This document shows, piece after piece, positions 1 to 64,000 of a stretch of 64,000 bases of DNA (the stretch's first letter is position 1; the number at the start of each line of letters is the position of its first letter). Below the pieces are notes generated by a model, which was given only the letters and a program-made list of their open reading frames with translations, was not told the origin of the DNA and did no database searches. The stretch spans positions 4,499,922 through 4,563,921 of the forward strand of contig OY970367.1 in the NCBI GenBank assembly GCA_963718635.1, in the 5' to 3' direction. The position numbers were made by a program, and so were the translations under genes. The DNA is from an uncultured Planctomycetota bacterium (GTDB lineage: Bacteria; Planctomycetota; Planctomycetia; Gemmatales; Gemmataceae).

Positions 1-9
1 AAGGAAGCG

Positions 10-1041
10 TTGCAGAACGCCAAGTCGGGCCAGCACATCGTGATCCTGGATAGCCGTTGGGATGAAGTGTTGAACGTTTCCCGCGATGAAGGCAAAGGCG
101 TAGTCATCGAAGCCGACCCTAAGAAAGAAGTGATTTGGCAAATGCCCAGTGGTTTCGAGGCCACCCAAATCATAAGAATCGACGGCGCCGAAGGCTTGAC
201 CATTCGCAATCTTTCGCTCTTGGGAAACAACGGCAAAACCAGGTCCGGGATCGCGATCAACGGCAGCTCGTCCGGGATAGTACTCGAAGATCTCTTGATT
301 CGGGACATGGTTGAAGCGGGGGTGTCGTTTCGCGATACGATGGCCAATGAGAACAACCCGGCGACAATCCAGCGCGTCCGGGTCGTTGGCAATGGTGATC
401 CGACAGTTAATTCGAACGAGGGATTCTTGTTCTCGGCCTTGGCCGACACCAAAGGACCTAAGCCGATATTCGGCCGTAATGATTGGATTACGATCAGCGA
501 TTGTCGCCTGGAGGGTCCATTCCGCAGCGGCGGCGTTGTGTTTGAGGGAAACAACACAAACATCAAGATCGAAAAGAACCGGTTCTGGAAAATGGCCGAC
601 GCGATTTCATTCCGCGACGCAAAAATTGAACCGAAAGCAAATCCCACTTACTCGTACCAAGTGAAAATTGAGAATAACACATTGCAAACGATTACGGGTT
701 TCGCGATCCATTTTAAAAATGCCGGCCAAATGGCTCAAAAACAGAATTTCCCAAACTTTAAAATCGAACTTGAGCGGAACTATTTTTGTAAGACAAATGT
801 GATCTTGAAAACGGATGATAACCCGCCTCAACCCAATCTGTTTCCAATGACTTGGGCCGACAACGCCCGCGACCGCACCACGAAGGAAGGAACTGTTTCG
901 ATCAATTCCCAGATCGTGGATTGGAATTTCTCGACCGATCCCGACGACGACAAAACATTCCTTCGCTACGGTAAAAAGACCGTACTCAATAGCTTACCGC
1001 CGAGCAATAAATCCATCGGCGCTTTGCCGATCGCCGAATAA
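10..1041 (+). CDS. Right-handed parallel beta-helix repeat protein (pectate-lyase-like fold); N-terminus possibly upstream of window
   Basis: 343-aa ORF with repeated G-x-x-I/V-x-N beta-helix rungs (NGSSSGIVLEDLLIRD, VVGNGDP, VVFEGNNTNIKIEKNRF). The ORF begins 9 nt into the window, so it may be truncated at the 5' end. Confidence 0.55.
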   Translation: MQNAKSGQHIVILDSRWDEVLNVSRDEGKGVVIEADPKKEVIWQMPSGFEATQIIRIDGAEGLTIRNLSLLGNNGKTRSGIAINGSSSGIVLEDLLIRDMVEAGVSFRDTMANENNPATIQRVRVVGNGDPTVNSNEGFLFSALADTKGPKPIFGRNDWITISDCRLEGPFRSGGVVFEGNNTNIKIEKNRFWKMADAISFRDAKIEPKANPTYSYQVKIENNTLQTITGFAIHFKNAGQMAQKQNFPNFKIELERNYFCKTNVILKTDDNPPQPNLFPMTWADNARDRTTKEGTVSINSQIVDWNFSTDPDDDKTFLRYGKKTVLNSLPPSNKSIGALPIAE

Positions 1042-1071
1042 AAGACAATAAACGCTTGGCCTTCGCCTGAA

Positions 1072-1170
1072 TAGTTAGCCCCTCGTGAATACACGGGGGG
1101 CCAGCGAATGCCCCCGGCGTATTCACCGCGACTAACGCTTGCCCCCGGTGTAATCACTGGGGGCTAAGTG
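1072..1170. terminator. Nested hairpin structure between convergent genes (putative bidirectional terminator or small structured RNA)
   Basis: An outer pairing gttagcccc...ggggctaag encloses two inner hairpins: gtgaatacacgggggg/cccccggcgtattcac and gcccccggtg/cactgggggc. It lies between the stops of the 10..1041(+) and 1173..1856(-) ORFs. Confidence 0.35.
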
Positions 1171-1172
1171 GT

Positions 1173-1856
1173 TCATTCCGAAGTGTGACCGGCAACCGTT
1201 AAGCCGAAGCCGAGGAACGCTTTCTGGTTTTCCGCAACGATCAGTCGCCTCACATTCAACACCCAAATTTTCTTTTCTTTCGCAACGACTTCCGGTTGTT
1301 CGGGCGCTTTCGAATTGGGAAAAAGCAGCAGAACTGCGGGATGAGTCGAACCATGAGATGAGGCGCTCAGTTCAATGGCGGCCTTCATTTCCATCGTATC
1401 CGCGGTCAAATCTTTATCGGCGGGGCAGAGCAGGCAGAACTCGGTATGGGGCGCCGTGCCCATATGATCTCCGTCCACTGGCTGGAAGCCAAGCCGAAGC
1501 GTATAGACGCCTGCCGGGATCTGCTGCTTACGAAAATCGATCCAAGGTTGGGGCAGATGAATAACACCTATAAGCGTCGTCGGCGCGATTTCTCGATAGG
1601 TCAGACCGTTTTTGATTTGCTCGACAGTTGCTTTAGCGGGGATTTCTTTTCGAAACCAGAAGGAGCAGACAGTCGCTTGGTTGCCGTCTTCGACTTTCAA
1701 GCATTCTTCGGTGAGCAGAGCGGCGACGGCAGGGCTCGCTTTCGCGGGCAAAGGCGACTTGATGGCTTTTACGCTGTATTTTGTGTCAGCCGCGTTCGCT
1801 TCAAACGCAACGAGGTATATAGCGGCGATCAGAAAAAGGCAATGCGGCATCGGCAA
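1173..1856 (-). CDS. Secreted hypothetical protein (N-terminal signal peptide)
   Basis: 227-aa ORF whose N-terminus MPMPHCLFLIAAIYLVAFEANA looks like a signal peptide; I recognise no domain. Confidence 0.5.
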   Translation of the reverse strand: MPMPHCLFLIAAIYLVAFEANAADTKYSVKAIKSPLPAKASPAVAALLTEECLKVEDGNQATVCSFWFRKEIPAKATVEQIKNGLTYREIAPTTLIGVIHLPQPWIDFRKQQIPAGVYTLRLGFQPVDGDHMGTAPHTEFCLLCPADKDLTADTMEMKAAIELSASSHGSTHPAVLLLFPNSKAPEQPEVVAKEKKIWVLNVRRLIVAENQKAFLGFGLTVAGHTSE

Positions 1857-1925
1857 TTGGACCCCATCGCTTTCGCGCTTTCTGCCACGTAAGAACCATC
1901 ACAGGCCGACCCAAGCCTGAAGCGC

Positions 1926-2085
1926 CAACGAAGAACGCATCGACTCTTCGCTGGCGCTTCCGGCTTGTCGAGACCTTAGCGAAGAACGCATCGACTCTTC
2001 GCTCGCACTTCAGGCTTGTCGAGACCTTAGCGAAGAACGCGTCGACTCTTCGCTCGCGCTTCAGGCCTCTCGGGACTATCAAAGC
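1926..2085. repeat. Tandem direct repeat, 3 x ~51 bp, each unit carrying an 8-bp-stem hairpin (AGCGAAGA-acgcatcgac-TCTTCGCT)
   Basis: Read directly: gaagaacgcatcgactcttcgctcgcacttcaggcttgtcgagaccttagc repeated three times with a few substitutions. It is intergenic, between two minus-strand genes. Confidence 0.85.
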
Positions 2086-2099
2086 CGGCAAAGCGACCA

Positions 2100-4430
2100 T
2101 CACTTCGAATCGGCTTCGCCGCCGGCGGCTTCCCATTTCAAGCCGAAGGACATGTTTTTCTGTGCCTTCGACATCACCGCCCACGGAGTATTGGGACAGG
2201 TTTTGGCAATTTCGGCGAACATTTCTTTCGCCCCCTCAGCCTCATCGCGCACGTCGCTTCCCGACGTCATTTTCTTGATTGATGCGAGCTTCCAGCGATC
2301 CTGCTTTTTGGTCATGTCGAGTTCGGGCAATTTATCGGTTTTGACATTGCCCAGTGCAAGGTTGTATTCCGCAATGTAAGCAAAGTGCGCCCGCACTTGC
2401 GCATAAGCATAATCGAACGTGGCCAACCAGCGCTTCGATTTTTCCATCTCTCTCTTTTTGGCCGCCGAGGCAAATTTATCCTTCAGCGATTCCAAGGTGC
2501 CTTGTCGTTCGGCCACTGTTCGCTGGAAAACATTTGTAATTCGCGCTTTTAGCGCGTCATTGATTGGGGAAGTAAAATTTTCGGGCAAAGTAGCGTTTGG
2601 GTCGTCCTGCTTCAATTTCCGCATCTCTTCCAGAGCCTCAACGGCAGTTGCCCGCAGTGGATATTCCTTAGCGAATTTTTCCGGTGCTTTCGCGATCTCG
2701 TCATAGCCGGGACCGGTGTCGTTGAAGAAGTCTTTCAACTGAGTTTCGGTAAACGGAAAATTGTCCGCAAGACGCACATTGTCCGTTGCCTTGCGAATGG
2801 CCCGAATATCGGGAAGGGACAGTTCGCGGAACATGGCCGCCACTTCTTCGCGCTTGACGGTGGCTGGCGGCTTGGCCAGTTCAAATGGACTTGGGAGAGG
2901 TTCTTTCGGATCGTAGGCCAGCCACTCTTTACGCGACTTCGAAGTCACTTTTGGCGTCTGCGGTTCACCATAAACATCCTTCGAAACGGCCTCGGTTTTT
3001 TCGCTGATCCATTTCGTCACGGGTGCAATCGGCAATGGGTCGGAGGGATGATGGATGCCGCCGCCGTTCTGCCGTTTGCTAAATAGATTTTCGCGCGAGT
3101 CGGCATGAAAGAAGAGCCCGAGGAATACGCTGCCGTAGCCTTGGTTCTTTACTCCTGGCACAGCCCCCGTCTCCCATTTGTCTTCTTCGTAGGAATACTG
3201 ACCTGCCGAGCAGGCCGTCCAAACGGTTACGCCGTCCGGACAATTGTGGAAGGCCTTATCCATAGCTTCGGTCATCACTCCGAACGCGGGCCGCTCGACG
3301 CCACGCGATCGATCGAAGCGACACACATCGAAAACGACTAATTTTTCTTGAGCGACGCATTTGCTCAGTTTGTCATAGAAGTCTTTTAGAGGCATCAGCG
3401 TCTTGAGATCTTCAAACTCTCCTTCGAGAGGCGTCAGATACACCTGCCCTTCTTCTTCGAATGCATGCCCTGCGAAAACGATAACGATACGATCTTGCGG
3501 CCGGCAACTCTTGAGAAAACGATCGATAGTGCCATCGATAACCATTTTCAAAGGCGGATGCGCTTGATCGACGCGACCCTGGTCACCGGGCGTGTCGGAG
3601 ACGAAGTAACGTTGGGGCTTCGGGATGCGCCAGCCATCGGCCAGCTTGTCGACCGCCTTGAAAAAGTCGTGGCGATCACTTTGTTTGGATGAAGAGTTTT
3701 GACCCCACATGAGCTGGTTGGCATAGAGGTAATCAAAAATGCCGATTGCCAACATCCGCCTCGGCATCGGCGCGGTCTGGTTATCCGGCATCGGCCGTAA
3801 ACCTTTGGGCTCGCCCCCGCTGGGCACGGTGGTCGGCGTGGTATTGGGAAGATACGCGTTCGGTCTCTCGATCTTCTTATCTTCCGCGACGGTGGGCTCC
3901 GGCTTGCCCCGGAACCATTCGGGCTTAACCACCACGGCGCCCAAAACACCAAGGCCAAGGACTACGACCGCGCTGACGACGATCCATTTAACTTTACTGC
4001 TGTCTCCGCGAGGGCCCTTGTAGTTGCCGCGCCCCACGTGGCGTTGGCCAGCGCCTTCAAATGCCGGGGTATAATCCGAAGCGTCCGCGTCCGGCAGCGA
4101 TTCGACAATCGGCGCGGGCATCACAGTCGGCGCTGAAGCCGTGGAGCGAGTATTGTTAGCCATCGGCGGAGTGTATTCGGGCAACGGCTCGACGCCGCCC
4201 TTTTGCTGCCAGCGCTCGTTGCCGCTCGAAGAAACGGGGACCGGGGCCACCCCTTTGCCGGCCTTTTTCTTGATCTGCAAGATATAACCGCAATGCTTGC
4301 ACTTCACTGAGATATCGACCATATCCGGAGGAACGCGAAGCAGATTCCGGCAATTGGGACAATTGATTTGGACTGCTGGCTTCATCGCGTAGATCCTCGA
4401 AAGCTGCCAAAGCCGAAGAGCGTGCTGCAT
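2100..4430 (-). CDS. Membrane-anchored protein: N-terminal MJ0042-type zinc ribbon, one TM helix, caspase-like (peptidase C14/CHAT-fold-like) domain, long alpha-helical C-terminus
   Basis: Two CxxC pairs at the N-terminus (CPNCRN...CKHCGY). A TM segment WIVVSAVVVLGLGVLGAVVV. Caspase-like motif order: RMLAIGIFDY (cf. ALLIGINxY), IVIVFAGHAFEEEGQVYLTPLEG (His block) and KLVVFDVCRFD (Cys block). Confidence 0.7.
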   Translation of the reverse strand: MQHALRLWQLSRIYAMKPAVQINCPNCRNLLRVPPDMVDISVKCKHCGYILQIKKKAGKGVAPVPVSSSGNERWQQKGGVEPLPEYTPPMANNTRSTASAPTVMPAPIVESLPDADASDYTPAFEGAGQRHVGRGNYKGPRGDSSKVKWIVVSAVVVLGLGVLGAVVVKPEWFRGKPEPTVAEDKKIERPNAYLPNTTPTTVPSGGEPKGLRPMPDNQTAPMPRRMLAIGIFDYLYANQLMWGQNSSSKQSDRHDFFKAVDKLADGWRIPKPQRYFVSDTPGDQGRVDQAHPPLKMVIDGTIDRFLKSCRPQDRIVIVFAGHAFEEEGQVYLTPLEGEFEDLKTLMPLKDFYDKLSKCVAQEKLVVFDVCRFDRSRGVERPAFGVMTEAMDKAFHNCPDGVTVWTACSAGQYSYEEDKWETGAVPGVKNQGYGSVFLGLFFHADSRENLFSKRQNGGGIHHPSDPLPIAPVTKWISEKTEAVSKDVYGEPQTPKVTSKSRKEWLAYDPKEPLPSPFELAKPPATVKREEVAAMFRELSLPDIRAIRKATDNVRLADNFPFTETQLKDFFNDTGPGYDEIAKAPEKFAKEYPLRATAVEALEEMRKLKQDDPNATLPENFTSPINDALKARITNVFQRTVAERQGTLESLKDKFASAAKKREMEKSKRWLATFDYAYAQVRAHFAYIAEYNLALGNVKTDKLPELDMTKKQDRWKLASIKKMTSGSDVRDEAEGAKEMFAEIAKTCPNTPWAVMSKAQKNMSFGLKWEAAGGEADSK

Positions 4431-4834
4431 CGCAAGAGGCTGATTCCATCTTATGCGGTTGTATTCTAGTTTGCAAAGGTTGAACGCGCGGCGAATTTGC
4501 GATGCGCGAACGGATTCCGGCGAAGTTGGGAAACCACGCTTGAGTCAACCGACGGGCGAATGACAACATGTGCTAAGCGAATGCGACCACGGAATTGTGC
4601 CATAACATATAGGCTGGCAAGCTTGACGTTGTAAAAAAAGATTTCTTTGAAACGGTGCGCCTAAGCTAGTACATGGGATTTCGCGCGAGCGCGTTCGACG
4701 AGACCTGGTTGGCTGGGATGCGAAGGCTTTGTGCAACGGCGCCTTTTCTACCGGCAAGCGGCCCTGCTGCTCAAAGTCTCCGCATCGCGGCTGACCCTGC
4801 TTTCTTCAAATCAGCGTCGTCATGGTTTTCACTG

Positions 4835-4888
4835 GCCCTTCAGGAAATATTTCCTGAAGGGCTTTTCCGAGAAATTCGTGGAGAAACA
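4835..4888. repeat. Family-A palindromic element (reverse orientation): 28-bp perfect palindrome around GGAAATATTTCC plus conserved box (reverse complement)
   Basis: gcccttcaggaaatatttcctgaagggc followed by ttttccgagaaattcgtggagaaa, which is the reverse complement of the TTTCCCACGATTTTCTCGCAAA box seen at 58 kb. Confidence 0.8.
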
Positions 4889-4952
4889 GATGGCGCGTGG
4901 CCAGCCGGAAGCTTCAGCGACGGAGGAAAGAGTAAAAACGAACACGACCGAT

Positions 4953-5066
4953 AGTCGCTTTTTGCGGAGCGAAAAGCGACACTTGTTCCCACGAGGGAAA
5001 AAGCTATCGGTTAATATTCCGGAAATATTTCCAGAAGCTGAAACCTGAGAAAATCGTGGGAAAACG
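4953..5066. repeat. Hairpin (agtcgcttt..aaagcgact around GCGGAGCG) plus a family-A element copy (ttccggaaatatttccagaa + reverse-complement box ctgagaaaatcgtgggaaaac)
   Basis: Read directly. It shares the GCGGAGCGAAA(A)G motif with the long hairpin at 58005-58066 and the box/palindrome with the 58 kb array. Confidence 0.75.
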
Positions 5067-5344
5067 GAAGCAAGAATGAAAATTGATTCTTATTTTTCCG
5101 TCCAATATTTTTTTGTCGGGTTCTTCTCTCGTTAGTGCAGTTTGGCCGCGGCAAGACTCTAAGTTGCACACATGAGTCGAATGCCTTCCTGCTGCTACTC
5201 GCCAGTGCGCAAGCGGGTAGAAATCCTTATTCAGCGCAAAGCCTTTGCCCGCAACGACTTTAACGATTTTCCTTGACTTCGCGCGGAGATTTTGTCATCT
5301 TAACCTTCCTAACTTATCCCCGCAGCGACCAAGGAGGGTCCAAC

Positions 5345-5620
5345 ATGTTTTACCAGACAGAAGCAAAAGCCCAGGGCTGGCGAGCGGTTGCCATTTTTGA
5401 TGATGAACGCGGCGAAGCCTTGATCCTTCTCGGCCGTTCATCGACGCAGGTTCGGACCGGCTATATCGAGTCGTATACGGATCTGCTCGACGAAGAAGAA
5501 CGCGAGCACGTTCAAACGATTGCTTTGCAACGTTGGCAGGGCGCGCCGGATGCCGGTCGTTGGATGCACCAGACCAATCTCAAAGTTCCGAGCTCGGCTA
5601 AGCTCCTGCGCGTTGCCTAA
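5345..5620 (+). CDS. Hypothetical small protein (91 aa)
   Basis: An AGGAGG RBS sits 6 nt upstream of the ATG at 5345 (caaggagggtccaacATG). No recognisable domain. Confidence 0.45.
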   Translation: MFYQTEAKAQGWRAVAIFDDERGEALILLGRSSTQVRTGYIESYTDLLDEEEREHVQTIALQRWQGAPDAGRWMHQTNLKVPSSAKLLRVA

Positions 5621-5667
5621 CGCCTAGTGCTTGTCGCCAACCAAGGTCTGCGCAAGCGTTCGAACTT

Positions 5668-6165
5668 ATGGCCGAAGACCTGCCGCCTCCTCTCCCGACT
5701 CCTGTTCCTCCGGCGGCAGTGCCTAATCCTCCGCCCGTTGACCCCTGGCCGAGAAACGGGCCGCTCATCGGTACGGTATTCGTCGCATCGGCGTTCGCAC
5801 TTGTTGGCGGCGGACTCATTGCTGTTGGATCCCAAAGTGCCGGTTATGGCGCGACCATGTTCGTGGCGCTGCCAATCGCTACAGGCTTCACGGCCGCGTT
5901 ACTGATGAATGCCGGTCGGGCCGTCCTTTGGGCGAACATCATTACGATCGTGCTCTGCTCGGCGGCGTTGCTTGTCACCGGGCTCGAAGGCATCGTCTGC
6001 GTCTGCATGGCAGCGCCTCTCTTTTTCGTCGGCACGGCGATCGGCGCCGGGTTGGCTGCAATGCTGAAATTGTGGGTTAAGGAACTGCGCCAAGTTGGCG
6101 ATCTTTCCTTTCATCAGCGCTCTGCTCGTCTTTGGGGTCGGCGCGGCCGAGGATCGATTGGTTGA
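5668..6165 (+). CDS. Proline-rich N-terminus + polytopic membrane segment; likely the N-terminal part of one gene that continues in the next ORF after a frameshift
   Basis: PPPLPTPVPPAAVPNPPPVDP followed by 3-4 hydrophobic helices. The C-terminal ~25 aa look like out-of-frame junk (HQRSARLWGRRGRGSIG). It overlaps the next ORF in the +1 frame. Confidence 0.4.
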   Translation: MAEDLPPPLPTPVPPAAVPNPPPVDPWPRNGPLIGTVFVASAFALVGGGLIAVGSQSAGYGATMFVALPIATGFTAALLMNAGRAVLWANIITIVLCSAALLVTGLEGIVCVCMAAPLFFVGTAIGAGLAAMLKLWVKELRQVGDLSFHQRSARLWGRRGRGSIG

Positions 6166-6637
6166 TCCGAAGCGCACGGAGAGCATCACTTCGGCCGTCA
6201 CGTTCCGCGCAACGCCGGAGCAGATGTGGAACATGATCGTGGCCTTGGACGAGGTTTCGAGCAAGAAGCCTTTGCTGCTGAGAATCGGGCTGCCGATTCC
6301 CAAAAGCTGTACGCTCGAAGGAAGCGGCGTGGGCGCCAAGCGCATTTGTCATTTTGATTCGGGAGTGCTCGAAGAGCGCATCACCGCTTGGGATCCGCCC
6401 CGCTATCTCGAGATGAAAATCGTCATGTCAACGCTTCCCGGACGCCATTGGCTAGGCTTTGAAAGCGCATCCTATCGAATCGAAGATGCGGGACACGGCG
6501 AAGTTCGTTTGACCCGGACAACCACGATCAGTTCTCAACTTCGACCTGCGGACTATTGGCGTCCTCTCGAAACCTGGGGAGTCGAATCGGAGCATCGGTA
6601 TTTGTTTGAAAGCTTAAGAACAAAAGTATACCCCTGA
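6095..6637 (+). CDS. SRPBCC-superfamily (polyketide cyclase/AHSA1-like) domain protein; probably fused to the upstream membrane ORF via a frameshift near 6090
   Basis: Beta-grip fold pattern (ATPEQMWNMIVALDEVS..., HFDSGVLEERITAWDPPRYLEMKIV...). The N-terminal hydrophobic segment MAIFPFISALLVFGVGAA continues the TM region of the preceding ORF. Confidence 0.55.
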   Translation: MAIFPFISALLVFGVGAAEDRLVDPKRTESITSAVTFRATPEQMWNMIVALDEVSSKKPLLLRIGLPIPKSCTLEGSGVGAKRICHFDSGVLEERITAWDPPRYLEMKIVMSTLPGRHWLGFESASYRIEDAGHGEVRLTRTTTISSQLRPADYWRPLETWGVESEHRYLFESLRTKVYP

Positions 6638-6861
6638 GGCCCACCGATACTTCTGTTTATGAAGACCCCGACAAAAAGATTTGGGACAAAAAAAAAGAAC
6701 ATTTGAAGTGGGCCGGAGTGCTCCAGAAATCCAATTTTATCCGTTTGAACTCTCGGCCAATAAGAGGTTGCCCAAAGAACTTCGCGGATTGACGACAGCT
6801 TGCTCGACCACGATCCGCTATGGCGGGATGTTTCGAAAATCGCGGGGATTTGTGCGTCTGC

Positions 6862-7962
6862 TTAAATCCACTCAATCCCGGGCTCTCCCTCGCGAATATC
6901 GCCGATCGCATAGGTCGGAAAGCCATCGCGCGTCAAACGCTCGCGAATGCTGTCGGCAAAGAACGGCGAGCAGATGACGGCGAAGCCGATGCCGCCGTTG
7001 AACACCCGATCCATTTCTCCTTGCTCGATGCTGCCAAGTTTCTGCAACCAGGGAAAAACAGGCGGCAGTGGCCAGCTCCCTCGCTTGAGGAAGGCACGCC
7101 GCCCGGGCGGCAAAATCCTCGGCACGTTGTCGACCAAACCGCCGCCGGTAATATGTGCTAAACCCCGGACCACGCGCTTTTTTACCGGGTAATGCTGCAA
7201 CAGCCGTTTGATCGGTTTGACGTATATGCGCGTCGGGGTCAGCAGTTCTTCGCCGACGGTTTTGCCTAATTCGGCTACATGATCTGCAACGGTCAGACCG
7301 GCGTGTTCGAAGACCAGCTTGCGGACGAGGCTATAGCCATTCGAATGAATGCCGCTGGACGACATGCCGAGAACAACGTCTCCTGGCTTGATCTCCTTGC
7401 CTTCAATGACGCGATCGCGCTCGACGACGCCCACGCAAAAGCCGGCCACATCGAAATCGCCGGGCTGATAGAAGTCAGGCAAGATCGCGGTTTCGCCGCC
7501 GGTCAGCGAACACTCCGCTTGCAGGCAGCCTTCGACCATCCCTTTCATTAGCTCATGGGAGAGAGCAGGGTCGTCTGCGTGCATGGCCAGGTAGTCGAGA
7601 AAGACGAGCGGTTCGCCGCCGGTGCATAGGCAATCGTTAACCGACATGGCCACGAGGTCGATGCCGACCGTGTCGTACTTCTTCATCAGCGCGGCGACTT
7701 TCAATTTCGAGCCGACTCCATCGGTGCATGTGACTAAGACCGGCTTGCGATATTTTTTGGCGAACAGCCAACGGTCGTAATCGAGTGCGAAAAGGCTCGC
7801 AAAGCCAGTGCTTCCTTTGCCGCCTACGCGCGGTGGAAAAGGCGGCGGCAGGACGTGCATCGGGTCGTGCGTCTTGCGAATGAGCGAGCCGATGCCCGCA
7901 ATCGTTTCCTCATAGGTGTCGAGATTGAGGCCTGCTTTTTTGTACGTCCACGGTTCGGACAT
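6862..7962 (-). CDS. purM: Phosphoribosylformylglycinamidine cyclo-ligase (AIR synthetase)
   Basis: 366 aa with the PurM/AIRS N- and C-domains: CTDGVGSKLKVA, DLVAMSVNDCLCTGGEPLVFLDYLA. Confidence 0.9.
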   Translation of the reverse strand: MSEPWTYKKAGLNLDTYEETIAGIGSLIRKTHDPMHVLPPPFPPRVGGKGSTGFASLFALDYDRWLFAKKYRKPVLVTCTDGVGSKLKVAALMKKYDTVGIDLVAMSVNDCLCTGGEPLVFLDYLAMHADDPALSHELMKGMVEGCLQAECSLTGGETAILPDFYQPGDFDVAGFCVGVVERDRVIEGKEIKPGDVVLGMSSSGIHSNGYSLVRKLVFEHAGLTVADHVAELGKTVGEELLTPTRIYVKPIKRLLQHYPVKKRVVRGLAHITGGGLVDNVPRILPPGRRAFLKRGSWPLPPVFPWLQKLGSIEQGEMDRVFNGGIGFAVICSPFFADSIRERLTRDGFPTYAIGDIREGEPGIEWI

Positions 7963-8059
7963 CGGTATCGACTCACGGGTGAAGAAACTTCAAGATGGGA
8001 TTACGATACGAAGGATGGGCCGCTTGCGGCTTGGCGCTTTCCATCTGATTCCAAACGAT

Positions 8060-8770
8060 TTATTTTTTGTCGGCCAGCAGCATCTTTGCTTTTGAGGGAT
8101 GCCGATCGACGTAGCGAGCGATGCCGGAGAAGAATAGCAGCATCTGCTCTGCGCCCTCCTGGGCGAGGCGCGGGGCCGCCGGGCCAATCAGACGCATTAC
8201 CAGTGCAGCCGTGCGGCTGTCCGTTTGCAGAAAGACTTCAACCTGATGGCGGATCAAAGGCTCGCCGTCTTCGTCCTTGACCACTCCGTGACGCAAAATT
8301 GCTACGGCTTTCACGGGAACGAGCGGCAGCAGTCGGCCAGGGCGGACCTTTCCCTCGGCATACCAGATTCGGCCTTCGCCATTCTGTGCGACGGCACTCC
8401 AGGTAAGTTCGCTGCCTTGCTCATCTTTCCAGGTGAACTTGCCGTCTTTCGATGCCGTGATGTCAATCGCGGCAACTTTAAGACGTTGCCAGGCCAGGCA
8501 AACCCGTTCGGGATGATCGAGCAGCCAAAGATAGCTTTCGGCGGTTGAAGCGAATTCTTCAGGAGGCGCCATGGCCGTTAACGTTGGCGCCTGCATAACT
8601 TTCGTGAGATTATCGCGGACGGTCGCGGGAACATTGGCAAGCGCAATCGGCAACTTATCAGAAGCTGAAGCGTACGAGCGTACCGGAAGAGCTAACTCCT
8701 GAGCCGAGGCCGCCTTGAGACAACCAGCGACAACTGTCAAAGCCAACAGCAGGGAACCGGTGCGATTCAT
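8060..8770 (-). CDS. Secreted hypothetical protein
   Basis: I place the start at the internal Met (MNRTGSLLLALTVVAGCLKAASA, a signal peptide). The longer upstream extension is rich in basic residues and looks like junk. Confidence 0.5.
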   Translation of the reverse strand: MNRTGSLLLALTVVAGCLKAASAQELALPVRSYASASDKLPIALANVPATVRDNLTKVMQAPTLTAMAPPEEFASTAESYLWLLDHPERVCLAWQRLKVAAIDITASKDGKFTWKDEQGSELTWSAVAQNGEGRIWYAEGKVRPGRLLPLVPVKAVAILRHGVVKDEDGEPLIRHQVEVFLQTDSRTAALVMRLIGPAAPRLAQEGAEQMLLFFSGIARYVDRHPSKAKMLLADKK

Positions 8771-8936
8771 GGAACCCTCGGCAAACGGTCGCGGATGTTT
8801 ATCCTCTCTTAGATCGAATGGGCAACCCCTGTAACGTGAATGATTCTGAGTCAACAACTTCGGACAACTTGGATTCCGTGTTAGCGCCTGCGGCCGTGTT
8901 CGATTGATTCGGCGACAGTTACGGTCAGCGGTTAAG

Positions 8937-9764
8937 CTAGTCCGTCGCGCTGCTTGCCTCAAGTTGCCGGGCGCGGAACATCCAGTACAGGACCGCTTTG
9001 ATTTCAAACGGCTTCATGTCGGGTTTCAGCGAAAGAATGCGGGCAATAATGCCCGTCAGATGAGGGGTCGCCCAACTCGTTGCCGGCTCCTGACTGAAGG
9101 GGCCAAGATAGCCGCGGCTGTGTGCTTGAAACTCGACTGTTTCTCGCAGGAGATAAGCAAATTGCAAGGGGTCGGCAAAGAGAGCCTTATCCACTGAAAG
9201 CAGAGTAGTTGCAAAGGCGGCCGGATAACTGCGGGTTAGGGGATGGTCGTTATGAGCCGCAGCGACAATTACTACATCCTTGAAGTAAGCCTGCTCGATC
9301 GCTCGTTGAAAGAGCACGCGCTTCTGCATCTGCACCATTCGGTTTTCGGGAACGCCGAGCGATAGGTTGACCACCTTGCATTTCCAGACGTCAACCGCAT
9401 GCTGGATCGCGCGAATGACCGTCTCGACTTCCGAAGTTCCCGCAGCGCCAAAAACGTCTGCGCTAAACAGGCGTGCTCGCGGCGCCAAACGCAGAATGAT
9501 GTCGGCGACCGTAGTGCCGTGCGGCGACGATTGCTTCCCCCCATCGGGGAGCGGGTCGGGAGATTCAGCGCGGAAGATAGCGCCCTCAATGGGATATATT
9601 GCGTGGTGAGCGTCTTCAAACCTCGCTTCGATAACCGCACGTTCAACGCCGCTGTCGATCAATGCAATGCGAACGCCTTCGCCGGTGGCGCGCTCATTGC
9701 GCAGCAGGCGGTCGGGCGTCAGCATGGCAATCAGATCGTCAAACACATTGTTGGTTTGGCTCAT
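8937..9764 (-). CDS. S8-family (subtilisin-like) serine peptidase, no signal peptide
   Basis: Catalytic triad blocks ALIDSGV (Asp), HGTTVADI (His) and SWATPHLTGI (Ser). The start is taken at MSQTNN, 12 nt downstream of the response-regulator stop. Confidence 0.75.
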   Translation of the reverse strand: MSQTNNVFDDLIAMLTPDRLLRNERATGEGVRIALIDSGVERAVIEARFEDAHHAIYPIEGAIFRAESPDPLPDGGKQSSPHGTTVADIILRLAPRARLFSADVFGAAGTSEVETVIRAIQHAVDVWKCKVVNLSLGVPENRMVQMQKRVLFQRAIEQAYFKDVVIVAAAHNDHPLTRSYPAAFATTLLSVDKALFADPLQFAYLLRETVEFQAHSRGYLGPFSQEPATSWATPHLTGIIARILSLKPDMKPFEIKAVLYWMFRARQLEASSATD

Positions 9765-9775
9765 GGAGACTTTTT

Positions 9776-11011
9776 CTAAACGCCGGTTATCTCGTCGAGC
9801 AATTGGCGCAAATTTTCGACCAGCAACGTGCAATGTTTAACGGCCGACTCTCCATGCCGAAGTGCCAAGACCCGCACGGCCTCCGCCAGCCGTAACGACG
9901 CGCTCGCATCAATGACTGAGTTGGCCGATGCGCTCAGGCCTTCTTTCAGGCGTTCGAGCACGGCGGCGGACGGTGGGTCCGCGGTCTCATCATCCAGCGC
10001 CAGGGTTAGCGATTGGCTCGCTTGCAAAGCCGCTTCAACGGCAATGAAGAGGGTGCGGCGCGTCTGCCGGTCTGACATGGCCTGTCGCAAGAGCTCGGCG
10101 CTGAATTCGGAAGCCGTAGCGACCGAGGAACGATCTTCATCACTGAAGGGAAGGCCGTCTTTTCGATCGAAGAGTTCAAGGACGACAAAGGTGCCGGCAG
10201 CAACTTGAATGGGTGCAGCCAGCAAGTAGCGGTGGTCGCGTTCAAAAGGCTGGAGTTGCAGGGTCCCGTCAGCGCTCGCTTCGTTCAAACTGAGCGAACA
10301 TGGAGCTTGCATCGAAACGACGCTGGCGGCCAGCGACTGGGCGAAAGGGATTGTCGGAGGGTCCAGTGGGTTGCCGTCGCTCGCAAAAGCACGGAAGAGT
10401 TCCGGCCCTTCCGCAGGCATGTGGCGTGCGACAAGGACGCCATCGGTCGCGCCGGTGGTGCGCAACAGAAATCGGAATAGGCTGCGGATCGCTTCTGGCA
10501 GAGGCGCGGGATCATTCATCGCAGCGGAGGACTGCACCAAAGGCAATACTTTCTCGACCGCTTCGCGAAACGCGAAGAGGCTGCGATTGAACTGGCGCTG
10601 ACGCTTTGCGGGTATGATCCGGTCGAGCTGGCGGCGTACCGCCGCTAAGAATGTCTCGCGATTCAAATCTTGATTTTTATCGAGGTAGTCGCGCACTCCC
10701 ATGCGCAGTGCGTCGAGAGGAGTCGCTTGATGAGCAAACCCCGTAACCATAATCGCCACGATATCGGGATGGAATTCCGCAAGATCTTCGAGGAGTTGTA
10801 AACCATCGGCCCCCTGGCCGAGATTCCAGTCGAGTATCGCCAAATCGACCGAATGGCGGCTGGCATGAAGCAATGCCGATTCCGCGTCGGCCACCGCATG
10901 AACCTCGCATCGAAGATGGGCCGCCGACAACCAATCGACAAACGTACGGCGGATCGATTCCTCGTCGTCCACAATCAATATGGATTCAATCATGTCCGCA
11001 CGCGGATTCAT
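9776..11011 (-). CDS. Response regulator: CheY-like receiver domain + C-terminal GAF-like domain
   Basis: ILIVDDEESIRRTF...DLAILDWNLG...IVAIMVTGF gives the phospho-acceptor Asp context. The C-terminal ~250 aa resemble a GAF/PAS fold. The true start is probably MIESIL at ~10993. Confidence 0.75.
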   Translation of the reverse strand: MNPRADMIESILIVDDEESIRRTFVDWLSAAHLRCEVHAVADAESALLHASRHSVDLAILDWNLGQGADGLQLLEDLAEFHPDIVAIMVTGFAHQATPLDALRMGVRDYLDKNQDLNRETFLAAVRRQLDRIIPAKRQRQFNRSLFAFREAVEKVLPLVQSSAAMNDPAPLPEAIRSLFRFLLRTTGATDGVLVARHMPAEGPELFRAFASDGNPLDPPTIPFAQSLAASVVSMQAPCSLSLNEASADGTLQLQPFERDHRYLLAAPIQVAAGTFVVLELFDRKDGLPFSDEDRSSVATASEFSAELLRQAMSDRQTRRTLFIAVEAALQASQSLTLALDDETADPPSAAVLERLKEGLSASANSVIDASASLRLAEAVRVLALRHGESAVKHCTLLVENLRQLLDEITGV

Positions 11012-11282
11012 AAGCGTTCCAAGCTTCGGTCAAACGATTCGTCAGCAGATTCAAGACAGCCAGCCATCTAAACGAAGCTGAGTCGTTCTTGATATCATGT
11101 GCCAGGCGCGCGTATTGCAAGGCGTCATCGAGCCGACCGATCTGAAAGGCCCAACGCGTCTGTTGCAGAAGCCAAGGACGTTGGTTTTCCATGTCAAAAA
11201 GCAAGGATAAGTCGGCTTTGCAGCGCCGGCACCCAGGCCCTGCTGTATTCTCTGCTTTACAAACGGGACAAGCCAACGGCAT
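10986..11282 (-). CDS. Small Cys-containing protein (CPVC...CRRC zinc-finger-like) upstream of the response regulator
   Basis: 98-aa ORF whose stop overlaps the RR start. The CxxC...CxxC pair is the only support, so it could be spurious. Confidence 0.3.
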   Translation of the reverse strand: MPLACPVCKAENTAGPGCRRCKADLSLLFDMENQRPWLLQQTRWAFQIGRLDDALQYARLAHDIKNDSASFRWLAVLNLLTNRLTEAWNAYESACGHD

Positions 11283-11491
11283 TCAACGTCTCCACGAGAT
11301 CGCTTGTAGATAGTACGACCATTAATGAACGGGAATTTTACGCAGTGATAGGCGAAATGCGAGGGGTATCTATGCCTCGGACTATGGCAATCCGCCGGTT
11401 CGAAAATAGAGCGATCCTTGACCCTTCCCAGTGCTTCGCGCTATAATCGCTCCTGTCGCTAAAGCCTGTCGCAAAAGAAAGTGAGGCTCTC

Positions 11492-11902
11492 GTGCCCGTA
11501 CAGATGGAACTTCGCCGGATCATCATCAGCGAGGTTCACGACCAGCAAGTAATTGTGTTGCGCGAAGTGGACGGCGATCGAAGTTTTCCGATCGTAATCG
11601 GCATCTTCGAGGCGACGAGCATCGACCGCCGTGTGAAGAATATGCCTTCTCCACGGCCTTTGACGCACGATCTGCTTGCTCAAATCATCGACGACCTTGG
11701 GGGCGACATTCAGGATGTGATCATCAGCGATTTACGCGATCATACCTACTATGCCAAACTCCGTATTCGGCATGAAGGCGAACTGCTTGAAGTCGACAGC
11801 AGGCCGAGCGACGCGATCGCCATTGCAGTCACCGCTCGAGTCCCCATCTATGTCAGTGAAGAGGTCTTGAGCGAAACGACCGATGAAAATGAGCTCGAAT
11901 AA
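11492..11902 (+). CDS. Bifunctional nuclease family protein (DUF151/BFN domain)
   Basis: Family pattern: ...VVLREVDGDRSFPIVIGIFEA...DSRPSDAIAIAVTARVPIYVSEEV. GTG start. Confidence 0.65.
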   Translation: MPVQMELRRIIISEVHDQQVIVLREVDGDRSFPIVIGIFEATSIDRRVKNMPSPRPLTHDLLAQIIDDLGGDIQDVIISDLRDHTYYAKLRIRHEGELLEVDSRPSDAIAIAVTARVPIYVSEEVLSETTDENELE

Positions 11903-12107
11903 AATTGTTCGACTTTCAGTGCCGCAGGCCGCTGTCAGATATTTCCGCACAATGCCAGGTCATGGGCATCATTTCTTTTGAAAACAGCGCAATACTGCCC
12001 CGGCTGCGGAGCGATTAGGCATCGCGATTTCTGTATCACGCGGAAAAGCCGCAAAAGATTACGCTGTCGGCTGAAGGTGCCCTTCTAAAAAATAATCGCG
12101 GGAAAAA

Positions 12108-12136
12108 TTGACACTTCCCGGAAAGTGTTTTACTCT
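12108..12136 (+). promoter_or_regulatory. Sigma70-like promoter candidate (TTGACA-17 nt-TACTCT) overlapping a near-palindrome CACTTCCCGGAAAGTG
   Basis: Read directly. It is about 150 nt upstream of the Flp pilin start. Confidence 0.3.
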
Positions 12137-12288
12137 TGGATGCGGAGAAACCGGACATGGTTCGGTCCCCACTCCCATCCCCCTTGCTTTCCCCTCATCC
12201 GTCGTCTGAATTCCCGTCTTGACAGTGCTCCATAGGCATCAAAAGTTCTTTTCATCGACACGTTAAACTCGGGCACCAGGGGATCATC

Positions 12289-12477
12289 ATGCGCGAATTC
12301 TCCAAATCAGTCATCCAGTTCGTTAAAGAGGAACAAGGGCCGACAGCTGTCGAATATGCCGTCATGCTAGCCCTGATTATTGTTGTCTGCATCGCTGCGA
12401 TCCAGACGCTTGGGTCAAACGCCAACAACACGTTCAGCTTCACTGCAAGGGCCCTGACTCCAGCCGGTGGAAGCTGA
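12289..12477 (+). CDS. flp: Flp family type IVb pilin
   Basis: 62 aa with the hallmark EEQGPTAVEYAVMLALIIVVCIAA motif (Flp/Fap G-x-T-A-V-E-Y). An RBS aggggatcatcATG is present. Confidence 0.85.
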   Translation: MREFSKSVIQFVKEEQGPTAVEYAVMLALIIVVCIAAIQTLGSNANNTFSFTARALTPAGGS

Positions 12478-12512
12478 CATTGACACAAGCACTCGTCAGC
12501 TAGCTGCACCTG

Positions 12513-14357
12513 TCAACCGCCGCAGCCGGAGCCTTCGGAAACGGCCTCGGCCATTACCTTCAACTGAATGACGCTGCGCTCTTGCTCTTTTTCCAGATAG
12601 GCTCGCCCTTTTTTGACGTTTACGTGGTCCCAAGGCAGCAGCTCGGTTACCGGTCGTTGGCGATGCGAGTAAAAGTTGACATCGATCCCGAGATCGGCGA
12701 ACGTCGACCACCAAAGATCGGGATTGAAGTGCTCGCGCCAGCCATCAAGGCGGGCGCCTCGCTTCCAAGCTTCGTACAAGGCAGGCGAGACCCGGCGATC
12801 GCCGCGCGTCAGAATGCCTTCGAGCAGGCTCGTTTCCACGTCGTGTTGCTTAATTTTCACGGCTTTCAGACGACACTTGCTGCGAATGTATTGCCCGGCC
12901 CACTTGAAGTACTCGCGCGATTGCATGCCGTTCCACTGGTAAGGTGTATGCGGCTTGGGTACGAAATTCGAAACGCTGGCGGTCACTTCCGCATACCGGC
13001 CGCGAACTTCTTTACCGACGCGGGCGATGGTTTCGGAAAGTTCCACGATCCCTTCGAGATCGACTGGTCGCTCGCCCGGCAACCCGCAGAGGAAGTAGAG
13101 CTTCACTTTCTCCCAGCCGTTTTTGAAGGCTTCACGGCAGCCTTCGATCAAGTCGTCGTTCTTGATTTTCTTGCGGATTTGTTCCCGCATATCGTCGCGG
13201 GCTACTTCGGGCGCGAGAGTTAGGCCATGCTTGCGAACGCCTTTGATCAGCTTTGGCAGACTACGCAGTTGATGGTTCACCCGGAGGCTCGGCAGCGATA
13301 CGTTGACGCCCAACGGATTGAAAACTTCGTGCATTTTGTTCACGAGTTCTTCGAAGTGCGGGTAATCGCTGCTGGAAAGGCTTAGGAGCGAAATTTCATT
13401 TGTGCCCGTGTTACGATAACTTTCCAACGCGCCTTGCACGATGGTGTCTACGCTGCGCACGCGCAGCGGCCGTTTGATCACCGTGGACTGGCAAAAACGG
13501 CACTGCCAAGGGCAGCCGCGCATGATTTCGATGGCAATGCGATCGTGTGGCGTCTCAACAAAAGGAATGATCGGCTTGGTGGGCAGGGGAATGTCGTCAA
13601 AGTCCTGCGTAATGGTGCAAGCGGCCACTTCGCGCGGGACATCGGCGCGGGTACGATTCATGGTCGCCAGCGTGCCATCCGCATGGTATTCGGGCTCATA
13701 GAACTGCGGTGCGTACGCCCAGTTCGTCGAGCCGACAATGCTCGCCAAAATATCAGCCCGGCGTTCGGCACTGTAATCGCCGTCGCGACGCGCCGCTTCC
13801 TTTCCGGCAATCCATTTCTCCATCACGAACGGTAAGGACTCTTCACCATCGCCAATGACGAACAGATCGATAAACGGCGCGAGCAATTCCGGGTTCTGAG
13901 CGCCAGGCCCGCCGGCGACAACCAAGGGATGATCGAGCGTACGTTCTTTGCTCCACATCGGGATGCGACCGAGATCGAGCATCGTCAAGATGTTGGTATA
14001 GCCGACTTCGTACTGCAAACTGAAACCGACGAGGTCGAATTCAACCAAGGGAGTGAAAGTCTCCAGCGAATAAAGCGGCAGGCTATGGGCGCGCAATTCT
14101 TTCTCGAAATCGAGCCAAGGGGTAAACGCCCGCTCGCACGCCCATTGCGGGTCGTTGTTCATGATTGAATAGAGCACCTGGTAGCCATGATGGCTCATTC
14201 CTAGTCCGTAAGTGTCCGGAAACGCCAGGCAGAGCTTGCCGCGAACATCGCGATGGTCCTTCACAACTGAGTTGAGTTCACCGCCGATGTACTGCGCTGG
14301 CGTGACAACGCGCGGTAAGAGGCGATGGACGGCTTGCTTCAGGGAACTGTTCAACAT
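12513..14357 (-). CDS. B12-binding-domain radical SAM protein (TIGR03960-like)
   Basis: CPWQCRFCQS radical-SAM cysteine triad. The N-terminus LPRVVTPAQYIGGELN is typical of this family. Start taken at MLNSSLKQ. Confidence 0.85.
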   Translation of the reverse strand: MLNSSLKQAVHRLLPRVVTPAQYIGGELNSVVKDHRDVRGKLCLAFPDTYGLGMSHHGYQVLYSIMNNDPQWACERAFTPWLDFEKELRAHSLPLYSLETFTPLVEFDLVGFSLQYEVGYTNILTMLDLGRIPMWSKERTLDHPLVVAGGPGAQNPELLAPFIDLFVIGDGEESLPFVMEKWIAGKEAARRDGDYSAERRADILASIVGSTNWAYAPQFYEPEYHADGTLATMNRTRADVPREVAACTITQDFDDIPLPTKPIIPFVETPHDRIAIEIMRGCPWQCRFCQSTVIKRPLRVRSVDTIVQGALESYRNTGTNEISLLSLSSSDYPHFEELVNKMHEVFNPLGVNVSLPSLRVNHQLRSLPKLIKGVRKHGLTLAPEVARDDMREQIRKKIKNDDLIEGCREAFKNGWEKVKLYFLCGLPGERPVDLEGIVELSETIARVGKEVRGRYAEVTASVSNFVPKPHTPYQWNGMQSREYFKWAGQYIRSKCRLKAVKIKQHDVETSLLEGILTRGDRRVSPALYEAWKRGARLDGWREHFNPDLWWSTFADLGIDVNFYSHRQRPVTELLPWDHVNVKKGRAYLEKEQERSVIQLKVMAEAVSEGSGCGG

Positions 14358-14479
14358 TATCCAATGCTCCGGAAAATCGCGTTCGCAGCGGTATCGAGCT
14401 TGATCGGCGCCAAACACAATACAAAGGACAACGGTCAGTCTAGCGGATTTCATTCGATGGGGCTTGCTTCAGCTGGAAG

Positions 14480-15141
14480 TTGCCGGCGTATTGCTTAAAG
14501 GACAGGAAGGGATTGATCACGATGAAATCCGAGCCGAGCGATATACCGAGGCTCCACGTGCGCCCTTCCATCGAATCATTCGCTCGCATTGTGGTCGGCT
14601 ACCACGGGTGTACGGAAGCTTTCGCGAAGACGCTGCTTCTGAGAAAGAAACCGATCAATCAGTGGCTGCCGAGCACGAATGAATGGGACTGGCTGGGCAA
14701 TGGCATCTACTTCTGGGAACACGCCCCTGAGCGTGCGCTGCGATGGGCGCACGAGCGCTGCGCAAGAACTCGCTGGCGACCTGCTGTGCTCGGAGCCTAA
14801 TCCAACTCGGTCGTTGCTTCGATTTGCTCAATGAAAGCATTACCTCACTACTGCGTGATACTTATGATCAGACAGCCTTTTCATTCGCGGAATTGGGTGG
14901 CGAACTTCCTAAAAACACTGGCCGTGACTGGAAAATGCGGCATCTCGATCAACTTGTAATCAACCAATGCATCAATGGTTTACAAAAGGAAGGAAGAGAG
15001 TTTGATACGGTGCGAGGAGCTTTCCTGGAAGGCGAGCCGGTCTATCCAGGCGCTGGCTTTTCGAGCGGAAGCCATATCCAAATCGCCGCGCGAAATTCTG
15101 CTTGTATTCTCGGAGTCTTTTTGCCAAACTTACTTATATGA
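14480..15141 (+). pseudogene. Hypothetical protein split over two overlapping frames (apparent frameshift near 14750-14800)
   Basis: ORFs 14480..14800 and 14743..15141 overlap in different frames. No domain recognised. Confidence 0.3.
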
Positions 15142-15386
15142 ATAACCCATTCCTTACGACTGAAGAACTGGCAGCGGATGCTCGAGAAGCCTTACGTAAC
15201 AGACCGAAGTTAACGGGCCGAGAGTATTTTGTTCAAATGATTCGAAATGGATTCATCAACGAATATGGGGAAGTGACACGCATTATCGGCGGTGAAGCGG
15301 AGCCGACGCGCGACTACAAGAATTATACGCTCGAACGACTGGATGCGAGGAAGCTGAGAAAGAAGAAGGTTTCGAAAACGGACTGA
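15138..15386 (+). CDS. Hypothetical small protein
   Basis: MNNPFLTTEELAADAREALRNRPKLTGREYFVQMIRNGFINEYGE...; no known domain. Confidence 0.4.
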   Translation: MNNPFLTTEELAADAREALRNRPKLTGREYFVQMIRNGFINEYGEVTRIIGGEAEPTRDYKNYTLERLDARKLRKKKVSKTD

Positions 15387-15407
15387 AGGTTTAGCGCAGC
15401 AGCCGCT

Positions 15408-16474
15408 TTATTTCTTCAGCCACTTCTCGCAAAAGTCGATCGATTCTCGCCGTTGGTCGGCCGTAACGCTATGACCAACACCTTCGGCCACGTTGATTTT
15501 CAGGTGATCAGAAATTTTTGCCTCTGCGTATGCATTTTCGACCGTTTTGAAAGCGATGCGAGCGCCTTCAATCGGGCAGTTCGGATCTTTTTCACCGTTC
15601 GCAATATACAAGGGTCTGCCGACGAATAACAGCAGCATGTTCGGGCAATCGTATTCATCCAAAATTCCCGGAATGACTTTGCTCCAAAGCGTTCGACAGA
15701 CCTTTGCATTCACCTGCGGCTCGCTGAGATCTTTGGCAGCCGCCTCGTGAGCCGCTTTGATCGTATTAGCCCGTCCTTGCCATTTCTCATTAGCCAAGCT
15801 CCAGCGAAAGCTCTGTACGCCGATCAACGGTGCAGCAACAGCGATGCGCTCATCGACTGAGGCAGCCAACCAGGTTTCAATACCGCCCATTGACGTGCCT
15901 GACATGCCAATCCGTTTCGGGTCAATTTCGGGGCGAAGCTGAAGGTAATCGACAAGTCGCCATAAGTCCCAACAGGTATCGTAATAGAACGGGTGTTCCA
16001 TCGAGGTTTTCGGCTCTTTCCAGGCGCGGGCAATGGCGGCAACATATGCAGCCGAGCCCTTGGCGCCACCGGAGCGTTCGCCGTGGTAACGGGCATCGAT
16101 CGCGATGCCGACGATTCCGCGCTTGGCAAATTCTGTGAGCCAGGAACGCTGCGACTCTTTGGTGCCGCCTGTACCGTGCAGAACGATCATGGCGGGATAT
16201 TTTCCTGCTTTCGAAGGTCGCACAATCAAGGTCGGCACACGCTCAATGCTGCCATCGGACTTTTTTTCACTAGCGAAACTAAAGTGTTCGGTGATAAGGC
16301 CGTCAGCTTCTTGAGCCACAGCAAGCTCTTTGACGTCGGCGGGAATGATTGGACGATCGAGCATTTTCCGAAACGCGTCGCGGGTTTGTTCAGCGGTGAG
16401 AGCTTTTCGTGTATCCTCGCAATGTGCGAGCACGGGAGCAACAACCAACAGCAAAAGGCAGCGGAAAAAATGCA
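15408..16474 (-). CDS. Secreted alpha/beta-hydrolase (dienelactone hydrolase / acetyl-xylan-esterase-like)
   Basis: Signal peptide MHFFRCLLLLVVAPVLAHC. A GxSxG nucleophile elbow GTSMGG. Consistent Asp/His context (NGEKDPNCP, VGHSV). Confidence 0.75.
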
Positions 16475-16513
16475 TAGCGGATCCTAAAGGATAATGAGTA
16501 TGCCGTGAACAGG

Positions 16514-19500
16514 CTACTCGCGCAAGAAACTCGCCCATTGCACATCAGTTCGGCTATGGGGGTTAATCTTTTCGGTGGTTTTGACCGCACGCACGGCTTC
16601 AGCGGCGAGCGCGCCGGCTTGCGGCGTCTCACTAATTACTAAGTCGTGAAACTCGCGATAGAGCACTATCTCGTTGGCGGAAGGTGAGACGCGAATTTGG
16701 AATTCAGGAATCAATTCCTGGGCAGTTTCCATCAAGCGCTTGCCGTGTGCATCGGACGTTACGCCAATAAGAAGGCTTTGGGCCTCTTGCCTTACAGTGG
16801 GCCCGAACGGTTCGGGCGTGCTCTCGTCGTAAGCGAGAAGGATTTCGCGCTGCGCCAGTTGCGCATCGGGCCGGTTGCGGAAAAACTCCTCGGCAGGCGT
16901 ATGTTGCCCAAGGCGTGCATCGACGAAAGCACGAAACTGAGCGATCAATAGTTCCTTGAAGCGAACGCCGCTCTCGTTCATCGACAGGCAGACATTGACA
17001 AGCCCTCGAAGATGACGGCGGATCTGTTGCTGTAAATGATCTTCTAATTCGCGGATCGCTTCCGGAGGTTGCTCGGCAATGAAACGGTCGGCGGCTTCGA
17101 GTAAATTACGGCAGCCCGAAGGCAAGATCGGGTGATCCTGCGATGGTCCCGGATCAGAACTCGCCTCGGCCATTTTTTGCATTTGGCCGGCCACTTCCGA
17201 CATACGCTGACGGCAAAGGCTGACTTCACGCAAGTATTCCGGCGCGTTGCCGAGCATCTGGCGATAAATGGAAATGATGTAACGCGAAAGCAGGAACTGC
17301 AAGCGTTTGCCGGGCCAATTGAGCATCCAGGTGTTCAGGTCGGCCACGGCAGCCGCTCGGCGCTTCTCCGCCTTAAAGAACCCGCCTTGCGAAAGGGCCC
17401 CGAGCATCGCCAACATTCGGCTGAACTCTTCTTCCAGTTCACGGCTGCGTTTGAGATTCTCTCGCTCGTTTTCGTCGATTAACGATTGCACGCGCTCGGT
17501 GCAAAGACGAATCGCGTCCTCGGCGCCGGCCATCCGAAACTGCGGCTGCTCGACGAAATGGACCGCCATTTTAGCGAATTTTACTTCGGACTCTTTCGTA
17601 AGCGGTTTCGCAATTGCTTCGAGCAGTCCCACTAGACGACCGGGTGTGTATTCTTCATCAGCGCCGGGTTTGCCGACAATCTGAAGAACGCGTTCGACGA
17701 TGGCGAGAACGTCGTTCACTTCCATTTTCGCCGCCAAGGCCGGTTCGTGCGGAAGGTTTTGTGCCTCAGCTTCGATGAGCACCTCCGGCTTTTCGTTCAA
17801 CGCATTGGCAAGGCCTGCTTCGAGAACGGATGAAAGAGACGCAGGGTCGAGTTGCTGTTTTTTCCATTGGTCATTGAACCATTCGGCAACAGCGCCGCGA
17901 ATCGGCGCGGCGTCCTTAGTGCACCACTGTTGGATCGTGCGCGCGGCGAATCGCTCGGCTATCGTGTCCAAAAGTCGCTGGCGAGGCCAGGTAATGCGAT
18001 AGAAGCCGAAAGACTGCAGCGACACACCGACCGGCGCCCGCTGTTTTTGATAGGCGGTCCGCGCTTCGTCGATGCCGCGGCCAAGAGGGGTCAGCGTTTC
18101 CTGATAAATCAACCCGGCAGCGCGATCGGCATTTGGCGGCGCGGTTTTCGATGGGGATCGCGGCAGACTCAGCAAGACGCAGCGTTCGAATGGCCGTTCC
18201 GGATCAGCTACCGAAGGAAGCCGTGTGTCAAAGCGTGCTTCAAACCGTGCCGATGGCTGACTGAAATGATCGATCTCTGCGAGCGTGGTGCAAACATTGG
18301 CGATCGGCAGCGTTTTGGGGGTAGTGCGTTCCACGCCGGGTGTCAGAAGCAACCCAGTCAGATGCGGCTTGGTAAATCCCATTTGGCGCATTTCTTGACG
18401 AATGATGTAAGCGAGATCGATTAACATGCCGGCGCCGGTTCCGCCGCAAAGGGACGAGGCAACGTAGACGCGAGGGCGATTTCCGCGAATGCCAAGCTTC
18501 GTCTGGCGATCGGCTTCGAGCAACACGTCGTCGGACAAAAACGTTTCAAGGTCTTTGCGGATTTTCTGCGAAATCGTCGGATAATGATCGAGCAATGCCA
18601 ACCGTCCGAGCGCGCGTATCCCGTCGGTCGCCGGCTCTCTAGGGATCCGATAGAGCGTTTCGTTGCTCATCCAAGTGTCGGGTGAGGGCAGCCCTTCACG
18701 CTTAAGATAATGACCGGGGCGATGGAGCTTGGCGTGGCAAACCTCGTCCATGCTGAGCGCTTCGCGTTTTTCGGCATTGGTGGCACTGTGAACCGTCTCC
18801 AGGTCAGTATCGATGAAGAGCCATTTCCAGTGCGGAAAGTCGCCACGTCCCAGGCGATCGTGCAAGTAGGCGCGTAGCCGCTGCATCACTTGCAAGCCGA
18901 CCTTGCCGGCGCCGACTATGTAGACCGGCATCAATACACCTTCGCCATTCTTTTCGGGTGGTGCGATGCCAAGGCTTGAGATCTGTCCCGTTTCAAACGC
19001 AGTCGGCCGCTGTATGGTTATGGGCGTGGCCATCGGCGTCGGCGAAGGACCGCGTGCCGCAGCTTGCGACGCTGCCGAACCGGGAGTGACCAACCGCGGC
19101 AGGCCTTTCAGAATGACCGGCGGCCGTTGGGTTAAGGGCGATGGCAGAGGGCTCAATTCCGGATTGGGGGGCGTGAACATCGGCTGGGCCGAGGCGGTGT
19201 CGGGCGTCTTGCCGGGGCGGAAGTTAGGCACCGTCCGTAGGGGATCTACTGTCGGCGCTACGGGCACGATGGGGACTCGTGCTGGGGCCGAGTTGCTCTC
19301 ACGGATGGCGCGGACAAAGTCGCCGCAGGTAGGCCAACGGTCTTCCGGCTTCTTGGAAAGCGCCCTCGAGACGGCCTCCCGTTCATTAGGCGGCAACGAT
19401 GACACATCAGGCACGGCCGAGATATGCTGCATCAAGAGATGCCGGGTGTTCGTTCCGGAAAACGGCCGCACACCCGTCAATAATTCCTGATAAACGATGG

Positions 19501-20110
19501 CTAAGCTATATTGATCGCAGAAGCGGCTGATCCAGCCTTCGAAGGTCTCCGGCGCGGCATAGACGGGCGTAACCCCACCTGTGACAGCGGCGCGTATGCC
19601 TTCAAAATCTTTCGCCAGCCCGAAGTCGGCAACTTTGACGTGGTTATGGACGAGAAAAAGATTCTGCGGCTTGATGTCGAGATGCTGAATCTGATAGTGC
19701 GAATTCATCAGGTCGAGCACTTCGGAGGTCTCGTCCATATAACGAAGCAATTCATCGCGAGGCAGCCCGACCAGTCCCTGATTACGGCATTCGTGAAAGC
19801 GGTCCCAAAGATTGCGATCCGCCAGCTCCATCACGATCATTAGCTGCCCGGCGATAATGTCGAACCGCTCGATCGACAGAATATAGGGGTGCCGGATGGT
19901 CTTGACGCGATGAAGGGCTTTGAGCTCCTGCTCAGCGGCCTTGTTGTCATCGCCTGCCTGATCGAGATCGCCGTAAACGAACTTGATGGCCTTGAACAGG
20001 CCGCCCGGTGCTTCCGCCTTCCAAACCTCGCCGTACCCGCCCCGGCCAAGGCGCTCGATGAGCCGGTAGCCAGGCAGCGGCTCGGCATGTTGCATCAAAC
20101 GCGTGTTCAT
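16514..20110 (-). CDS. Ser/Thr protein kinase fused to a tubulin/FtsZ-like GTPase domain (Tubulin_2-type), 1198 aa
   Basis: N-terminal kinase: GRGGYGEVWKA, AIKFV, HLDIKPQNLFL, DFGLA, APE. A Pro/Ser-rich linker follows. Then MPVYIVGAGKVGLQVMQRL and ...VASSLCGGTGAGMLIDLAY, which match the tubulin/FtsZ nucleotide-binding G-box (GGGTGSG-like). A long helical C-terminus follows. Confidence 0.85.
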   Translation of the reverse strand: MNTRLMQHAEPLPGYRLIERLGRGGYGEVWKAEAPGGLFKAIKFVYGDLDQAGDDNKAAEQELKALHRVKTIRHPYILSIERFDIIAGQLMIVMELADRNLWDRFHECRNQGLVGLPRDELLRYMDETSEVLDLMNSHYQIQHLDIKPQNLFLVHNHVKVADFGLAKDFEGIRAAVTGGVTPVYAAPETFEGWISRFCDQYSLAIVYQELLTGVRPFSGTNTRHLLMQHISAVPDVSSLPPNEREAVSRALSKKPEDRWPTCGDFVRAIRESNSAPARVPIVPVAPTVDPLRTVPNFRPGKTPDTASAQPMFTPPNPELSPLPSPLTQRPPVILKGLPRLVTPGSAASQAAARGPSPTPMATPITIQRPTAFETGQISSLGIAPPEKNGEGVLMPVYIVGAGKVGLQVMQRLRAYLHDRLGRGDFPHWKWLFIDTDLETVHSATNAEKREALSMDEVCHAKLHRPGHYLKREGLPSPDTWMSNETLYRIPREPATDGIRALGRLALLDHYPTISQKIRKDLETFLSDDVLLEADRQTKLGIRGNRPRVYVASSLCGGTGAGMLIDLAYIIRQEMRQMGFTKPHLTGLLLTPGVERTTPKTLPIANVCTTLAEIDHFSQPSARFEARFDTRLPSVADPERPFERCVLLSLPRSPSKTAPPNADRAAGLIYQETLTPLGRGIDEARTAYQKQRAPVGVSLQSFGFYRITWPRQRLLDTIAERFAARTIQQWCTKDAAPIRGAVAEWFNDQWKKQQLDPASLSSVLEAGLANALNEKPEVLIEAEAQNLPHEPALAAKMEVNDVLAIVERVLQIVGKPGADEEYTPGRLVGLLEAIAKPLTKESEVKFAKMAVHFVEQPQFRMAGAEDAIRLCTERVQSLIDENERENLKRSRELEEEFSRMLAMLGALSQGGFFKAEKRRAAAVADLNTWMLNWPGKRLQFLLSRYIISIYRQMLGNAPEYLREVSLCRQRMSEVAGQMQKMAEASSDPGPSQDHPILPSGCRNLLEAADRFIAEQPPEAIRELEDHLQQQIRRHLRGLVNVCLSMNESGVRFKELLIAQFRAFVDARLGQHTPAEEFFRNRPDAQLAQREILLAYDESTPEPFGPTVRQEAQSLLIGVTSDAHGKRLMETAQELIPEFQIRVSPSANEIVLYREFHDLVISETPQAGALAAEAVRAVKTTEKINPHSRTDVQWASFLRE

Positions 20111-20280
20111 GAAGCGAAACCTAAGTGGACCTTATCTTAGCGCTGACAACGCCGGTTCAGGAACCAGACATGGCCCCCAGTCCATGAGTCAGTATAGTTC
20201 ACGATTGAGGCGATGTCTTAAAGCCATTATGCGGATTTATTGGACTGATCTTCGGGAATACTGCCTCGATTGAATTCATC

Positions 20281-20688
20281 ATGGCGAAAGTCTATGCTTT
20301 ATCGCTCAAACAACCTTGGGCGGAGTTGGTTGTTTCCGGCAAAAAGACAATTGAAGTGCGCTCCTGGGCGACCAAAATTCGGGGCCCGGTGCTCGTTCAT
20401 GCGGCCCGCATCGCCGACCCACGTCCCGAGGCATGGAAATGGATTACCGACGATATGCGACCGCTGACCGAGCTGACGGGCGGCGTTATCGGGCAGGTTG
20501 AGTTAGCAGATTGCATCGCCTATCCTGACCAAACAAAATTTGCAGCCGATCGCAACCGGCACTTGAATGATCCGGCCTGGTTTCAAGAACGCGGGTTATT
20601 CGGCTTCATTTTCAACAATGCAGTGCGCCGGCCATTTCATTCTTGGACGGGCAACGTACGCTTTTTTACCGTGGAAGTTGACGACTAA
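20281..20688 (+). CDS. ASCH (PUA-like) domain protein
   Basis: ALSLKQPWAELVVSGKKTIEVRSW is the ASCH N-terminal signature. Confidence 0.65.
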   Translation: MAKVYALSLKQPWAELVVSGKKTIEVRSWATKIRGPVLVHAARIADPRPEAWKWITDDMRPLTELTGGVIGQVELADCIAYPDQTKFAADRNRHLNDPAWFQERGLFGFIFNNAVRRPFHSWTGNVRFFTVEVDD

Positions 20689-20726
20689 GAGCGTTTTGAA
20701 ATAGCGACCGCGGCAGGAGAAACTCA

Positions 20727-21434
20727 GTGAAATTGCTTGTGAGTGTCCGGTCGTGCAAGGAAGCCGAAGCCGCGTTACTCGGTGGAGCGGATCTTATCGA
20801 CATCAAAGAGCCAGCTCACGGGCCATTGGGCCGCGCTTCCGATGAGACGATTTCGGCCATCGTGGCGATTGTAGCAGGCCGGGCGCCCGTTAGCGCAGCG
20901 ATGGGCGAGCTGAACGATCCCACAATTACAGAATCGCACTCATCACCCGATTTCATCAAGTTTGGCTTGGCCGGATGTCGTAACCTCGACTGGCGCAACA
21001 AGCTGCAGCAGTGGCGCGCGGCAACATCAGCCCTTGTCGTTCCGGTCGGCTATGCAGATCATCACCTCGCGGAGGCGCCGTCGGTCGAGGAAATCGTTCA
21101 ATTCGCAATCGAGAAGCGCTTCCCGGCTTTTTTGATTGATACGTTCGACAAAACGAGTGGCGCGTTGTTCGATTGGCTTTCGGAATATCAACTTGGCGCC
21201 ATTGCCGCCCGACTTCGACAAGCGGGGGTCGCTTTTGCTGTGGCCGGGTCCTGTCGCATCCACCATTTGCCGTTGCTGCAATCCATTGAACCGGCTTGGC
21301 TAGCGGTGCGTGGCGCCGTCTGTCGGGAGTTTGATCGTAACGCCGAAGTTGATAGGGTGCTAGTCCACTCGCTGAAGCTGAAGCTGATGAAATTCGCTAG
21401 TCGAACGGACTCCGTCGATAGCGCGTCCGACTAG
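20727..21434 (+). CDS. DUF556 / (5-formylfuran-3-yl)methyl phosphate synthase-like (MfnB-like) protein
   Basis: MKLLVSVRSCKEAEAALLGGADLIDIKEPAHGPLGRAS matches the N-terminal consensus of the MfnB/DUF556 family, which is linked to the H4MPT/methanofuran pathway. Confidence 0.5.
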   Translation: MKLLVSVRSCKEAEAALLGGADLIDIKEPAHGPLGRASDETISAIVAIVAGRAPVSAAMGELNDPTITESHSSPDFIKFGLAGCRNLDWRNKLQQWRAATSALVVPVGYADHHLAEAPSVEEIVQFAIEKRFPAFLIDTFDKTSGALFDWLSEYQLGAIAARLRQAGVAFAVAGSCRIHHLPLLQSIEPAWLAVRGAVCREFDRNAEVDRVLVHSLKLKLMKFASRTDSVDSASD

Positions 21435-21649
21435 GAACATGTTCGTTCCACCACTTGCTATCGAAACCTACACCCTGGCACGGATACGCGAACGGAAGAA
21501 GTTTCAATTCTGAACAACCCCAATTCCCTCGCGTTTCTCGACATGAATGACTGTATAGCTGTCAAGCGGTGTTGATCTGAAGTCTGGCTCATCCGGGGGC
21601 AGCGCGGTAATCAGATCGTTAGCGACTTGTTGCCCGACACGCATGAACC

Positions 21650-22535
21650 TCTGCCGTTCAGGAAAGCGAGCGTCTTTCTAACTGCAGTTCTTCGAGCGAA
21701 GTTGCTGTGATTAGGTCTTCGCCGAGTCTTTCCAACTGTTCGACCGTCAACTTATTCAGGTATCGTTCTGTCTCATCACTCACATCTCCAAACCGCTTGT
21801 TCAACAACCGCCTGACGAAAGCATGATGACTCCTAAAGAACCCTTTCTCGATTCCCTCGTCCCTTCCTCTTTCTATCCCTTTTCGTAGCTAGTTTGCCCC
21901 AACATACGTGCCTCCTGATATTTTGGAGTCAGCGAGAGTTGATCGTACTCGTTCAAACTCAATCCTTCCAGAGGAAGGTAAGCCTCCACGCATTCGCAAA
22001 GAAGGAACCGGCGGGATGGATCGAGTGGCGAGTTGGCCAGTTTCAGAATCGCATCCGCCCTCATCCGCGCTCGTTCCTCTTCCGGCATTTTCATTAAAGC
22101 AGACAACGCGACGCCAAGCCAGTTATCACCTTCCAGATATATCCTAGCGTCCAATGCGGGCAGGCCAACATAAGGATAGCGAAATGCAAGTAGCGATTCT
22201 TCCCACAGCGATTCCTGATGTACGCTCCAGCCGATTCCCTCGAAACCAACGTGCAGGTAGAGCCCGATTGGAAACACGGGGAGGAGATGTTTGGCCCGTA
22301 TGGCAGAATAATACCCGCACATACTCTGCGGCACCGCGGCTACACTATCGCCCGATTCAACTTCGACGTGAACCAGGATCACGAAAGCTTCCGCTTCGCG
22401 CGGCGATGTCTGCACCGACTGCACCAACGAAATCTGCGCGATCAAGTCGAGATGCCTACGGCGGCCTTGAGGTGGGTCGAGAAACACTTCCTGCTCAAGC
22501 CAATCGATTTCGTCCAGTCGAACCGTTTCGACCAT
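21650..22535 (-). pseudogene. Rpn-family recombination-promoting nuclease / PD-(D/E)XK putative transposase (Transposase_31 + DUF4351), frameshifted
   Basis: The 21873..22535 ORF carries the core FVILVHVEVES...YYSAIRAKH. The DUF4351-like C-terminus (LLNKRFGDVSDETERYLNKLTVEQLERLGEDLITATSLEEL) continues in another frame from 21873 down to about 21690. Confidence 0.5.
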
Positions 22536-22682
22536 TGAGGAAAGAAGAGTTCGATGAATTCACGAAAGAATACCTTGAAGCGTTGATCGTGATCGTCCAT
22601 TTCCCCGTTCTCTTTGGCTGAGCCGCTTTACGGAGACGCAGTCGCCTGTTAGGGTAAAGGAAAAGGGTAAGGCTTCAACCGT

Positions 22683-22910
22683 TTGCCGGAGTTTGTCATG
22701 ACCAACGAAGGACCCGATCGCCAGCAGGCCAAATTGCGTGAATTCATGAGCCTGCTGCCGCTGACGATAGAACTAGCCGGCCTAACGAAGGCCGAGGCAG
22801 GAAAGCATTTTACCGACGGACAGATGGAAGTGCGCGTCAACACGATCCGCAATGCGTACAAACTGGCGCGGCAGATGTTGATAGATATCTCAAAGCCATC
22901 GGAACCGTAA
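22683..22910 (+). CDS. Hypothetical small protein
   Basis: 75-aa ORF with no recognisable domain. Confidence 0.3.
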   Translation: MPEFVMTNEGPDRQQAKLREFMSLLPLTIELAGLTKAEAGKHFTDGQMEVRVNTIRNAYKLARQMLIDISKPSEP

Positions 22911-22915
22911 TGGCG

Positions 22916-23305
22916 TTAGGCAGACCTTCGCAGGGCAATAGCCGTGGCCGTCGCGTACGCTCGGGTGAATGACGTCGAAAGCTCAATGTCCGCGACGTCG
23001 AGCGTCTCGGCAGCATCGCGCAGAGCACCAAGGAATTGGGCTGAGGAAATTCCCGAATCGTCGCAACTGATTTCCACTTCGTTTCGGGCTGTCCCTTTAC
23101 TATTGGCGGAGCGCAGGCTTTTTAGCACAGCCTCTTTCGCTGCCCAGCGGGCGGCAAAATGTTCCGTCGGGTGCCGGCGCGACTGGCAGAACCGAATTTC
23201 TTTCTCCGTGTAGACCCGCCGTAAAAACAGTTCGCCATGTTCCTCGATCATTTTGCCAATGCGCAAGCATTCCACAATCTCAGTGCCAATGCCGATGATC
23301 TCCAC
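22916..23305 (-). CDS. acpS: Holo-[acyl-carrier-protein] synthase (4'-phosphopantetheinyl transferase)
   Basis: MEIIGIGTEIVECLRI...FAARWAAKEAVLK is the AcpS signature. Confidence 0.85.
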   Translation of the reverse strand: MEIIGIGTEIVECLRIGKMIEEHGELFLRRVYTEKEIRFCQSRRHPTEHFAARWAAKEAVLKSLRSANSKGTARNEVEISCDDSGISSAQFLGALRDAAETLDVADIELSTSFTRAYATATAIALRRSA

Positions 23306-23389
23306 GAGTGAATCTCCCTTAACGAACTACGCGAAGCCCAAGCCGCTTGCTAAAGTATCCCTTTGACCGCGACGACTCGAGGCAATGGC

Positions 23390-25636
23390 ATGGAACCATC
23401 CGACGACGATCTTCTTGCAGATCTAACCGAAGCGCAACAGCAGGCGGTGATGCACGTCGATGGACCATTACTGATTCTGGCGGCGGCAGGGAGCGGCAAG
23501 ACGCGCGTCATCACTCGCCGCGTCGCCTGGCTCTTACGCCAAGGCATTCGGCCTGGCAACATTTTGGCCATTACCTTTACGAATAAGGCCGCCGGCGAGA
23601 TGCGGCAGCGCGTCGAGGCTCAGGTGCCGGGCAATCGCGTGATGATACGCACTTTCCATAGCTTAGGCGCCAACCTACTGCGGCAGTATGCCGACCATTT
23701 CCATCACGATCGCAACTTCACCATCTACGATACAGACGACCGCAACAAAATCGTCAAGAACGCCCTTGATGCAAGCGGCTTGGACAATACGAAATTCACG
23801 CCCGACCGCATTGGCGGCGCCATCAGCAAAGCGAAGAATCAGTTGCTGACACCCGATCTCTATCTGCGCGATGCAAACGACTATTTCACGCAGGCTGTCG
23901 CCAAAGTCTATCCGATGTACCAGAAAAAACTGCGCGACGCCAACGCGATGGACTTTGACGATTTACTCTTTTTGCCGGCGATTGCGCTGCGGACTAATGA
24001 AGAACTGCGGGCGGACCTCGATGCTCGCTTTCGTTATATCTTGATCGACGAATATCAGGACACGAATCAGGCCCAATACGAGATCGCCCATTATCTCTCA
24101 AAGGATTTTCGCAACATCTGCGTCGTCGGCGATCCCGATCAATCGATTTATCGCTGGCGCGGCTCGGACATCCGCAACATCCTCGACTTCGAACGCGACT
24201 ATCCCGACGCTCGTGTCGTGTTACTCGGTAAAAACTATCGCAGCACGAAGGCCATCTTGCATGCAGCCGCGACGCTGATCGAACACAACACCCAGCGCAA
24301 AAAGAAGCCGCTGAACACCGACAACGGTGATGGCGAACCGGTCCGCGTCCTCACATTCGACACGGGAATGGATGAAGCCGACCAGATCGCTTATCGCATC
24401 AAACAAGCGGTTGCTGAAAATCGCCATGCGTATCGCGATGCGGCGGTATTTGTTCGCATGAACGCTTTGACGAGAACACTGGAATCCGCCTTTGTGAAAC
24501 ATGGCGTCCCCTTCCAGATCGTTAAGGGTTTGGCGTTTTTTGAACGTAAAGAAAATAAGGATGTGCTCGCTTATCTACGCGTGCTCGTGAACCCTAGCGA
24601 CAATATCTCCTTCCTACGTGCGGTCAATGAGCCGGCGCGAGGCATCGGCAAAGTGTCTCTTGAGCACCTGCAGCGCTTCGCCGAAGAACACGAAATGTCG
24701 TTGATGTCCGCCTGCGATCATATCGAGCGCGTAACGGCTCTGAAAGGAAAGGCAGCGGGCGGGTTGAAAGATTTTGCTCGGCTTATGACCGACCTGCGCC
24801 AGCTGCTCGAACTGCCGCCGGATGAAATCATCAAGCAGGTAATCGACCGCAGCGGTTATCGGACGATGCTAAGCGCATCGGGCGATCAGGAAGATGAAGA
24901 GCGACTGGCCAACATCGAAGAACTTATCTCGGCAGCGAAGCAGTTTGGCAAAGATAATGCGGCCGCGACATTGGGTGAATTCCTCGAGCAGATCACCCTG
25001 GCTTCAGATGTCGACGGCTGGGACGAACAGCAAGACCACGTTTCAGTCATGACGCTTCATTCAGCCAAAGGATTGGAATTTCCCATCGTCTATGTGATGG
25101 CGGTCGAAGAAGGAATCTTGCCGCACGAACGCAGCCTGCAAGACGGCAAGAACGAAGAAAAGGAAGAAGAACGCCGACTGTTATTTGTCGGTATGACACG
25201 AGCCATGAAAGAACTTTATCTAACGCACGCACGATTGCGCGACTTCCGCGGCCAAACTCTCTATGCGATTCCCAGCGAGTTTTTGAACGAGATGCCCGAA
25301 GCGGTGTTGCATGAAGTTCAATCGCGTCATGCGGGGCGTACGATGGCCCACGATCAATATCGCGGAGGAAACCCGGCGGTTGAATCTGCGTGGAAGGATA
25401 CGGGAGTGCCGCCGCGCGGGCCGCTCTTCGGCGCCCCGACTATAAACGTCGATGCCGATTATTCAGTAGGCCAAGTCGTGCAACACGATAGCTACGGCAT
25501 CGGCCAAATCACCGACGTTAGCGGCTTCGGCGCCCTGAGAAAGGTCAAAATCCGCTTCGCTAGCCAAGGCGAAAAAACCTTTATCGCCGACAAGGTGAAA
25601 CTCAAAGTGGCGCCCAAACGAGGGACGGCGACATAG
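23390..25636 (+). CDS. ATP-dependent DNA helicase, UvrD/PcrA/Rep family (SF1)
   Basis: Walker A AAGSGKTRV, motif ITFTNKAA, DEYQDTN, and a C-terminal UvrD_C plus Tudor-like tail. An upstream TTG at 23363 is an alternative start. Confidence 0.9.
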   Translation: MEPSDDDLLADLTEAQQQAVMHVDGPLLILAAAGSGKTRVITRRVAWLLRQGIRPGNILAITFTNKAAGEMRQRVEAQVPGNRVMIRTFHSLGANLLRQYADHFHHDRNFTIYDTDDRNKIVKNALDASGLDNTKFTPDRIGGAISKAKNQLLTPDLYLRDANDYFTQAVAKVYPMYQKKLRDANAMDFDDLLFLPAIALRTNEELRADLDARFRYILIDEYQDTNQAQYEIAHYLSKDFRNICVVGDPDQSIYRWRGSDIRNILDFERDYPDARVVLLGKNYRSTKAILHAAATLIEHNTQRKKKPLNTDNGDGEPVRVLTFDTGMDEADQIAYRIKQAVAENRHAYRDAAVFVRMNALTRTLESAFVKHGVPFQIVKGLAFFERKENKDVLAYLRVLVNPSDNISFLRAVNEPARGIGKVSLEHLQRFAEEHEMSLMSACDHIERVTALKGKAAGGLKDFARLMTDLRQLLELPPDEIIKQVIDRSGYRTMLSASGDQEDEERLANIEELISAAKQFGKDNAAATLGEFLEQITLASDVDGWDEQQDHVSVMTLHSAKGLEFPIVYVMAVEEGILPHERSLQDGKNEEKEEERRLLFVGMTRAMKELYLTHARLRDFRGQTLYAIPSEFLNEMPEAVLHEVQSRHAGRTMAHDQYRGGNPAVESAWKDTGVPPRGPLFGAPTINVDADYSVGQVVQHDSYGIGQITDVSGFGALRKVKIRFASQGEKTFIADKVKLKVAPKRGTAT

Positions 25637-25644
25637 AAAGAGTG

Positions 25645-26163
25645 TCAGATTCGGTTGATCAACTGCCGCAACCGGTGTTGCCATCCGCCACGCCGGTACA
25701 AAGTTATGGAATCTTTTTGCAGTAGAAGGTCAAAGTCATGACTCAAAAAACCCGCAGTACCAAGTAGGCAAGGCAGCGTATAGCCCTGAACCCGTTCCGC
25801 CCAATCTTCGACACTCGAGGGATTTGATCGCCGCGTGGGAGCCTCACCGACTGGCTCATCGGCAATTAAGACGGGCCAAGTGTATTCGTGCTGCCGCTGC
25901 TCGGGAAAGCGGAATCGCATATTTGTTAGTTCTCCAAGGCGCCTCGCGCCCGCCACTTTTATGGTCAACGGACGACCTCGACCGAAACGTAATAGACCGG
26001 ATCCGCGGACCTTAGGCACGATGCTGATCGGACACCCAGTATCAATTAAAAATCGCAATGTTCTCCAGCTTATTTCAGATGAAAACACTTCGATTTCGAG
26101 AACCGGATATGGGCAAAGTACATTGCTCGTATGCACGTATCTCAAGGGCTGCCGGATTCTCAT
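25645..26163 (-). CDS. Retropepsin-like (clan AA) aspartic peptidase domain protein
   Basis: FLIDTGCPISIV carries the D-T/S-G active-site motif. Confidence 0.45.
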   Translation of the reverse strand: MRIRQPLRYVHTSNVLCPYPVLEIEVFSSEISWRTLRFLIDTGCPISIVPKVRGSGLLRFGRGRPLTIKVAGARRLGELTNMRFRFPEQRQHEYTWPVLIADEPVGEAPTRRSNPSSVEDWAERVQGYTLPCLLGTAGFLSHDFDLLLQKDSITLYRRGGWQHRLRQLINRI

Positions 26164-26169
26164 GAAACT

Positions 26170-26547
26170 TCACGTAAAGGGATCGGGAAATCGCCCGAAC
26201 GATTCAGGAGTACACAATGTAACTTTTTGACTCTGTGAATCGGTCAAATTTCTCAGAATGAACGTAATGCGCTCGTCCCCGGCTGAACCATGGGCAAGAA
26301 CCACCCAATCTCTACCTTCATCGTAATAAAGTACATCCCGATCTCCATAATACATATCCAGTTTGACGGAATTCAGCAGATAAAGCTGCACTTTTTCCGA
26401 GCGCCATGTTGTTTGCCGCAGTTCGTCTTCTACTTGTTTCTGGAATTTCTCCGGAATTGGCTTTTCGCTCAGGCGGTCGCCGATCGGTTTGCCATCAGCC
26501 GTAAAGAACGGTGCATCGACAGCCGGGCGTGTTGTTGTTTCAGTCAC
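26170..26547 (-). CDS. Hypothetical protein
   Basis: 125-aa ORF with no domain. Confidence 0.35.
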   Translation of the reverse strand: MTETTTRPAVDAPFFTADGKPIGDRLSEKPIPEKFQKQVEDELRQTTWRSEKVQLYLLNSVKLDMYYGDRDVLYYDEGRDWVVLAHGSAGDERITFILRNLTDSQSQKVTLCTPESFGRFPDPFT

Positions 26548-26591
26548 AAAAATATCCTCATCAGATAAGATAATTGTAACTCGTAACTGAG

Positions 26592-28505
26592 CTAAAGCGA
26601 GACGGCTTTTTTCATTGCCTCGGCAATACGGCTCATTGATTCTTCACTCGTTCCGAAAGGCGGCATCGCGTAAAGAACGTTGCCTAACGGCCTCAAGAAG
26701 ACGCCCAGTTCGAGGCAGCAATGGCGCATGGCCCGACTGACCTCGGCAAGGTAGCCGCCTTCACCAGCAACCTCAATGGCGGCAATCGTGCCGCGAATCC
26801 GAACATCGCGCACGTTTGGCCGTTCGTTCAAAGGGCTCAACGTTTCGCGCCAAAAGCGCTCAAATCGAGCGGGGGCCGTCGGCCTTTCGCGCTTCAGCCA
26901 TTCGAGATTGGCGACCGCAATCGCACAGGCTAACGGATGCGCTGTGAAGGAATGCCCGTGAAAGAAAGTCTGCGCGCTATCGGCCGTGTCGAACATCGAC
27001 ACAACGTGCGGTGAAACAAGCGTGGCCGCGAGCGACAAGATGCCTCCCGCCAACGTCTTCGCGGTGCAGACAAGATCGGGGGCGATGCCTGCTGCCTCAA
27101 AGGCCCACATAGTGCCGGTGCGGTATAGGCCGGTCATTACCTCGTCGGCAATGAAGAGTACATTGTGCTTTCGAGTGACGTCGAAGATGGCACGAAGTTC
27201 TTCCGGCGAATGCATCACCATGCCACCGGCGCCTTGCACGAGCGGTTCGATGATGACGGCAGCAACCTTGCTGTGATGTTGCGATAAAACGTCGTCGAGG
27301 CTTTCAGCAGAAAGCGGAACGCGTTTCGCTTGGAACAACAGCGGTTCGAAGCGGCCGAAGAACAGCGGATCTCGGCCGACGGCCATCGCGCCAAAAGTAT
27401 CGCCGTGATAGCCGTTCTCAAAGCCGATGAAGAGCGTTCGCTGCTTTTCGCCACGCTGACACCAATACTGGTAGGCCATCTTGAGGGCGACTTCGACGGC
27501 GGTGCTGCCGTTGTCCGAGAAGAAGGTGCGCCCGCCGCTCCAGGGCATTGTCTCCAACAGCAACTCGGCTACGCGAATCGCCGGAGGATGGGTCACTCCC
27601 GCAAACAGAACGTGGTCGAAACACTGGGAGGCCTGACGAAGAGCAGCCATCAAACGTGGTTCGCGGTGCCCATGCAGAATCGTCCACCAGGAAGAGATGC
27701 CGTCGATGATTCTGCGACCATCCGCCAAATGCAGAAACTCGGCGTCGGCGCCAACGACGAGGAGCGGCGCATCAACCGCACGCAGCGATGTATACGGATG
27801 CCAAACAGAAGCAACGTCGGCTTCGAGCCAACGTTTCGATGAAGCGTCAACGCTGTACTGTTCGACGTCAGGTGATGATATCGAGTCGTGCAGTGCAGTT
27901 AACACAACTCTTTGTTGCAGTGAGGCCCCCGCAATATCTTCCCGGCTCCATGTTCTGGGCGGCGTTAAATGAAAAACGCGGGCAGCGCCGTGCTTTTCGA
28001 TCTGTTCAACCGCGTACGGGTCTTCATCGCCTAATAACACCACAGCCGACGGTTCTATTTCGTGAATCTTCAGCGCCTGCAACAGAGACAACGTTCGGCC
28101 AATGGCGCCGATCTTCGAACTCGAAACGAGAACGGTAGGAAAGCCGAGTTGCGTGATGAGGCTCAACTGTAGTTCGTCGTCATTAAGAGGCGAAAATGGG
28201 CTTCCGAAGGTTTCGATCAACAGAGGCGAAACCTTTGGCATCTGTTCGACAATACCAGCAGTGGAAGGGATCATTCGTCCCACGCGTCGCGCAGCAAGCG
28301 GAGGTGCGACCGCTTCATCGAATTGCGCTATCGGCGCGTGAACGACCGTCTCCGGAATTAGGTGGCATACCTTTTCGGAATCCGATTCACCCGTTTCAAG
28401 AGGCTTCCAGTAGTGCCAGTCGCCGGGAAACGCCGCTAGCCAAAGCAGCGCAAATGTTGTCTTGCCTGCATCGGTGTCGGTGCCGAGTATAGTGAGATTG
28501 GTCAT
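26592..28505 (-). CDS. bioDA: Bifunctional dethiobiotin synthetase / adenosylmethionine-8-amino-7-oxononanoate aminotransferase (BioD-BioA fusion)
   Basis: The N-terminus has the BioD P-loop GTDTDAGKT and WKPLETG. The C-terminal ~430 aa are a class-III aminotransferase (YHGDTFGAM, FIADEVMTGLYRTG). Confidence 0.8.
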   Translation of the reverse strand: MTNLTILGTDTDAGKTTFALLWLAAFPGDWHYWKPLETGESDSEKVCHLIPETVVHAPIAQFDEAVAPPLAARRVGRMIPSTAGIVEQMPKVSPLLIETFGSPFSPLNDDELQLSLITQLGFPTVLVSSSKIGAIGRTLSLLQALKIHEIEPSAVVLLGDEDPYAVEQIEKHGAARVFHLTPPRTWSREDIAGASLQQRVVLTALHDSISSPDVEQYSVDASSKRWLEADVASVWHPYTSLRAVDAPLLVVGADAEFLHLADGRRIIDGISSWWTILHGHREPRLMAALRQASQCFDHVLFAGVTHPPAIRVAELLLETMPWSGGRTFFSDNGSTAVEVALKMAYQYWCQRGEKQRTLFIGFENGYHGDTFGAMAVGRDPLFFGRFEPLLFQAKRVPLSAESLDDVLSQHHSKVAAVIIEPLVQGAGGMVMHSPEELRAIFDVTRKHNVLFIADEVMTGLYRTGTMWAFEAAGIAPDLVCTAKTLAGGILSLAATLVSPHVVSMFDTADSAQTFFHGHSFTAHPLACAIAVANLEWLKRERPTAPARFERFWRETLSPLNERPNVRDVRIRGTIAAIEVAGEGGYLAEVSRAMRHCCLELGVFLRPLGNVLYAMPPFGTSEESMSRIAEAMKKAVSL

Positions 28506-28547
28506 AGGCCAAAGTTGATTGTCGCAGATCAGCAGCAAAGAAATCAG

Positions 28548-28630
28548 GCGCGACGCGGAGGCTTTGCGCAGCGGAGCGATTTCAGCCGGAAATCGCTCCG
28601 CTGCGCAAAGCCTTCATATCGCGGCTAACG
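28548..28630. repeat. Family-B nested hairpin element: perfect 24-bp stem GGCTTTGCGCAGCGGAGCGATTTC / GAAATCGCTCCGCTGCGCAAAGCC
   Basis: Read directly. It is intergenic, between the bioDA start and the ThuA stop. Confidence 0.85.
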
Positions 28631-28777
28631 ATAAACGCGCTTGATAATTTTCATTTCGGCTCCTTCTTTTCCGGCGGCAAGATCGGCTTGAACTCACCTT
28701 TCCCTTTTCGATCTAAATTTTTGTTAAGGTCCGCAGCATCGAAGACGACCTTCGCCCCTCCTTCCGGGATGTCAATT

Positions 28778-29614
28778 TTAGCGCCTCCAAAGGATAGCGT
28801 TGACTACCAGCCGGCGGAAGTCCTCATCCGCCCAATTGCGATGGCTATGGCCGCCAGTGAAACCGAACGATCGACCGCCATCCGGTCGCTCAAACGCCCA
28901 CGCCAAATGCTCTGGCCGGCCGGGGTACATCTTGGCGGCAGGAGTACCGCGAGAGTTGTCTGGAGGGATCGCGGTTAATATCGGGGTCACGTTTTTCATG
29001 TCTTCAACGAAGCGCATGTTGTAATACCACTCATCGCGGATGACGAAGGGTTTTACGCCGCGCGTGATCGAGTGTTTCGGCAATTCGCGGATGGACGCAT
29101 CCCAGTGCGGGTTGATGGAGAATCCGGCTTCATAATAACCGCCTAACCAGCCGAGCACCCGCTTGCCTGGTTCCTTGGGATACTCGACCGCATAATGGAT
29201 ATTGACGAAACCCGTTCCCTTGTCGAGCAGCTTTTGAATCACCTCCATGCGTTCGGGCTTGATGACCGGATGGCCGCCGCCGCCGTCCATGTAAAAGACG
29301 ACGGATGCAGCGCCATCGAAAATCTTTTCGTTCTTCGGCCAACCGTCGCGTGCCATCGTCACCCAGATATCCGGGGTCTGTTTCAGCAAATTCATTAGAA
29401 TCGCACAGCCTGCAAAAAACTCATGATCGCCAGGGCCATGGCTCTGCTTACCGGCAACGAGAACAATCTTTTTGCCTTTGAAGTCGGCCGGCGGATCGAC
29501 TTCCAACAGAACCTTTGATTGATCGAAAGGGTCGGCTGCCGGCGTCTCTGCTCCAGTGGCCGGGCGGCAGAGGCTGAGCAGCGCGAAGGGGAGCATTAGG
29601 AAAAGGGAACGCAT
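28778..29614 (-). CDS. Secreted ThuA-like (class-I glutamine-amidotransferase-like fold) protein
   Basis: Signal peptide MRSLFLMLPFALLSLCRPATGA. ThuA-like blocks KIVLVAG..., HEFFAGCA, ...GGHSH. Confidence 0.55.
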   Translation of the reverse strand: MRSLFLMLPFALLSLCRPATGAETPAADPFDQSKVLLEVDPPADFKGKKIVLVAGKQSHGPGDHEFFAGCAILMNLLKQTPDIWVTMARDGWPKNEKIFDGAASVVFYMDGGGGHPVIKPERMEVIQKLLDKGTGFVNIHYAVEYPKEPGKRVLGWLGGYYEAGFSINPHWDASIRELPKHSITRGVKPFVIRDEWYYNMRFVEDMKNVTPILTAIPPDNSRGTPAAKMYPGRPEHLAWAFERPDGGRSFGFTGGHSHRNWADEDFRRLVVNAILWRR

Positions 29615-29709
29615 TGCATGGTTCTCCGAAAACAGTGATGTCTAAAGCTTTCGTTAATGTATGCAAAGATTCCATTTCGAAAGTTTGATGAGTCCTTCTA
29701 CATTAACTG

Positions 29710-31740
29710 TTGAACGCCGTCCGAACCTCTCGGGTCCATTTTTTCATGCATCGCGAAGTCTCTGATGTCGACGATCTGTTCGGGCGAGCCGAAACTCTTG
29801 GCCTTTATCTGTTGACGGCCGGTCTCGCTCTGTTGATTGGCCGTGATCTCGCTCCATCGGTTTTGCCTTGGCTTGGGCTCGAGTCGATGTTTGCGGGGCG
29901 TGAACTCTTTGGATATCGCTATGCTCTTCTGGCGGCCATCATCGGCGGCGCTCGGATCCTTTTTCATTCGCTGGAGGCAATGTTCGAAGGCCGTTTCGTT
30001 GCGGAAATCGCCATCGCCGTCGCGGCTATCGGCGCCATTTTGTTGCGCGAGCCCTTGGTGGCTGCAGAAGTCATATTTATCGCTCAGCTCGGCGAATGCC
30101 TTGAGGCCTGGACCTTAGCCCGCGCTCAGCACGGCATCCGCAAACTGGTGGAAGTTTTTCCTCAGCGTTGCTGGTTGCTGCGCGATGGCCAAGAAGTTCG
30201 CGTTTTGATCAACGAAGTTCGCCGGGGCGACAAGGTTGTTGTCAAGCCGGGGGGCAAGATTCCGGTTGACGGAGTAGTGCTCGAAGGCGAGTCCTCCGTA
30301 GATGCCAGCGCGTTGACAGGCGAAAGTATCCCGCTCGATCGCGTTCCTGGCGATGCGGTCTTGGCAGGCAGCCTCAATCAATTCGGGCAACTGACGATTG
30401 AAGCGAAGAAGGTTGCGGAAGAGACAGTTGCCGGCCGGGCTATCCAATTGACCGCACAGGCCCTGCGGAATAAAGCGCCAATCGAACGAACGGTCGATCG
30501 CTATGCTTCCTGGTTTCTACCTGCGGTGCTAGCCGCCGCAATGCTGATTTTCTTGCTGAATGTCGTTTACCAAACGAGCCTCCGTCCGGCGGAAGTCCGC
30601 CTTTCTTTCAACGTAGCAGCCCGGCTTAGCCTTTATCCGGCGCTGGCGGTCCTAGTAGTGGCGTGCCCTTGCGCATTGGTATTAGCGACGCCAGCGGCCG
30701 TGATTGCTGCGCTCGGCCGTCTGGCCGGCACCGGCATCCTTATCAAAGGCAGCATCGCGCTGGAACGCTTGGCACAAGTTCAGGCATTTGCATTCGATAA
30801 AACGGGCACACTGACGGAAGGCAAGCTGGAGCTCGGCGACATCATTGCGTTCAACAATCTAACCGACAACGATATTCTTCGCACGGCAGCCTTGGCCGAG
30901 CAAGGGAGTGAGCATCCGCTTGGCAAGATGATCGTTGACGAAGCGCGTTCGCGCGTTGCTCATGAGAGCCGTCGCCAGATTTCAAGCTTTTCCCGGCGGA
31001 GGAGTCGGCGCGGATGATGATGGCGCCGCCATACTTGTCGGCACCCGCCGGCTTTTAGAAGAGCAGCATGTCGGAGTCTCCGCGTCCGCAATTGATGCCA
31101 TTGCCAGACTTGACGAAACAGGTCAAACGTCTCTGTTGGTCGCACGCAATGGGGTTCTGCTTGGCATCATCGGCGCTCGAGACCGCGTTTGCGCCGATGC
31201 GGCCGACGTGTTGCAGGAATTGCGCAACGCCGGAATCGAACAAATCACCATGTTGACCGGCGACCGTGCTTCCGTTGCCCGAACGGTCGGCGAACAACTT
31301 AAAATTGATGACATACGCGCCGAGCAGCTTCCTAATGAAAAAGCCGATTTAATAGCAGCCAATCATGCAAGAACATGCTACGTCGGCGACGGCATTAACG
31401 ATGCGCCAGCGCTGAGCTTGCGCCTCAGTGGGGATCGCTGTGGGCCGAGGTACCGAGCTGGCCGCAGCGTCGGGCGACATTGTCGTTCTCGGTGAACCTC
31501 TGCGCTATCTGCCTTTGCTCTTGCGCTTATCGCGCGAGACAATGCGGTTGATTCGCCAGAATATCCTTATCTTCGCATTCGGCGTGAACATCGTTGGCAT
31601 CGTCTTCACCGGCTTGCTTTGGCCGCTCTTCGCAACGTCACCCGAGCTTTACGACAAGGCCCCGCTGGTGGGCGTCATTTATCATCAGCTCGGTTCGCTG
31701 TTGGTCTTGTTCAATTCGATGCGGCTGCTCGCATTCGAAC
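29710..31740 (+). pseudogene. P1B-type (heavy-metal) P-type ATPase, interrupted by two frameshifts (~30950-31010 and ~31425)
   Basis: TGES, CPC (VACPCALVLATP), DKTGTLT, SEHPLGK, MLTGDRASVA and VGDGINDAPAL are all present, but spread over three frames (29710..31017, 30935..31495, 31428..). There is no stop between the ATPase C-terminal TM helices and the downstream SPFH domain. Confidence 0.7.
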
Positions 31741-32976
31741 GCCGTGCTCCTGAAACGTGGATCGAGTGGAAACTTCGCTATCGGCTATTCGAACTGTGGG
31801 CGGAACGCAATCTTGATGCTGATCGTTTGCTGCATGCTGCAGTCGATTATCGTAAATCCATTCTTATTGGAGTGGTTACCTTGCTCTTTGCCGGATGGAT
31901 CGCAAGCGGGACCACGGTTGTCGAAGCAGATGAACTCGCAGTCGTTCAACAGTTCGGGCAAATTCAGGACAATCTGAAGCCGGGGTTACATTGGTGTTGG
32001 CCTTGGCCAATTGATGTCGTTCGTAAGATCAAACCCGCTGAAATCAAAGTCGTGTCAATTGATTTTCGAGATCGGTACGCGGTTGATGGCGATCTCCAAA
32101 CATCGGTGGACTACGACGATACGACCTGGACAAGCAGTCACGGCGGAACGGAAGGACGGAACGCATCGCTCTTCACGGGCGACCGCAATCTTGTGGATGT
32201 CCGCGCCAGCGTTCAGTACACGATTACCGAGCCGAGAGCCTATCTGTTCGCGGCACGGCAGCCGCAAAACTTGATCCGCACGGCTGGCGAAGCCGTCCTG
32301 CGCGAATTCATTGGCAGCCACCCGTTCGTTGAACTGCTCACGACGCAACGGCTCGAAATGCAACGGAAAATTGCTGAAAAGCTCGAGGAGCAGCTTGCCG
32401 GTCTCAACGGCGACGGCATCGGCATCCACGTTGTGGGCGTAGTCATTCACGATCTCCATCCGCCGTTGCTCGTCGCGAAGGATTACTATCGTCTCGCCAA
32501 GGCGCTTCAGGAAAAAGAGCAACGCCGGCATCGTGCCCATGCGGAAGCGGCGCGTGATTAAAAGCCGTGCCATTGAGGATGAATACAAGCAATCGAGTAG
32601 CGCTCGCAGGTCCGCCAATGAAATCGTTGAAGATGCCCGTTCCAACAGCGCCGAACTTTTAGGTTGGCAGCGTGCTAGGCGAGAAGTGAGCGCCGCGCAG
32701 GAATGGGAGATGTTCGCACATTTTGCCCACCGACTCGAATCGGGAGCGGACATCGCCGTCGCCTACGCGGACGCTGTTCTGGAGGAACAGGCGCTGCTGT
32801 CGCTACGGCGTTCACTGATCGACTTCAACTTGTCCTGGACCGCCATCGGCGCCGTGCTTCAGGGTCGCGACAAGGTCATCATCGATGCGGAGCAACCGGG
32901 CGGAAAAATGCACTTGTTCTTATTTGACCCCGACTTGCTACGCCCAGGGCTAGTGTTCCCTTCGATTCAGAAATGA
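31740..32976 (+). pseudogene. HflK-like SPFH/band-7 protein, frameshifted (~32540); in-frame continuous with the ATPase tail
   Basis: TM ILIGVVTLLFAGWIASG then the SPFH core ...ELAVVQQFGQIQDNLKPGLHWCWPWPIDVV. The coiled-coil C-terminus continues in ORF 32533..32976. Confidence 0.6.
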
Positions 32977-33021
32977 AGGTGGCTTGAAGTGCCAGCCTTT
33001 GAAATTGTTTGAGTTTATCCC

Positions 33022-34008
33022 TTGGAAGGATTTAGCGTGTCTCGTTTCAAAGTGATTGTGCTTCTGCTGCTGTTTATGCTGTGGGCCCAGTCGGCACTCT
33101 ACACAGTTGACCAATCCGAATTCGCCTACGTCACACGTTTTGGCGAGCCCGTGCTAGTGCAGGACGGCGCCACGTCCGCAGGTTTCCATAGCAAATGGCC
33201 ATATCCGATCGAATCGGTTCGACGGATCGATCGACGTATTCAGATCATTGACCTACCTCCCACGGAGCCGTTGACGCGCGATGCCGTCGACAAAGAGGTG
33301 GGCAAAACGCTGACAGTCGATGCCTTCGTCTGCTGGCGGATCCCCGATGCCGAAGCCGCCGATCGTTTTGTACGTGCCGTGGGGACGATGGAACAAGCCC
33401 GCCGGTTGTTGACTCCGCGCATCAACGGGAGGCTGACGGCGATCATCAGCAATGTTCCGTTCACCGATCTTTTCGGTGTCGCCGATGATCGCGAGGTCGA
33501 GAAACGATCCGAAAGCATACGCCGTAAATTGCTCGGTTTTGAAAAGCTCGGCGCTAACGACGTCGATGAGCCGTTGCCAACGACGATCTTGCGAGAGTAT
33601 GGCATTCAAATCCTTGATGTGCGCTTACGCCGGCTGAGCTATCCGGAGGCGGCCTTGCCGAGCATCATTGAGAGCATCAGCGAGCGCTTGAAAGAGAAGG
33701 TGACGAAAATCGAAACCGAGGGCGCTCAACTTTACATTCAAATTGTCGAAGATGGAAAGTACGAGGCCGCTAAGATTGAGAAGCGAGCTGCGACAGAGAA
33801 GCGGATTATCGAAAGCAAAGCCGATCTGGAAGCCAATGAAATTCGCCTGCGTGCAGAAAGTCACGACGTAGAGTTTGCTCGCTTCTGGCGCAAAATGAAG
33901 ACGTTGCAAGCAAGCATGTCCAATTCGAATGACACTCTTCTGCTGTCGGGCAAACATCCCTTGTTCGACTTGCTATTGCGGCCGCCGCAAGAGGAGAAGC
34001 CGAAATGA
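33022..34008 (+). CDS. HflC-like SPFH/band-7 protein
   Basis: N-terminal TM, then YTVDQSEFAYVTRFGEPV... and a long coiled-coil C-terminus. Confidence 0.75.
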   Translation: MEGFSVSRFKVIVLLLLFMLWAQSALYTVDQSEFAYVTRFGEPVLVQDGATSAGFHSKWPYPIESVRRIDRRIQIIDLPPTEPLTRDAVDKEVGKTLTVDAFVCWRIPDAEAADRFVRAVGTMEQARRLLTPRINGRLTAIISNVPFTDLFGVADDREVEKRSESIRRKLLGFEKLGANDVDEPLPTTILREYGIQILDVRLRRLSYPEAALPSIIESISERLKEKVTKIETEGAQLYIQIVEDGKYEAAKIEKRAATEKRIIESKADLEANEIRLRAESHDVEFARFWRKMKTLQASMSNSNDTLLLSGKHPLFDLLLRPPQEEKPK

Positions 34009-34973
34009 AACGGCTTGCCCTCGGCGTCTTCGCATTGTTTGGGGCGTATCTCTTCACGGGCATCGCTGAAATCCATCCGGGTGAGCGTGCAGTGGTGAAA
34101 CGATTCGGCCGCATTGTTGCGCGTCCTGGTCCCGGCCTATGGTTCGGGCTGCCATGGGGCATGGACACTGTCGACCGCGTGCCGATTACTCAAGTTAGGC
34201 GCATCACCGTCGGCTTTCAACCTCGCGAGGAAGGCGACTCAGCTGACGCTGGGGTCATGTTGACGGGCGATGAAAATCTCGTGGAACTTCGCGTCCATAT
34301 CGACTTCGCTGTCGCGGAAGGCGATGCGAGCCTGGATGAATATGTGCTCCATCGGGCTCAAGCCGAGACAATAATTGGACGCGAAACCGAAGCCGCATTG
34401 ACGGAGTGGGCTTCGGGAGCGTCCATCGATCGACTACTCATAACGGGAAGCAGCGAACTGCCGCGCTGGTTGATGACACGGGTTCAAGGCCGCCTTGAAC
34501 CGTATCACCTTGGCGTGCGCATCCAAAGTGCCAGCGTGGTGCGGGTAGCGCCGCCGGAAGAGGTCCGGCGCGATTTCGAGCGCGTCAACCAGGCGGAAGC
34601 CGTCAACCGCACCCGCGTTTCGCAGGCACGCCAGGAAGAAAGCCAGCTTCTCCGGCAGGCGGAGAGTACAGACTATCGTCTTCGCCAGCAAGCGATCGCG
34701 TATAAGGAACGCAGTAACGCTATTGCTCAGGCCGATGCGGACGCCTTCGAGCTTCGAGTGACACAATACTACCGCACGCGGCGCGCAAACCCGCAAATTT
34801 TATCGCTCATCTGGTGGGACGAAATGAGCAAGCTCTTCGGACTTTTGCACGAGCGCGGCCGTATTGAACTGCTGGATTCTTATCTAGGTCCCGATGGGCT
34901 CGATTTATCACGGTTGGGCCTTGGAAAAGCGAAACAGGAAGAGACAGCAAAAAAATATGGAACCAAAAAATAA
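34005..34973 (+). CDS. HflK-like SPFH/band-7 protein (second copy)
   Basis: TM, then IHPGERAVVKRFGRIVARPGPGLWFGLPWGMDTV. The start overlaps the previous stop (ATGA). Confidence 0.7.
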   Translation: MKRLALGVFALFGAYLFTGIAEIHPGERAVVKRFGRIVARPGPGLWFGLPWGMDTVDRVPITQVRRITVGFQPREEGDSADAGVMLTGDENLVELRVHIDFAVAEGDASLDEYVLHRAQAETIIGRETEAALTEWASGASIDRLLITGSSELPRWLMTRVQGRLEPYHLGVRIQSASVVRVAPPEEVRRDFERVNQAEAVNRTRVSQARQEESQLLRQAESTDYRLRQQAIAYKERSNAIAQADADAFELRVTQYYRTRRANPQILSLIWWDEMSKLFGLLHERGRIELLDSYLGPDGLDLSRLGLGKAKQEETAKKYGTKK

Positions 34974-35038
34974 GAGCGAAGAACGGCAGTTCAACCACGG
35001 CTGAAACTTTCGCGTTTTCCTGATTCGATCTGTCTCCT

Positions 35039-35900
35039 TTACCCGTGATCTGTGCCGCCTTCAATTGGTTCGCCCAGGTCGTCGGCGATTTGTTTGAGGT
35101 CTTCGTAGATGGTGCCCATGCGCGCGGGGCGCTTCTCCGGTAGAAAGGCCAGACAGCTTTCAATCAGCTCGCCGAGTTCTTCGGGAACTTTCGGGTTCAG
35201 CTCGCACACGGGTTTGAGCATCGCTTTCCACGATTTCTCATTCAAGCGTAATTCGGGAACAGCGGCAACCGATGGTGGGAGTTTCAGTGTCGCCAACCGG
35301 TACATTGTTGCCCCGAGGTTGTAGATGTCCGTCTTCTCGTTGACGACTTTGCCGCGAACGGTTTCCGGCGCCATGTATTCGGGGGTGCCCTGGATGCGGT
35401 CACGCGGTTCGCCCTTCACATAGGCCAGGCCATAGTCGAGTATTTTAACCTCGCCGCGTTTGCCGAGCATAATGTTGTTCGGCTTCAAATCCGCATGACA
35501 GACCCTGCGTTGGTGCATATGCATAAGGCCAATGGTAATGCGCGCGAACACGGTCACGAGCTTATCCATGGCCATCGGCGGCAGCAGGTCGAGCGTTTTG
35601 CCGTTCACGTATTCGATCAGAAGATGGACCTTTCTAACGCGAAAGAACCAGTCCTTTTCCATTTCCAGACAATGAATTTTGATGAGATTGGGATGACTGA
35701 GCATCTGGGCAATGCGAAACTCATGGCGGGCCTGATCGAGAAACTTCTGTTCTTCGGCGCTTCGATCAGCACGACCTTGAGCGCGTATTCGCGTGAATCG
35801 GCCTGGCGGCGCACGTGTAGAATGGAAGAGTGGCGCCGGCGCCGAGCGTACCTAGAACGTTGTATTTGCCAATGGTATCAATGAGGGCCACGCGTCACCT
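35039..35900 (-). pseudogene. Ser/Thr protein kinase, N-lobe disrupted by two frameshifts
   Basis: The C-lobe is intact in one frame (HPNLIKI, HADLKPNNIML, DYGLA, GTPEYMAPE). The glycine loop LGTLGAGA and the REYALKVV (VAIK-like) block lie in two other frames within ~100 bp. Confidence 0.6.
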
Positions 35901-36060
35901 CGTGCTTGATGGGCGAGCAGACGATAAAAGCGTTTTAATGTTTTCGAATCAAAGAGGGAAGCACGAAAGCCGATTCGTGTTAGTGAGCTCTGAAATTTGG
36001 CACTCGCCAAAATGCACTCTGCACACGTAGCGTAAACAGTACATTCAGTGGAAAATATGC

Positions 36061-39000
36061 ATGACGGAAATTGAATCCGAAAAGCGAATCCAAGCATACG
36101 GGCGGGAAATCTTTGCACGCGTTGATCGCCGTGGGCCTTTGCCCTTTTCGCCGCACTGGTTCGACGAACGCCTGATGAATTGGACCATGAGCCAGGATTC
36201 ACTGAAGATTCAACTCTTTCGCTTCATTGATGCTTTGCCTCTGCTCGATCATCCGGAAGCCATTGCCGGTCATCTGCGCGAGTATCTTGATGCAGCCGGG
36301 TCTGGAACCCCTTGGTGGGTTCGGCATGGAAGAAAGCTGCTGCCGACCCGGGGTGTCCTAGCCCGACTGTTAGCTAATGCGGCCAAAGGAAACGCCAGTC
36401 ACCTGGCGCGTCGCTTTATCGCTGGATCGAATGTCGAAGAAGCGTTGCGAACCATCCAGGCCCAGCGCGCCCACTCCTTGGCGTTCACGATTGACCTGCT
36501 CGGCGAAGCAACGATCACGGAGGCCGAGGCGGATGGCGTTCAAGCGCAATATCTCGAACTTCTTGAAGGCTTGAGCCAAGCAGTCAATCGCTGGCCGGAG
36601 GAGCCTCTGATCGATCGCGACGATAATGGGCCGATTCCACGAGTGAACGTATCCGTTAAGCTCTCGGCCCTCTTCAGCCAGTTCGATCCCATCGATCCCG
36701 TTGGAACCAGTGAAGCGGTGCGACGCCGCTTGCGGCCGATCTTGCGAACCGCGAAGCGCTTGCACGCTTTCGTCAACTTCGACATGGAGCAATATGCGTT
36801 CAAAGACACAACGTTACGCATCTTTCGTGAGATACTCGAAGAGCCCGAATTTTGCAATTGGCCGAACATCGGCATTGCCATGCAAGCCTATCTGACAGAC
36901 ACCGAGCACGATCTGCAGCAATTGCTCGAGTGGACTAAAAAACGCGGCATGCCGGTTTGGATTCGGCTCGTCAAAGGCGCCTATTGGGATTACGAAACCA
37001 TACTCGCCGCCCGAGAGGGCTGGCCAGTTCCCGTCTTCACGGAAAAATGGAAAAGCGATGCCAGTTTCGAATCGTGCGCTCGGCTTCTTATGTCAAACTA
37101 CCAATGGCTTCGGCCCGCTTTCGGCACCCATAATGTCAGGAGCATCGCGGCCGTGCTTGCCTTGGCGGAGGAGTTCAACGTTCCGCCGCTCCAATACGAA
37201 TTTCAGATGCTCTACGGCATGGCGGACGAGTTCAAAGACGTACTCGTCCGCATGGGCCGACGAATGCGCATCTATACGCCCTATGGCCAACTCTTGCCGG
37301 GCATGGCTTATCTGGTCCGCCGACTGCTGGAAAACACCTCGAACGAATCGTTTTTACAGGCAAGCCATCGAAACGATGTTTCGGAAGAGCATCTTCTTAG
37401 GAAATTCGGAATGCGGAATTCTTTGAAATGCGGAATTCGGAATTCTTCGGAATGCGGAATTGGGAATTCGGAATTCGGAATGAAAGACAAGGCATTACAG
37501 GAGAAATCAATGGATAATGAAGTCGGCCATTCCGCATTCCGAATTCCGCATTCCGAGTTAAGAAAAAATTCCGAATTTCTTAATGAGCCTTTGACCGATT
37601 TTGCCCGGGAAGAGAGCCGGCTCAAAATGCAGTCGGCCCTGGAAGAAGTCGGCAAGCATTTCGGGCGGCGCTATCCGCTCGTGATAAACAACCAAGAAAT
37701 CGTCACCGAGAAGTGGATCGATTCGCTGAATCCATCCCATGCCGTCCAAGTCGTCGGCCATTGTGCCCAAGCGAATATTGAGCAGGCCCAGGTGGCTGTT
37801 CGGGCGGCATTGGCGGCATTCGATGACTGGCGCGATACCACTCCTGAAGTTCGCGCAGGGTTGCTCGAAAAGGTCGCTCAAATCATGCGGCGGCGGCGCT
37901 TTGAACTCGCCGCCTGGGCACTATATGAATGCGGCAAGCCGTGGCGTGAAGCGGATGCCGACATCGCGGAGGCCATTGATTTCTGCGACTATTATGCACG
38001 CGAGATGCGCCGTTTGTCTTCGCCGCAACGGCACAACATGCCCGGTGAAGACAATGAAACCTTTTACGAGCCGCGCGGGGTTGCAGTTGTAATCGCACCT
38101 TGGAACTTCCCGTTAGCGATTCTCTGCGGTATGACGACAGCCGCGCTTGTCACTGGCAATACCGTGATCATGAAGCCGGCCGAGCAGTCGTCGGTCATCG
38201 CGGCCAAACTGATGGAGATGTTTCACGAAGCCGGCTTTCCACCCGGCGTGGTGAATTATCTGCCCGGCATCGGTGAGGAGATCGGGCCGACGCTGACAAC
38301 GCATCCCGATGTCGCGCTCATTGCCTTTACGGGCTCGCTCCAAGTGGGTTTGAAGATCAACGAAGAAGGCTCGCGAACGCCTCCGGAACAGCACCATGTT
38401 CGAAGAATCATTGCCGAGATGGGCGGCAAGAATGCAATCATCGTCGACTCCGACGCCGACTTAGACGAAGCGGTCAAAGGGGTCGTCGAAAGCGCCTTTG
38501 GCTATCAGGGTCAAAAATGTTCGGCCGGCTCGCGGGTCATTGTTCTGGAGCCTCTCTACGGTCGCTTTCTGGAGCGGCTGGTGGAAGCGACGAAAAGCCT
38601 GACCGTTGCGCCGGCAGAATCGCCCGGCTGCTCGGTTGGCCCGGTGATTGATGCGGAATCGCGCGACCGCATTTTGCGCTCGATTGAGAAGGGCAAACAG
38701 GAAGGACGATTGGTCTACGCGGCAGCTACTGGCAGTTTGCACACAGAAGGTTTCTACGTCGGCCCACATATTTTTGCCGACGTGCCTGAAACTGCCTCCA
38801 TCGCCAATGACGAAATTTTCGGGCCAGTACTGGCGGTGATGAAGGCAGCCAATCTCGATGAGGCGCTACGCATCGCCAACGGCGCCAAATACGCCCTGAC
38901 CGGCGGCATCTTCTCGCGAAGCCCGAAAAACATCGAGCAGGTGAAGCGTCGCTTCCGCGTCGGCAACCTCTATATCAATCGCAAGATCACCGGAGCCCTC

Positions 39001-39156
39001 GTCAATCGGCAGCCATTCGGCGGCTTCAAGCTATCGGGCATCGGCTCCAAAGCCGGCGGACCGGATTATCTGCTGCAATTTCTGCTGCCGCGAACAATCA
39101 CGGAAAACACCATGCGCCGAGGCTTCGCACCCGTGGCTGAGGGGGTGGGGATTTGA
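36061..39156 (+). CDS. putA: Bifunctional proline dehydrogenase / L-glutamate-gamma-semialdehyde (P5C) dehydrogenase, PutA-like
   Basis: 1031 aa. The N-terminal PRODH barrel is followed by an ALDH domain with catalytic EMGGKNAIIVD and FGYQGQKCSAGSR. An in-frame repeat insertion lies in the inter-domain linker. Confidence 0.85.
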   Translation: MTEIESEKRIQAYGREIFARVDRRGPLPFSPHWFDERLMNWTMSQDSLKIQLFRFIDALPLLDHPEAIAGHLREYLDAAGSGTPWWVRHGRKLLPTRGVLARLLANAAKGNASHLARRFIAGSNVEEALRTIQAQRAHSLAFTIDLLGEATITEAEADGVQAQYLELLEGLSQAVNRWPEEPLIDRDDNGPIPRVNVSVKLSALFSQFDPIDPVGTSEAVRRRLRPILRTAKRLHAFVNFDMEQYAFKDTTLRIFREILEEPEFCNWPNIGIAMQAYLTDTEHDLQQLLEWTKKRGMPVWIRLVKGAYWDYETILAAREGWPVPVFTEKWKSDASFESCARLLMSNYQWLRPAFGTHNVRSIAAVLALAEEFNVPPLQYEFQMLYGMADEFKDVLVRMGRRMRIYTPYGQLLPGMAYLVRRLLENTSNESFLQASHRNDVSEEHLLRKFGMRNSLKCGIRNSSECGIGNSEFGMKDKALQEKSMDNEVGHSAFRIPHSELRKNSEFLNEPLTDFAREESRLKMQSALEEVGKHFGRRYPLVINNQEIVTEKWIDSLNPSHAVQVVGHCAQANIEQAQVAVRAALAAFDDWRDTTPEVRAGLLEKVAQIMRRRRFELAAWALYECGKPWREADADIAEAIDFCDYYAREMRRLSSPQRHNMPGEDNETFYEPRGVAVVIAPWNFPLAILCGMTTAALVTGNTVIMKPAEQSSVIAAKLMEMFHEAGFPPGVVNYLPGIGEEIGPTLTTHPDVALIAFTGSLQVGLKINEEGSRTPPEQHHVRRIIAEMGGKNAIIVDSDADLDEAVKGVVESAFGYQGQKCSAGSRVIVLEPLYGRFLERLVEATKSLTVAPAESPGCSVGPVIDAESRDRILRSIEKGKQEGRLVYAAATGSLHTEGFYVGPHIFADVPETASIANDEIFGPVLAVMKAANLDEALRIANGAKYALTGGIFSRSPKNIEQVKRRFRVGNLYINRKITGALVNRQPFGGFKLSGIGSKAGGPDYLLQFLLPRTITENTMRRGFAPVAEGVGI
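37400..37580. repeat. In-frame inverted-repeat insertion within putA: direct GGAATTCGGAATGCGGAATTC repeats (left) facing their reverse complement ccattccgcattccgaattccgcattccgag (right)
   Basis: Read directly. It encodes the low-complexity peptide KFGMRNSLKCGIRNSSECGIGNSEFGM...GHSAFRIPHSELRKNSEF. Confidence 0.8.
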
Positions 39157-39211
39157 GAGAAAGAAAACTGCGGAAATATGCGTAGCATCGTTCCATCAAG
39201 GCGGTCGCAAG

Positions 39212-39585
39212 TTATAACAGCTTCTTCGTCCTCCCACTCTTGCGGACCATGGAGTCCTGCAATCGTTTCAGATAATGATCGGGGTTGAGCCGTATTTCGT
39301 CCATGAAGCGGCGAGCAAGTGGGCTTGGATTTCCCAACCCTTGCTCCCATTGGCTTACCGTTTTGCCGGATACCCCAAGAAATCGAGCAAATACCTGCTG
39401 GCTCGCACTCAACATTTTTCGTGTTTGCTTGACCATCGTCGAAGTGTATGAGCGTGGCTTCAGATCGAGCTGCATCTGGTAGCAGGTAAATCGTATACTG
39501 AGATCTTCATTTGCTTCTAATGCGTCTGCAAGTTCAGTGAACCCAGCAATCAAATCCTCGGCGACATTCGGTTTCTTTTTCATCG
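39212..39585 (-). CDS. HigA-like XRE-family HTH antitoxin (YiaG/COG2944-like)
   Basis: ...KQTRKMLSASQQVFARFLGVSGKTVSQWEQGLGNPSPLARRFM is an HTH motif. The RBS gaaagagg precedes an ATG. It sits downstream of a RelE/HigB-like toxin gene, i.e. toxin-first order. Confidence 0.6.
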
Positions 39586-39700
39586 TATCACCTCTTTCAA
39601 CACTCATCACAACTGGACTCGCGCCTGAACACGGTAAGGTCGGCTCAGTAGAGATCGTTCAACGCGGTGCACGGCCGACTCGAGCGCTGCCTTTTCTTCA

Positions 39701-40057
39701 TTAGTTAAGTCGTCTTTCTCGTCCTTGCTGTAGACGAATAGCTAGAATGATGATCGCTACTTCCTCGATGTATTTGTAGCAGACGCGAAGTGCGCCGCTT
39801 TTCCCAGCATTCCATCTCGGAGGAGCAAACCGGATTTTGCGGACGCCACCCGTATTCGAGATGACATTCCCTCCTCGCGGAGCGGCCATAAGCCCAATTT
39901 CGAGTGCCCGGAGGTCCAAATCGGTTAGGTCTAAATTGTCCCAGCGTCGCACAAATGGACGGAGCTGGGTAAAACTAATCAAATCTTCAGGGGTAAACCA
40001 ATGTGCTGGATAGCGCAGAGTTGCACGTTGGCGTCTACCCTGTTTCTTCTTGCTCAT
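39701..40057 (-). CDS. RelE/ParE-superfamily (HigB-like) toxin
   Basis: GGVRKIRFAPPRWNAGKSGALRVCYKYIEE matches the G-x-RK-x-R...GKSGG-x-RV-x-Y toxin pattern. Start taken at the internal MSKKKQ. Confidence 0.5.
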   Translation of the reverse strand: MSKKKQGRRQRATLRYPAHWFTPEDLISFTQLRPFVRRWDNLDLTDLDLRALEIGLMAAPRGGNVISNTGGVRKIRFAPPRWNAGKSGALRVCYKYIEEVAIIILAIRLQQGRERRLN

Positions 40058-40277
40058 ACTTCGTCCTAGCGGGCGCCAAAGCCGTGAGAGCAAGAAGCCG
40101 CACAATGGTTTATGTATACCTAAGGGTGGTATAGATTTCAAGATGGAAGACGCAGTTTTGCTCGCCCTTCTAGCGTCCAAATCGCCCCCTGACCAGAAAA
40201 TACCGAACTTTTGCCGTTTCGCCCTATACCTGGCCGTAGATGCCTGATAATTTAAATCTTGCAACCTTTATTTCAGT

Positions 40278-41522
40278 TTGTCCCTTGAGATTGTAATGCC
40301 ATTTAATCAACTCGGTTTACCCCCCTCTCTCGTCAACAACGTCCTGAAACTTGGCTACGAGACTCCTACCCCGATTCAAGCGCAAGCGATTCCGGCCGTG
40401 CAGGCTGGCCGCGACCTTGTCGCGACTGCACAGACGGGCACCGGCAAGACAGCGGCGTTTCTTCTGCCCGTCTTGCAGCGTCTGCTTACCCGTCCGCGCG
40501 GCGCCACTGGCGCTCTGGTGCTGACGCCCACGCGTGAACTTGCCAACCAAATCGAGCTCGTGTTTCGCGGTTTGGCGGCAGGCACTCCTTTGCGTTCCGC
40601 GTTGGTAGTGGGCGGCGCTCCGCCTTATCCCCAAGAGCGTGCGCTCCGTGCCGGCGCTGACGTTGTCGTCGCCACTCCCGGACGTCTGCTCGACCATATG
40701 GGCCGAGGCACCGGCAATATGTCCGCATTGCAGGCTTTGATTCTCGATGAAGCCGATCAGATGTTCGATATGGGCTTCTTGCCCGATCTGAAGCGGATCA
40801 TTGCCAAACTGCCCGTCAAACGGCAGACTCTGCTCTTCTCCGCCACCATGCCTCCGGAGATTGCCAAGCTCGGCCAGGCGATTCTGCGTGATCCCTTGCG
40901 CATTTCCATCGGCGAACAAGGCACGGCAGCTCAATCCGTCACGCAGACCGTCTACCCGGTCCCTTCCCACCGCAAGTCGGCTCTGCTCATGCATCTGCTT
41001 GAACAGTGGGAACTGCCGAGCGTCCTCGTTTTCACTCGCACTAAACACGGCGCCAAACGGCTGGCCAATGCGATTTACGAAGCGGGCCACGGTGTAGCCG
41101 AGTTGCACAGCAACCGGAGCCCAACCCAGCGCGCGAAGGCGATGCAGGTCTTCCGCGCCAAAACGGTTCCAATCATGGTCGCCACTAACATCGCGGCCCG
41201 AGGATTAGACGTGCGGCACATCACCCACGTCGTTAATTTCGACGTGCCGAACGCGCCGGATGAATACGTTCACCGTATTGGCCGTACAGGTCGTGCGGGC
41301 GATAAAGGTGACGCGCTAGTGCTCGTGGCGCCCGAAGAGAATGGACTCCTCGCCCGGATCGAACGACAGATCGGCCATCGGCTTCCTCGGCAGCACGTTG
41401 AAGATTTCGATTATCAGTCAGCCAAAGCGGCCCTAAGCCTGAACGAAAACAATGGTAAGTTTAAGAAGGTGGCCCTCCCCGTCGCCAAGAAGAAAGTGTC
41501 CCGCGGCCAGGGACGACGTTGA
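40278..41522 (+). CDS. DEAD-box ATP-dependent RNA helicase (RhlE-like)
   Basis: Q-motif TPTPIQ, Walker A AQTGTGKT, DEAD box DEADQM, SAT, HRIGRTGR and an Arg/Lys-rich tail. Confidence 0.9.
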   Translation: MSLEIVMPFNQLGLPPSLVNNVLKLGYETPTPIQAQAIPAVQAGRDLVATAQTGTGKTAAFLLPVLQRLLTRPRGATGALVLTPTRELANQIELVFRGLAAGTPLRSALVVGGAPPYPQERALRAGADVVVATPGRLLDHMGRGTGNMSALQALILDEADQMFDMGFLPDLKRIIAKLPVKRQTLLFSATMPPEIAKLGQAILRDPLRISIGEQGTAAQSVTQTVYPVPSHRKSALLMHLLEQWELPSVLVFTRTKHGAKRLANAIYEAGHGVAELHSNRSPTQRAKAMQVFRAKTVPIMVATNIAARGLDVRHITHVVNFDVPNAPDEYVHRIGRTGRAGDKGDALVLVAPEENGLLARIERQIGHRLPRQHVEDFDYQSAKAALSLNENNGKFKKVALPVAKKKVSRGQGRR

Positions 41523-41533
41523 TTTGTTTGTCG

Positions 41534-41604
41534 TTGGCGAGCCGAGCAGCGTAAGCTTCCGGGTTCTATCATTACCCGGCAGCCTGCGCTGCTCGGCTCG
41601 CCAG
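41534..41604. repeat. Family-C hairpin element (TTGGCGAGCCGAGCAGCG...CGCTGCTCGGCTCGCCAG) at the 3' end of the helicase gene
   Basis: Read directly: 17-bp perfect outer stem plus an inner imperfect stem, with loop tctatcatt. Confidence 0.8.
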
Positions 41605-41734
41605 CACCGAGTCGCTTTCATTTTTCGCTGGCACATGCCTTTCGAATATCTTAAACCGGCACATCCTTTGCAGCTCTTCGTAGGCGGCCAGATCGAACGC
41701 AGGACGATTTGGCAAGATTCCTACGGAGAACGCC

Positions 41735-42362
41735 GTGAACATCCGGTTTTGCACCTTTGCCCTTTTGACCATTGCCTCTTTCGCAACATTTCAAACCTTT
41801 GCTTATGCCGATTCGCTTAAAGGCAAGCGCATCGCAATCCTCGTAGCCGATGGCTTCGAAGAAGCTGAGCTGATAGAGCCGCGTAAAGCGCTCGATGCAG
41901 GCTGGCGTTAAGACTTTCGTCGTCTCGCCCAACTCGAAAGAAGTAAAAGGTTGGGCCAGCACGGATTGGGGACAAAAGTTGCCGGTGGATGTTATTCTCG
42001 ATGATGCCCGCCCCGATCAATACGATGCGTTGCTGTTGCCCGGGGGTGTTATCAATCCCGATAAACTGCGTATCAATCCAAAAGCGGTTGCATTCGTTCG
42101 CGCCTTTTTCGATGCGGGCAAGCCGGTGGCAGCCATCTGTCACGGGCCTTGGACGCTCGTCGAAGCTGGCGTCGTGAAAGGGCGAAAAATGACCTCGTGG
42201 CCCTCCCTTCAAACTGACATCAAGAACGCCGGCGGCAATTGGGTGGATAGCGAAGTCGTTGAGGATCGTGGCTTAGTCACCAGTCGGAAGCCCGACGATA
42301 TTCCTGCGTTCAACAAAGAAATGTGTCGAGTATTCGCAACGGGCGCTCCGTCACCTAAGTGA
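41735..42362 (+). pseudogene. Secreted DJ-1/PfpI-family protein with a frameshift near 41900
   Basis: GTG start. Signal peptide NIRFCTFALLTIASFATFQTFAYA, then [29 protein letters not shown] followed by a stop. The rest (VKTFVVSP...[13 protein letters not shown], nucleophile Cys) continues in the +1 frame. Confidence 0.6.
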
Positions 42363-42382
42363 GTCGACTTCAACGAGCAGCT

Positions 42383-42410
42383 TTGGCGAGCCGGGAGCGT
42401 CAGCGATCGG
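42383..42410. repeat. Partial family-C element (left arm only: ttggcgagccgggagcgtcagcgatcgg)
   Basis: It matches the left arm of the 57007 copy, with no obvious right arm. Confidence 0.4.
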
Positions 42411-42507
42411 AGAAAGAGCGCGAATCATCGCAAATTTTTTCCAGTCGTTTACGCGCTCGGCTTGCCACGAACACTCAGCGCATTCATGTTAAACGATTTC
42501 TCGTGAG

Positions 42508-43593
42508 TTGATCTTCTCATCCATGGGCGGTGTCTCCATGAGCGCATCGATGCAGGTTCCTTCTGCAGGCAGACGGCATTTTTTTCACTCGGCCGCAGCT
42601 ACCCTATATGCCTCGGCCAATGCTTCCGCAAATGATGCGGAAGCAATTCCGCTGCGCCCATTCGGCAAGACCGGCGTCAAAGTTTCTGCCTTGGGCCTAG
42701 GCGGGCATCATCTCGGCGATGCCAAAGATGTTGAAACCGCTATCCGGATCGTGCACGAAGCCATTGATGCAGGCGTGAACTTTTTCGACAACTGTTGGGA
42801 ATACTACAACGGCCGGAGTGAGAATTGGCTTGGGCGCGCTTTGGTGGGCAAACGCGACCACGCCTTTGTGATGACCAAAGTTTGCACGCACGGGCGCGAT
42901 AAAAAATTAGCGCTGAAGATGCTCGACGAGTCGCTGCGCAGGTTGCGGACGGATCACCTCGACCTCTGGCAGGTTCACGGCGTTACATTCGATAACGACC
43001 CAGCGCTAGCTTATGCAAAAGGAGGCGTTCTCGAAGCCTTCGACGAAGCGAAAAAGGCGGGCAAGGTTCGCTTCACCGGCTTCACCGGTCATAAAGATCC
43101 TGACATTCACCTGAAGATGCTCAAGCTGGGCTACCCGTTTGATGCCGTGCAGATGCCATTGAATTGTTGCGACGGCACTTTCCGTAGTTTCGAACAATTA
43201 GTGCTGCCGGAACTGAAGCGGCGCGACATTGCCGGGCTCGGCATGAAGGCCTTCGGCGGCACGGCCAGCATGATCAAAAAGGGTCTGGTCAAGCCAGAGG
43301 AAGCACTTCGTTATGCCATGAGCCTTCCAGTGGCGACAACGATCAGCGGCATCGATTCGCTGGAAGTGTTGAATCAAAACCTCAAAGTGGCGCAAGGTTT
43401 TAAGCCCTATACGGATGCGGAAATGAAAGCGCTGCGTGACCGTTGTGCCGAGCAGGCAGGCGATGGTCGACACGAACTTTTCAAAGTCACTCTAAAATAC
43501 GACAACCCCCAAGTGCGCGAGCCCCATGAATTTCCGCTCGATCCACAGATCAAGGAATTGAAGGAAGAGTTCAAAGAAGCCGGAACGCCGTAA
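42508..43593 (+). CDS. Tat-secreted aldo/keto reductase family oxidoreductase
   Basis: Twin-arginine motif SAGRRHFFHSAAA, then an AKR fold (GVNFFDNCWEY, LDLWQVHGV). Confidence 0.8.
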   Translation: MIFSSMGGVSMSASMQVPSAGRRHFFHSAAATLYASANASANDAEAIPLRPFGKTGVKVSALGLGGHHLGDAKDVETAIRIVHEAIDAGVNFFDNCWEYYNGRSENWLGRALVGKRDHAFVMTKVCTHGRDKKLALKMLDESLRRLRTDHLDLWQVHGVTFDNDPALAYAKGGVLEAFDEAKKAGKVRFTGFTGHKDPDIHLKMLKLGYPFDAVQMPLNCCDGTFRSFEQLVLPELKRRDIAGLGMKAFGGTASMIKKGLVKPEEALRYAMSLPVATTISGIDSLEVLNQNLKVAQGFKPYTDAEMKALRDRCAEQAGDGRHELFKVTLKYDNPQVREPHEFPLDPQIKELKEEFKEAGTP

Positions 43594-43651
43594 GTTATCG
43601 ACAAGAGCTTACTTTCGACCGACGACGCGCCGACTGAAGGAGAATCACCGC

Positions 43652-44698
43652 ATGAACGACAACAGTCACGAGACACCATCAGCCACTCAACCACACCGGC
43701 GGCAGTTTCTTGCAGCCAGTGCCGTTGCCAGTTTGATGCCGGTCATGGCTCCAGCGAAGGATGGCAAAGAGGCAACCGATCTCGTGCCCCATCGCACCTT
43801 TGGCAAGACCAAAGATCGCGTCTCGGCGATGGGAATCGGCGGCCATACACTCGGCTTGGCGCCGACGTTGAAAGAAGCAACGCGCATCGTCGATGAGGCG
43901 CTCGACGCCGGCGTCAATTTCTTTGACAACGCCTGGGAATATCACGATGGACGGGCTGAGGAGTGGATGGGCACTGCCTTGGAGGGGAAACGAGACAAGG
44001 TGTTCTTGATGACGAAAGTTTGCACGCACGGCCGAGATAAAAAAGTGGCGTTGAAACAGCTCGATGAATCACTCAAGCGGCTGAAAACTGACCATCTCGA
44101 TCTCTGGCAAGTCCACGAAGTTGTCTACGAAAACGACCCGGATTGGCACTTTGCCAAAGGGGGAGTGATCGAGGCTCTCGACGAAGCGAAGAAAGCGGGC
44201 AAAGTTCGTTATGTCGGCTTTACCGGGCACAAGCATCCGCGCATTCACTTGAAGATGCTGGTTCACGATTACCCATTTGATGCAGTTCAAATGCCGCTCA
44301 ATTGTTTCGACGGCACCTATCGCAGTTTCGAACAGCTGGTGCTGCCGGAATTAAACAAGCGAGGCATTGCACCGCTAGGAATGAAGAGTATGGGCGGCAA
44401 CGGACGGCCAATCATCAAAGGAGCGATCACTGCCGAAGAGGCGCTGCGTTACGCCATGAGCTTGCCAGTGGCGGTGACCATCAGCGGCATTGATTCGCTT
44501 GATGTCTTGCAGCAAAATCTGAAAGTGGCGCGTGGCTTCAAACCTTATACTGATGAAGAAATGAAAGCGCTGCGTGAACAATGCGCGGCCGATGCCGGCG
44601 ATGGCCATTTGGAACTCTACAAGTCCAGCGCGAAATTCGACGGCGCCATTGGCCGGGAACAGCATGGCTTCCCCAAGCAAGAAGATCTGCCATTGTAA
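43652..44698 (+). CDS. Tat-secreted aldo/keto reductase (tandem paralog)
   Basis: HRRQFLAASAVASLMPVMAPA Tat signal. It is collinear with the preceding protein (e.g. GVNFFDNAWEYHDGRAEEWMG, FDAVQMPLNCFDGTYRSFEQLVLPEL). Confidence 0.8.
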   Translation: MNDNSHETPSATQPHRRQFLAASAVASLMPVMAPAKDGKEATDLVPHRTFGKTKDRVSAMGIGGHTLGLAPTLKEATRIVDEALDAGVNFFDNAWEYHDGRAEEWMGTALEGKRDKVFLMTKVCTHGRDKKVALKQLDESLKRLKTDHLDLWQVHEVVYENDPDWHFAKGGVIEALDEAKKAGKVRYVGFTGHKHPRIHLKMLVHDYPFDAVQMPLNCFDGTYRSFEQLVLPELNKRGIAPLGMKSMGGNGRPIIKGAITAEEALRYAMSLPVAVTISGIDSLDVLQQNLKVARGFKPYTDEEMKALREQCAADAGDGHLELYKSSAKFDGAIGREQHGFPKQEDLPL

Positions 44699-44714
44699 GA
44701 GCGGTGAACTTTCC

Positions 44715-45073
44715 TCACGGCTTCAAAGGCGCATTCGGCCGGATAGTCTTGATGAGTATTCCCTTTAAGGATGACACCGCAGCGATTCCCGCATGAATGC
44801 GATTTGCCAAAGCTGTCGTATCGTCGTCCCGGGTGAAGGTGACAATACCTGCGTGATCCAAGATGCGACGGTGGAGTGAATGATAATGTTGCCGATTATT
44901 GGTGACAACCGCGCGGCTTAGTTCTACGGCTCGCGCTGAAACATCCGGGTCAGCTATCCCCTGGTTTGCCCTTCCATCATCCCAAGCACACGAAGAACGT
45001 CGTGCCCCAGTCGACGCAGTTCGCTGATTAATACAAGTGGCACGTTTTCATCTGCATATAGAGAAGCCATGAT
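44715..45073 (-). pseudogene. DUF5615 (PIN-like) protein, partner of DUF433; frameshifted
   Basis: MASLYADENVPLVLISELRRLGHDVLRV...stop. The rest (ADPDVSARAVELSRAVVTNNRQHY...HAGIVTF) lies in another frame. Confidence 0.5.
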
Positions 45074-45076
45074 CGA

Positions 45077-45322
45077 TCACGCCTCATCGTTAGCGTGGAT
45101 GGCCGCATTAATCTCATCAGGATGAACCGTGCAATAAGCCCAGGCGGCGTCCAGATCGTCGAGTGTCAAGCCTTCGAAATTGGCTAACAAGCGGTCATCG
45201 CTCCATCCAAGGCGCTTCCACCCGACGAGCATCCAAACTGCAATACGTGTGCGACGGATACACGCGTCCCCGCCAATCACATTTGGAGTTTTCTGAATTA
45301 GCGATTCCATTGTCGTTGTCAT
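45077..45322 (-). CDS. DUF433 domain protein (antitoxin-like partner of DUF5615)
   Basis: ...KTPNVIGGDACIRRTRIAVWMLVGWKRLGWSDDRLLANFEGLT is the DUF433 pattern. Start taken at MTTTMES. Confidence 0.6.
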   Translation of the reverse strand: MTTTMESLIQKTPNVIGGDACIRRTRIAVWMLVGWKRLGWSDDRLLANFEGLTLDDLDAAWAYCTVHPDEINAAIHANDEA

Positions 45323-45407
45323 CACGGTTTCCCCGGTTATGCGAACGGATAAGAGCAGCGGCGATGCTGGCTGACGCGAACTTCTTAATTGACAGAGACG
45401 GCGCTGC

Positions 45408-46262
45408 CTATCTAATCGACTTGTTCGCGAGTTCATGCCGCACGATATCGATCTCCAAATCCAGGATGTCTGCGATGTCTTGCGGATTCATTTGAAACGC
45501 CTTCATTTTCGGAACGGCCTTCAGTTTTTCCTCGATCAGCCGACGTTCCATTTGCTCATCGGCTTCTTTCATCACTTCTTGCTTGGCATCGCGAATGGCT
45601 ATTTCCCTGATTTCCTGATAAGCGCGTGACTCGCGAATGTCGTGAATCTTCAACATGGCTCTAATCTCCTGCCAGCTTAGGCCCGGCAGCTTGTGCATGA
45701 TAACGGTTTCAATCAATTGTATCAGATCAACCTGCAAGGCTTCATCGTCGATTTCCTGCTTAGTACGTGCAACCAGGTCGCGGGCCGTTGCCGCAGCTTC
45801 GTTGTCCTCCTGTCGAAGCAAGTATAAAATCGACATACCCAAGGGCGCGTCGGCCAGTTCGGGAAGTTCGTCCAGATAATACCGGCGTATCAGGCCCGCA
45901 TCGATCAATGCTTGGTAAGGTTTCAACCCCTTCGGTTCTAACGCGCGAGTCGCGAATAAGACTACGCCAATGAAGGGTTGGGCAGGGTCATGTTGTTTGA
46001 GATAGATATAAACCTTCGCCAGCAAATCCGCGAAAACGCTGGGCAGGCGATAAAACTGAACTTCTAAAAAGTACACCGACCGGTCGGCTTCCTTAGGTCG
46101 AAATACGCCGTCAGTTCGAAAGGAGGTGGCTTTGAATTCGTGGGCTTCGTATTGGTAGCGGGCGGCCATTTCGTTGGCTGAATCGATCGGCAAGCCAAGC
46201 AGCAAAAAGAACGTATCGAGCCGGGTTTCGAAGAGCCGATAGAAAATGGGATCGGTAACCAT
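45408..46262 (-). CDS. Rpn-family recombination-promoting nuclease / putative transposase (DUF2887 N-terminus + DUF4351 C-terminus)
   Basis: MVTDPIFYRLFETRLDTFFLLLG is the DUF2887 start. PD-(D/E)XK core ...SVYFLEVQFYR.... The acidic coiled C-terminal tail is typical of DUF4351. Confidence 0.65.
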   Translation of the reverse strand: MVTDPIFYRLFETRLDTFFLLLGLPIDSANEMAARYQYEAHEFKATSFRTDGVFRPKEADRSVYFLEVQFYRLPSVFADLLAKVYIYLKQHDPAQPFIGVVLFATRALEPKGLKPYQALIDAGLIRRYYLDELPELADAPLGMSILYLLRQEDNEAAATARDLVARTKQEIDDEALQVDLIQLIETVIMHKLPGLSWQEIRAMLKIHDIRESRAYQEIREIAIRDAKQEVMKEADEQMERRLIEEKLKAVPKMKAFQMNPQDIADILDLEIDIVRHELANKSIR

Positions 46263-46381
46263 CTATCTACAAACCCTCGCCAGGGTCACGGTTGCCGTCT
46301 TACTACTGTTGAAAATTGAGAAACAAAAATGAGCGCGCCTAAGTTAGTATGTCTCGGCTTGTGGCGCTCAGATGGACATGA

Positions 46382-47283
46382 TCACTTGGTCGCCGTTAAA
46401 TCGACGAGCGCTTTGCTGGCGGATTTCTTCATCTTGGCGTCGATTTTGACTTCGATGCCTTCGGGGGTTTTCAAGGCGCCGACCATTTGCATGTCCAAGT
46501 TCATTTCCATCGTGCCGGTCTTGACCGAACCATCGATGCAGCCATCGAACTTGAACGTGACTTTCGCCATCGAACCGGGATTGAGTTCAATGGGCGTCGG
46601 GCCGGCGGCAATCTTGGTGAGCGCGAGGTTCAGTTCGATCTCGAATACGCCGAACTGTTTGCTGTCTTTCTTGTAGGCTTTGAGCAGCTTGCCGCTCGAA
46701 GTCGACTTTGCCGCGTCGATATCCATGTTGGCCGCTTTGGTGAAGTCTTTGGCGACGGCCGCGATATCCGGCGTCCAGCTTTCGCCCACCGCTACCGCAT
46801 TCTTCGGCAACACTAAGTCTTCAATCGCATCGTCTTCTTTTTTGGAGTTTTTGCCCTGGAATTCTTCGGAGAGGAAGCTGGCGTCATCACCGGTCAGTTC
46901 TTTGCCTGCAACCGTGAACGTATATTTGTCACCCTTCAATTCAATGACAACTTCTTTACCGATGAACGAGGGAACGATCTGCTTCCCCTGTTTAGTTAGC
47001 TCGGCTTTCTCGTAGGTCCGTTTCAGTTTGGTCGCCTTCTTGCCCGTAGCCTTTTCAACGACTTCTTCTTTGAACTGCGCTGGACGCGCGTCTTGTCCTC
47101 GTCCTTGGCTTGGGCTTGCCCCATAAACGAGAACGACATTTTCCCGGCCTCATTGTCCTTTTCAACGGCCTTGGTTACATCACCCTGCGCATCCTTCTTC
47201 AGCTTCAGTGTGAATTTCTCTTGAGCAGCGGCTGTGATCGCAAAGAAGGCAGCGACCAAGACAGGCAATACGAAACGTTTCAT
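46382..47283 (-). pseudogene. Secreted Lys/Glu-rich hypothetical protein, one frameshift near 47075
   Basis: Signal peptide MKRFVLPVLVAAFFAITAAAQE. The reading continues seamlessly in the other frame (…DARPAQFKEEVVEKATGKK...GDKYTFTVAGKELTGDD). Confidence 0.5.
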
Positions 47284-47731
47284 CCCTCGACTCCTTCGGA
47301 AAAAGACTTCAGAACCATCCGAATAGGCACCGTCTTTTCCTATGAGCGCATGGGCGCCGGAACAGAGGGGACGCGGTGAACTTTTGAAGAGTTCAGGTCC
47401 ATTACTACGCGTTCGGTCAGCCGTATCCAACCCGGCCAGAGACTCGTAGCCGAGTACAGCTTTGTTGGTACGATCAAAGCGCAATCTGCGTGGCTAGTTG
47501 CGAAAGCGCAGGCTTTTTTGCGCAGCAAAGCGATGTCCCCGCAATTGACTCCGCTCTGCAAGGCCTCTGCATGGCGGCGAGCGGGCTGCCTGAATGGAGC
47601 GCCGACCGCGAAGATTTTCAACTTTTTCAATACAAATCAACCAGATGTATGTGCGGCGCGTAATCCGAGATTTGACTCATCGGCGATGAGATTGATCAGA
47701 TACCCGATTAGGAAGCAAGAGGGCGCCATTC

Positions 47732-48373
47732 ATGAAACTAATTTCTGTAAATGTTTCGCAACCGCGCACCGAGAGTTGGAATGCTCAAACAGTGACGACC
47801 GGCATTTTCAAAGAACCGATTCGTGGTCGAGTCAAGGTAACGTCTCTCACGCTCGAAGGGGACAGCCAAGTCGATAAACGCTATCATGGCGGCGTCAACA
47901 AAGCAGTATACGCTTATCCCGTCGAGCATTATGCGGCTTGGCTGGAATTTCTTTCAGCCGCATTTGGCCCCGGCCAATTCGGAGAAAACCTGACTGTCGA
48001 AGGAATGCTCGAAGATGAGATTTGTCTCGGCGATGTTTTCCGTATTGGCTCAGCCATCCTGCAAGTGACGCAGCCGCGCGTACCCTGTTTTAAGTTGGCG
48101 ATGAAGATGCGCATGCCTGCTTTCCCTAAGTATTTCATGAAGAGCGGCAAGCTTGGCTTTTATCTGCGAGTTTTGAACCAAGGCGAAATCGAAGCAGGCG
48201 ACAACATTGAAAAGGAAAGCGACGACGGCCAAGGCATTTCACTCCGTGAGCTCTGGACGCTCGCTTACGGTGATGCGTTCGACCGGTATCGTATCGAGCA
48301 GATTCTGAAGCGAGACGATTTGGCGGGGGAATGGACAAAGCCTCTGCGCCAGAAGATGCTCAATGTCGTTTAG
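47732..48373 (+). CDS. MOSC domain protein (YiiM-like)
   Basis: MKLISVNVSQPRT...GDSQVDKRYHGG...GENLTVEGM...ILQVTQPRVPC is the MOSC pattern. Confidence 0.8.
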   Translation: MKLISVNVSQPRTESWNAQTVTTGIFKEPIRGRVKVTSLTLEGDSQVDKRYHGGVNKAVYAYPVEHYAAWLEFLSAAFGPGQFGENLTVEGMLEDEICLGDVFRIGSAILQVTQPRVPCFKLAMKMRMPAFPKYFMKSGKLGFYLRVLNQGEIEAGDNIEKESDDGQGISLRELWTLAYGDAFDRYRIEQILKRDDLAGEWTKPLRQKMLNVV

Positions 48374-48443
48374 AGAACGATTCAACAGTTTGCGATGCAA
48401 TACGATAACGTTTTCCTCCTCCAAGCGGAGATACCATGGTTAA

Positions 48444-48716
48444 GTGGTGTTCGCCGTCTATACGGACGACAAGGTCAAATCGCTCAAAACCGCCCGCGCG
48501 GCGTGCGAAGCCCGCGAATATAAGGACAGCATCTGCCTGGAATTGCTCGCTTATTTTCTCGCACAAAATGGGGATTTCAAAGGCGCCGTCAAGTGGGAGA
48601 CGCGTGCCCTCGAAATCGGGATATTCGGCGAACAGTTCGCTAGAGAGAGGTTGGCAAGTTATAAGAAAGAGAAACTGCCGGAGAGTATGGGCGTGTATTG
48701 GTTCTTTGTAAAGTGA
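48444..48716 (+). CDS. Hypothetical small protein
   Basis: 90-aa ORF ending just before a family-C hairpin. Confidence 0.35.
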   Translation: MVFAVYTDDKVKSLKTARAACEAREYKDSICLELLAYFLAQNGDFKGAVKWETRALEIGIFGEQFARERLASYKKEKLPESMGVYWFFVK

Positions 48717-48722
48717 GAAGAG

Positions 48723-48788
48723 TTGGCGAGCCGCGTAAGCGGCCGGGTTCCGCATTCACCCGGCCGCTTACACGGCTCGGCTCGCCAA
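48723..48788. repeat. Family-C hairpin element between convergent genes
   Basis: ttggcgagccgcgtaagcggccgggt-tccgcattc-acccggccgcttacacggctcggctcgccaa. Confidence 0.8.
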
Positions 48789-48814
48789 ATTCAGCGCGTT
48801 GCGGCTAACAGGTT

Positions 48815-51800
48815 TCAATGATTAAACAAAAACGCCGGGCTATTGATGAGGGCCCACATCAGGTCTTGGCCGCCGAGCACGCGCTTATCTCCGGGCAGGG
48901 CGGCATTGGCCGTTGCATTGCTGAGACGTTTATATTCCGCATCTTGATCGCGGAACAATTGCTGCAACTTAGCCTTTTGCTCTGCGCTTCGCTTATCGGC
49001 CGGGGTAGCGAGTAGCGCTGCGAGGTCTGCGGGTAAGGCCATTCCCAGTCGTGGGACGGCGTCGCCGGTGACGGCCAGCCGGAATTTGCCAAGATTATGT
49101 TCCTTGCCTGGGAACTGTTGGTCGAGCGTTACTGTCAGCTTGACGCCAAGATCGGTCTGTACGGGCTCTTTGAATTCGAACATGGCCGTCTGCGATTTGC
49201 CAAGCTGCGGCGAAATTGCCCAGCCAGTTGCCGGGTTGCCGTCGATCGCCTTATCCACCCCAAAAGTATCTTGGGAGAAGGTCGCCTGGGCTTTGTGTAA
49301 CACGACCGGCTTGCCGGGAGCGCCAAGCGGTTCGGCAATCACTTTAAACTCGCTCAAGACAAAGTTTCCGTTCGGTGCCCGGCCGGGTCCTTTGCTTGGC
49401 AATCGAGCGTCCATCAATGCCTCCAAACGAATGGCGGTGATTCGCTTCAATTTGGACGTGCCTTCGACGGTATAAAGTTCCGGGCTGCTGGATTCTCCAT
49501 GAACAAAAAGCGAACCATCTTTTTCAACCGTGATCGTCGTCCCTTTTTTGTTCTTGGCAAAAGCACGACCCTTATCGGGAGTCAAAGTCTCCCACTTGGG
49601 CGATTGATCGAGTTCTTTCTCCCATGCCGCCTGTTTGGTGGCCAATTGAGCCTCATAGATGGCCAAGGCCTCCTGACGTTTCTTCAGATCGGCGGCTAGG
49701 GCATCGTAATCGTCCTGGGCATCTTTTACGCGCCTTCAAGCCTAATTTCAACTCTTCGGGAGTTGGCAATCGGGAAAGCGTGGCCAGATAGATCTCTTCA
49801 ACGTACTTCGCATCATCTTTGATCGTGGCGGCCAGTTTCACCAATCGACCATTGGGGTCTTTGATGGCATCGGCCACAATCGGCCCGTTGATCAAATTGA
49901 GAATTGGACCGAGCATCAGCCCGCTGGAGCGCTCGCACTCACAGGCGCTTTTGCGCAGCGGCTTACCGAACAATTCGAGAAAGCCGCTCGGAAGATCGAC
50001 GCTGCCATCGAGAACTTGGGCAGCGCGTGCGCCTGGCGCTGAAGCCGGGGATCTTCGAGATTGAACCGGTGACGCGATAAATGGCATCATAAAGCGATTC
50101 GGCGGGCAACCGTCGGGCTAGGGCATGTGAGTAATTCGTTTCATCGCCGACGTTCCATTTGTTCGTTTTTATTGAAAGCTGATAAGTGCGCGACTTACAG
50201 ATGGTTTTCATCAACTGGCGTACGTCGAATTGACTAGCAACGAATTCCTCCGTCATTCGGTCCAACAGGGCGGCGTTGCTGGCCGGGTTCCCGGCTCGAA
50301 TATCATCGATCGGCTCGATAATGCCGATGCCCAGTAGGTAGCTCCAAATTCGGTTCACATAACTTTTAGCAAAATACGGATTCTCCTTTGAGGTGATCCA
50401 TTTGGCCAGCTGAACGCGACGGCTCTGAGCGCCGGCCGGCATGTCCTTATGTTCGAACGGGAACCTGGCCTTGGCCATCTCGCCGGTCCGTTCGTGCTTG
50501 ACCTCACCGGTGTTGGAATCGGCAATGATCTCGACCATCGGTACCGCGCCTTCGACCGCTGAGCCGCCTATGTTGCCCGGATATTTCGGGTCGCGCGTGC
50601 GCGTCACCTGGGCAAAGTACGAAGCAAGGCTGTAGTATTGGTCCTGCGTCCACCGTTCAAAGGGATGGTCATGGCATTTGTTGCAGTTGAAACGCACGGC
50701 CATGAATAAATGAGTGGTATTTTCCATTGCCGCATCGGGTGCGCGCAACACTTTGTAATAGGAGGCGGCGCCGGCCTGTGCATTCGAGCCTGAAGCCGTC
50801 AGGATGGAGTAAGCAAACTTGTCGTAGGGCATATTAGTCGAGACGGCCTGATAGATGTAATCGCGCAGCGCCTTCGCCCCGACATCGCCGAGGAACTTTC
50901 GGTTCACTTGCAGCATATCGGCCCATTTGTTCGTCCAATGTTCGATGAACGCCGGGCTTCCCACCAGGGTGTCGACCAGCTCGTCCCGTTTGACTCGGGT
51001 CGAACGTTGGTCGGCCAGAAAGGCCCGCACTTGTTCGGGCTCGGGAGGCAACCCAGTGAGATCGATATAAATGCGACGGATGAATTCGCTATCGTCGCAT
51101 AGGTCGCTGGGCAGCACTTTTACCTTTTTCAGCTTTTCGTAAACGAGGTCATCGATGTAACTGAACGATTCGGGCTGCTTCCATTCAAAGCCGGAGCGGT
51201 CGCCCATCACCATCAAGGTGCTGGCGGCATAGGCGCCTTCGTAGCGGGCCAAAATCGTCGCTTCGCCGCGGCGTACGGTTGTTACAACGCCGCCGCGATC
51301 AACGGTGGCGACTTCGGTATTGCTGCTATCGATAAAGGCCTCGGCGGTCACATCGCGCGTCGTCCCGTCCGCGTAAGTGGCCATTACTGCCATCTGTTGT
51401 TTTTGACCGAGCGAGGGAACGATTCGCCCCTTGGGAAGGACCTCTAAGCTCGTAACGCGTGCCGACTCCAGATCGAGCTTCACCCCCTGCGCGATCCACA
51501 TTTTGAGAAGTTCATAGGAGGGATCGCCCGGTTGACACAGAACGCCGCCGACGTGCGGAACCGCGCCGGATGTCTTCAATAACATCAGGCTACGCTCAGG
51601 GGCGGCCCGGTTAAAACGCCGGCCTTCGAGGTCGTCCGTCAGCGCACGGTGGTCGAAGATCGGGTCGTAGCCGCGCAGACTTAGTTTGAAGCCGTTCTTT
51701 CCTTCCAGCGATCCGTGGCAAGTGCCGGCATTGCAACCAAGCCGGGACATAGCGGGCATTACATCGCGAACATAACTGACGGCATAAGCGCCTTTTTGAC

Positions 51801-52155
51801 CCGTAGATGTAATCGGCACAGAAATCGACTGTCCCCCTAGCTTGATCGACAATTGGCCTTTGCCATCGGCCGTCGGCCGCACGAGGCGGTTGGCGGAAAC
51901 CTTTACGATGTCTCCTTCCGCCTGAATCTCAGCCAATCGCGTGACATCGATTACGTCGCCGTTGTCGAGGGTGGCATCAACGAGCAACTGCCGATATTCG
52001 AACGGAGACTTCAATTCGATGGCGCTTGGCGTCGCGTGGAGACTTACGATCTTGGCGCCGGCAGGTAATTTCTCTTGCGCACTGGCAGTAGGTAGGAACG
52101 TAGCCAAAGCGATAAACGCGAGGGAAAGTCGCGGAAAACTCATGTTTCGCCTCAA
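48815..52155 (-). pseudogene. PSCyt1/DUF1549/DUF1553 ('PSD1') family protein with a C-terminal discoidin-like extension; fragmented by two frameshifts (~49670 and ~50000)
   Basis: Signal peptide. GCNAGTCHG (planctomycete cytochrome-C-like). IDLTGLPP (DUF1549). RFNCNKCHDHPFERWTQDQYY (DUF1553). ...KSACECERSS.... The terminal WALINSPAFLFNH is spread over ORFs 49963..52155, 49653..50090 and 48815..49666. Confidence 0.7.
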
Positions 52156-52259
52156 AAAAAGCGGATTCTACGGGGATGGCCGTAAGCGGCCCATCGTGCA
52201 GGAAGGATAATAGGAGTATACCAAGGGTGCTCGGGAGAGGGCAAGCTGTTGGTGGCTTA

Positions 52260-52336
52260 GGCGAGCCGCGAGCGTCAACGACCGTCGCAATACCTTTCGA
52301 GTGTCTTCTCCTGTCGCTTCACGCTCCCGGCTCGCC
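52260..52336. repeat. Family-C hairpin element
   Basis: ggcgagccgcgagcgt ...40 nt... acgctcccggctcgcc. Confidence 0.7.
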
Positions 52337-52347
52337 ACAAGATTCAC

Positions 52348-53328
52348 TTACCGTTTCAAGCGATAAAGATCAGCGCCCATCTTTGACAGATAGAGAATGT
52401 TGTTTTTGGAGTCGAAGGCCAGCCAAGTCATGGAATTGACTCCTTTGAGTTCCTTGGGCGGCGCAGGTGGAGCGCCCCAGGTTTTGCCCCCGTCGGTCGA
52501 TTCAATGATGCCGGCGCTGGTCAGCACGAGAAGATGGCTGTCGTCCTTGCCGAAGATCGGACCGGATAAGCCGCCTTTGACGATTGAAAGTTGCTCCCAA
52601 GTTTTGCCTTGATCCTTCGAAGTAATCAAGGCGCCATCGACAAGCCAGTAAGGAGTTTTGCCGCGCCAGACGGGCAATATCTTGGCGCTAAAGTCGGCGA
52701 CCTTCTCGAACGTCTGGGCGCCGTCGGTGGTTCTCATTAGCACATTGGGCTGCGGCTTCTTGTCTTCGCTCGGCGTGCGTCGGGCGATCACGGCCGTCTT
52801 CGCGTCAAAAATGCAAGCCGGGCCGAAGCCTTTGCCGACTTCGCGAAAGCTTTTGCCGCAATCGTCGGAAGCGAGAAGCATCCCACCCGATTCGTGCTTC
52901 AGCGTTAGAACAAAGCGGTTTTCGGCATCGGTCCAATCGACCGCCGCCCAATCGACATGCCCTGATTTCTTATCCATGGGAACGAAGGTTGTGCCATCCG
53001 TGCTGCGCACAATCGGGCTGCCATACACCAAGGCGATAACCCAACCTTTGCCCGCCGGGTTCATCATCATGCAGCCGGGCGTTTCCGTGCGTCCTTTGAT
53101 CGAGGCAAAAAGCTTGAATGTTTTTCCTTGGTCGTCCGAACGGTAGAGACCTTTATCGCTCATCCAGATATAGACGTCGCTCTTTTCGGGATCGACAACG
53201 ACACCGCAAAGACCGCCAAAGCCGAATTTCTCCGACTTGAGTAAGTCGGTCGTCATCGGTTCCCAATCCGCAGCAGCGGAAAGGGGAGCGAGCGCGAGCA
53301 AGCTGAAAAAGCAGAAGGAAGTGCGCAA
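52348..53328 (-). CDS. Secreted BNR/Asp-box repeat beta-propeller protein (sialidase/sortilin-like fold)
   Basis: Signal peptide, then repeated S-x-D-x-G-x-T-W/F boxes (SDDQGKTF, STDGTTF, TTDGAQTF, SKDQGKTW, STDGGKTW). Confidence 0.7.
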   Translation of the reverse strand: MRTSFCFFSLLALAPLSAAADWEPMTTDLLKSEKFGFGGLCGVVVDPEKSDVYIWMSDKGLYRSDDQGKTFKLFASIKGRTETPGCMMMNPAGKGWVIALVYGSPIVRSTDGTTFVPMDKKSGHVDWAAVDWTDAENRFVLTLKHESGGMLLASDDCGKSFREVGKGFGPACIFDAKTAVIARRTPSEDKKPQPNVLMRTTDGAQTFEKVADFSAKILPVWRGKTPYWLVDGALITSKDQGKTWEQLSIVKGGLSGPIFGKDDSHLLVLTSAGIIESTDGGKTWGAPPAPPKELKGVNSMTWLAFDSKNNILYLSKMGADLYRLKR

Positions 53329-53391
53329 GATGGCAGGCTCCAGTGGGTGGTTGATGCGCTAACAGCCGGAATGGCTCAGGGCATGGCGTTA

Positions 53392-55328
53392 TTAGTCTAT
53401 GTAGAAAAATTCGCTTGCATTCAACAGGGCGAGGCACCATTCCACGACAGCGCTTTCGTTTGGTGACGAAACGCTCTTGCTCCCTTTGTTTCCGAGGGCG
53501 GTCGCCAAATCTTTTGGGTTCGCCGGGGTGAGAGCTTCTTCCCGTTTCGATAAGTAATCCCGCGCTGCCTGCCGTTCTTCGCTGGTGATAGATCGTTGGA
53601 ATGCAAGCAGCCAGCCTCGCGAAATCAAGGTTTCGCGCTCGGCGTTGCATTCGCGCAGCAACCGGCCCGCCATATAGCGAGCCTGTTCGATGGCGACTGG
53701 CCCGTTCAACATGGTCAACGCCTGCGAACTGACGACCGTGTTGTCGCGCCGGCCTTGGCTTTCAATCGGCAGCGACATGTTGAACGTTTCAAAAAAAGGC
53801 AACGTGATCGAACGGCGCACGACGAGATAGATGCCCCGCCGGTTGAACTGAGCCGGGTCGTCCGAGATTTTCCAGTTCTTATGGATCAGCGTATCGAGCG
53901 CCTTGGAGTCGATGGGAGGCACCACGGCGGGGCCGTACATTTCCAGGTTAAGCGTACCGCTGGCCGCGTGAAGGTGATCCCAAACAATCTCCGCTTCGAG
54001 ACGCCGGCGCGGGAAGCGCGAGAGCCATCGCGCATCGGGGTCGGATAGCGCTTGAGCGGGTGTGGCAGTCGCTGCCATTCGATAAGTGTTAGAGGCCATG
54101 ATCAGCCGATGCAGATGCTTCAGGCTCCAATTGTTTCTGACCAGTTCGCGCGAGGAAGTCGAGCAATTCGGGATGGGTTGGCGGCTCTCCTTGCAAGCCG
54201 AAATCGTTCGGCGTTCGCACGAGGCCATTGCCGAAGTGCCACTGCCAGACGCGGTTGGCAATCACGCGGGCGGTAAGCGGATTTTCCGATGAAGTCAGCC
54301 AGCGCGCCAGGTCCGACCGGCGTTGGCCGGATTCATTTTTTCGAGAAACGTCGAGCGCTTTGCCGCCGGGCAGCGACGTACAAAGAGCCGGCTCTGCGAC
54401 AGCGAGCGGAGCGTCGATTTCACCTCGCCTTAACAGGCGAACTTCACCAGTTTGAGGACGCGCAGTCAAGATCTTCGCCACACCGCTTTTGGTGTTGAAC
54501 ACCTTCGGCTCGCTAGCGGCGAAGATCGCTTGCAGCCCGAAGTAATCCTCCTGACTGACAGGGTCGTATTTATGGGCATGGCAGCGACGCAGCCGACAGT
54601 TAGGCCGAGAAAGGCGGCGCCGGTCGTGTCAGCCAGATCGGTAAGCCGCTGGTATTCGATCACCTTCGGCCGAGCGATGCCCCCTTCAAAGGCGAAGGGG
54701 CCCACGGTGGCAAAGCCGGTCGCCAGCTTGGCTTCTTCCGAATCGGGAAAAAGTTCATCGCCGGCGATCTGCTCTTTGATGAACTGGTCGAAAGGCTTGT
54801 CCGAATGGAATGAGCGGATCACATAATCGCGGTAGAGAAACGAATGGGGATAAAGCGTGTCGAGTTCGTAGCCCGAACTGTCCGCATAGCGCACGACATC
54901 GAGCCAATAGCGCGCGTAACGCTCGCCGTAGTGCGGGGACTCAAGCAGTTCATCAACCACGGTCTGCGAGTTGCCGGGACCTATCTCGGGCAGCGCTTGG
55001 AACGCAAGTATTGCTTCGGGAGTAGGCGGCAACCCTGTCAGATCAAAGTGAATGCGTCGATAGAAAGTCGTCCGATCGGCCGGAGGCGCGGGCGTCAGAT
55101 GGTTTTCCGTCAATTTGGCAAAGATAAAAGCATCAATCGGATTGCGCGCCAGGCTTTATCTTTGACAGGCGGGATAGCAGAGTCCGTGATCGGTTGAAAT
55201 GCCCAATGCCTTTTCTGCCGCTCTTTCAAATCTACCTTGCTGCCAGCCTCGGGGTCAGCCAAAGCCGTAACGGTCGACACCAACCAAAGAAGAACAATAA
55301 CGCTCGTTTTCATGAAGTCTCGCTGCAA
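53392..55328 (-). pseudogene. DUF1549/DUF1553 (PSD1-type, no PSCyt1 head) protein fragmented by three frameshifts
   Basis: Pieces in four ORFs: a signal peptide + KRHWAFQPI (55110..55328); FDLTGLPPTPE (54466..55113); LARWLTSSENPLTARVIANRVWQWHFGNGLV (54089..54502); the C-terminus ...EWCLALLNASEFFYID (53392..54261). Confidence 0.7.
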
Positions 55329-55398
55329 TAAACCAAGGATTGCTCCACTGTTTAGTCTAACAAAGAGACGGCAGATTGTTGTTGTATTTCCGTCGGTC

Positions 55399-55485
55399 GT
55401 TAGCCGCTACGCGAAAGCTTTGCGCAGCGGAACGTTTGACACTGAAAGCGCTCCGCTGTGCAAAGCCTTCGCGTAGCAGCTAACG
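55399..55485. repeat. Family-B nested hairpin element (imperfect copy)
   Basis: gttagccgctacgcgaaagctttgcgcagcgg...cgctccgctgtgcaaagccttcgcgtagcagctaacg. Confidence 0.8.
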
Positions 55486-55662
55486 ATATTTTGTTTCTTG
55501 TTGTTGATCTTCCGACTCTAACGATTATCCGCTCCTGCTTCTTCCGGCGTCAAAAGTACCTAAATTCAGCGCTCAAAACGATAGATGGCGGCCCTTGCAT
55601 CCGTCGATATACGTTGGCGGTCTTTCTCTCAAGACTGCCGGGCGATCGCACGAGGATAAAGC

Positions 55663-56995
55663 ATGCCAGACCCCTATCGTGCTACAGCGCCCCGCTCCTG
55701 GGGGAAACCTCTCTTGCTGCCGATCCTCGCGCTGATGGTCCCCCTTACCGGCTGTCGGCTTGGTCGCAGCACAGGTGCGCCCGTCGCCTTCTCCGCGACG
55801 ACTGAAGTAATCGTCCCGGCGGCTACCTCTGAAATCAAAGACTTCAACGAATGCCTTGCTTTGGCGATGGCAACGCATCCGCGACTTATCGCCACGCGTG
55901 CCTCGCTGGCAGCGTCTGAAGATGGCAAGCGCGCCTTGGACCGAATGCATCTGCCGGCTACGCTCGACCCGCAAATTCCTGTTCGGCGTCAGCAAGCAGC
56001 AGTAGGTTTAAATGCCCCCGTCGCAGGCTTGGCCCAAGCCGAGCTTGAAGCGGCTTACGCCGTTACGCGAACTTATGTCACGGTTCTTTATGCTCGCGAG
56101 CAAGAACGGCTGGCTCAAGGCGTCGTGGAACGCCTGAAAGCCGTGAATCAGGCCGCTTCCGAAGCATTGGAGGCCGGCGCCCGCGATGCCTCCGCCGCCG
56201 ACGTAAAGCGGACGCTCGTCTATGCCCGGCTCGCGGAGACGAAACGAATCCAGGCGACGCAAGGCGTCAAGCGGGCGCTAGTCGCCTTGCGCGAGGCCTC
56301 TGGACTCGGAGCGGAGACCATTCTCGATGTGAAAGGCGATCGCCTGTCGATCCCTGACACGCGACCCAATCGGGATGAGGTTCTGGCCGGTGCTTTAGCG
56401 AAGCGCGGCGAAATCATTCAGACTAAAGTGTTCGCGCAAGTCGCCTGCCTTGAAGTCGAAGCTCAAGGCACAAGTCGCAGTCAACGCATGCCGACGTTTG
56501 CCTCCGGGACGGATATTCACGCTCAACAAGTTCCTCAGGGCGCAAACGGAACCGATTATCGTCCCGCCGGCATCAATCCCGAAATGCCAACCATGTTAGT
56601 CGGCTCGCGGGCAGAGCGAGTCAAACATGCCGGCACGCTTACGCGCTCGAGCCCAGGCTGTGGTCGAATCGACGCAGAAGCTCATTACGCTCGAATGCGA
56701 GGATGCCTTTTTGCGCTGGGAAGAAGCATACGGGCAAACGACCTTGGCCCGTGAGGCAGCTGAGGCCGGCGAAAAATTAGCCGACGAACTCCGCAAGCAG
56801 TTTACCTCTGGCTTAAAAGTAAAAGTGGATGAGGTAATCACCGCGCGGGTGCTCGCATCACAAGCCCGTTCCGAATACAACGAATTCGTCTATCGCCAAT
56901 TGATCGCCCTGGCCGATCTGGAACGCGTCTCCGGCGGCGCGTTTCGATCCGGCCTGCAGGAGATGCTGCAAGCGGCTTCGACGACGAAGGAGTGA
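55663..56995 (+). pseudogene. TolC-like outer-membrane efflux lipoprotein, frameshift near 56640
   Basis: Lipobox LTGC. OEP-type helical repeats. The C-terminal part continues in ORF 56627..56995 (AQAVVESTQKLITLECEDAFLRWEEAYG...). Confidence 0.55.
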
Positions 56996-57006
56996 TGCGC
57001 AGTATA

Positions 57007-57086
57007 TTGGCGAGCCGGGAGCGGTAGCGACCGTAGAAAGTTGTGCAAAGCGATTGCTCCGGTCGTTAACGCTCCCGGGTTGCCAA
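57007..57086. repeat. Family-C hairpin element between convergent genes
   Basis: ttggcgagccgggagcg...cgctcccgggttgccaa with an inner gcgaccg/cggtcg stem. Confidence 0.65.
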
Positions 57087-57117
57087 ATCCGCTGGCGCGG
57101 CCGATGATCAATTCACT

Positions 57118-57801
57118 CTAGCGCAACTTTTGCAAGCGCAGCACATCGCCGAGCCATTTCATATCGTCGTCGGCCAATTTCGCCACGGGCTCAGTTTTGT
57201 AATCAATTTGACTGCTGAAGTTGCCCTGGTCGTAACAGCGGGCAAAGGTTGCTTGTAGATCGAGAACCGTATCGCGGTCGTCCGAGGCGAGCGGGATCTT
57301 GAAACGAGGCAAGCGTTTTTGCAGCGTCGTCGTGTAGATTTCGTAACGTTCCGGTTGCGTCGAACGAGTGACCGTGATGGCATAATCCCATTCGGGTAGG
57401 CCTTCGCGCGAATAGTCGAGCATCGGCGCCCCTTGCAGCGACAAGTCGATCTCTACAACACTGGCGCTCTGGCTGCGCACCTGCTTACGCGTCTCGAGAT
57501 AGGCTTCGCGACCTTGCGAACGGAGCTTGTTGATCGGGCTGACGACATCGATGAGCGTAACCAGGCGATTGTCCGAGCGCTGCCGGACTTCAATGAACTC
57601 TTCCTGGTGCTGTTCGCGAATAATCGATGTAAACAGAGGCTGTTCAGTAGCGTACGAACGCTGCCCGATACGGGCGCGATAGCGATCGACGAGGCCGGGC
57701 AGCAAGATCTGGTAAAGGCACGCAACCAGTTGATGATGGAACGACGGCCATAGCTTGTCGTCTTCGAGATACGGATCCATTCCTGGCAAGGGGCACGGCA
57801 T
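57118..57801 (-). CDS. DUF4058 family protein (restriction-endonuclease-like fold family common in cyanobacteria/planctomycetes)
   Basis: The N-terminus MPCPLPGMDPYLEDDKLWPSFHHQLV matches the DUF4058 start consensus (PGMDPYLE...W..FH). Confidence 0.6.
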   Translation of the reverse strand: MPCPLPGMDPYLEDDKLWPSFHHQLVACLYQILLPGLVDRYRARIGQRSYATEQPLFTSIIREQHQEEFIEVRQRSDNRLVTLIDVVSPINKLRSQGREAYLETRKQVRSQSASVVEIDLSLQGAPMLDYSREGLPEWDYAITVTRSTQPERYEIYTTTLQKRLPRFKIPLASDDRDTVLDLQATFARCYDQGNFSSQIDYKTEPVAKLADDDMKWLGDVLRLQKLR

Positions 57802-58004
57802 GGTGCTTCTCTCCGACGAAGGCTCGCTGCCCGCACAACGGGGCAATCACCACTCCTTATGGGGGAACAACCGCGCTGTTCCCAATCATTACCGAGGTAA
57901 TGGGCATTCTATCCACCCCGGACAGGGTCTGACTAGGTGATAGCGCTGAAAAAATCGTTGTCAGCAAGGCCGGCTTAGGCGCCAGAGAATGAGTTGGCGT
58001 TTTA

Positions 58005-58066
58005 TGGTGGCCTTTCGCTCCGCGAAAGGAAAGCTCTTCGCGGAGCGAAAGGCCACCATAGGATTC
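58005..58066. repeat. Long perfect hairpin (20-bp arms GTGGCCTTTCGCTCCGCGAA / TTCGCGGAGCGAAAGGCCAC, 10-nt loop) leading the family-A array
   Basis: Read directly. Confidence 0.85.
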
Positions 58067-58089
58067 GTTTCATTCCGCGTCGTTCTTTC

Positions 58090-58760
58090 TCCCACGATTT
58101 TTTCGCAAAGTGCCTGTGGGAAATATTTCCCACAGGCACTTTGATCAACCTCGTTGACCCCGACGTCGAGGGATTGCCGAGAAAGCATTTGCCCGCCGAA
58201 AGGGCTCCGCAATGCCTTCGCACCGCAAACGAGCTTAGTTTCTCATCGCGCGTTTTTCCACGATTTTCTCGCATTCCAGGTTCGGGAAATATTTCCCGAA
58301 CCTGCACTGTCAGACTGACGGGCGATAAAGCGTCAGGCGTTAGAATCTGGCGCAAGCGAGACGCTTGCGCTACGGGGTTTTGAAAGACCATCATCCGCTT
58401 TCCCACGATTTTCTCGCAAAGTGCCTTCCGGAAATATTTCCGGAATATTAACCGATAGGAATTTTTCATGTGGGGGCAGGCGTCCCGGGGCTCCGTCGCG
58501 TACGCGTCCGGCTAACAAATCATTGCGCGTTTTCCCACGATTCTTTTGGATTTCGCCTACTGGAAATATTTCCAGAAGGCGGTCGCGTCAGAATGACGAG
58601 CTATTGATCGTTGAGCGTTTGAGTTTCGGACGGGCGAGACGCTTGTCGAGTTTAATCGAAGAGTTATCACGCGTTTTCCCATGATTTTATTGGAAAGTCG
58701 CTTCTGGAAATATTTCCAGAAGCGACTTCTTGTTAGCCGCGACGCGGGGGCTTTGCGCAG
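58090..58760. repeat. Array of 5 family-A units, spaced 132-165 bp. Each unit is a conserved ~40-bp box (ATCAtcGCGCGTTTTCCCACGATTTTCTCGCAAAGTGCC) plus a 20-38 bp perfect or near-perfect palindrome centred on GGAAATATTTCC, with compensatory arm changes
   Basis: The five palindromes, read directly: gtgcctgtgggaaatatttcccacaggcac; caggttcgggaaatatttcccgaacctg; ttccggaaatatttccggaa; gcctactggaaatatttccagaaggc; gaagtcgcttctggaaatatttccagaagcgacttc. Confidence 0.9.
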
Positions 58761-58828
58761 CAGAGCGTTTGCCGGCCGAGAACGCTCTGCTGTGCAGAGC
58801 GTCTGCGTCGCGGCTAACAAAACTTTTT
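58742..58828. repeat. Family-B nested hairpin element (outer GTTAGCCGCGACGC/GCGTCGCGGCTAAC perfect)
   Basis: Read directly. It abuts the last family-A unit. Confidence 0.85.
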
Positions 58829-58946
58829 TCGCGACATACCAGCTTAGGCGCGCTAAAAATGGAAAATGAAAAAAGCTGGCGGCAAGGACGTGAAGTCCTT
58901 GCCGCCAGCTTTACGCTTCAAATGGTCTCGCAACTCGCGGCAGCCC

Positions 58947-59570
58947 TTAGAAAGGGTTGCCGGGGCCGCTGACGCTGATGACCGGCTTGGGCAGAGCAAC
59001 CGGGCTCGCTGCTGGCCGGCCTTGGTTCTGTGTCAGGCCGCCCTTCGGCTTGAAATCTTTTTCTTTCGGCAATTCGTTCGGCATTTCCTTAGCTTTCGGC
59101 GTGGGCAGCGATTCTGCCGGAGCGCCAGGAGCAGCTGAAGTGGTGCCGCAGCTCGAGCAAACGGTTTCGCAGCCGCAGCTGCTGTGTTTGCTGAACTTGG
59201 ATTTCAAGCGAGACCAGAGGCCGACTCGGCCACTGCCGCAGGGGCTGCAAGTCGGCGCCGGAGCGCAAACCGGTGCAGCCTTGCAGACGGGCGCCGGGGG
59301 AGGCGGGGGTGGCGGCAGAGGCGCTGGCGCCGGAGCACAGGAAGCGACTGGAGCGCAGCCGCAGCCGGAACTCTTGTGGAAATTGGCGCGGAAGCGCGAC
59401 CATAGCCCATGCTTGCGGGCACAGGGGTCGTCGCAAACGGTGCCGCAGCCACCGCCGCATGAAGAACTGGTTGAGACCACGGCCGGAGCGGGCGCGGGAG
59501 CGTCCTTGGCGGGCACCGGATCGGCGCCGACCATCCAAGCCGAGGTCAGCATCATTATCGCGACATTCAC
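58947..59570 (-). CDS. Secreted cysteine- and proline-rich repetitive protein
   Basis: GGGAGG RBS with a GTG start. Signal-like MNVAIMMLTSAWMVGA. An internal duplicated module HGLWSRFRANFHKSSGCGC / GLWSRLKSKFSKHSSCGC, a PPPPPPP tract and many CxxC/CGC pairs. The opposite-strand ORF 58957..59913 is judged spurious. Confidence 0.5.
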   Translation of the reverse strand: MNVAIMMLTSAWMVGADPVPAKDAPAPAPAVVSTSSSCGGGCGTVCDDPCARKHGLWSRFRANFHKSSGCGCAPVASCAPAPAPLPPPPPPPAPVCKAAPVCAPAPTCSPCGSGRVGLWSRLKSKFSKHSSCGCETVCSSCGTTSAAPGAPAESLPTPKAKEMPNELPKEKDFKPKGGLTQNQGRPAASPVALPKPVISVSGPGNPF

Positions 59571-59972
59571 GGTAATTAACCTCCCGACGATGTTTAATTG
59601 TGGCGCCGGTCCGGGGCCGTCCTCTAGCCGGCACTCGATCGCTCGAGCCCGCCTGCGCCATGATTCGGGGTCGCCTCCTCGCAAGTGCCAGCGCTCTCCA
59701 GCGGAGATTGCCGACCTGCGCTTCTGTATAAGCGCCTTAGAGGTCCGAACTCTGTCCTCTTTCATCGGGATGATTGGCAGGCGCGCTTATCACGATCTCA
59801 AAGGAAAGCGCCTGAAATCGCGAAACTACCTCGCTTTCCATCTTTTGCAGCGATTGCTCGGATTTAGGAAAGCAGCGAAGGATAAGAAGGATTGCCGACC
59901 GGCGAAGAGTTGATGGTTGTAGCGATTGAGCGAGGCGCTCGCGCGACTCTTCACAAAGCTTGCGAATCGCGG

Positions 59973-60802
59973 CTAAACGGCGCGTCGATCAATGGCGGGG
60001 GTGCCGCCGGTGCGCGAAGCGACTAGAGCGGCAAAGCGATTAGCGAAATTGGCGCTTTCCGCGAGCGTTCGGCCTTCCAGAATCTGCGTAATAAGTGCGG
60101 CTGCGAACGAGTCACCCGCGCCAACCGTGTCGGCTACCTGAATGGGAATGCCAACAACCTCTACCCGCTCAATACCGCGCGTAATGACGCAACCTCGGCT
60201 GCCGCGGGTTTCGACTATCGTGCGATCTCCCGGCTCCTGTGCGATTAAGCCGGCTAGTTCGACCGCTTCGTGATCGTTCATTTTCAGCCAGTCGGCCGAC
60301 TCGACTAAGCGGCGAATTGTGGCCCGATGGACGAACGGCGGTCTCAGGTTGAAGTCGCAGATGCGGATGGCGCTTTTCGCCTGAGCGATAAATTGCAAAA
60401 TCGTAGACCGTGAAGGATCGTGACGAGATGCCAACGTGCCAAAACAGACCGCGGGCGCACACTGTGCCAATTCGGCCAACGGCTCACTCCATTCGAGATA
60501 ATCCCAAGCGACATTGTCGCAGATCGTATAACTCGGTTGGCCGGCCGAATCGACCTGCACTGTCACCGTGCCCGTCGGTCTCTTGGGATCAGTTTGAATA
60601 AATTGATCGGACATCCCAAGTCGACGTACCTCACGGCGCAACTCCCGACCTGGTTCATCGTCACCGACGCGGCTGACGATTACTGCGGAATGACCAAGTT
60701 GTAAGCAGTGAAAAGCAAAATTGAACGGCGCGCCGCCGGGCGCGGACCGCTTGGCAGTAGGTCCCAGAGGATTTCGCCAATGCCAATGATGGGATTGGGC
60801 AT
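59973..60802 (-). pseudogene. PfkB-family carbohydrate kinase (fructokinase/ribokinase-like), frameshift near 60740
   Basis: The C-terminal DTVGAGDSFAAALI motif is in ORF 59973..60641. The N-terminal MPNPIIGIGEILWDLLPSG lies in another frame (60680..60802). Confidence 0.6.
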
Positions 60803-60919
60803 TTGCCGGCTTTCAATTCGCGGACGTTCCCCCCACCCTGCCCTCCCCCGCAAAGCCGGGGGGAAGGGTCGGAAGGCCGATCTGCTCTTTTGCCAGAATC
60901 GGCGCACTCGCTTTGCCGA

Positions 60920-63472
60920 TCACTGGTTGAAGATAAACTCTTTGGTGTTGATGAGCGCCCAGAGAATGTTCTCATAGGCGTTCTTCTTATTCGCCTCGTT
61001 CTTCTTAATGTGGTCGAGGGCGGCTTTCGTGTCTTCTGGGCTTGGCTTACGTCCAAACGACCAAAGGAAAAGTTCTTCGATCTTCTCGGCATCGGGCCGG
61101 GTGTCTTTGGCATTAGCGAGCGATTCCGCACGGCCGCCGGGACGCGACAACTTTCCTTGCACTTCGTCCGAGTTGAGCAGGTGCAATGCCTGAGCCAGAT
61201 TCGCATCGCTCACCCGTTCGCACTCGCAAGCGCTGATGCGTTGCGGACGGCCGAATACATCGAGGAAGTAACTCGAATACGACTCGTCGGGCAGCTGAAT
61301 CGCTCGCTTCGGTGCGAATTTGTCCAGCGGCAAGCCACCGAACTGCGACGGACTATCGGTCACTTGGCAAAGCGCATCGAGCAACACTTCAGCCCCTAGC
61401 CGTTTCGGATAGTAGCGAGCGTAGGCCTGCTTATCGTGCTTGTTGAATTCGTTCGGAATCGCACTCAGTTGATAAGTACGGCTCTTCACGATCGTCTTGA
61501 TCAACGACTTGAGGCTGTATTTCCCTTCGGTGAAGTTCTTAGCCAGGGCATCGAGCAATTCCGGATTTGAAGGCGGATTCGTGACGCGCATATCATCGAG
61601 GGGATCGACGATGCCGCGACCGAAGAAGTGCGCCCAGTAGCGGTTCGATACGGCTTTGGCGAAGTAGGGATTCTTGGCATCGGTCATCCAGTCGACTAAC
61701 TTGACGCGAGGATCGTCGTCCGAGGTCAGGTTCAACGGAATTCCGTCGAGCGGCTTCATCGGCGCCGCTTGGCCGGTGCGCTTGTTGTTGACCGTGCCGC
61801 CGGACTTGGTGAAGATTACTTGCATCATGTTCGGCTGATTGCCGAGGCCGTTGTTCGGAACCTGAACCTGTTTCTTGCCGATGCGGCCAAAGAAGGCGGC
61901 CATGCCCCAATAGTCGTCCTGGCTCCACTTCTCGTAGGGGTGATGGTGGCAGTTGGCGCAGGCGATCCGCAGGCCGAGGAACACTTGAGCGGTATCATCG
62001 ACGAACTGCTCGGGGTTCTGCAAATCCTTGTACCAAACCGTCGGCGGATTCTTCGTCTCGTCGCCTGTCGCGCCGATGATGTCGCGGACGAAATCGTCGT
62101 AGGGCTTGTCCGTGGCGATCGCCTCGCGAATCCAATTATGGAAGGCGAAGGTGCCCTGAGCGCGAAGAGCGCCGTTTTCTTTGCCGCGCTTGACGCGCAG
62201 AATGTCGGCCCATTTGTTGGCGAAATAGTAGGAGTATTCTGGCGATTCTAGCAGTCGGTCGATCAGTTTGTCGCGTTTCTGCGGGTCTTTGTCGTTCAGG
62301 AACTCGCCGACTTGCTTGGGAGATGGCAGCGTGCCGGTCAGGTCGAGGTAAAGGCGGCGAACGAACGGGCCATCGCCTGAAAGTTCCGAAGGAACCAGGC
62401 CAAGATCCTTCCACTTCTTCGCCGTGAACTGATCAACGACCGTCTGTGCCGGGAACTGCCAATCGGGGACTTTCTGGCCGAGCGGCACCGTCGCGCGGAA
62501 AGTCACCACCTGGCCTTGGTAGCGGGCCATGATGGCTGCCTCACCGCTTAAACTAAGCGTGCGCACCAGCCCGTTGGCATCGACGACGGCAATTTCCTGG
62601 TCGTTGCTGTCGTACTGGGCCCGGCGAGTAATGTCGGCAACGTCGCCGTTCGAATAATGAGCGTAGACGGCGAACTGCTGTTTGTTTTGGCGCGTCATCA
62701 CGCGATGTTCGGGATAAATTGTGATCTTTGAAAGCGTAGGATCGGTTGCTTGGCCATACGGGGTGCCGGCGGCGATCCAACGGCGCACGAGCTTATACTC
62801 ATCCGAATCCTTTTCCATCTTGCGGCCACCGCCATGAGCAACAGTGCCCGCCGCTTTTTCGAGCAGCAGGCTATGTTCCGGTGAAGCGAGTTGCAAGCGC
62901 CGACCGCGTGCTTCTTTCACAAGGGCGGCATAGTCGCCCTCCGGCTCGAAACCGAGTAGGGAGATTTTGAAACCGTTCTGTCCGCTTGCCTTGCCGTGGC
63001 AGCCGCCGCTGTTGCACGAGAGCTTGGTAAAAATCGGGACGATCTGATTGGCGAAGTTGATCGGCAGGTTCTGATCCATCTGGCTGTTAGCGACCGGGAC
63101 CTTAATCGACTTGTCGCCGAACTTGGCGACGATTTCGGTCGTTCCGTTTGCCAATGGAACAACACGCCCTCCCGGGGTGACTCGGGCAAGCTGAGTGTCG
63201 GCAACCGTATATTTCACGTCGCCGGTGAGATCCTGAAGGTGTCCATCGTTCAATTGCGCGGTGACGATCAGCTGGGCGGCTTCATCGCTGCCACGCAAAG
63301 TAATGGTCGCTGGATAGACCGCCAGGCTTTGAACGTCGGACGGCTTCGGGAGCACGATGCCACCTGAAGCAGCCGTGGCGCCGCTGTAAAGATCACCTGC
63401 TGTTGCAGGAGAGAGAGCGAACAAGGCGAATGCAATGGCCAGCATGGGCCAACGGCGCGAGAGAGTTGGCAT
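60920..63472 (-). CDS. PSCyt1/DUF1549/DUF1553 ('PSD1') family protein, intact (850 aa)
   Basis: Signal peptide. SCNSGGCHGK. LDLTGTLPSP. LRIACANCHHHPYEKWSQDDYW. ISACECERVSD. Terminal ILWALINTKEFIFNQ. Confidence 0.85.
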   Translation of the reverse strand: MPTLSRRWPMLAIAFALFALSPATAGDLYSGATAASGGIVLPKPSDVQSLAVYPATITLRGSDEAAQLIVTAQLNDGHLQDLTGDVKYTVADTQLARVTPGGRVVPLANGTTEIVAKFGDKSIKVPVANSQMDQNLPINFANQIVPIFTKLSCNSGGCHGKASGQNGFKISLLGFEPEGDYAALVKEARGRRLQLASPEHSLLLEKAAGTVAHGGGRKMEKDSDEYKLVRRWIAAGTPYGQATDPTLSKITIYPEHRVMTRQNKQQFAVYAHYSNGDVADITRRAQYDSNDQEIAVVDANGLVRTLSLSGEAAIMARYQGQVVTFRATVPLGQKVPDWQFPAQTVVDQFTAKKWKDLGLVPSELSGDGPFVRRLYLDLTGTLPSPKQVGEFLNDKDPQKRDKLIDRLLESPEYSYYFANKWADILRVKRGKENGALRAQGTFAFHNWIREAIATDKPYDDFVRDIIGATGDETKNPPTVWYKDLQNPEQFVDDTAQVFLGLRIACANCHHHPYEKWSQDDYWGMAAFFGRIGKKQVQVPNNGLGNQPNMMQVIFTKSGGTVNNKRTGQAAPMKPLDGIPLNLTSDDDPRVKLVDWMTDAKNPYFAKAVSNRYWAHFFGRGIVDPLDDMRVTNPPSNPELLDALAKNFTEGKYSLKSLIKTIVKSRTYQLSAIPNEFNKHDKQAYARYYPKRLGAEVLLDALCQVTDSPSQFGGLPLDKFAPKRAIQLPDESYSSYFLDVFGRPQRISACECERVSDANLAQALHLLNSDEVQGKLSRPGGRAESLANAKDTRPDAEKIEELFLWSFGRKPSPEDTKAALDHIKKNEANKKNAYENILWALINTKEFIFNQ

Positions 63473-63660
63473 GAGATCCCCGGCGAGTGGAAAAATATGG
63501 CAAGGTAGGTAGGCAGTCCGGCAGTATTAGTATTGTGGCGTGTCGAGGCGCAAAGAGCAAGCGGGAAAGTCTTTTTTCTCTGCCGTGGCGATGCGCCAGC
63601 GTTATCTGGACAAAAATTGCAAGGTCTACGTCAACGTTTTGTACTTGTCTCATCAAGACG

Positions 63661-63740
63661 GTGACAAAAAGATGCTGGCAAAAATAGAAGCGATTCAGCT
63701 TTCTGATTCTCTTTTTTTGCCAACATCTTTTTGTCATTCG
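63661..63740. repeat. 22-bp inverted repeat (GACAAAAAGATGCTGGCAAAAA ... TTTTTGCCAACATCTTTTTGTC), ~35-nt spacer; possible operator or attenuator in a divergent intergenic region
   Basis: Read directly; one mismatch between the arms. Confidence 0.7.
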
Positions 63741-63944
63741 TCTTTTGTTCCGTAAGCAGATTTCGAGATCTAGGTTTGCACCGCTATCCCTGGAGTTCGG
63801 ATTTTGCGGGCCGTTCGATCCTCACCCATCAAAAGTCCGGCTGCCACGTTGTATAATGGCGAAGCTACCGAGATTGGCAAATAGCTGCAAAGCTCACCTC
63901 CTGTGCTCGAAGCCACAAACCTTTGATTTGCTCTTGGAAGTAAC

Positions 63945-64000
63945 GTGCCGATCAACGTCATCTGTCCGCATTGCGAAAGTCGGCTGAACCTGCAAGAGGA
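63945..64000 (+). CDS. Start of an MJ0042-type zinc-ribbon protein (partial, runs off the window)
   Basis: GTG start, then VPINVICPHCESRLNLQE, which matches the I-x-CP-x-C N-terminal zinc ribbon seen in gene 2100..4430. Confidence 0.3.
   Translation, partial: MPINVICPHCESRLNLQE

Follow-up and report, generated by a model that had tools for sequence, protein, structure and literature searches.

Most frame breaks in a 64-kb stretch of a planctomycete genome are very probably sequencing errors and not dying genes

In decaying bacterial genomes such as those of Mycobacterium leprae and Sodalis, many genes are disrupted, some of them by multiple lesions, and core genes remain intact. Homopolymer indels in long-read or 454 assemblies produce 1-nt breaks that are spread over many genes of a contiguous assembly. 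Modification-mediated nanopore errors, as described for the Listeria motifs GCAGC and GCTGG, go along with inconsistent basecalls at a short specific motif; they recur per locus, are not corrected by read pile-ups, survive consensus polishing and are reported to be mainly mismatches and not indels (PMC10687267). Where methylated motifs give strand-specific errors, C>T and G>A miscalls dominate (PMC11610603).

We analysed a window of 64 kb from a closed planctomycete assembly of 6.49 Mb. Like assemblies with homopolymer errors, it has 1-nt breaks in many genes; unlike in these, most junctions lie outside homopolymers, and the read-derived contigs agree with the window outside GCGC. Decaying genomes differ in that here all lesions are of a single type, tied to one motif. 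The likeness to modification-mediated nanopore errors extends to recurrence at a short specific motif, to survival of consensus polishing and to the predominance of C>T and G>A miscalls, and a k-mer assembly with interruptions or miscalls at GCGC stands in for inconsistent basecalls. In contrast to the Listeria case, the motif is GCGC, we infer the platform and the methylation, and the errors visible are indels, because only indels break frames.

In the window, 13 genes together carry 20 frame breaks. The initial annotation listed 18, each of which is present in the deposited sequence at or near the coordinates given there, but its total was too low, as it had missed one break in a ThuA-like gene (28785) and one in an Rpn-like gene (~22510). 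A six-frame coding-potential path through the window revealed neither breaks beyond these 20 nor in-frame-stop lesions, and nonsense mutations, truncations and IS insertions were absent from the 64 kb. A suspected broken pair at 8.0-9.8 kb was rejected as two separate genes. The observation that the proteins continue in a neighbouring frame was corroborated for nearly all breaks, which are bridged by single-ORF homologues, Pfam coordinates or PDB alignments. For the ATPase-Band7, DUF1549/1553, Lys-rich, TM-SRPBCC, hyp14480, Rpn-like and ThuA-like genes, full-length homologues with a single ORF run across the breaks, PDB alignments do so for the kinase, PfkB and DJ-1 genes, and Pfam profile coordinates are complementary on either side of the break in six cases. 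For the TolC-like break and the second break of the PSD1 paralogue, the basis was solely Pfam repeats, coding potential and a C-terminal motif. In the comparison with orthologues that had been proposed along with the list, the homologues were uninterrupted single ORFs. Frame shifts of both signs occur, and the repaired frames of genes with three indels are free of stops. The breaks linked to or compatible with GCGC are as follows (window positions):

6077..6101, + strand: TM + SRPBCC protein, +1; motif-linked, GCGC at 6087-6090
28783..28786, - strand: ThuA-like gene (the break missed before), +1; AGCGCT -> AGGCGCT; motif-linked, located by scan
30946..30965, + strand: ATPase-Band7 break 1; motif-linked, best fit a 2-nt loss in TTCGCGCG(CG)TTG at 30949-30956
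31414..31421, + strand: ATPase-Band7 break 2, +1; motif-linked, between GCGC at 31409 and at 31420
32549..32559, + strand: ATPase-Band7 break 3 (previously 'HflK'), +1; GGCGCG^TGA; motif-linked
35752..35772, - strand: Ser/Thr kinase break 2, -1; around GAA_GCGCC; motif-linked, GCGC at 35757; coarse interval
35827..35834, - strand: Ser/Thr kinase break 1, -1; glycine loop, GGCGCC AC_ TCT; motif-linked, GCGC at 35833
47076..47098, - strand: Lys-rich secreted protein, in ACGCGCGTCC; motif-linked
49723..49733, - strand: PSD1 paralogue break 2, +1; in AAGGCGCGTAAAAG; located by stop-bounded frame logic
50025..50046, - strand: PSD1 paralogue break 1, +1; in AGCGCCAGGCGCACGCGC; motif-linked
54144..54152, - strand: DUF1549/1553 break 3; motif-linked, best fit a 2-nt loss in CTCGCGCG(CG)AA
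54586..54588, - strand: DUF1549/1553 break 2, -1; TGCG_TCGC; scan interval of 3 nt
55143..55148, - strand: DUF1549/1553 break 1, -1; TGG_CGCGC; motif-linked, located by scan; homologues read W[VLMI]RNPIDAF
56600..56751, + strand: TolC-like gene, +1; position coarse, compatible with GCGC at 56643-56646
60738..60741, - strand: PfkB kinase, -1; right after CCGCGCC; motif-linked, GCGC at 60740

The P1B-ATPase and the HflK-like protein, formerly taken as separate genes, proved to be one conserved ATPase-Band7 fusion gene of 1076 aa. Its first break was placed by a tblastn frame change at 30950-30954, with a scan score of 252.8 bits for the 2-nt model vs 247.0 for the 1-nt model and with the Pfam Hydrolase domain divided into 2-44 and 44-187. 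Repair of the second break, located by tblastn and scan, restores the conserved GDGINDAPALA motif. The third has its tblastn frame change at 32549-32554 and its scan peak at 32555-32557, and the length after repair agrees with that of the homologues. Homologues of the ThuA-like gene (76-83% identity) align over residues 1-278, after which residues 280-314 follow in the next frame, and they read NAILW[ST]AK. The nearest relatives have intact copies and keep the gene order of ThuA, ATPase-Band7 and two Band7 genes.

For the DUF1549/1553 gene, the Pfam coordinates across the breaks are 1-182 and 183-207 for PSCyt2 and 1-59 and 59-244 for PSD1. All homologues shown carry GCARCH, with its conserved alanine, at the second break; at the third, where they read LLDYLA[RSH][ED]L, the 2-nt model scored 341.9 bits vs 335.0. 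The first break of the PSD1 paralogue separates Pfam PSD1 coordinates 1-149 and 164-239, coincides with a change in coding potential at 50032-50040 and was also based on comparison with the other PSD1 paralogue of the window, which is intact, as previously stated. The coding potential changes at 49723-49734 for the second break, whose site is either GCGC or an A4 run; we entered it as motif-linked. The C-terminal WALINSPAFLFNH motif is confined to the third fragment.

The TM + SRPBCC junction is bridged by homologues P0276-P0278, and the HMM repair scan peaked at 6086 (3-bit interval 6077-6101). At the first kinase break, the spacing G-x-G-x-x-S-x-[VI] in PDB alignments leaves room for one residue; at the second, the kinase once repaired gives an uninterrupted alignment with PDB kinases. 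A homologue of 299 aa (P0272) spans the Lys-rich break, for which two extra nucleotides fit best, one lost nucleotide being the alternative (scan peak 47082-47090). Each frame of the TolC-like gene contains one OEP repeat, with the coding-potential optimum at 56649 (range 56605-56654). In PDB 2qhp, three residues lie between LPxG and GGAP, which places the lost base of the PfkB gene in one codon. The intervals of both kinase breaks, both PSD1 breaks and the PfkB break were set by alignment reading, without automatic scan.

Of the 17 junctions with an interval of ≤25 nt, 13 had GCGC in that interval, where 2.0 were expected (P=4×10−10), and GCGC ranked first among the 136 strand-symmetrised 4-mers in these intervals. 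When only the intervals derived from the HMM scan or from stop codons were used (n=11), eight contained GCGC vs 1.3 expected (P=2.6×10−6). A 14th break, the second of the DUF1549/1553 gene, was entered as a non-hit in these statistics; its repair to the conserved GCARCH motif recreates GCGC. The motif-linked breaks are insertions or deletions of 1 or 2 nt that lie in GCGC, (CG)n runs included, or within ~3 nt of it, and a 2-nt change in (CG)n fits better than a 1-nt change at the first ATPase-Band7, the third DUF1549/1553 and the Lys-rich break. A/T runs of ≥6 nt occur in the window, and none coincides with a located break. The initial annotation had suggested inspecting the junctions for homopolymer or indel support: indel error is supported, but its site, GCGC, is more specific than a homopolymer. 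Motif-linked breaks were mildly clustered (9 genes vs 11.9 expected, P=0.04), and none fell between 6.1 and 28.7 kb; failures striking GCGC sites entirely at random would not be expected to give this clustering and gap.

As a proxy for a comparison with reads, we used four Logan contigs from run ERR11523670, which stem from the same organism and cover 10,981 nt of the window; since the reads behind them are probably those of the assembly, they do not count as independent support. Their identity to the window was 99.6-99.9%, with 15 differences, none of which is farther than 3 nt from GCGC (P about 1×10−15) and 12 of which fall in the motif itself. No difference away from GCGC was seen over these 11 kb, and at all 15 positions the window has an intact GCGC. 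All eight contig ends lie on GCGC, and contig L020 stops at 47088, within the Lys-rich junction. None of the four contigs spans a motif-linked junction; their errors were seen at other GCGC sites. Among the substitutions, G[C>T]GC and GC[G>A]C predominated; they affect the inner C of GCGC and correspond to the miscalls described for modified bases (PMC11610603). GCGC errors in the contigs split the genes for an aldo-keto reductase and Band7a, both of which are intact in the window. The same process therefore makes breaks of the kind seen in the window.

Five breaks have no link to GCGC, and no motif common to them was found:

14798..14800, + strand: hyp14480, -1; GCC_TAATCC; nearest GCGC 35 nt off; scan interval of 3 nt
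21879..21890, - strand: Rpn-like/DUF4351 gene, C-terminal break, -1; GAAAAGGG_ATA; stop-bounded window of 13 nt
22505..22513, - strand: Rpn-like gene, N-terminal break (not listed before), -1; ACGAA_ATC, probably A4 -> A3
41900..41901, + strand: secreted DJ-1/PfpI protein, +1; GCAGCT -> GCAGGCT; 9 nt from GCGC
44960..44989, - strand: DUF5615 protein, -1; stretch with GGG and AAA runs; nearest GCGC 24 nt

Homologues of hyp14480, P0304 among them, bridge the junction and have V, I or L at the lost codon. DUF4351 lies in the frame downstream of the C-terminal Rpn-like break, and the metagenome homologues are single ORFs; the N-terminal break was located by scan and by alignment with 15 metagenome homologues (FDWTxIDWLEQE vs FDFKHIEWLNLE). 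The DJ-1/PfpI gene is divided into Pfam coordinates 1-25 and 25-163, and PDB 2vrn and 8r3n set the junction between ALDA and AGVKT. Pfam coordinates for DUF5615 are 3-30 and 32-95. The read-derived contigs, from a run that probably also supplied the assembly, match the window at three of the five junctions: contig L021 is identical to it at both Rpn-like breaks, and L019 has the same DUF5615 break. On balance, we lean towards reading the five as genuine frameshift pseudogenes that arose in short base runs.

Taken together, it is likely that about 15 of the 20 breaks are GCGC-linked consensus errors, probably from nanopore sequencing at a methylated motif; for the other five, a genuine origin is more likely than not. 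Native DNA carrying a methylated inner cytosine in GCGC (HhaI-type) would have been sequenced by nanopore, the modified base would distort the signal and cause recurrent basecaller errors at GCGC, and polishing of the read consensus would clear only part of them. Nanopore sequencing and GCGC methylation are the most likely circumstances, and hence the window is most likely wrong at the GCGC-linked sites; genes with such breaks would then have to be read as intact. Systematic indel error, one of the two causes originally offered, thus fits about 15 of the 20 breaks, and the other, pseudogenisation, is possible only for the five without the motif.

It is very unlikely that all 20 breaks are genuine and reflect active pseudogenisation of accessory or paralogous genes, with housekeeping genes kept by selection. 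The purM, acpS, bioDA, putA and helicase genes are indeed free of breaks, as first noted, two or three breaks per gene, as expected of older pseudogenes, occur in several cases, and the Rpn-like and DUF5615 breaks recur in the read-derived contigs. However, the supposed bias towards accessory or paralogous genes is weak in statistical terms: breaks distributed in proportion to gene length would hit 15.2 genes, and 13 were hit (P=0.14). With a housekeeping set picked independently of the breaks, the probability that all motif-linked events miss it was ~0.02, which becomes an effective P of about 0.1 because several breaks fall in one gene. Neutral decay would not put 13-14 of 17 lesions on one 4-nt motif, nor would its mixed lesion types yield 20 frameshifts without any nonsense lesion and three-indel genes without a stop in the repaired frames; in the same read set, moreover, indels at GCGC interrupt genes that the window has intact. 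The opposite extreme, in which all 20 breaks are artefacts and the five without GCGC are long-read errors in short homopolymers or low-coverage spots, is less improbable, though still unlikely. Both Rpn-like breaks and the DUF5615 break are in or beside runs of 3-4 identical bases, and for a free-living bacterium, five true frameshifts in 55 kb of coding DNA would make a high pseudogene rate. Against this, the Logan contigs equal the window at every base outside GCGC over 11 kb, three of these junctions included, the base runs are short (≤4), the hyp14480 deletion need not sit in a run, no motif common to the five was found, and the genes affected, a transposase-like nuclease and the toxin of a toxin-antitoxin-like pair, are of kinds prone to decay.

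The motif link alone does not tell a technical from a biological origin, and the GCGC/(CG)n indels could be phase-variable repeats, products of methylation-targeted indel mutagenesis, or sites of programmed frameshifting or transcriptional slippage. Three events look as if (CG)3-4 had gained or lost a single CG unit, which slipped-strand mispairing could bring about. Nevertheless, we consider a biological origin highly improbable, and the same holds for the idea that this planctomycete mutates its own methylated GCGC/(CG)n sites, giving switchable accessory genes or early genome decay. No long simple-sequence repeat was found at the breaks, the maximum being (CG)3-4 at only ~3 junctions, which is far shorter than known contingency repeats, and most changes are of 1 nt beside a single GCGC. 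The homologues are plain single ORFs that conserve neither a break nor a slippery site, the shifts have both signs, and a technical process at the same motif is directly seen in the read-derived contigs.

With consensus errors at GCGC as the preferred explanation, about nine genes of the window should be treated as intact, including the ATPase-Band7 fusion and the Ser/Thr kinase, PSD1/DUF1549, TolC-like, PfkB and ThuA genes. Should the window be representative, artefacts of this kind would account for a considerable part of the 'pseudogenes' and split ORFs of the 6.5-Mb genome and would make its gene count, and its tally of fragmentary 'hypothetical proteins', too high. Frameshift junctions that pile up on one short palindrome can serve as a flag for such artefacts that requires no reads. 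The importance of the result lies in annotation rather than in biology; as a by-product, it predicts that the organism methylates GCGC.

We re-examined by stop-to-stop translation the frame breaks (small indels that shift the reading frame) reported in the initial annotation, which had counted about 18 in at least 13 genes. At each of its loci, at least two open frames were found on the same strand, overlapping by 13-232 nt, and at every one the protein text ran on into the next frame, which confirms the listed breaks. Two had been overlooked: one in a ThuA-like gene (28783-28786), where homologues of 76-83% identity change frame, and one in the Rpn-like gene, close to its N-terminus (22505-22513). 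Moreover, the 'P1B-ATPase' and the 'HflK-like protein', listed as separate genes, are actually a single fusion gene. The count of 13 genes therefore stands, but the real total is 20 breaks. A six-frame coding-potential path revealed neither additional breaks nor genes interrupted by an in-frame stop in the window. The G+C content is ~55%, and PSD1/DUF1549 genes, typical of Planctomycetota, are present. A candidate break at 8.0-9.8 kb was rejected because two separate genes lie there:

8063-9833 (-): S8 peptidase-like ORF with ATSWATP where the GTSMAxP serine motif is usual; 70 nt are shared with the next ORF, which is read in a different frame (two genes, no frameshift)

Pfam profile coordinates were complementary across six breaks.

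Pfam profile coordinates on either side of six breaks
ATPase, Hydrolase domain: 2-44 / 44-187
DJ-1/PfpI secreted protein: 1-25 / 25-163
DUF5615 protein: 3-30 / 32-95
Broken PSD1 paralogue: 1-149 / 164-239
DUF1549/1553 gene, PSCyt2: 1-182 / 183-207
DUF1549/1553 gene, PSD1: 1-59 / 59-244

With the repaired proteins, full-length relatives encoded in single ORFs were recovered: ~630-aa relatives (63-64% identity) for DUF1549/1553, a 299-aa homologue for the Lys-rich secreted protein, TM + SRPBCC proteins of ~300 aa for the SRPBCC gene, 190-aa homologues for the hypothetical protein hyp14480, and 15 metagenomic homologues of the Rpn-like gene, covering residues 1-310 in one ORF and all beginning with MDDHDQRFK. 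PDB alignments of the repaired kinase, PfkB and DJ-1 proteins were uninterrupted throughout. For the repaired genes, identity to the top homologue was 63-64% (83% for the ThuA-like gene). GTDB species representatives include no close relative: for an intact BNR-like protein, the nearest one reached only 34%. The window's proteins, ORF fragments included, are recorded in NCBI/ENA on a single 6,489,944-bp contig, a closed chromosome.

The two PSD1 paralogues differ in architecture, and the additional segment had no Pfam match:

48818-49735 (-): broken PSD1 paralogue, in which ~290 additional residues separate the PSD1 domain from the WALINSPAFLFNH motif at the C-terminus
60920-63472: intact 850-aa PSD1 paralogue without this segment

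The fusion gene and its neighbours are arranged as follows:

28654-29614 (-): divergent ThuA-like gene preceding the fusion
29740-32976 (+): heavy-metal-type P-type ATPase with a C-terminal Band_7/SPFH domain, ~1076 aa once repaired
33022-34973 (+): two more Band_7 genes downstream

More than 100 relatives of 1050-1150 aa combine ATPase, Hydrolase and Band_7 domains (best identity 63%); the fusion is conserved in over 100 planctomycete proteins. By tblastn, homologue residues 1-409, 409-564, 564-945 and 947-1083 mapped to four successive window frames. The ThuA / ATPase-Band7 / Band_7 gene order recurs in the closest relative, which is 63% identical (contig ena:ERZ26871208:contig_34016_np1212) and whose ThuA and ATPase-Band7 reading frames are unbroken. 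The '_np1212' suffix is presumably added by NextPolish after short-read polishing; it was rejected as information on the window assembly, since it applies to that relative only.

Junctions were located with a homologue profile for each gene, every 1-nt or 2-nt repair being scored over the overlap of both frames.

Junctions located by the profile repair scan
28784-85: ThuA-like gene, AGCGCT -> AGGCGCT
30949-56: fusion gene (ATPase1), 2 nt lost in TTCGCGCG(CG)TTG
31414-15: fusion gene (ATPase2), flanked by two GCGC
32555-57: fusion gene (HflK), GGCGCG^TGA
55146-48: DUF1549a, TGG_CGCGC
54586-88: DUF1549b, TGCG_TCGC
54147-48: DUF1549c, 2 nt lost in (CG)n
47082-90: Lys-rich protein, ACGCGCGTCC
6077-6101: SRPBCC gene, GCGC at 6087
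14798-800: hyp14480, GCC_TAATCC
22505-13: Rpn-like gene, N-terminal (Rpn_N), ACGAA_ATC
21879-90: Rpn-like gene, C-terminal (Rpn_C), GAAAAGGG_ATA

PDB alignments placed the PfkB base loss in the codon directly after CCGCGCC, a kinase junction (STK1) within GGCGCC AC_ TCT, and an additional G of the DJ-1 gene in GCAGGCT, with the closest GCGC 9 nt away. Coding-potential change points, which miss junctions by up to 35 nt, were applied only to TolC, DUF5615 and the two breaks of the PSD1 paralogue; for one of the latter (PSD1a), the DUF1549 profile gave no location. The TolC junction was not pinned down, and a GCGC at 56643 is compatible with it. Five junction intervals were set by our own reading of alignments. 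Indel sign at first seemed to depend on gene strand, an effect that vanished once 2-nt events were recognised.

GCGC was present in 13 of the 17 junction intervals of at most 25 nt, where 2.0 were expected (Poisson-binomial P=4e-10). It ranked first among 136 strand-symmetrised 4-mers, with CGCG as the runner-up (1.5e-4). When only intervals from the scan or from stop codons were used, it was present in 8/11 (1.3 expected; P=2.6e-6). DUF1549b was scored as a non-match in all these figures. Every homologue shown has GCARCH at this position, and restoring the alanine therefore recreates TGCGCT, GCGC included. From the enrichment, this repair and the compatible TolC site, we conclude that ~15 breaks are motif-linked, i.e. 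lie in or within ~3 nt of GCGC. GCGC sites extended into (CG)n were not significantly preferred. A process that puts small indels on GCGC is operating here.

The same motif marked the differences between the window and four short Logan contigs of the same organism, which derive from public run ERR11523670 and are 99.6-99.9% identical to the window.

Logan contigs and the window positions they cover
L019: 43516-46333
L020: 47088-49319
L021: 21118-25240
L023: 32650-34466

Across their combined 10,981 nt we counted 15 differences, 12 of them inside GCGC sites intact in the window and three at 2-3 nt from GCGC; none occurred away from it. GCGC makes up 3.5% of positions, so such a pattern would arise by chance with a probability of ~1e-15. 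The changes were GCGC -> GTGC, GCAC, GCCC or CCGC and 1-2-nt deletions (e.g. CGCGCG -> CGCG), and all eight contig ends lay on GCGC. GCGC changes split an aldo-keto reductase (80 + 268 aa) and Band7a (217 + 102 aa) in the contigs; both are whole in the window. The underlying reads therefore err recurrently at GCGC and create frame breaks of the same kind. The contigs and the window assembly probably go back to one set of reads; the contigs span none of the motif-linked junctions, one contig end lying inside the Lys junction.

The initial annotation had left the choice between indel error and pseudogenisation open. DNA modifications are known to disturb the nanopore signal and to cause recurrent, motif-centred basecalling errors (PMC10687267; PMC11610603), mismatches more than indels (PMC10687267); pile-up consensus leaves such errors uncorrected, and they persist in assemblies (PMC10687267; PMC11610603). 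The organism's own read-derived contigs show a technical process of just the sort that puts small indels on GCGC. Given these contig errors and the published phenomenon, we read the motif-linked breaks as consensus errors; they would be residual ones, and the affected genes would be intact. The contig substitutions fall mainly on the inner cytosine of GCGC (GTGC/GCAC), types that appear compatible with HhaI-type 5-methylcytosine, and HhaI-type methylation of GCGC is thus predicted in this organism. For about three-quarters of the breaks, the GCGC link favours indel error; five breaks do not share it.

These five (hyp14480, Rpn_N, Rpn_C, DUF5615 and DJ-1) lie 9 to >60 nt from any GCGC, and no other common motif survived multiple testing. 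Logan contigs cross Rpn_N, Rpn_C and DUF5615 and match the window there at every position. The runs of identical bases involved are short. Two of the five breaks fall in the gene for a transposase-like DUF4351 protein; the other three affect a toxin-like gene paired with a DUF433 gene, the gene of a small conserved hypothetical protein and that of the secreted DJ-1 protein. We somewhat favour genuine frameshift mutations for these five; they could also be systematic errors of another kind. Two of the loci deserve description:

21661-22600 (-): Rpn-like gene; the earlier 'Rpn-family' label is not established, as Pfam gives DUF4351 only and NCBIfam nothing
44718-45330 (-): DUF433 gene, followed immediately downstream by the frameshifted DUF5615 gene; the two form a toxin-antitoxin-like pair whose toxin-like partner is the broken member

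A concentration of breaks in accessory or paralogous genes, with housekeeping genes spared, had also been proposed. This tendency was weak: breaks fell in 13 distinct genes, where gene length alone would give 15.2 (P=0.14). About 22% of coding GCGC sites lie in a housekeeping set picked beforehand; for 15 events, the probability of leaving that set untouched is ~0.02, or ~0.1 with clustered events counted per gene. Motif-linked breaks fell in 9 genes versus 11.9 expected (P=0.04), and some of their unevenness is real: the 22 kb from 6100 to 28700 contain none, despite about one-third of coding GCGC sites, and 14 lie between 28.7 and 60.8 kb. This distribution suggests patchy polishing or coverage.

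Taken together, about three-quarters of the breaks are very probably a sequencing artefact of an already known kind, with a specific and testable signature. Loci with motif-linked breaks should not be annotated as pseudogenes, and the same probably holds for many further loci in this genome.

Follow-up and report, generated by a model that had tools for sequence, protein, structure and literature searches.

The window, that is, the whole 64-kb stretch of DNA analysed, contains a complete gene whose predicted product is a cytoplasmic Hanks-type kinase tethered by a Pro-rich linker of ~115 residues to an FtsZl1/Tubulin_2 module (Table 1). According to the ORF list the reading frame comprises 1198 amino acids plus stop without internal stop codons, and the protein is identical to a 1198-amino acid product in NCBI/ENA (P0001). 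Its N-terminus lines up with the start of the family consensus in the family alignment, hence the ATG start codon is credible, and more than 100 full-length homologues span 99-100% of the non-kinase query. The gene is thus a single intact frame, as originally predicted. The surroundings had been described as frameshift-rich, and this was confirmed in part: ORFs 29710-31017 and 30935-31495 each hold part of one P-type ATPase, whose match to the Hydrolase profile breaks off at position 44, a Peptidase_S8 is cut short where ORFs meet (8937-9833), and three overlapping ORFs, each in a different frame, lie at 14480-15386.

Table 1. Location in the window of the gene, its domains and motifs, and its divergent neighbours.
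Feature	Residues	Coordinates	Strand	Basis
Complete CDS, kinase + linker + FtsZl1 tubulin-like module		16514..20110	-	ORF list; ATG start
Hanks-type Ser/Thr kinase, non-RD	15-275	19286..20068	-	Pfam Pkinase
G-loop GRGGYG	22-27	20030-20047	-	
AIK lysine	43	19982-19984	-	
Catalytic loop HLDIKPQN	143-150	19661-19684	-	
DFG	162-164	19619-19627	-	
VTGGVTPVYAAPE, with APE at residues 186-188		19547-19585	-	
Pro/Ala/Thr/Ser-rich linker, presumed flexible tether	276-392	18935..19285	-	Composition, alignment
Tubulin/FtsZ-fold GTP-binding core (predicted)	393-729	17924..18934	-	
Post-H7 loop, T7-equivalent place	691-697	18020..18040	-	Conservation profile; H7 placement inferred
All-helical insert or stalk	730-1104	16799..17923	-	
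C-terminal alpha/beta subdomain	1105-1198	16517..16798	-	
Invariant PHSRxD tail motif, after S8-H10-S9-S10-H11		16544-16561	-	
ASCH-domain gene, divergent upstream neighbour		20281-20688	+	Pfam
4-HFC-P synthase gene, divergent upstream neighbour		20727-21434	+	Pfam

The N-terminal domain matched Pfam Pkinase (PF00069; E=3e-31, 109.2 bits against a cutoff of 31.7) over residues 15-259. Each motif of the complete Hanks kinase claimed at the outset (G-loop, VAIK, HLDIKPQN, DFG and APE) was found at the checked positions, the catalytic loop keeping D145, K147 and N150. With this full set of catalytic residues, nearly invariant among 92 aligned family members, the kinase is predicted to be catalytically competent. 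The arginine of the HRD motif is absent, HLD standing in its place, which makes the protein a non-RD kinase that is still a member of the family: H.D[IVL]KP.N is matched by 75 of 78 family sequences, all of them shown as HLD. The activation-loop threonines are conserved (VTGGVTP), and the nearest solved kinase structures are those of bacterial STKs and PknA (E=2e-20 for PknA). The linker that follows, predicted earlier as Pro/Ser-rich, has 26 prolines in its 117 residues (22%). It can be aligned in only 14 of 91 homologues, its length across the family varies between 62 and 235 residues with 17.7% Pro, and no conserved phosphosite was found in this hypervariable segment in the family alignment.

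Identification of the central domain was carried out by profile searches, motif conservation and structure prediction. Tubulin_2 (PF13809, FtsZl1) matched residues 398-726 with E=8.5e-40 (137.5 bits against a cutoff of 27) over profile positions 2-355 of 356, and the tubulin/FtsZ-like domain of the original prediction is thereby supported together with its quoted motifs, all of which were located. MPVYIVGAGKVG occupies residues 394-405, with the T1 loop GAGKVG at 400-405, and SLCGGTGAGMLIDLAY is present, with GGTGAG at 556-561 inside the T4 loop CGGTGAG (555-561); the tubulin signature [SAG]GGTG[SA]G is satisfied at 6 of its 7 positions, Cys555 being found where [SAG] is expected. Among 92 sequences G400/G402/G405, D434-T435-D436, G497...G502-R503, GGTGxG at 556-561 and G677...D681 show either no variation or a conservation of at least 80%, and in the family alignment the G, G, T and G positions of the T1/T4 loops are at least 90% conserved. 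The phosphate loops T1, T2, T3 and T4 and the guanine-contacting H7 motif are consequently intact, and the module would be expected to bind GTP. An AF2 model of the tubulin-like part (pLDDT 94.7, pTM 0.84) displays the two-domain organization of tubulin and FtsZ, namely a Rossmann-like GTPase domain, H7 and a C-terminal subdomain, and its best 50 Foldseek matches are all tubulin, CetZ or FtsZ, with probability 1.00 in 50/50. As modelled, the central domain has the tubulin/FtsZ fold.

Direct sequence comparison is less eloquent. Pfam Tubulin (PF00091) gave no match at E<=1 for the 1198-residue protein, a HMMER search of all PDB sequences with the profile of the tubulin-like domain retrieved two chance-level matches only (E=0.6 and 1.2), neither of them tubulin or FtsZ, and hhalign against E. 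coli FtsZ covered 41 columns at 28% probability, restricted to S1-T1-H1-S2-T2; the T1/T2 register was taken from that alignment, which is a guide to register and not proof. By the HMMER search of PDB sequences there is no solved FtsZl1-type structure and no sequence-level bridge to FtsZ. Such results are what would be seen if GGTGAG were a coincidence in a domain that is not a tubulin/FtsZ-fold GTPase. That reading, to which we assign practically no probability, is refuted by the Tubulin_2 match and the Foldseek results, and some family members carry a precomputed PF00091 match (a faint one in P0116).

The fusion is widespread in its lineage. At E<=1e-30 the search for its phylogenetic distribution returned 451 representative clusters, mostly from Gemmatales, the architecture is conserved in hundreds of planctomycete proteins, and nearly every full-length relative has both domains, which indicates an obligate fusion. 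One candidate for a natural kinase-less split version (P0086) was rejected as a frameshift artefact. Median identity to the family is 70.5% in the kinase, 39.9% in the tubulin core and 27-31% in the stalk and C-terminus, and from this contrast the kinase would be taken as the output of the fusion. In at least 10 genomes the gene occurs as tandem A/B paralogues, 67% identical in the kinase and 30% elsewhere, with all motifs kept in both copies.

The core comprises strands S1-S6, helix H7 and the probable S7 and H9. H7 was located by secondary-structure order and by the equal G-to-D spacing of FtsZ 'FGAAND' and the family 'LGRxxD', rather than by coordinate superposition, and the reading of the T7 loop depends on this placement. 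Between residues 685 and 699, the post-H7 loop, column conservation revealed no conserved position and no conserved acidic residue. Hence the T7 catalytic loop, which in FtsZ and tubulin drives the GTP hydrolysis coupled to polymerisation, appears not to be conserved after H7, and with H7 so placed the earlier word 'cytoskeletal' was not borne out; the invariant R1187/D1189 of the C-terminal tail could conceivably substitute for the T7 acidic residue. Helix H8 is absent from the secondary-structure order of the model. There, an antiparallel pair of very long helices, 50 and 71 residues in length (475-524 and 530-600 in model numbering), is followed by more helices up to model residue 712, and the last ~90 residues are alpha/beta. 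Judged by the order of secondary-structure elements, the counts of aligned residues and the spacing of motifs, a helical insert of ~375 residues seems to divide the C-terminal ('activation') subdomain of the tubulin fold in two, and residues 1105-1198 would supply its latter half (S8-H10-S9-S10-H11). The range first given for the domain (residues ~390-650) was therefore too small, since the fold reaches ~729 and seems to resume at ~1105-1198, past the insert.

The same features could be those of a non-assembling GTP/GDP sensor, monomeric or constitutively dimeric, that switches the kinase allosterically by a logic resembling that of ROCO/LRRK2. The apparent lack of a conserved T7 loop and the missing H8 would fit such a sensor, as would an insert of this size in the subdomain responsible for the longitudinal interface of FtsZ and tubulin, and reviews, which call the function of FtsZl1 unknown, allow that filaments may not form (PMC3160578). 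However, a disordered linker of such variable length would be a poor conduit for allostery, and the tandem paralogue pairs suggest hetero-association. Moreover, we know of no tubulin-superfamily member that works as an isolated monomeric switch, and we consider the sensor rather unlikely.

The neighbours in the window are alpha/beta-hydrolase, ASCH, 4-HFC-P synthase, radical SAM and UvrD genes. Of 84 loci searched, 33 have ASCH upstream and 32 have 4-HFC-P synthase, a synteny that, within one order, may reflect inheritance rather than functional linkage, and in 10 related loci scpA follows directly downstream. The downstream alpha/beta-hydrolase was rejected as an operon partner, being seen only in the window. 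No vWA, P-loop GTPase or OmpA partners recur in 81 clustered loci or occur in three further loci, and the window holds neither these genes nor scpA nor a second copy (B paralogue); the PK of FtsZl1 operons is present here as a fusion. The synteny, the scpA linkage and the lack of non-kinase matches in defence libraries point to a process that is probably housekeeping (cell cycle or envelope) and not defence. A role in an anti-phage or conflict system, as a defence-type kinase joined to an NTPase sensor, would find some support in the PADLOC matches mad6 and PD-T4-6 to residues 8-278 (E=1e-38 to 1e-40), in a weak NCBIfam MADS6 match, and in the vWA and GTPase genes of other FtsZl1 operons, gene sets that resemble some conflict systems. 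Nevertheless, those matches all fall within the generic kinase domain (NCBIfam MAD6 reaches 75.3 bits, its cutoff being 460), the 800-residue non-kinase part is unmatched in PADLOC and PHROGs, the partner genes are absent, and the housekeeping neighbours keep their synteny across the order, which is not the behaviour of a variable defence island. Defence and phage readings were rejected on the grounds that PADLOC and PHROGs match the kinase alone, and the conflict-system role is highly improbable.

The most likely mechanism, with a probability of roughly 0.45, is that of a GTP-regulated, self-associating tubulin-like scaffold that positions an active kinase. The tubulin-like head and the helical stalk inserted in its C-terminal subdomain would self-associate in a nucleotide-dependent manner, with copies of the same protein or, where the genome has one, with the tandem B paralogue. 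Self-association would concentrate or position the kinase domains, which would trans-phosphorylate one another on the conserved activation-loop threonines and would also phosphorylate conserved cellular substrates, the tubulin-like part acting as a regulatory and localising scaffold and the kinase as the output. Self-association is suggested by the tandem A/B pairs with their complete motifs and, to our knowledge, all characterised members of the tubulin superfamily depend on homotypic or heterotypic contacts for their action. A classical FtsZ/tubulin protofilament in which polymerisation activates the GTPase is unlikely because the canonical T7 loop appears not to be conserved. The trans-activation step is weakened by the non-RD catalytic loop, HLD-type loops being typical where activation-loop phosphorylation is not needed, and the lack of B paralogue, scpA and vWA/GTPase/OmpA partners in the window counts against the scaffold mechanism.

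A more doubtful possibility is that the roles are reversed: the effector would be the FtsZl1 module, as a machine driven by GTP for membrane remodelling, division or segregation whose polymers would possibly form via a non-canonical interface, and the kinase would be its built-in regulator, which would phosphorylate, in cis or in trans, either the linker or the tubulin-like module, in parallel with mycobacterial PknA, which phosphorylates FtsZ in trans. The Thr/Ser/Pro-rich linker offers many potential phosphosites, and the scpA linkage agrees with such a role. Makarova and Koonin found FtsZl1 via kinases implicated in FtsZ phosphorylation, proposed membrane remodelling and reported that FtsZl1 operons frequently contain separate PK genes (PMC2875224); FtsZ is absent from Planctomycetota, for which the module would be a candidate replacement (PMC11032199). 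On the other hand, conservation is much higher in the kinase than in the module, which would be unexpected if so fast-evolving a partner were the kinase's sole substrate, the T7 loop appears not to be conserved, no linker phosphosite is conserved, and no membrane-targeting segment was identified in the protein.

It could be speculated, as a long shot, that the kinase-FtsZl1 family is the sole tubulin-superfamily protein of the FtsZ-less Planctomycetes and a so far unrecognised type of 'split tubulin', with a complete tubulin fold, an activation subdomain broken by a stalk of ~375 residues, and no T7 loop. It would form a GTP-gated platform, composed of A/B heteromers in genomes with the two paralogues, through which Ser/Thr phosphorylation is coupled to division or, in view of the scpA linkage, to chromosome segregation, as a partial functional stand-in for the missing FtsZ system. 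Planctomycetes divide without FtsZ, and FtsZl1-kinase fusions are the only tubulin-superfamily relatives reported in them. If GTP-regulated assembly does position the kinase, a cytoskeleton-type GTPase would be tied directly to phosphosignalling in one polypeptide, a link of which we know no experimentally characterised bacterial case. The gene in the window is one more intact orthologue of a family described 15 years ago, and its value is that of a clean template for structure and biochemistry, not that of a discovery. What the analysis adds, all of it inferred, is the split C-terminal subdomain, the apparent lack of a conserved T7 loop, the contrast in conservation, and the tandem A/B paralogues with the scpA context.

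The kinase-FtsZl1 fusion itself has been known since 2010, when planctomycete FtsZl1 with an N-terminal kinase was described in 4 proteins (PMC2875224), and it was restated in papers of 2023 and 2024 (PMC9871819, PMC11032199), in agreement with the earlier statement that such fusions had been noted computationally in planctomycetes and are functionally uncharacterised. A 2024 survey found tubulin-like to be the commonest accessory domain among those exclusive to the cytoplasmic Ser/Thr kinases of Planctomycetota. With FtsZl1 the protein shares the near full-length profile match, the N-terminal PK of the planctomycete subgroup and the succession of an FtsZ-like head with T1 and T4, an extended coiled coil and a helical C-terminal region; it differs in that the locus is without the vWA, P-loop GTPase and OmpA genes typical of most FtsZl1 operons. 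In contrast with the 2010 sequence analysis, the model suggests that H7 is present, that the helical region interrupts a C-terminal subdomain, and that the extreme C-terminus is alpha/beta and not purely helical. The conserved motifs T1 GxGxxG, T2 (N/D)TD, T4 GGTGxG and H7 G-x3-D are shared with FtsZ, tubulins, BtubA/B, TubZ and PhuZ, and the tandem pairs of some genomes recall alpha/beta-tubulin and BtubA/B. Unlike these, the protein apparently has no conserved T7 NxDxx(D/E) loop; it has no PF00091 match and no FtsZ_C or Tubulin_C domain (PMC9871819), and has large insertions between T2 and T3 and inside the C-subdomain. The archaeal cell-shape proteins CetZ (PDB 3zid, 4b45) are only 12-13% identical in sequence and lack both the kinase and the helical insert. 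They have a canonical T7 loop and form protofilaments. PknA/PknB resemble the kinase in their complete catalytic core and conserved activation-loop threonines, whereas here the protein is cytoplasmic, without transmembrane segment or PASTA domains, is of the HLD non-RD type and carries a tubulin-superfamily domain within the same polypeptide. ROCO proteins and LRRK2 also join a Ser/Thr kinase to a GTP-binding domain and a helical region for dimerisation in one polypeptide, although with a Ras-like Roc instead of a tubulin/FtsZ fold, a reversed domain order and no homology outside the kinase. By analogy only, a GTP-regulated kinase output following the ROCO/LRRK2 logic is possible.

The gene encodes a protein kinase fused to a tubulin/FtsZ-like module, an interpretation of the original prediction that is supported by Pfam, by an AlphaFold2 model and by Foldseek. 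The quoted motifs were all found and their positions verified in the 1198-aa ORF, whose N-terminus is the consensus start among 91 homologues. Pfam assigned Pkinase to residues 15-259 (E=3e-31), and the kinase catalytic core is intact as judged from its motifs. Matches in NCBIfam, PADLOC and PHROGs were confined to the kinase domain, all the NCBIfam scores lying far under the curated cutoffs, and a PDB sequence search returned only kinases, the best being bacterial STKs and PknA. No second copy of the kinase or of the tubulin-like domain occurs within the 64-kb window. The architecture was already known, and the gene is one further intact orthologue: the N-terminal kinase on planctomycete Tubulin_2 proteins was described by Santana-Molina et al. 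2023 (PMC9871819), and a 2024 kinase survey of planctomycetes, which also noted that the phylum lacks FtsZ, ranked the tubulin-like domain first in frequency among the accessory domains restricted to cytoplasmic STKs (PMC11032199). Relatives are annotated by NCBI as 'tubulin-like doman-containing protein', and no experimental study was found in the literature searched. The additions made here are modest, namely a probably split activation subdomain, the apparent lack of a conserved T7, and an A/B paralogy with scpA synteny.

Features of the kinase-tubulin protein (residues), of its AlphaFold2 model (model numbering) and of the window (nucleotides)
Feature	Position	Strand	Remark
Kinase-tubulin ORF	16514-20110	(-)	ATG start, 1198 aa, uninterrupted
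G-loop GRGGYG	residues 22-27	(-)	position checked
AIK	Lys43	(-)	position checked
HLDIKPQN	residues 143-150	(-)	position checked
DFG	residues 162-164	(-)	position checked
APE	residues 186-188	(-)	position checked
Linker	residues 276-392		26/117 residues Pro
MPVYIVGAGKVG	residues 394-405	(-)	position checked
GGTGAG	residues 556-561	(-)	position checked
T1	G400-x-G402-x-x-G405		conserved family-wide
T2	I-D434-T435-D436		conserved family-wide
T3	G497-x-R-x-x-G502-R503-L-A		conserved family-wide
T4	G556-G-T-G-x-G561, then D565		conserved family-wide
H7-type motif	L-G677-R-x-x-D681-x-x-R684		conserved family-wide
S1-H1-S2-H2-S3, inserts, H3-S4-H4-S5-H5-S6-H6-H7	first part of model		AlphaFold2 secondary structure
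Long strand, then helix, after H7	model 313-323, 326-345		AlphaFold2 secondary structure
All-helical stretch	~375 residues		AlphaFold2 secondary structure; contains antiparallel pair, 50 + 71 residues
Strand-helix-strand-strand-helix	model 727-796		AlphaFold2 secondary structure
ExPxFRLAGAEEAI, conserved helical motif	17510-17551	(-)	residues 854-867
PHSRxD, extreme C-terminal tail	16544-16561	(-)	R1187, D1189 invariant in 92 sequences
Alpha/beta-hydrolase, DLH/AXE1-like	15408-16538	(-)	ORF
4-HFC-P synthase (methanofuran-pathway enzyme)	20727-21434	(+)
PSD1/DUF1553 protein	53392-54261	(-)
P-type ATPase, frameshift-split	29710-31017, 30935-31495	(+)	E1-E2_ATPase and Hydrolase profile 2-44 in the first ORF; Hydrolase 44-187 in the overlapping second
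Overlapping ORFs, differing frames	8060-9007, 8937-9833	(-)	Peptidase_S8 profile positions 1-173 of 288, then frame change
Overlapping ORFs, differing frames	14480-14800, 14743-15141, 15102-15386	(+)	no Pfam match

The HMM search proposed in the original prediction matched Tubulin_2 (PF13809) over nearly its full length, at residues 398-726 and profile positions 2-355 of 356 (E=8.5e-40); the canonical Tubulin model PF00091 gave no match in the Pfam search of this protein, and a sequence-profile search of the PDB found no solved structure of any relative. The AlphaFold2 model of residues 385-1198, calculated with an alignment of 92 sequences, was of very high confidence (mean pLDDT 94.7, pTM 0.84), with pLDDT never below 50 over any segment, and the best 50 Foldseek matches against the PDB were, in 50/50 cases and with probability 1.00, tubulins, CetZ or FtsZ. 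Therefore, a coincidental GGTGAG inside a non-GTPase fold is rejected. The module adopts the tubulin/FtsZ fold, and the motifs of its nucleotide-binding loops that contact phosphate and guanine are conserved; the T1-T4 and H7-type positions in the table either do not vary in the family or are kept in at least 80% of its members. By hhalign, T1 and T2 fall on 'VIGVGGGG' and 'NTD' of E. coli FtsZ, and, read directly from the sequences, G and D are as far apart in the H7 motif as in FtsZ 'FGAAND'. In FtsZ and tubulin the loop after H7 holds the catalytic T7 motif NxDxx(D/E). None seems to be conserved in this family; no conserved residue lies at 685-699, where that loop was placed by element order and motif spacing. 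The invariant R1187 and D1189 of the tail might conceivably stand in for the missing T7 residues.

In the model, the simplest mapping would place S7/H9 ahead of the helical region and S8-H10-S9-S10-H11 beyond it, and the C-terminal subdomain would then be split by that region. In 2010 the FtsZl1 T6-H7 elements and C-terminal domain could not be related to FtsZ (PMC2875224), a question that would be partly resolved if the S7-H11 mapping holds.

A search with the non-kinase part recovered more than 120 clusters, nearly all of 1150-1280 aa with Pkinase plus Tubulin_2 and 99-100% query coverage, from sources named Gemmataceae, Planctomycetia and Tuwongella. At E<=1e-3 an exhaustive phmmer census counted 2,691 representatives, a number that fell to 1,333 at E<=1e-10 and to 451 at E<=1e-30; among the best 150 the match mostly starts at about residue 320-400. 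Confirmed relatives in species-representative genomes numbered 338; regarding the phylogenetic distribution, the best 80 of the 338 belong almost entirely to Gemmatales/Gemmataceae (Gemmata, Fimbriiglobus, Urbifossiella, Frigoriglobus) and other Planctomycetia, and several copies per genome are common among them. One relative of 843 aa (P0086, L083 5059-8532) was considered as a natural kinase-less or split form and rejected, being a frameshifted full-length gene with two overlapping Pkinase fragments on its 5' side, in a contig of long-read style. The linker could be aligned in only 14/91 homologues, and the fusion is obligate, through a flexible linker. By segment, the window protein shares with family members a median of 70.5% identity in the kinase, 39.9% in the tubulin core, 26.9% in the helical region and 30.6% in the C-terminal subdomain; the kinase is under far stronger constraint than the remaining protein.

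The reading we prefer, with a probability of roughly 0.45, is that a GTP-binding, self-associating FtsZl1 module positions the kinase domains and that the kinase is the output. The module would take up GTP and self-associate through its head and helical stalk, which would set the tethered kinase domains in place for trans-phosphorylation; these would then phosphorylate conserved substrates. The reverse relation, in which the kinase is a mere regulator of a membrane-remodelling or division machine, is possible and rather unlikely. Reviews state that FtsZl1 function is not known and that filaments may not form (PMC3160578); a GTP switch that does not assemble, with a ROCO-like logic, is a distinctly unlikely account.

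The gene is flanked downstream by an alpha/beta-hydrolase and upstream, divergently, by ASCH and 4-HFC-P synthase genes, with radical-SAM, UvrD and response-regulator genes beyond. The 4-HFC-P synthase and, elsewhere in the window, the PSD1/DUF1553 protein agree with a planctomycete origin of the sequence. The vWA, GTPase and OmpA genes, typical FtsZl1 operon partners (PMC2875224), are absent among these neighbours in the window. In the 84 loci searched, ASCH lies upstream in 33 and 4-HFC-P synthase in 32, and the hydrolase is found beside the gene in no related locus, only in the window. The hydrolase ORF overlaps the kinase-tubulin stop by 25 nt only when its first ATG is used; a second Met (16475) opens a signal-peptide-like MHFFRCLLLLVVAPVLAHC and leaves a gap of 38 nt. 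The scpA gene, encoding the SMC kleisin, is directly downstream on the same strand in 10/84 loci (L082, at 11597-12328, L009, L025, L026, L029, L031, L036, L047, L048 and L067), and in L082 a SpoIIE/PP2C phosphatase gene lies two genes past it. This adjacency is suggestive and may reflect a role connected with chromosome segregation, or no more than inherited gene order; a kinase-coupled 'split tubulin' acting in FtsZ-less division or segregation is a highly doubtful proposal. A role in defence is hardly credible; the housekeeping synteny with ASCH, 4-HFC-P synthase and scpA speaks against a defence island.

The surroundings, described in the original prediction as frameshift-rich, are partly so, with overlapping ORFs in differing frames, a broken Peptidase_S8 and a split P-type ATPase, the latter being either an assembly indel error or a genuine pseudogene. 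The 3.6-kb kinase-tubulin ORF is unbroken, as had been claimed.

At least 10 loci from Gemmatales (L007, L008, L009, L012, L016, L017, L030, L039, L053 and L074) contain two full-length kinase-tubulin genes in tandem on the same strand, A followed by B, spaced from a 40-nt overlap to a 190 bp gap. Both copies retain every kinase and GTP motif, and their G-loops consistently differ, being GRGG[FY]G in A and GSGGFG in B. The window protein is of the A type, both by its G-loop and by its scores (~900 bits vs A copies, ~600 vs B copies). In the genome of the closest relative the A copy still adjoins 4-HFC-P synthase, and the B copy is ~20 kb off, beside scpA and near a SpoIIE phosphatase. We infer that the ancestral order was 4-HFC-P synthase and ASCH, A, B, scpA, as in L009. 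Such tandem A/B pairs recall those of alpha/beta-tubulin and BtubA/B.

Follow-up and report, generated by a model that had tools for sequence, protein, structure and literature searches.

The 64-kb stretch of DNA analysed here (the window) carries a series of related palindromes between a DUF4058 gene and a Cys-rich 272-aa ORF, with two more copies near a zinc-ribbon/caspase-like gene, all three neighbours having the identities given in the preliminary description. The question raised by this locus is what these palindromes are, and whether they act as DNA, as RNA or through an encoded peptide. The composite pattern CCAYGAWTY-N18-GGAAATATTTCC had seven sites in the window and none in shuffled sequence; five were on the + strand (58.08–58.73 kb) and two on the − strand (4.8–5.1 kb), and these comprise all of the forward and inverted copies noted previously. 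Exact copies of GGAAATATTTCC (n = 7) are located at 58119, 58285, 58430, 58562, 58706, 5021 and 4843, where the chance expectation with up to one mismatch is 0.15. The existence of a real, non-random family of box-plus-palindrome units is therefore confirmed. The units are non-coding, as the reading frame shifts from one unit to the next and the core does not vary at wobble positions; the same two properties ruled out a reading as small peptides or RiPP precursors.

Each unit is ~75 nt in length and consists of a 5′ box of ~19 nt, 13 variable nt and an invariant 12-bp palindrome centre (the core), the 13 variable nt being the left arm of a longer palindrome of 20–38 nt. Pairwise identity was 100% for the core, 81% for the box, 41–48% for the arms and 29–41% for the flanks, which bears out the invariant centre claimed at the outset. 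The box, by contrast, had been put at ~40 bp; strict conservation spans ~19 nt (consensus TTTYCCCAYGAWTYTNTYG) and its GCAAAGTGCC portion is common to U1 and U3 only. The distance between box and core was constant in 24/24 copies although the intervening 13 nt vary, and the core half-site TTTCC recurs in the box. Start-to-start distances in the array are 166, 145, 132 and 144 nt. Likeness between whole units is ~70–80% over 58 nt, and Tandem Repeats Finder made no call at the array period because the units are too diverged.

Five units form the array on the + strand. U1 (58085–58143) joins its box to a 38-nt perfect palindrome (58106–58143) with half-arms of 19 nt; U2 (58251–58304), recognised by pattern, palindrome and fold, has a 28-nt perfect palindrome (58277–58304; half-arms 14 nt) and is followed by an A-type tail; U3 (58396–58445), of B-type, has a 20-nt palindrome (58426–58445; half-arms 10 nt); U4 (58528–58581), also followed by an A-type tail, has a 28-nt palindrome with one A.A mismatch (58554–58581; half-arms 14 nt); and U5 (58672–58728), of C-type, has a 34-nt perfect palindrome (58695–58728; half-arms 17 nt) that abuts a long hairpin. 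On the − strand, B-type unit U6 (5017–5066) has a 20-nt palindrome with one T.G pair (half-arms 10 nt) and a right flank and tail as in U3, while C-type unit U7 (4835–4888) has a 28-nt perfect palindrome (4835–4862; half-arms 14 nt) beside another long hairpin. The palindrome lengths reported earlier agree with these measured half-arms, and the arm pairs quoted with them were all correct. Of the perfect spacer-less palindromes of at least 14 nt in the window, six of seven are units of this family.

The arms covary around the invariant centre, as had been proposed. Changes on both sides were found for 11 of 17 arm pairs, a value reached by none of 500 shuffles, and the covariation score was 0.451, whereas shuffles gave 0.154 and sliding of the partners no more than 0.104. 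In 5/7 units the arms are perfectly complementary over 14–19 nt despite the low inter-unit identity of the arms, and single-strand DNA folds of 5/7 units gave z-scores of −3.1 to −8.1 relative to shuffled sequence (U1, −8.1; U5, −6.5). Among 13 extra units with an intact core, peptide-compatible palindromic half-arms had a median of 13 nt, against a median of 7 for mismatched left/right pairings. The preliminary description took this covariation, together with the conserved apex, to imply a hairpin of RNA or single-stranded DNA. The covariation itself stands, but it does not prove a selected hairpin, because template switching during replication homogenises and extends the arms of quasipalindromes without selection (PMC8794818, PMC7202029, PMC13100816). 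Further, U3 and U6 retain box and core with weak stems (z −1.6 and −1.0 respectively), so a long stem is not indispensable.

Other repeats are interleaved with the units. The A-type tail of U2 (58309–58367, + strand) contains GTCAGACTGAC and GCGCAAGCG-AGA-CGCTTGCGC as small hairpins; its paralogues are the A-type tail of U4 (58587–58645, + strand) and tails read in ORFs P0124 and P0125 elsewhere in the genome (see below). The two window copies are 71% identical at 278-nt spacing, in agreement with the two-unit period previously seen in the spacers. The long hairpin next to U5 (58730–58822) is ~90 nt in length, with 40-nt arms of 88% complementarity, and is a member of a distinct, dispersed family whose other copies are at 4708–4799 (adjoining U7), 28543–28633 and 55399–55488. 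A perfect hairpin with 24-nt arms (58003–58060) marks the left edge of the array and has GCGGAGCGAAA in common with a hairpin at the other locus (4950–4985). The motif GCTTAGGCGC has four exact copies in the window, three of which are at array borders: at the left edge (57973–57982, + strand), at the right edge as a direct repeat of the former (58842–58851, + strand), and at the second locus past U7 and its long hairpin (4657–4666, − strand).

Outside the array lie the sigma-70-type promoter of the DUF4058 gene (TAGTCA-18-TAGAAT; 57906–57935, − strand) and an intrinsic terminator of the upstream Cys-rich gene (58872–58912, − strand; 18-bp stem and T run), which delimits the inserted repeats on their other side. 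The terminator scan gave this site and a weak one at 58036–58050, with no T run after any unit palindrome. Both loci in the window are upstream or divergent promoter regions. A promoter reading of box and core was rejected, as sigma-70 and terminator scans placed no site in any unit; by eye, an ECF-like GAAC-N17-CGT on the reverse strand fitted U2 only, and neither sigma-54 nor Bacteroidetes-type promoter motifs fitted. The known sites considered (DnaA box, parS, Noc-binding site, CodY, ARG box and tyrosine-recombinase core) fitted at a few bases only.

Further units were found with a six-frame peptide profile of the units, which identified ORFs P0122–P0126, and then with an exhaustive HMMER search of 1.84 billion representatives, which added P0174. 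All six are spurious ORFs of the same 6.49-Mb genome (a single contig of 6,489,944 bp), none of them encoded in the window, and each crosses two or three units, 128–202 nt apart, in changing frames. Together they traverse 17 more units, bringing the genome to at least eight clusters and ~24 units. The family is thus not restricted to the window, a case that the preliminary description had allowed for, since there are at least six more clusters in the same genome. All ~24 copies are intergenic, with palindromes of 20–38 nt; there are 2–5 units per cluster, mostly spaced at 130–200 nt, and within each of the eight clusters every unit has the same orientation, head-to-tail throughout. Cores are mutated in P0125 unit 3 and P0174 units 2–3, as would be expected for non-essential repeats.

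Tails are of a few types (A, B or C), one per unit, and with them the units form modules of ~130–200 nt; the tails are alike in pairs (R2 and R4, R3 and R6, R5 and R7). The eight clusters have the module orders A-B-A-C, B-C, B-x-C, B-C-x, A-A-x and A-x-x, with the order B...C seen in four, and other small hairpin repeat families are interspersed among the modules; the clusters are therefore mosaics. Mosaicism extends into the unit itself. The left side of U3 is 16/20 identical to U1 and its right side 17/20 identical to U6, whereas on the left U3 and U6 match at background level (10/20); likewise, P0122 and P0174 have 100% identity over 56 aa and diverge sharply at the core of the next unit. 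On these alignments two homology breakpoints fall exactly at the core, although they could reflect mere microhomology given that no identical stretch is longer than the core. In an independent assembly of the organism from short reads (L007), the box and palindrome of U1 are identical base for base, and the contig stops within that palindrome. The clusters are likely to be variable-number loci, and they break short-read assemblies, as that contig end illustrates.

Among all sequence searched, the family appears to be confined to one genome. The degenerate composite pattern gave, among the matches listed from genome contigs, only two chance ones (Chlorobiaceae, Janthinobacterium), which lacked an extended palindrome; metagenomes had no match to the exact 17-mer box and core or to a pattern of the invariant positions only; a viral sequence scan gave no unit; and distant blastn gave no match in plasmids and phages. 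Over the whole window Rfam returned nothing at gathering threshold, and a permissive search gave generic or miRNA-like hairpin matches only (13–32 bits versus thresholds of 40–114). A covariance model found no unit in ~100 kb of loci from planctomycete relatives. In these relatives the intergenic DNA at either locus is short: the DUF4058 promoter is kept with no array upstream, and the region upstream of the zinc-ribbon gene is ~250 nt in length compared with ~900 nt here. By this comparison the repeat blocks represent lineage-specific extra DNA. The comparison with relatives that had been envisaged showed no units in any relative at the loci examined. A REP-RAYT-like link to the DUF4058 gene was also rejected, as homologue loci at 85–89% identity (L003–L006, L008–L012) contain no unit, and a literature search on the core sequence and DUF4058 produced nothing relevant and no similar motif.

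Our preferred explanation, to which we assign a probability of about 0.5 and which is based as a whole on one genome, is a lineage-private, non-coding, modular interspersed mosaic repeat acting at the DNA level. We infer that a single trans-acting protein, encoded elsewhere in the genome, would read box and centre sequence-specifically; that the arms would allow the site to be extruded in vivo as a hairpin or cruciform; and that the AT-rich centre would be the point where copies recombine or break. Recombination of this nature, through exchange at cores and the duplication of blocks one or two modules long, could make clusters grow, shrink and shuffle, and multi-module blocks may now and then be copied to new intergenic sites. 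The element would be mainly selfish or neutral DNA, with any host role secondary; however, invariance of the 12-nt core (21/24 copies) exceeds that of most selfish repeats and could reflect a host function. Against the proposed mechanism, no recombinase, transposase or HUH (rolling-circle nicking) gene was present among ~48 Pfam-scanned ORFs of the window, and no target-site duplications could be defined. The stem itself may be dispensable or a by-product of template switching, as the B-type units (U3, U6 and two more) are weakly stemmed.

An RNA-level element is possible but not probable. Transcription of the module would yield a small RNA or a portion of a UTR, whose hairpin, with an invariant GGAAAUAUUUCC top and a U-rich upstream box, would be recognised for binding or processing by an RNA-binding protein, and the tandem copies would be comparable to multi-copy sRNA loci or protein-titrating RNAs. 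The head-to-tail arrangement of all clusters and the covarying stem with its conserved apex are in keeping with this, as are modules R2–R5, in which the box-to-palindrome strand has more G.U-compatible pairs and a lower folding energy, and the A-type tail hairpins, in which A-to-G changes that leave just G.U pairing on that strand are tolerated. In R1 and R7, however, the asymmetry is opposite, and G.U versus A.C asymmetry as a pointer to the transcribed strand is equivocal. When peptide codons were read by eye, the G.U asymmetry also appeared reversed in unit 1 of P0123 and unit 1 of P0126. The scans found no sigma-70-like promoter or intrinsic terminator in or between units, and the miRNA-like Rfam matches are far under threshold; the 58-kb units run antisense to the two neighbouring genes and are clear of the promoter of one and the terminator of the other; and a perfect spacer-less DNA palindrome exceeds what an RNA hairpin needs.

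It is unlikely that the units form an array of duplex-DNA binding sites for a regulator, nucleoid or partition-type protein, with a dimer on GGAAAT|ATTTCC, another subunit three helical turns off on the box and its TTTCC, and extended arm symmetry as a neutral by-product of replication template switching. Such a reading has the merit of accounting for a linear box-to-core distance that is fixed over variable sequence and fits B-DNA geometry, for the TTTCC half-site shared by core and box, and for B-type units that hold both elements with no long stem; template switching is documented to extend inverted-repeat arms, and both window loci are at upstream or divergent promoter regions. It accords poorly with perfect complementarity of the arms in 5/7 units at 41–48% arm identity, and a site spacing of 130–200 nt, at least eight clusters and decayed copies are unusual for operators. 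Nor is there a tie to a conserved promoter, that of the DUF4058 gene being kept in array-less relatives, or a similar motif in the literature searched.

Slightly less probable is that the unit serves as substrate for a hitherto undescribed site-specific system, by which the AT-rich apex of a hairpin, once extruded, would be nicked or would undergo strand exchange. An HUH-type or recombinase-type enzyme, encoded elsewhere in the genome, would then assemble and shuffle the clusters, with ~140-nt apex-to-apex modules as ‘cassettes’ or unit-length products, giving a non-coding analogue of attC or rolling-circle-origin arrays from which it would differ in the conserved apex and the fixed-distance recognition box.

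We consider it very unlikely that the units constitute a genuine REP/RAYT family or a set of non-autonomous, IS200/IS605-derived PATEs, for which a Y1 HUH transposase from another part of the genome would drive movement in the form of single-stranded hairpins. They are extragenic, present in many copies in a single lineage, and have a hairpin with a covarying stem and conserved 5′ flanking sequence; a resemblance to REP/BIME elements or IS200/IS605-type hairpins had been suggested. By definition, one end of a REP stem-loop bears a tag of four unpaired nucleotides, GTAG or CGTC (PMC3733652). No such tag was found within 8 nt of the stem foot in 6/7 units, and the CGTC in the remaining one is consistent with chance. 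In REPIN doublets and alternating BIMEs, units are commonly paired in inverted orientation, whereas those described here are all direct and never form inverted pairs; it is also the apex that is conserved and not the stem, and the box keeps its distance from the apex and not from the stem foot. No related left-end/right-end hairpin pair was visible, and the RAYT/IS200-like Y1 transposase sought in the 64-kb window was not among its ~48 Pfam-scanned ORFs.

Finally, although the partly palindromic repeats are regularly spaced and one frame yields a recurring F-P-T-I-F-S...K-Y-F peptide, a CRISPR-like array (near-identical 23–50-nt repeats, unique spacers and usually cas genes), an integron cassette array or tandem small peptide genes are effectively refuted, the first two as the preliminary description had it, by repeats that are only ~70–80% alike with ‘spacers’ that recur between clusters as tails A, B and C, by a window that has no cas or integrase genes among its Pfam-scanned ORFs, by an invariant centre and variable arms (the opposite of attC), and by unit-specific frames with invariant core wobble and no starts or ribosome-binding sites.

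Hairpin repeats are widely interspersed in bacterial genomes but, to our knowledge, only a handful have been explained in phyla other than Proteobacteria and Firmicutes, and Planctomycetes have no characterised example. The present family has an unusually clean architecture, with an invariant 12-bp centre, a box at fixed distance, covarying arms, head-to-tail modules and homology breakpoints at the centre, and thereby leads to concrete predictions about the partner protein and the place of DNA cutting or exchange. A partner, if found, might turn out to be a nuclease, recombinase or DNA-binding protein of a new, hairpin-specific kind; if none exists, the family would be a natural example of template switching keeping diverging palindromes perfect, and a caution against taking covariation as proof of RNA structure.

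Among known systems, REP/BIME elements share with this family short extragenic palindromes in many copies, species-specific families, mosaic clusters in which palindromes are interleaved with other small motifs, and stems that can covary, and they are presumably handled in single-stranded form, as hairpins; they differ in that the conserved part here is the apex and a 19-nt box at fixed distance from it, with units spaced at 130–200 nt. PATEs are bounded by two related subterminal hairpins with short conserved cleavage motifs, whereas each module here has one box-palindrome and tail hairpins unrelated to it. In integron attC sites it is the ends (RYYYAAC ... GTTRRRY) that are conserved and the centre that varies. 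Like these units, attC sites are head-to-tail imperfect palindromes and single-stranded folded substrates, and recombination between sites would shuffle modules; unlike attC arrays, the ‘cassettes’ are 60–120 nt and non-coding, and intI is absent from the window.

HUH-endonuclease sites include the geminivirus/circovirus stem-loop TAATATTAC with its iterons, IR-II/IR-III of pT181 and the ends of IS200/IS605. In such origins a variable, covarying stem likewise closes an invariant AT-rich apex (AATATT is common to the core and TAATATTAC) beside a conserved recognition box, and units running from nick to nick would be expected to leave homology breakpoints at the apex. They are, however, single sites and not many tandem copies, and here no Rep or HUH gene is known nearby; the apex may also be paired rather than looped, as it is itself a perfect palindrome.

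The pneumococcal BOX element, said to have been described by Martin et al. 1992 and Croucher et al. 2011, reportedly consists of boxA, n tandem copies of boxB and boxC. It too is a modular non-coding intergenic repeat, with one module type reiterated a variable number of times, stable hairpins and many dispersed loci in a single lineage. The sequences are unrelated, BOX has no invariant palindrome centre, and its modules (45–59 nt) fold by boxA-boxC pairing and not through a spacer-less palindrome in each module. Prokaryotic intergenic satellites and MIRU-type minisatellites, whose scattered loci imply array duplication or transposition (PMC6749651), are comparable in having tandem non-coding units of tens to hundreds of nt at several intergenic loci per genome, and differ from the present units, which are too diverged for a tandem-repeat finder, have their conservation in box and core, and carry discrete tail types. 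In descriptive terms, with tandem modules in variable number and order, the family belongs to a BOX-like or satellite-like modular mosaic class.

Seven copies of GGAAATATTTCC are present in the 64-kb window, by comparison with an expected 0.15 even with one mismatch allowed, and each copy is preceded at an identical distance by CCAYGAWTY, a combination absent from all shuffles. Five of these units (U1-U5) are clustered on the + strand at 58.08-58.73 kb with spacings of 166, 145, 132 and 144 nt, and two further units are on the - strand, U7 at 4.84 kb and U6 at 5.02 kb. Half-arms extend 10-19 nt either side of the centre, giving palindromes of 38 (U1), 28 (U2), 20 (U3), 28 (U4, one mismatch), 34 (U5), 20 (U6, one T.G) and 28 nt (U7); the family supplies six of the window's seven perfect spacer-less palindromes of at least 14 nt. 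Pairwise identity was 1.00 in the core (the 12-bp palindrome centre) and 0.81 in the box, falling to 0.48 and 0.41 in the left and right arms and to 0.41 and 0.29 in the upstream and downstream flanks. The preliminary description of a conserved box followed by a palindrome of 20-38 bp with an invariant centre was accurate, although the box, given as ~40 bp, is strictly conserved over only ~19 nt in the alignment of the seven units. Given the low identity outside core and box, the copies are old, and what has been kept among them is solely the box, the centre and the complementarity of the arms. U1 was matched exactly in a second, independently made short-read assembly of this organism, whose contig stops within the U1 palindrome. 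An intergenic, perfect spacer-less palindrome of 62 nt was also seen in a relative (contig L005, 13973-14034); its sequence is unrelated to the unit family.

Covariation was assessed over a 17-pair helix in an ungapped alignment of the seven units. Two-sided changes were present in 11 of the 17 pairs; 80.7% of cells were paired (63.8% in shuffles) and the covariation score was 0.451 versus 0.154 in shuffles, with 0 of 500 reaching the observed value and slid partners scoring at most 0.104. As single-stranded DNA, five of the seven units folded with z-scores of -3.1 to -8.1; the remaining two, U3 and U6, which carry the B-type tail described below, folded weakly (z -1.6 and -1.0) and show that box and centre are able to persist with a short stem. 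A hairpin had earlier been deduced from compensatory change: the covariation of the arms around an invariant centre stands, but replication template switching, which can keep palindrome arms perfect (PMC8794818, PMC7202029, PMC13100816), could also keep the stem. Selection for a hairpin or cruciform substrate may act on the stem, or its perfection could merely reflect such switching.

Six-frame translations of the seven units were built into a profile, and a protein collection was searched with it for spurious ORFs across other copies. Five proteins (P0122-P0126) were found, all encoded on the 6,489,944-bp contig that encodes the window's DUF4058 protein and none inside the window. When the 155-aa spurious ORF of the window was searched exhaustively with HMMER against 1.84 billion representatives, a sixth protein was found on the same contig (P0174), and no match came from other organisms. 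Each spurious ORF reads through two to three units in differing frames, and the genome therefore holds at least eight clusters and ~24 units. Cores are 128-202 nt apart (mostly 138-146), unit orientation is uniform inside every spurious ORF, and 21 cores are intact and three visibly decayed. The peptides of the 13 extra intact-core units allow half-arms of 6-18 nt to be palindromic (median 13); when left and right arms were mismatched, the median was 7. A coding reading was rejected, as the frame shifts between units and core wobble bases are invariant.

In the window, a covariance model built from the units recovered the seven known copies and no others, and it gave no hit in ~100 kb of planctomycete relatives' loci. 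Pattern scans gave no match in metagenomes, viruses, plasmids or phages, and two chance matches among the matches listed for species-representative genomes. The databases seem to hold no close relative of the source organism, and we therefore describe the family as private to this lineage rather than unique in nature.

Otherwise the window is typical of a planctomycete chromosome, carrying PSCyt2/PSD1 families and housekeeping genes, and none of ~48 scanned ORFs contained transposase, integrase, cas or HUH domains. The 58-kb cluster is situated between an intrinsic terminator (upstream Cys-rich gene; 58872-58912, - strand) and a sigma-70-type promoter (DUF4058 gene; 57906-57935, - strand). Relatives with 86-89% protein identity keep this promoter and lack an array upstream of it. 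The zinc-ribbon/caspase-like gene has best homologues of only 57% identity, and its upstream region is ~900 nt here versus ~250 nt in them. Two uncharacterised families occur in the window, DUF2887 (45408-46262) and DUF4058 (57118-57801). Homologues of DUF4058 number more than 2900 (E <= 0.001), and those that are named come mainly from Gemmataceae or from other planctomycetes; the genomic context of DUF4058 differs among the relatives examined. Other features include a 1198-aa ORF with an N-terminal Ser/Thr protein kinase domain and a Tubulin_2 (tubulin-like) domain (16514-20110, - strand), three consecutive SPFH/Band 7 genes (31428-34973) and tandem paralogous aldo/keto reductase genes (42508-43593 and 43652-44698; 70-74% DNA identity). 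Three genes (PSD1/PSCyt2, 53392-55113; outer-membrane efflux protein, 55663-56995; P-type ATPase, 29710-31495) appear to be broken up into ORFs that adjoin or overlap, being either pseudogenes or assembly indel errors.

Beyond the ~75-nt unit, sequence sorts into a few tail types, given here for each module (R1-R7 for U1-U7). Type A (R2, R4, two P0124 units and one P0125 unit) has small hairpins CGTCAGAATGACG and GCGCAAGCG-AGA-CGCTTGCGC; type B (R3, R6 and the third units of P0122 and P0123) has the right flank GGAATATTAACCGATAG and a short palindrome; type C (R5, R7, P0122 unit 1, P0123 unit 2, P0126 unit 2 and P0174 unit 1) adjoins a separate long-hairpin repeat of ~90 nt. The order B...C was found again in four clusters. 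Tandem Repeats Finder did not detect the array, which is therefore not the product of recent simple tandem duplication.

Homology also breaks at the core. Left of it, U3 matches U1 at 16/20 nt and U6 at 10/20 (background); right of it, U3 matches U6 at 17/20 and U1 at 4/20 (unrelated). P0122 and P0174 share 56 residues (168 nt) at 100% identity and then diverge abruptly, exactly at the next unit's core. In two independent cases the homology boundary thus falls on the 12-bp centre, which fits either site-specific breakage or ordinary recombination via the sole long identical stretch.

Unit clusters are interspersed with other small repeat families. The long hairpin (GTTAGCCGCGACGCGG...CCGCGTCGCGGCTAAC), with 88% complementarity between arms of up to 40 nt, has copies at 4708-4799 and 58732-58822, which adjoin units and whose G.U pairs favour the window + strand, at 28543-28633 and 55399-55488, which stand alone, and in part at 47547-47581 and 59942-59976. 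The 10-mer GCTTAGGCGC has exactly four copies in the window, three of them at borders of the two repeat clusters (57973-57982, 58842-58851 and 4657-4666) and the fourth inside a UvrD-like gene (23661-23670); two form a direct repeat flanking the entire 58-kb array, and the 10-mer may represent an end motif or a site favoured for insertion. At the left edge of that array, a perfect hairpin (58003-58060; 24-nt arms) has GCGGAGCGAAA in common with a smaller one that lies between U6 and U7 (4950-4985). A 51-nt unit is present in three tandem copies (80-94% identical) directly 3' of the zinc-ribbon/caspase-like gene stop (1929-2081). Several kinds of short dispersed repeats occur in the genome, among them the small intergenic families D9 (4897-4930, 42383-42416, 52258-52291, 57007-57040) and D13 (41543-41603, 48727-48787).

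The units match no Rfam family, none being found in the window, and terminator and promoter scans rejected terminators or sigma-70 promoters as their identity. CRISPR and integron attC, already discounted from the first reading, were rejected on the diverged repeats with recurring 'spacers' and on the conserved centre with variable ends, respectively. The suggested resemblance to REP/BIME elements was not borne out by definition: the units lack the REP-defining GTAG or CGTC tag (PMC3733652) and inverted pairs, and conserve the apex instead of the stem. Likeness to IS200/IS605-type hairpins, including PATEs (non-autonomous derivatives), was likewise dropped, as each module has a single hairpin.

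An RNA role would accord with units standing head-to-tail and with the G.U compatibility of some changes, but the scans found no promoters or terminators with the units and strand asymmetry is inconsistent, making this unlikely. That the units form a duplex protein-binding array, as invariant linear spacing and the recurring half-site TTTCC in the box might suggest, we consider more doubtful still. The family combines sequence-specific conservation of box and centre at fixed distance with arms that vary freely yet stay complementary, units that are strictly co-oriented, modules that are shuffled and boundaries that fall at the centre; some copies have decayed, and relatives lack the family. 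The best explanation of this pattern is a mosaic repeat that acts at the DNA level and is largely selfish or neutral, a reading to which we assign a probability of about one half. A putative trans-acting protein would recognise box and centre, and clusters would evolve via block duplication and recombination at cores.

The unit family is real, well-defined and previously undescribed. Lineage-specific repeats of this sort are common, and any function or partner protein of this one would be putative; its anatomy is unusually clean and yields testable predictions. It is best filed with modular intergenic hairpin repeats such as BIME, BOX and satellite-like repeats.
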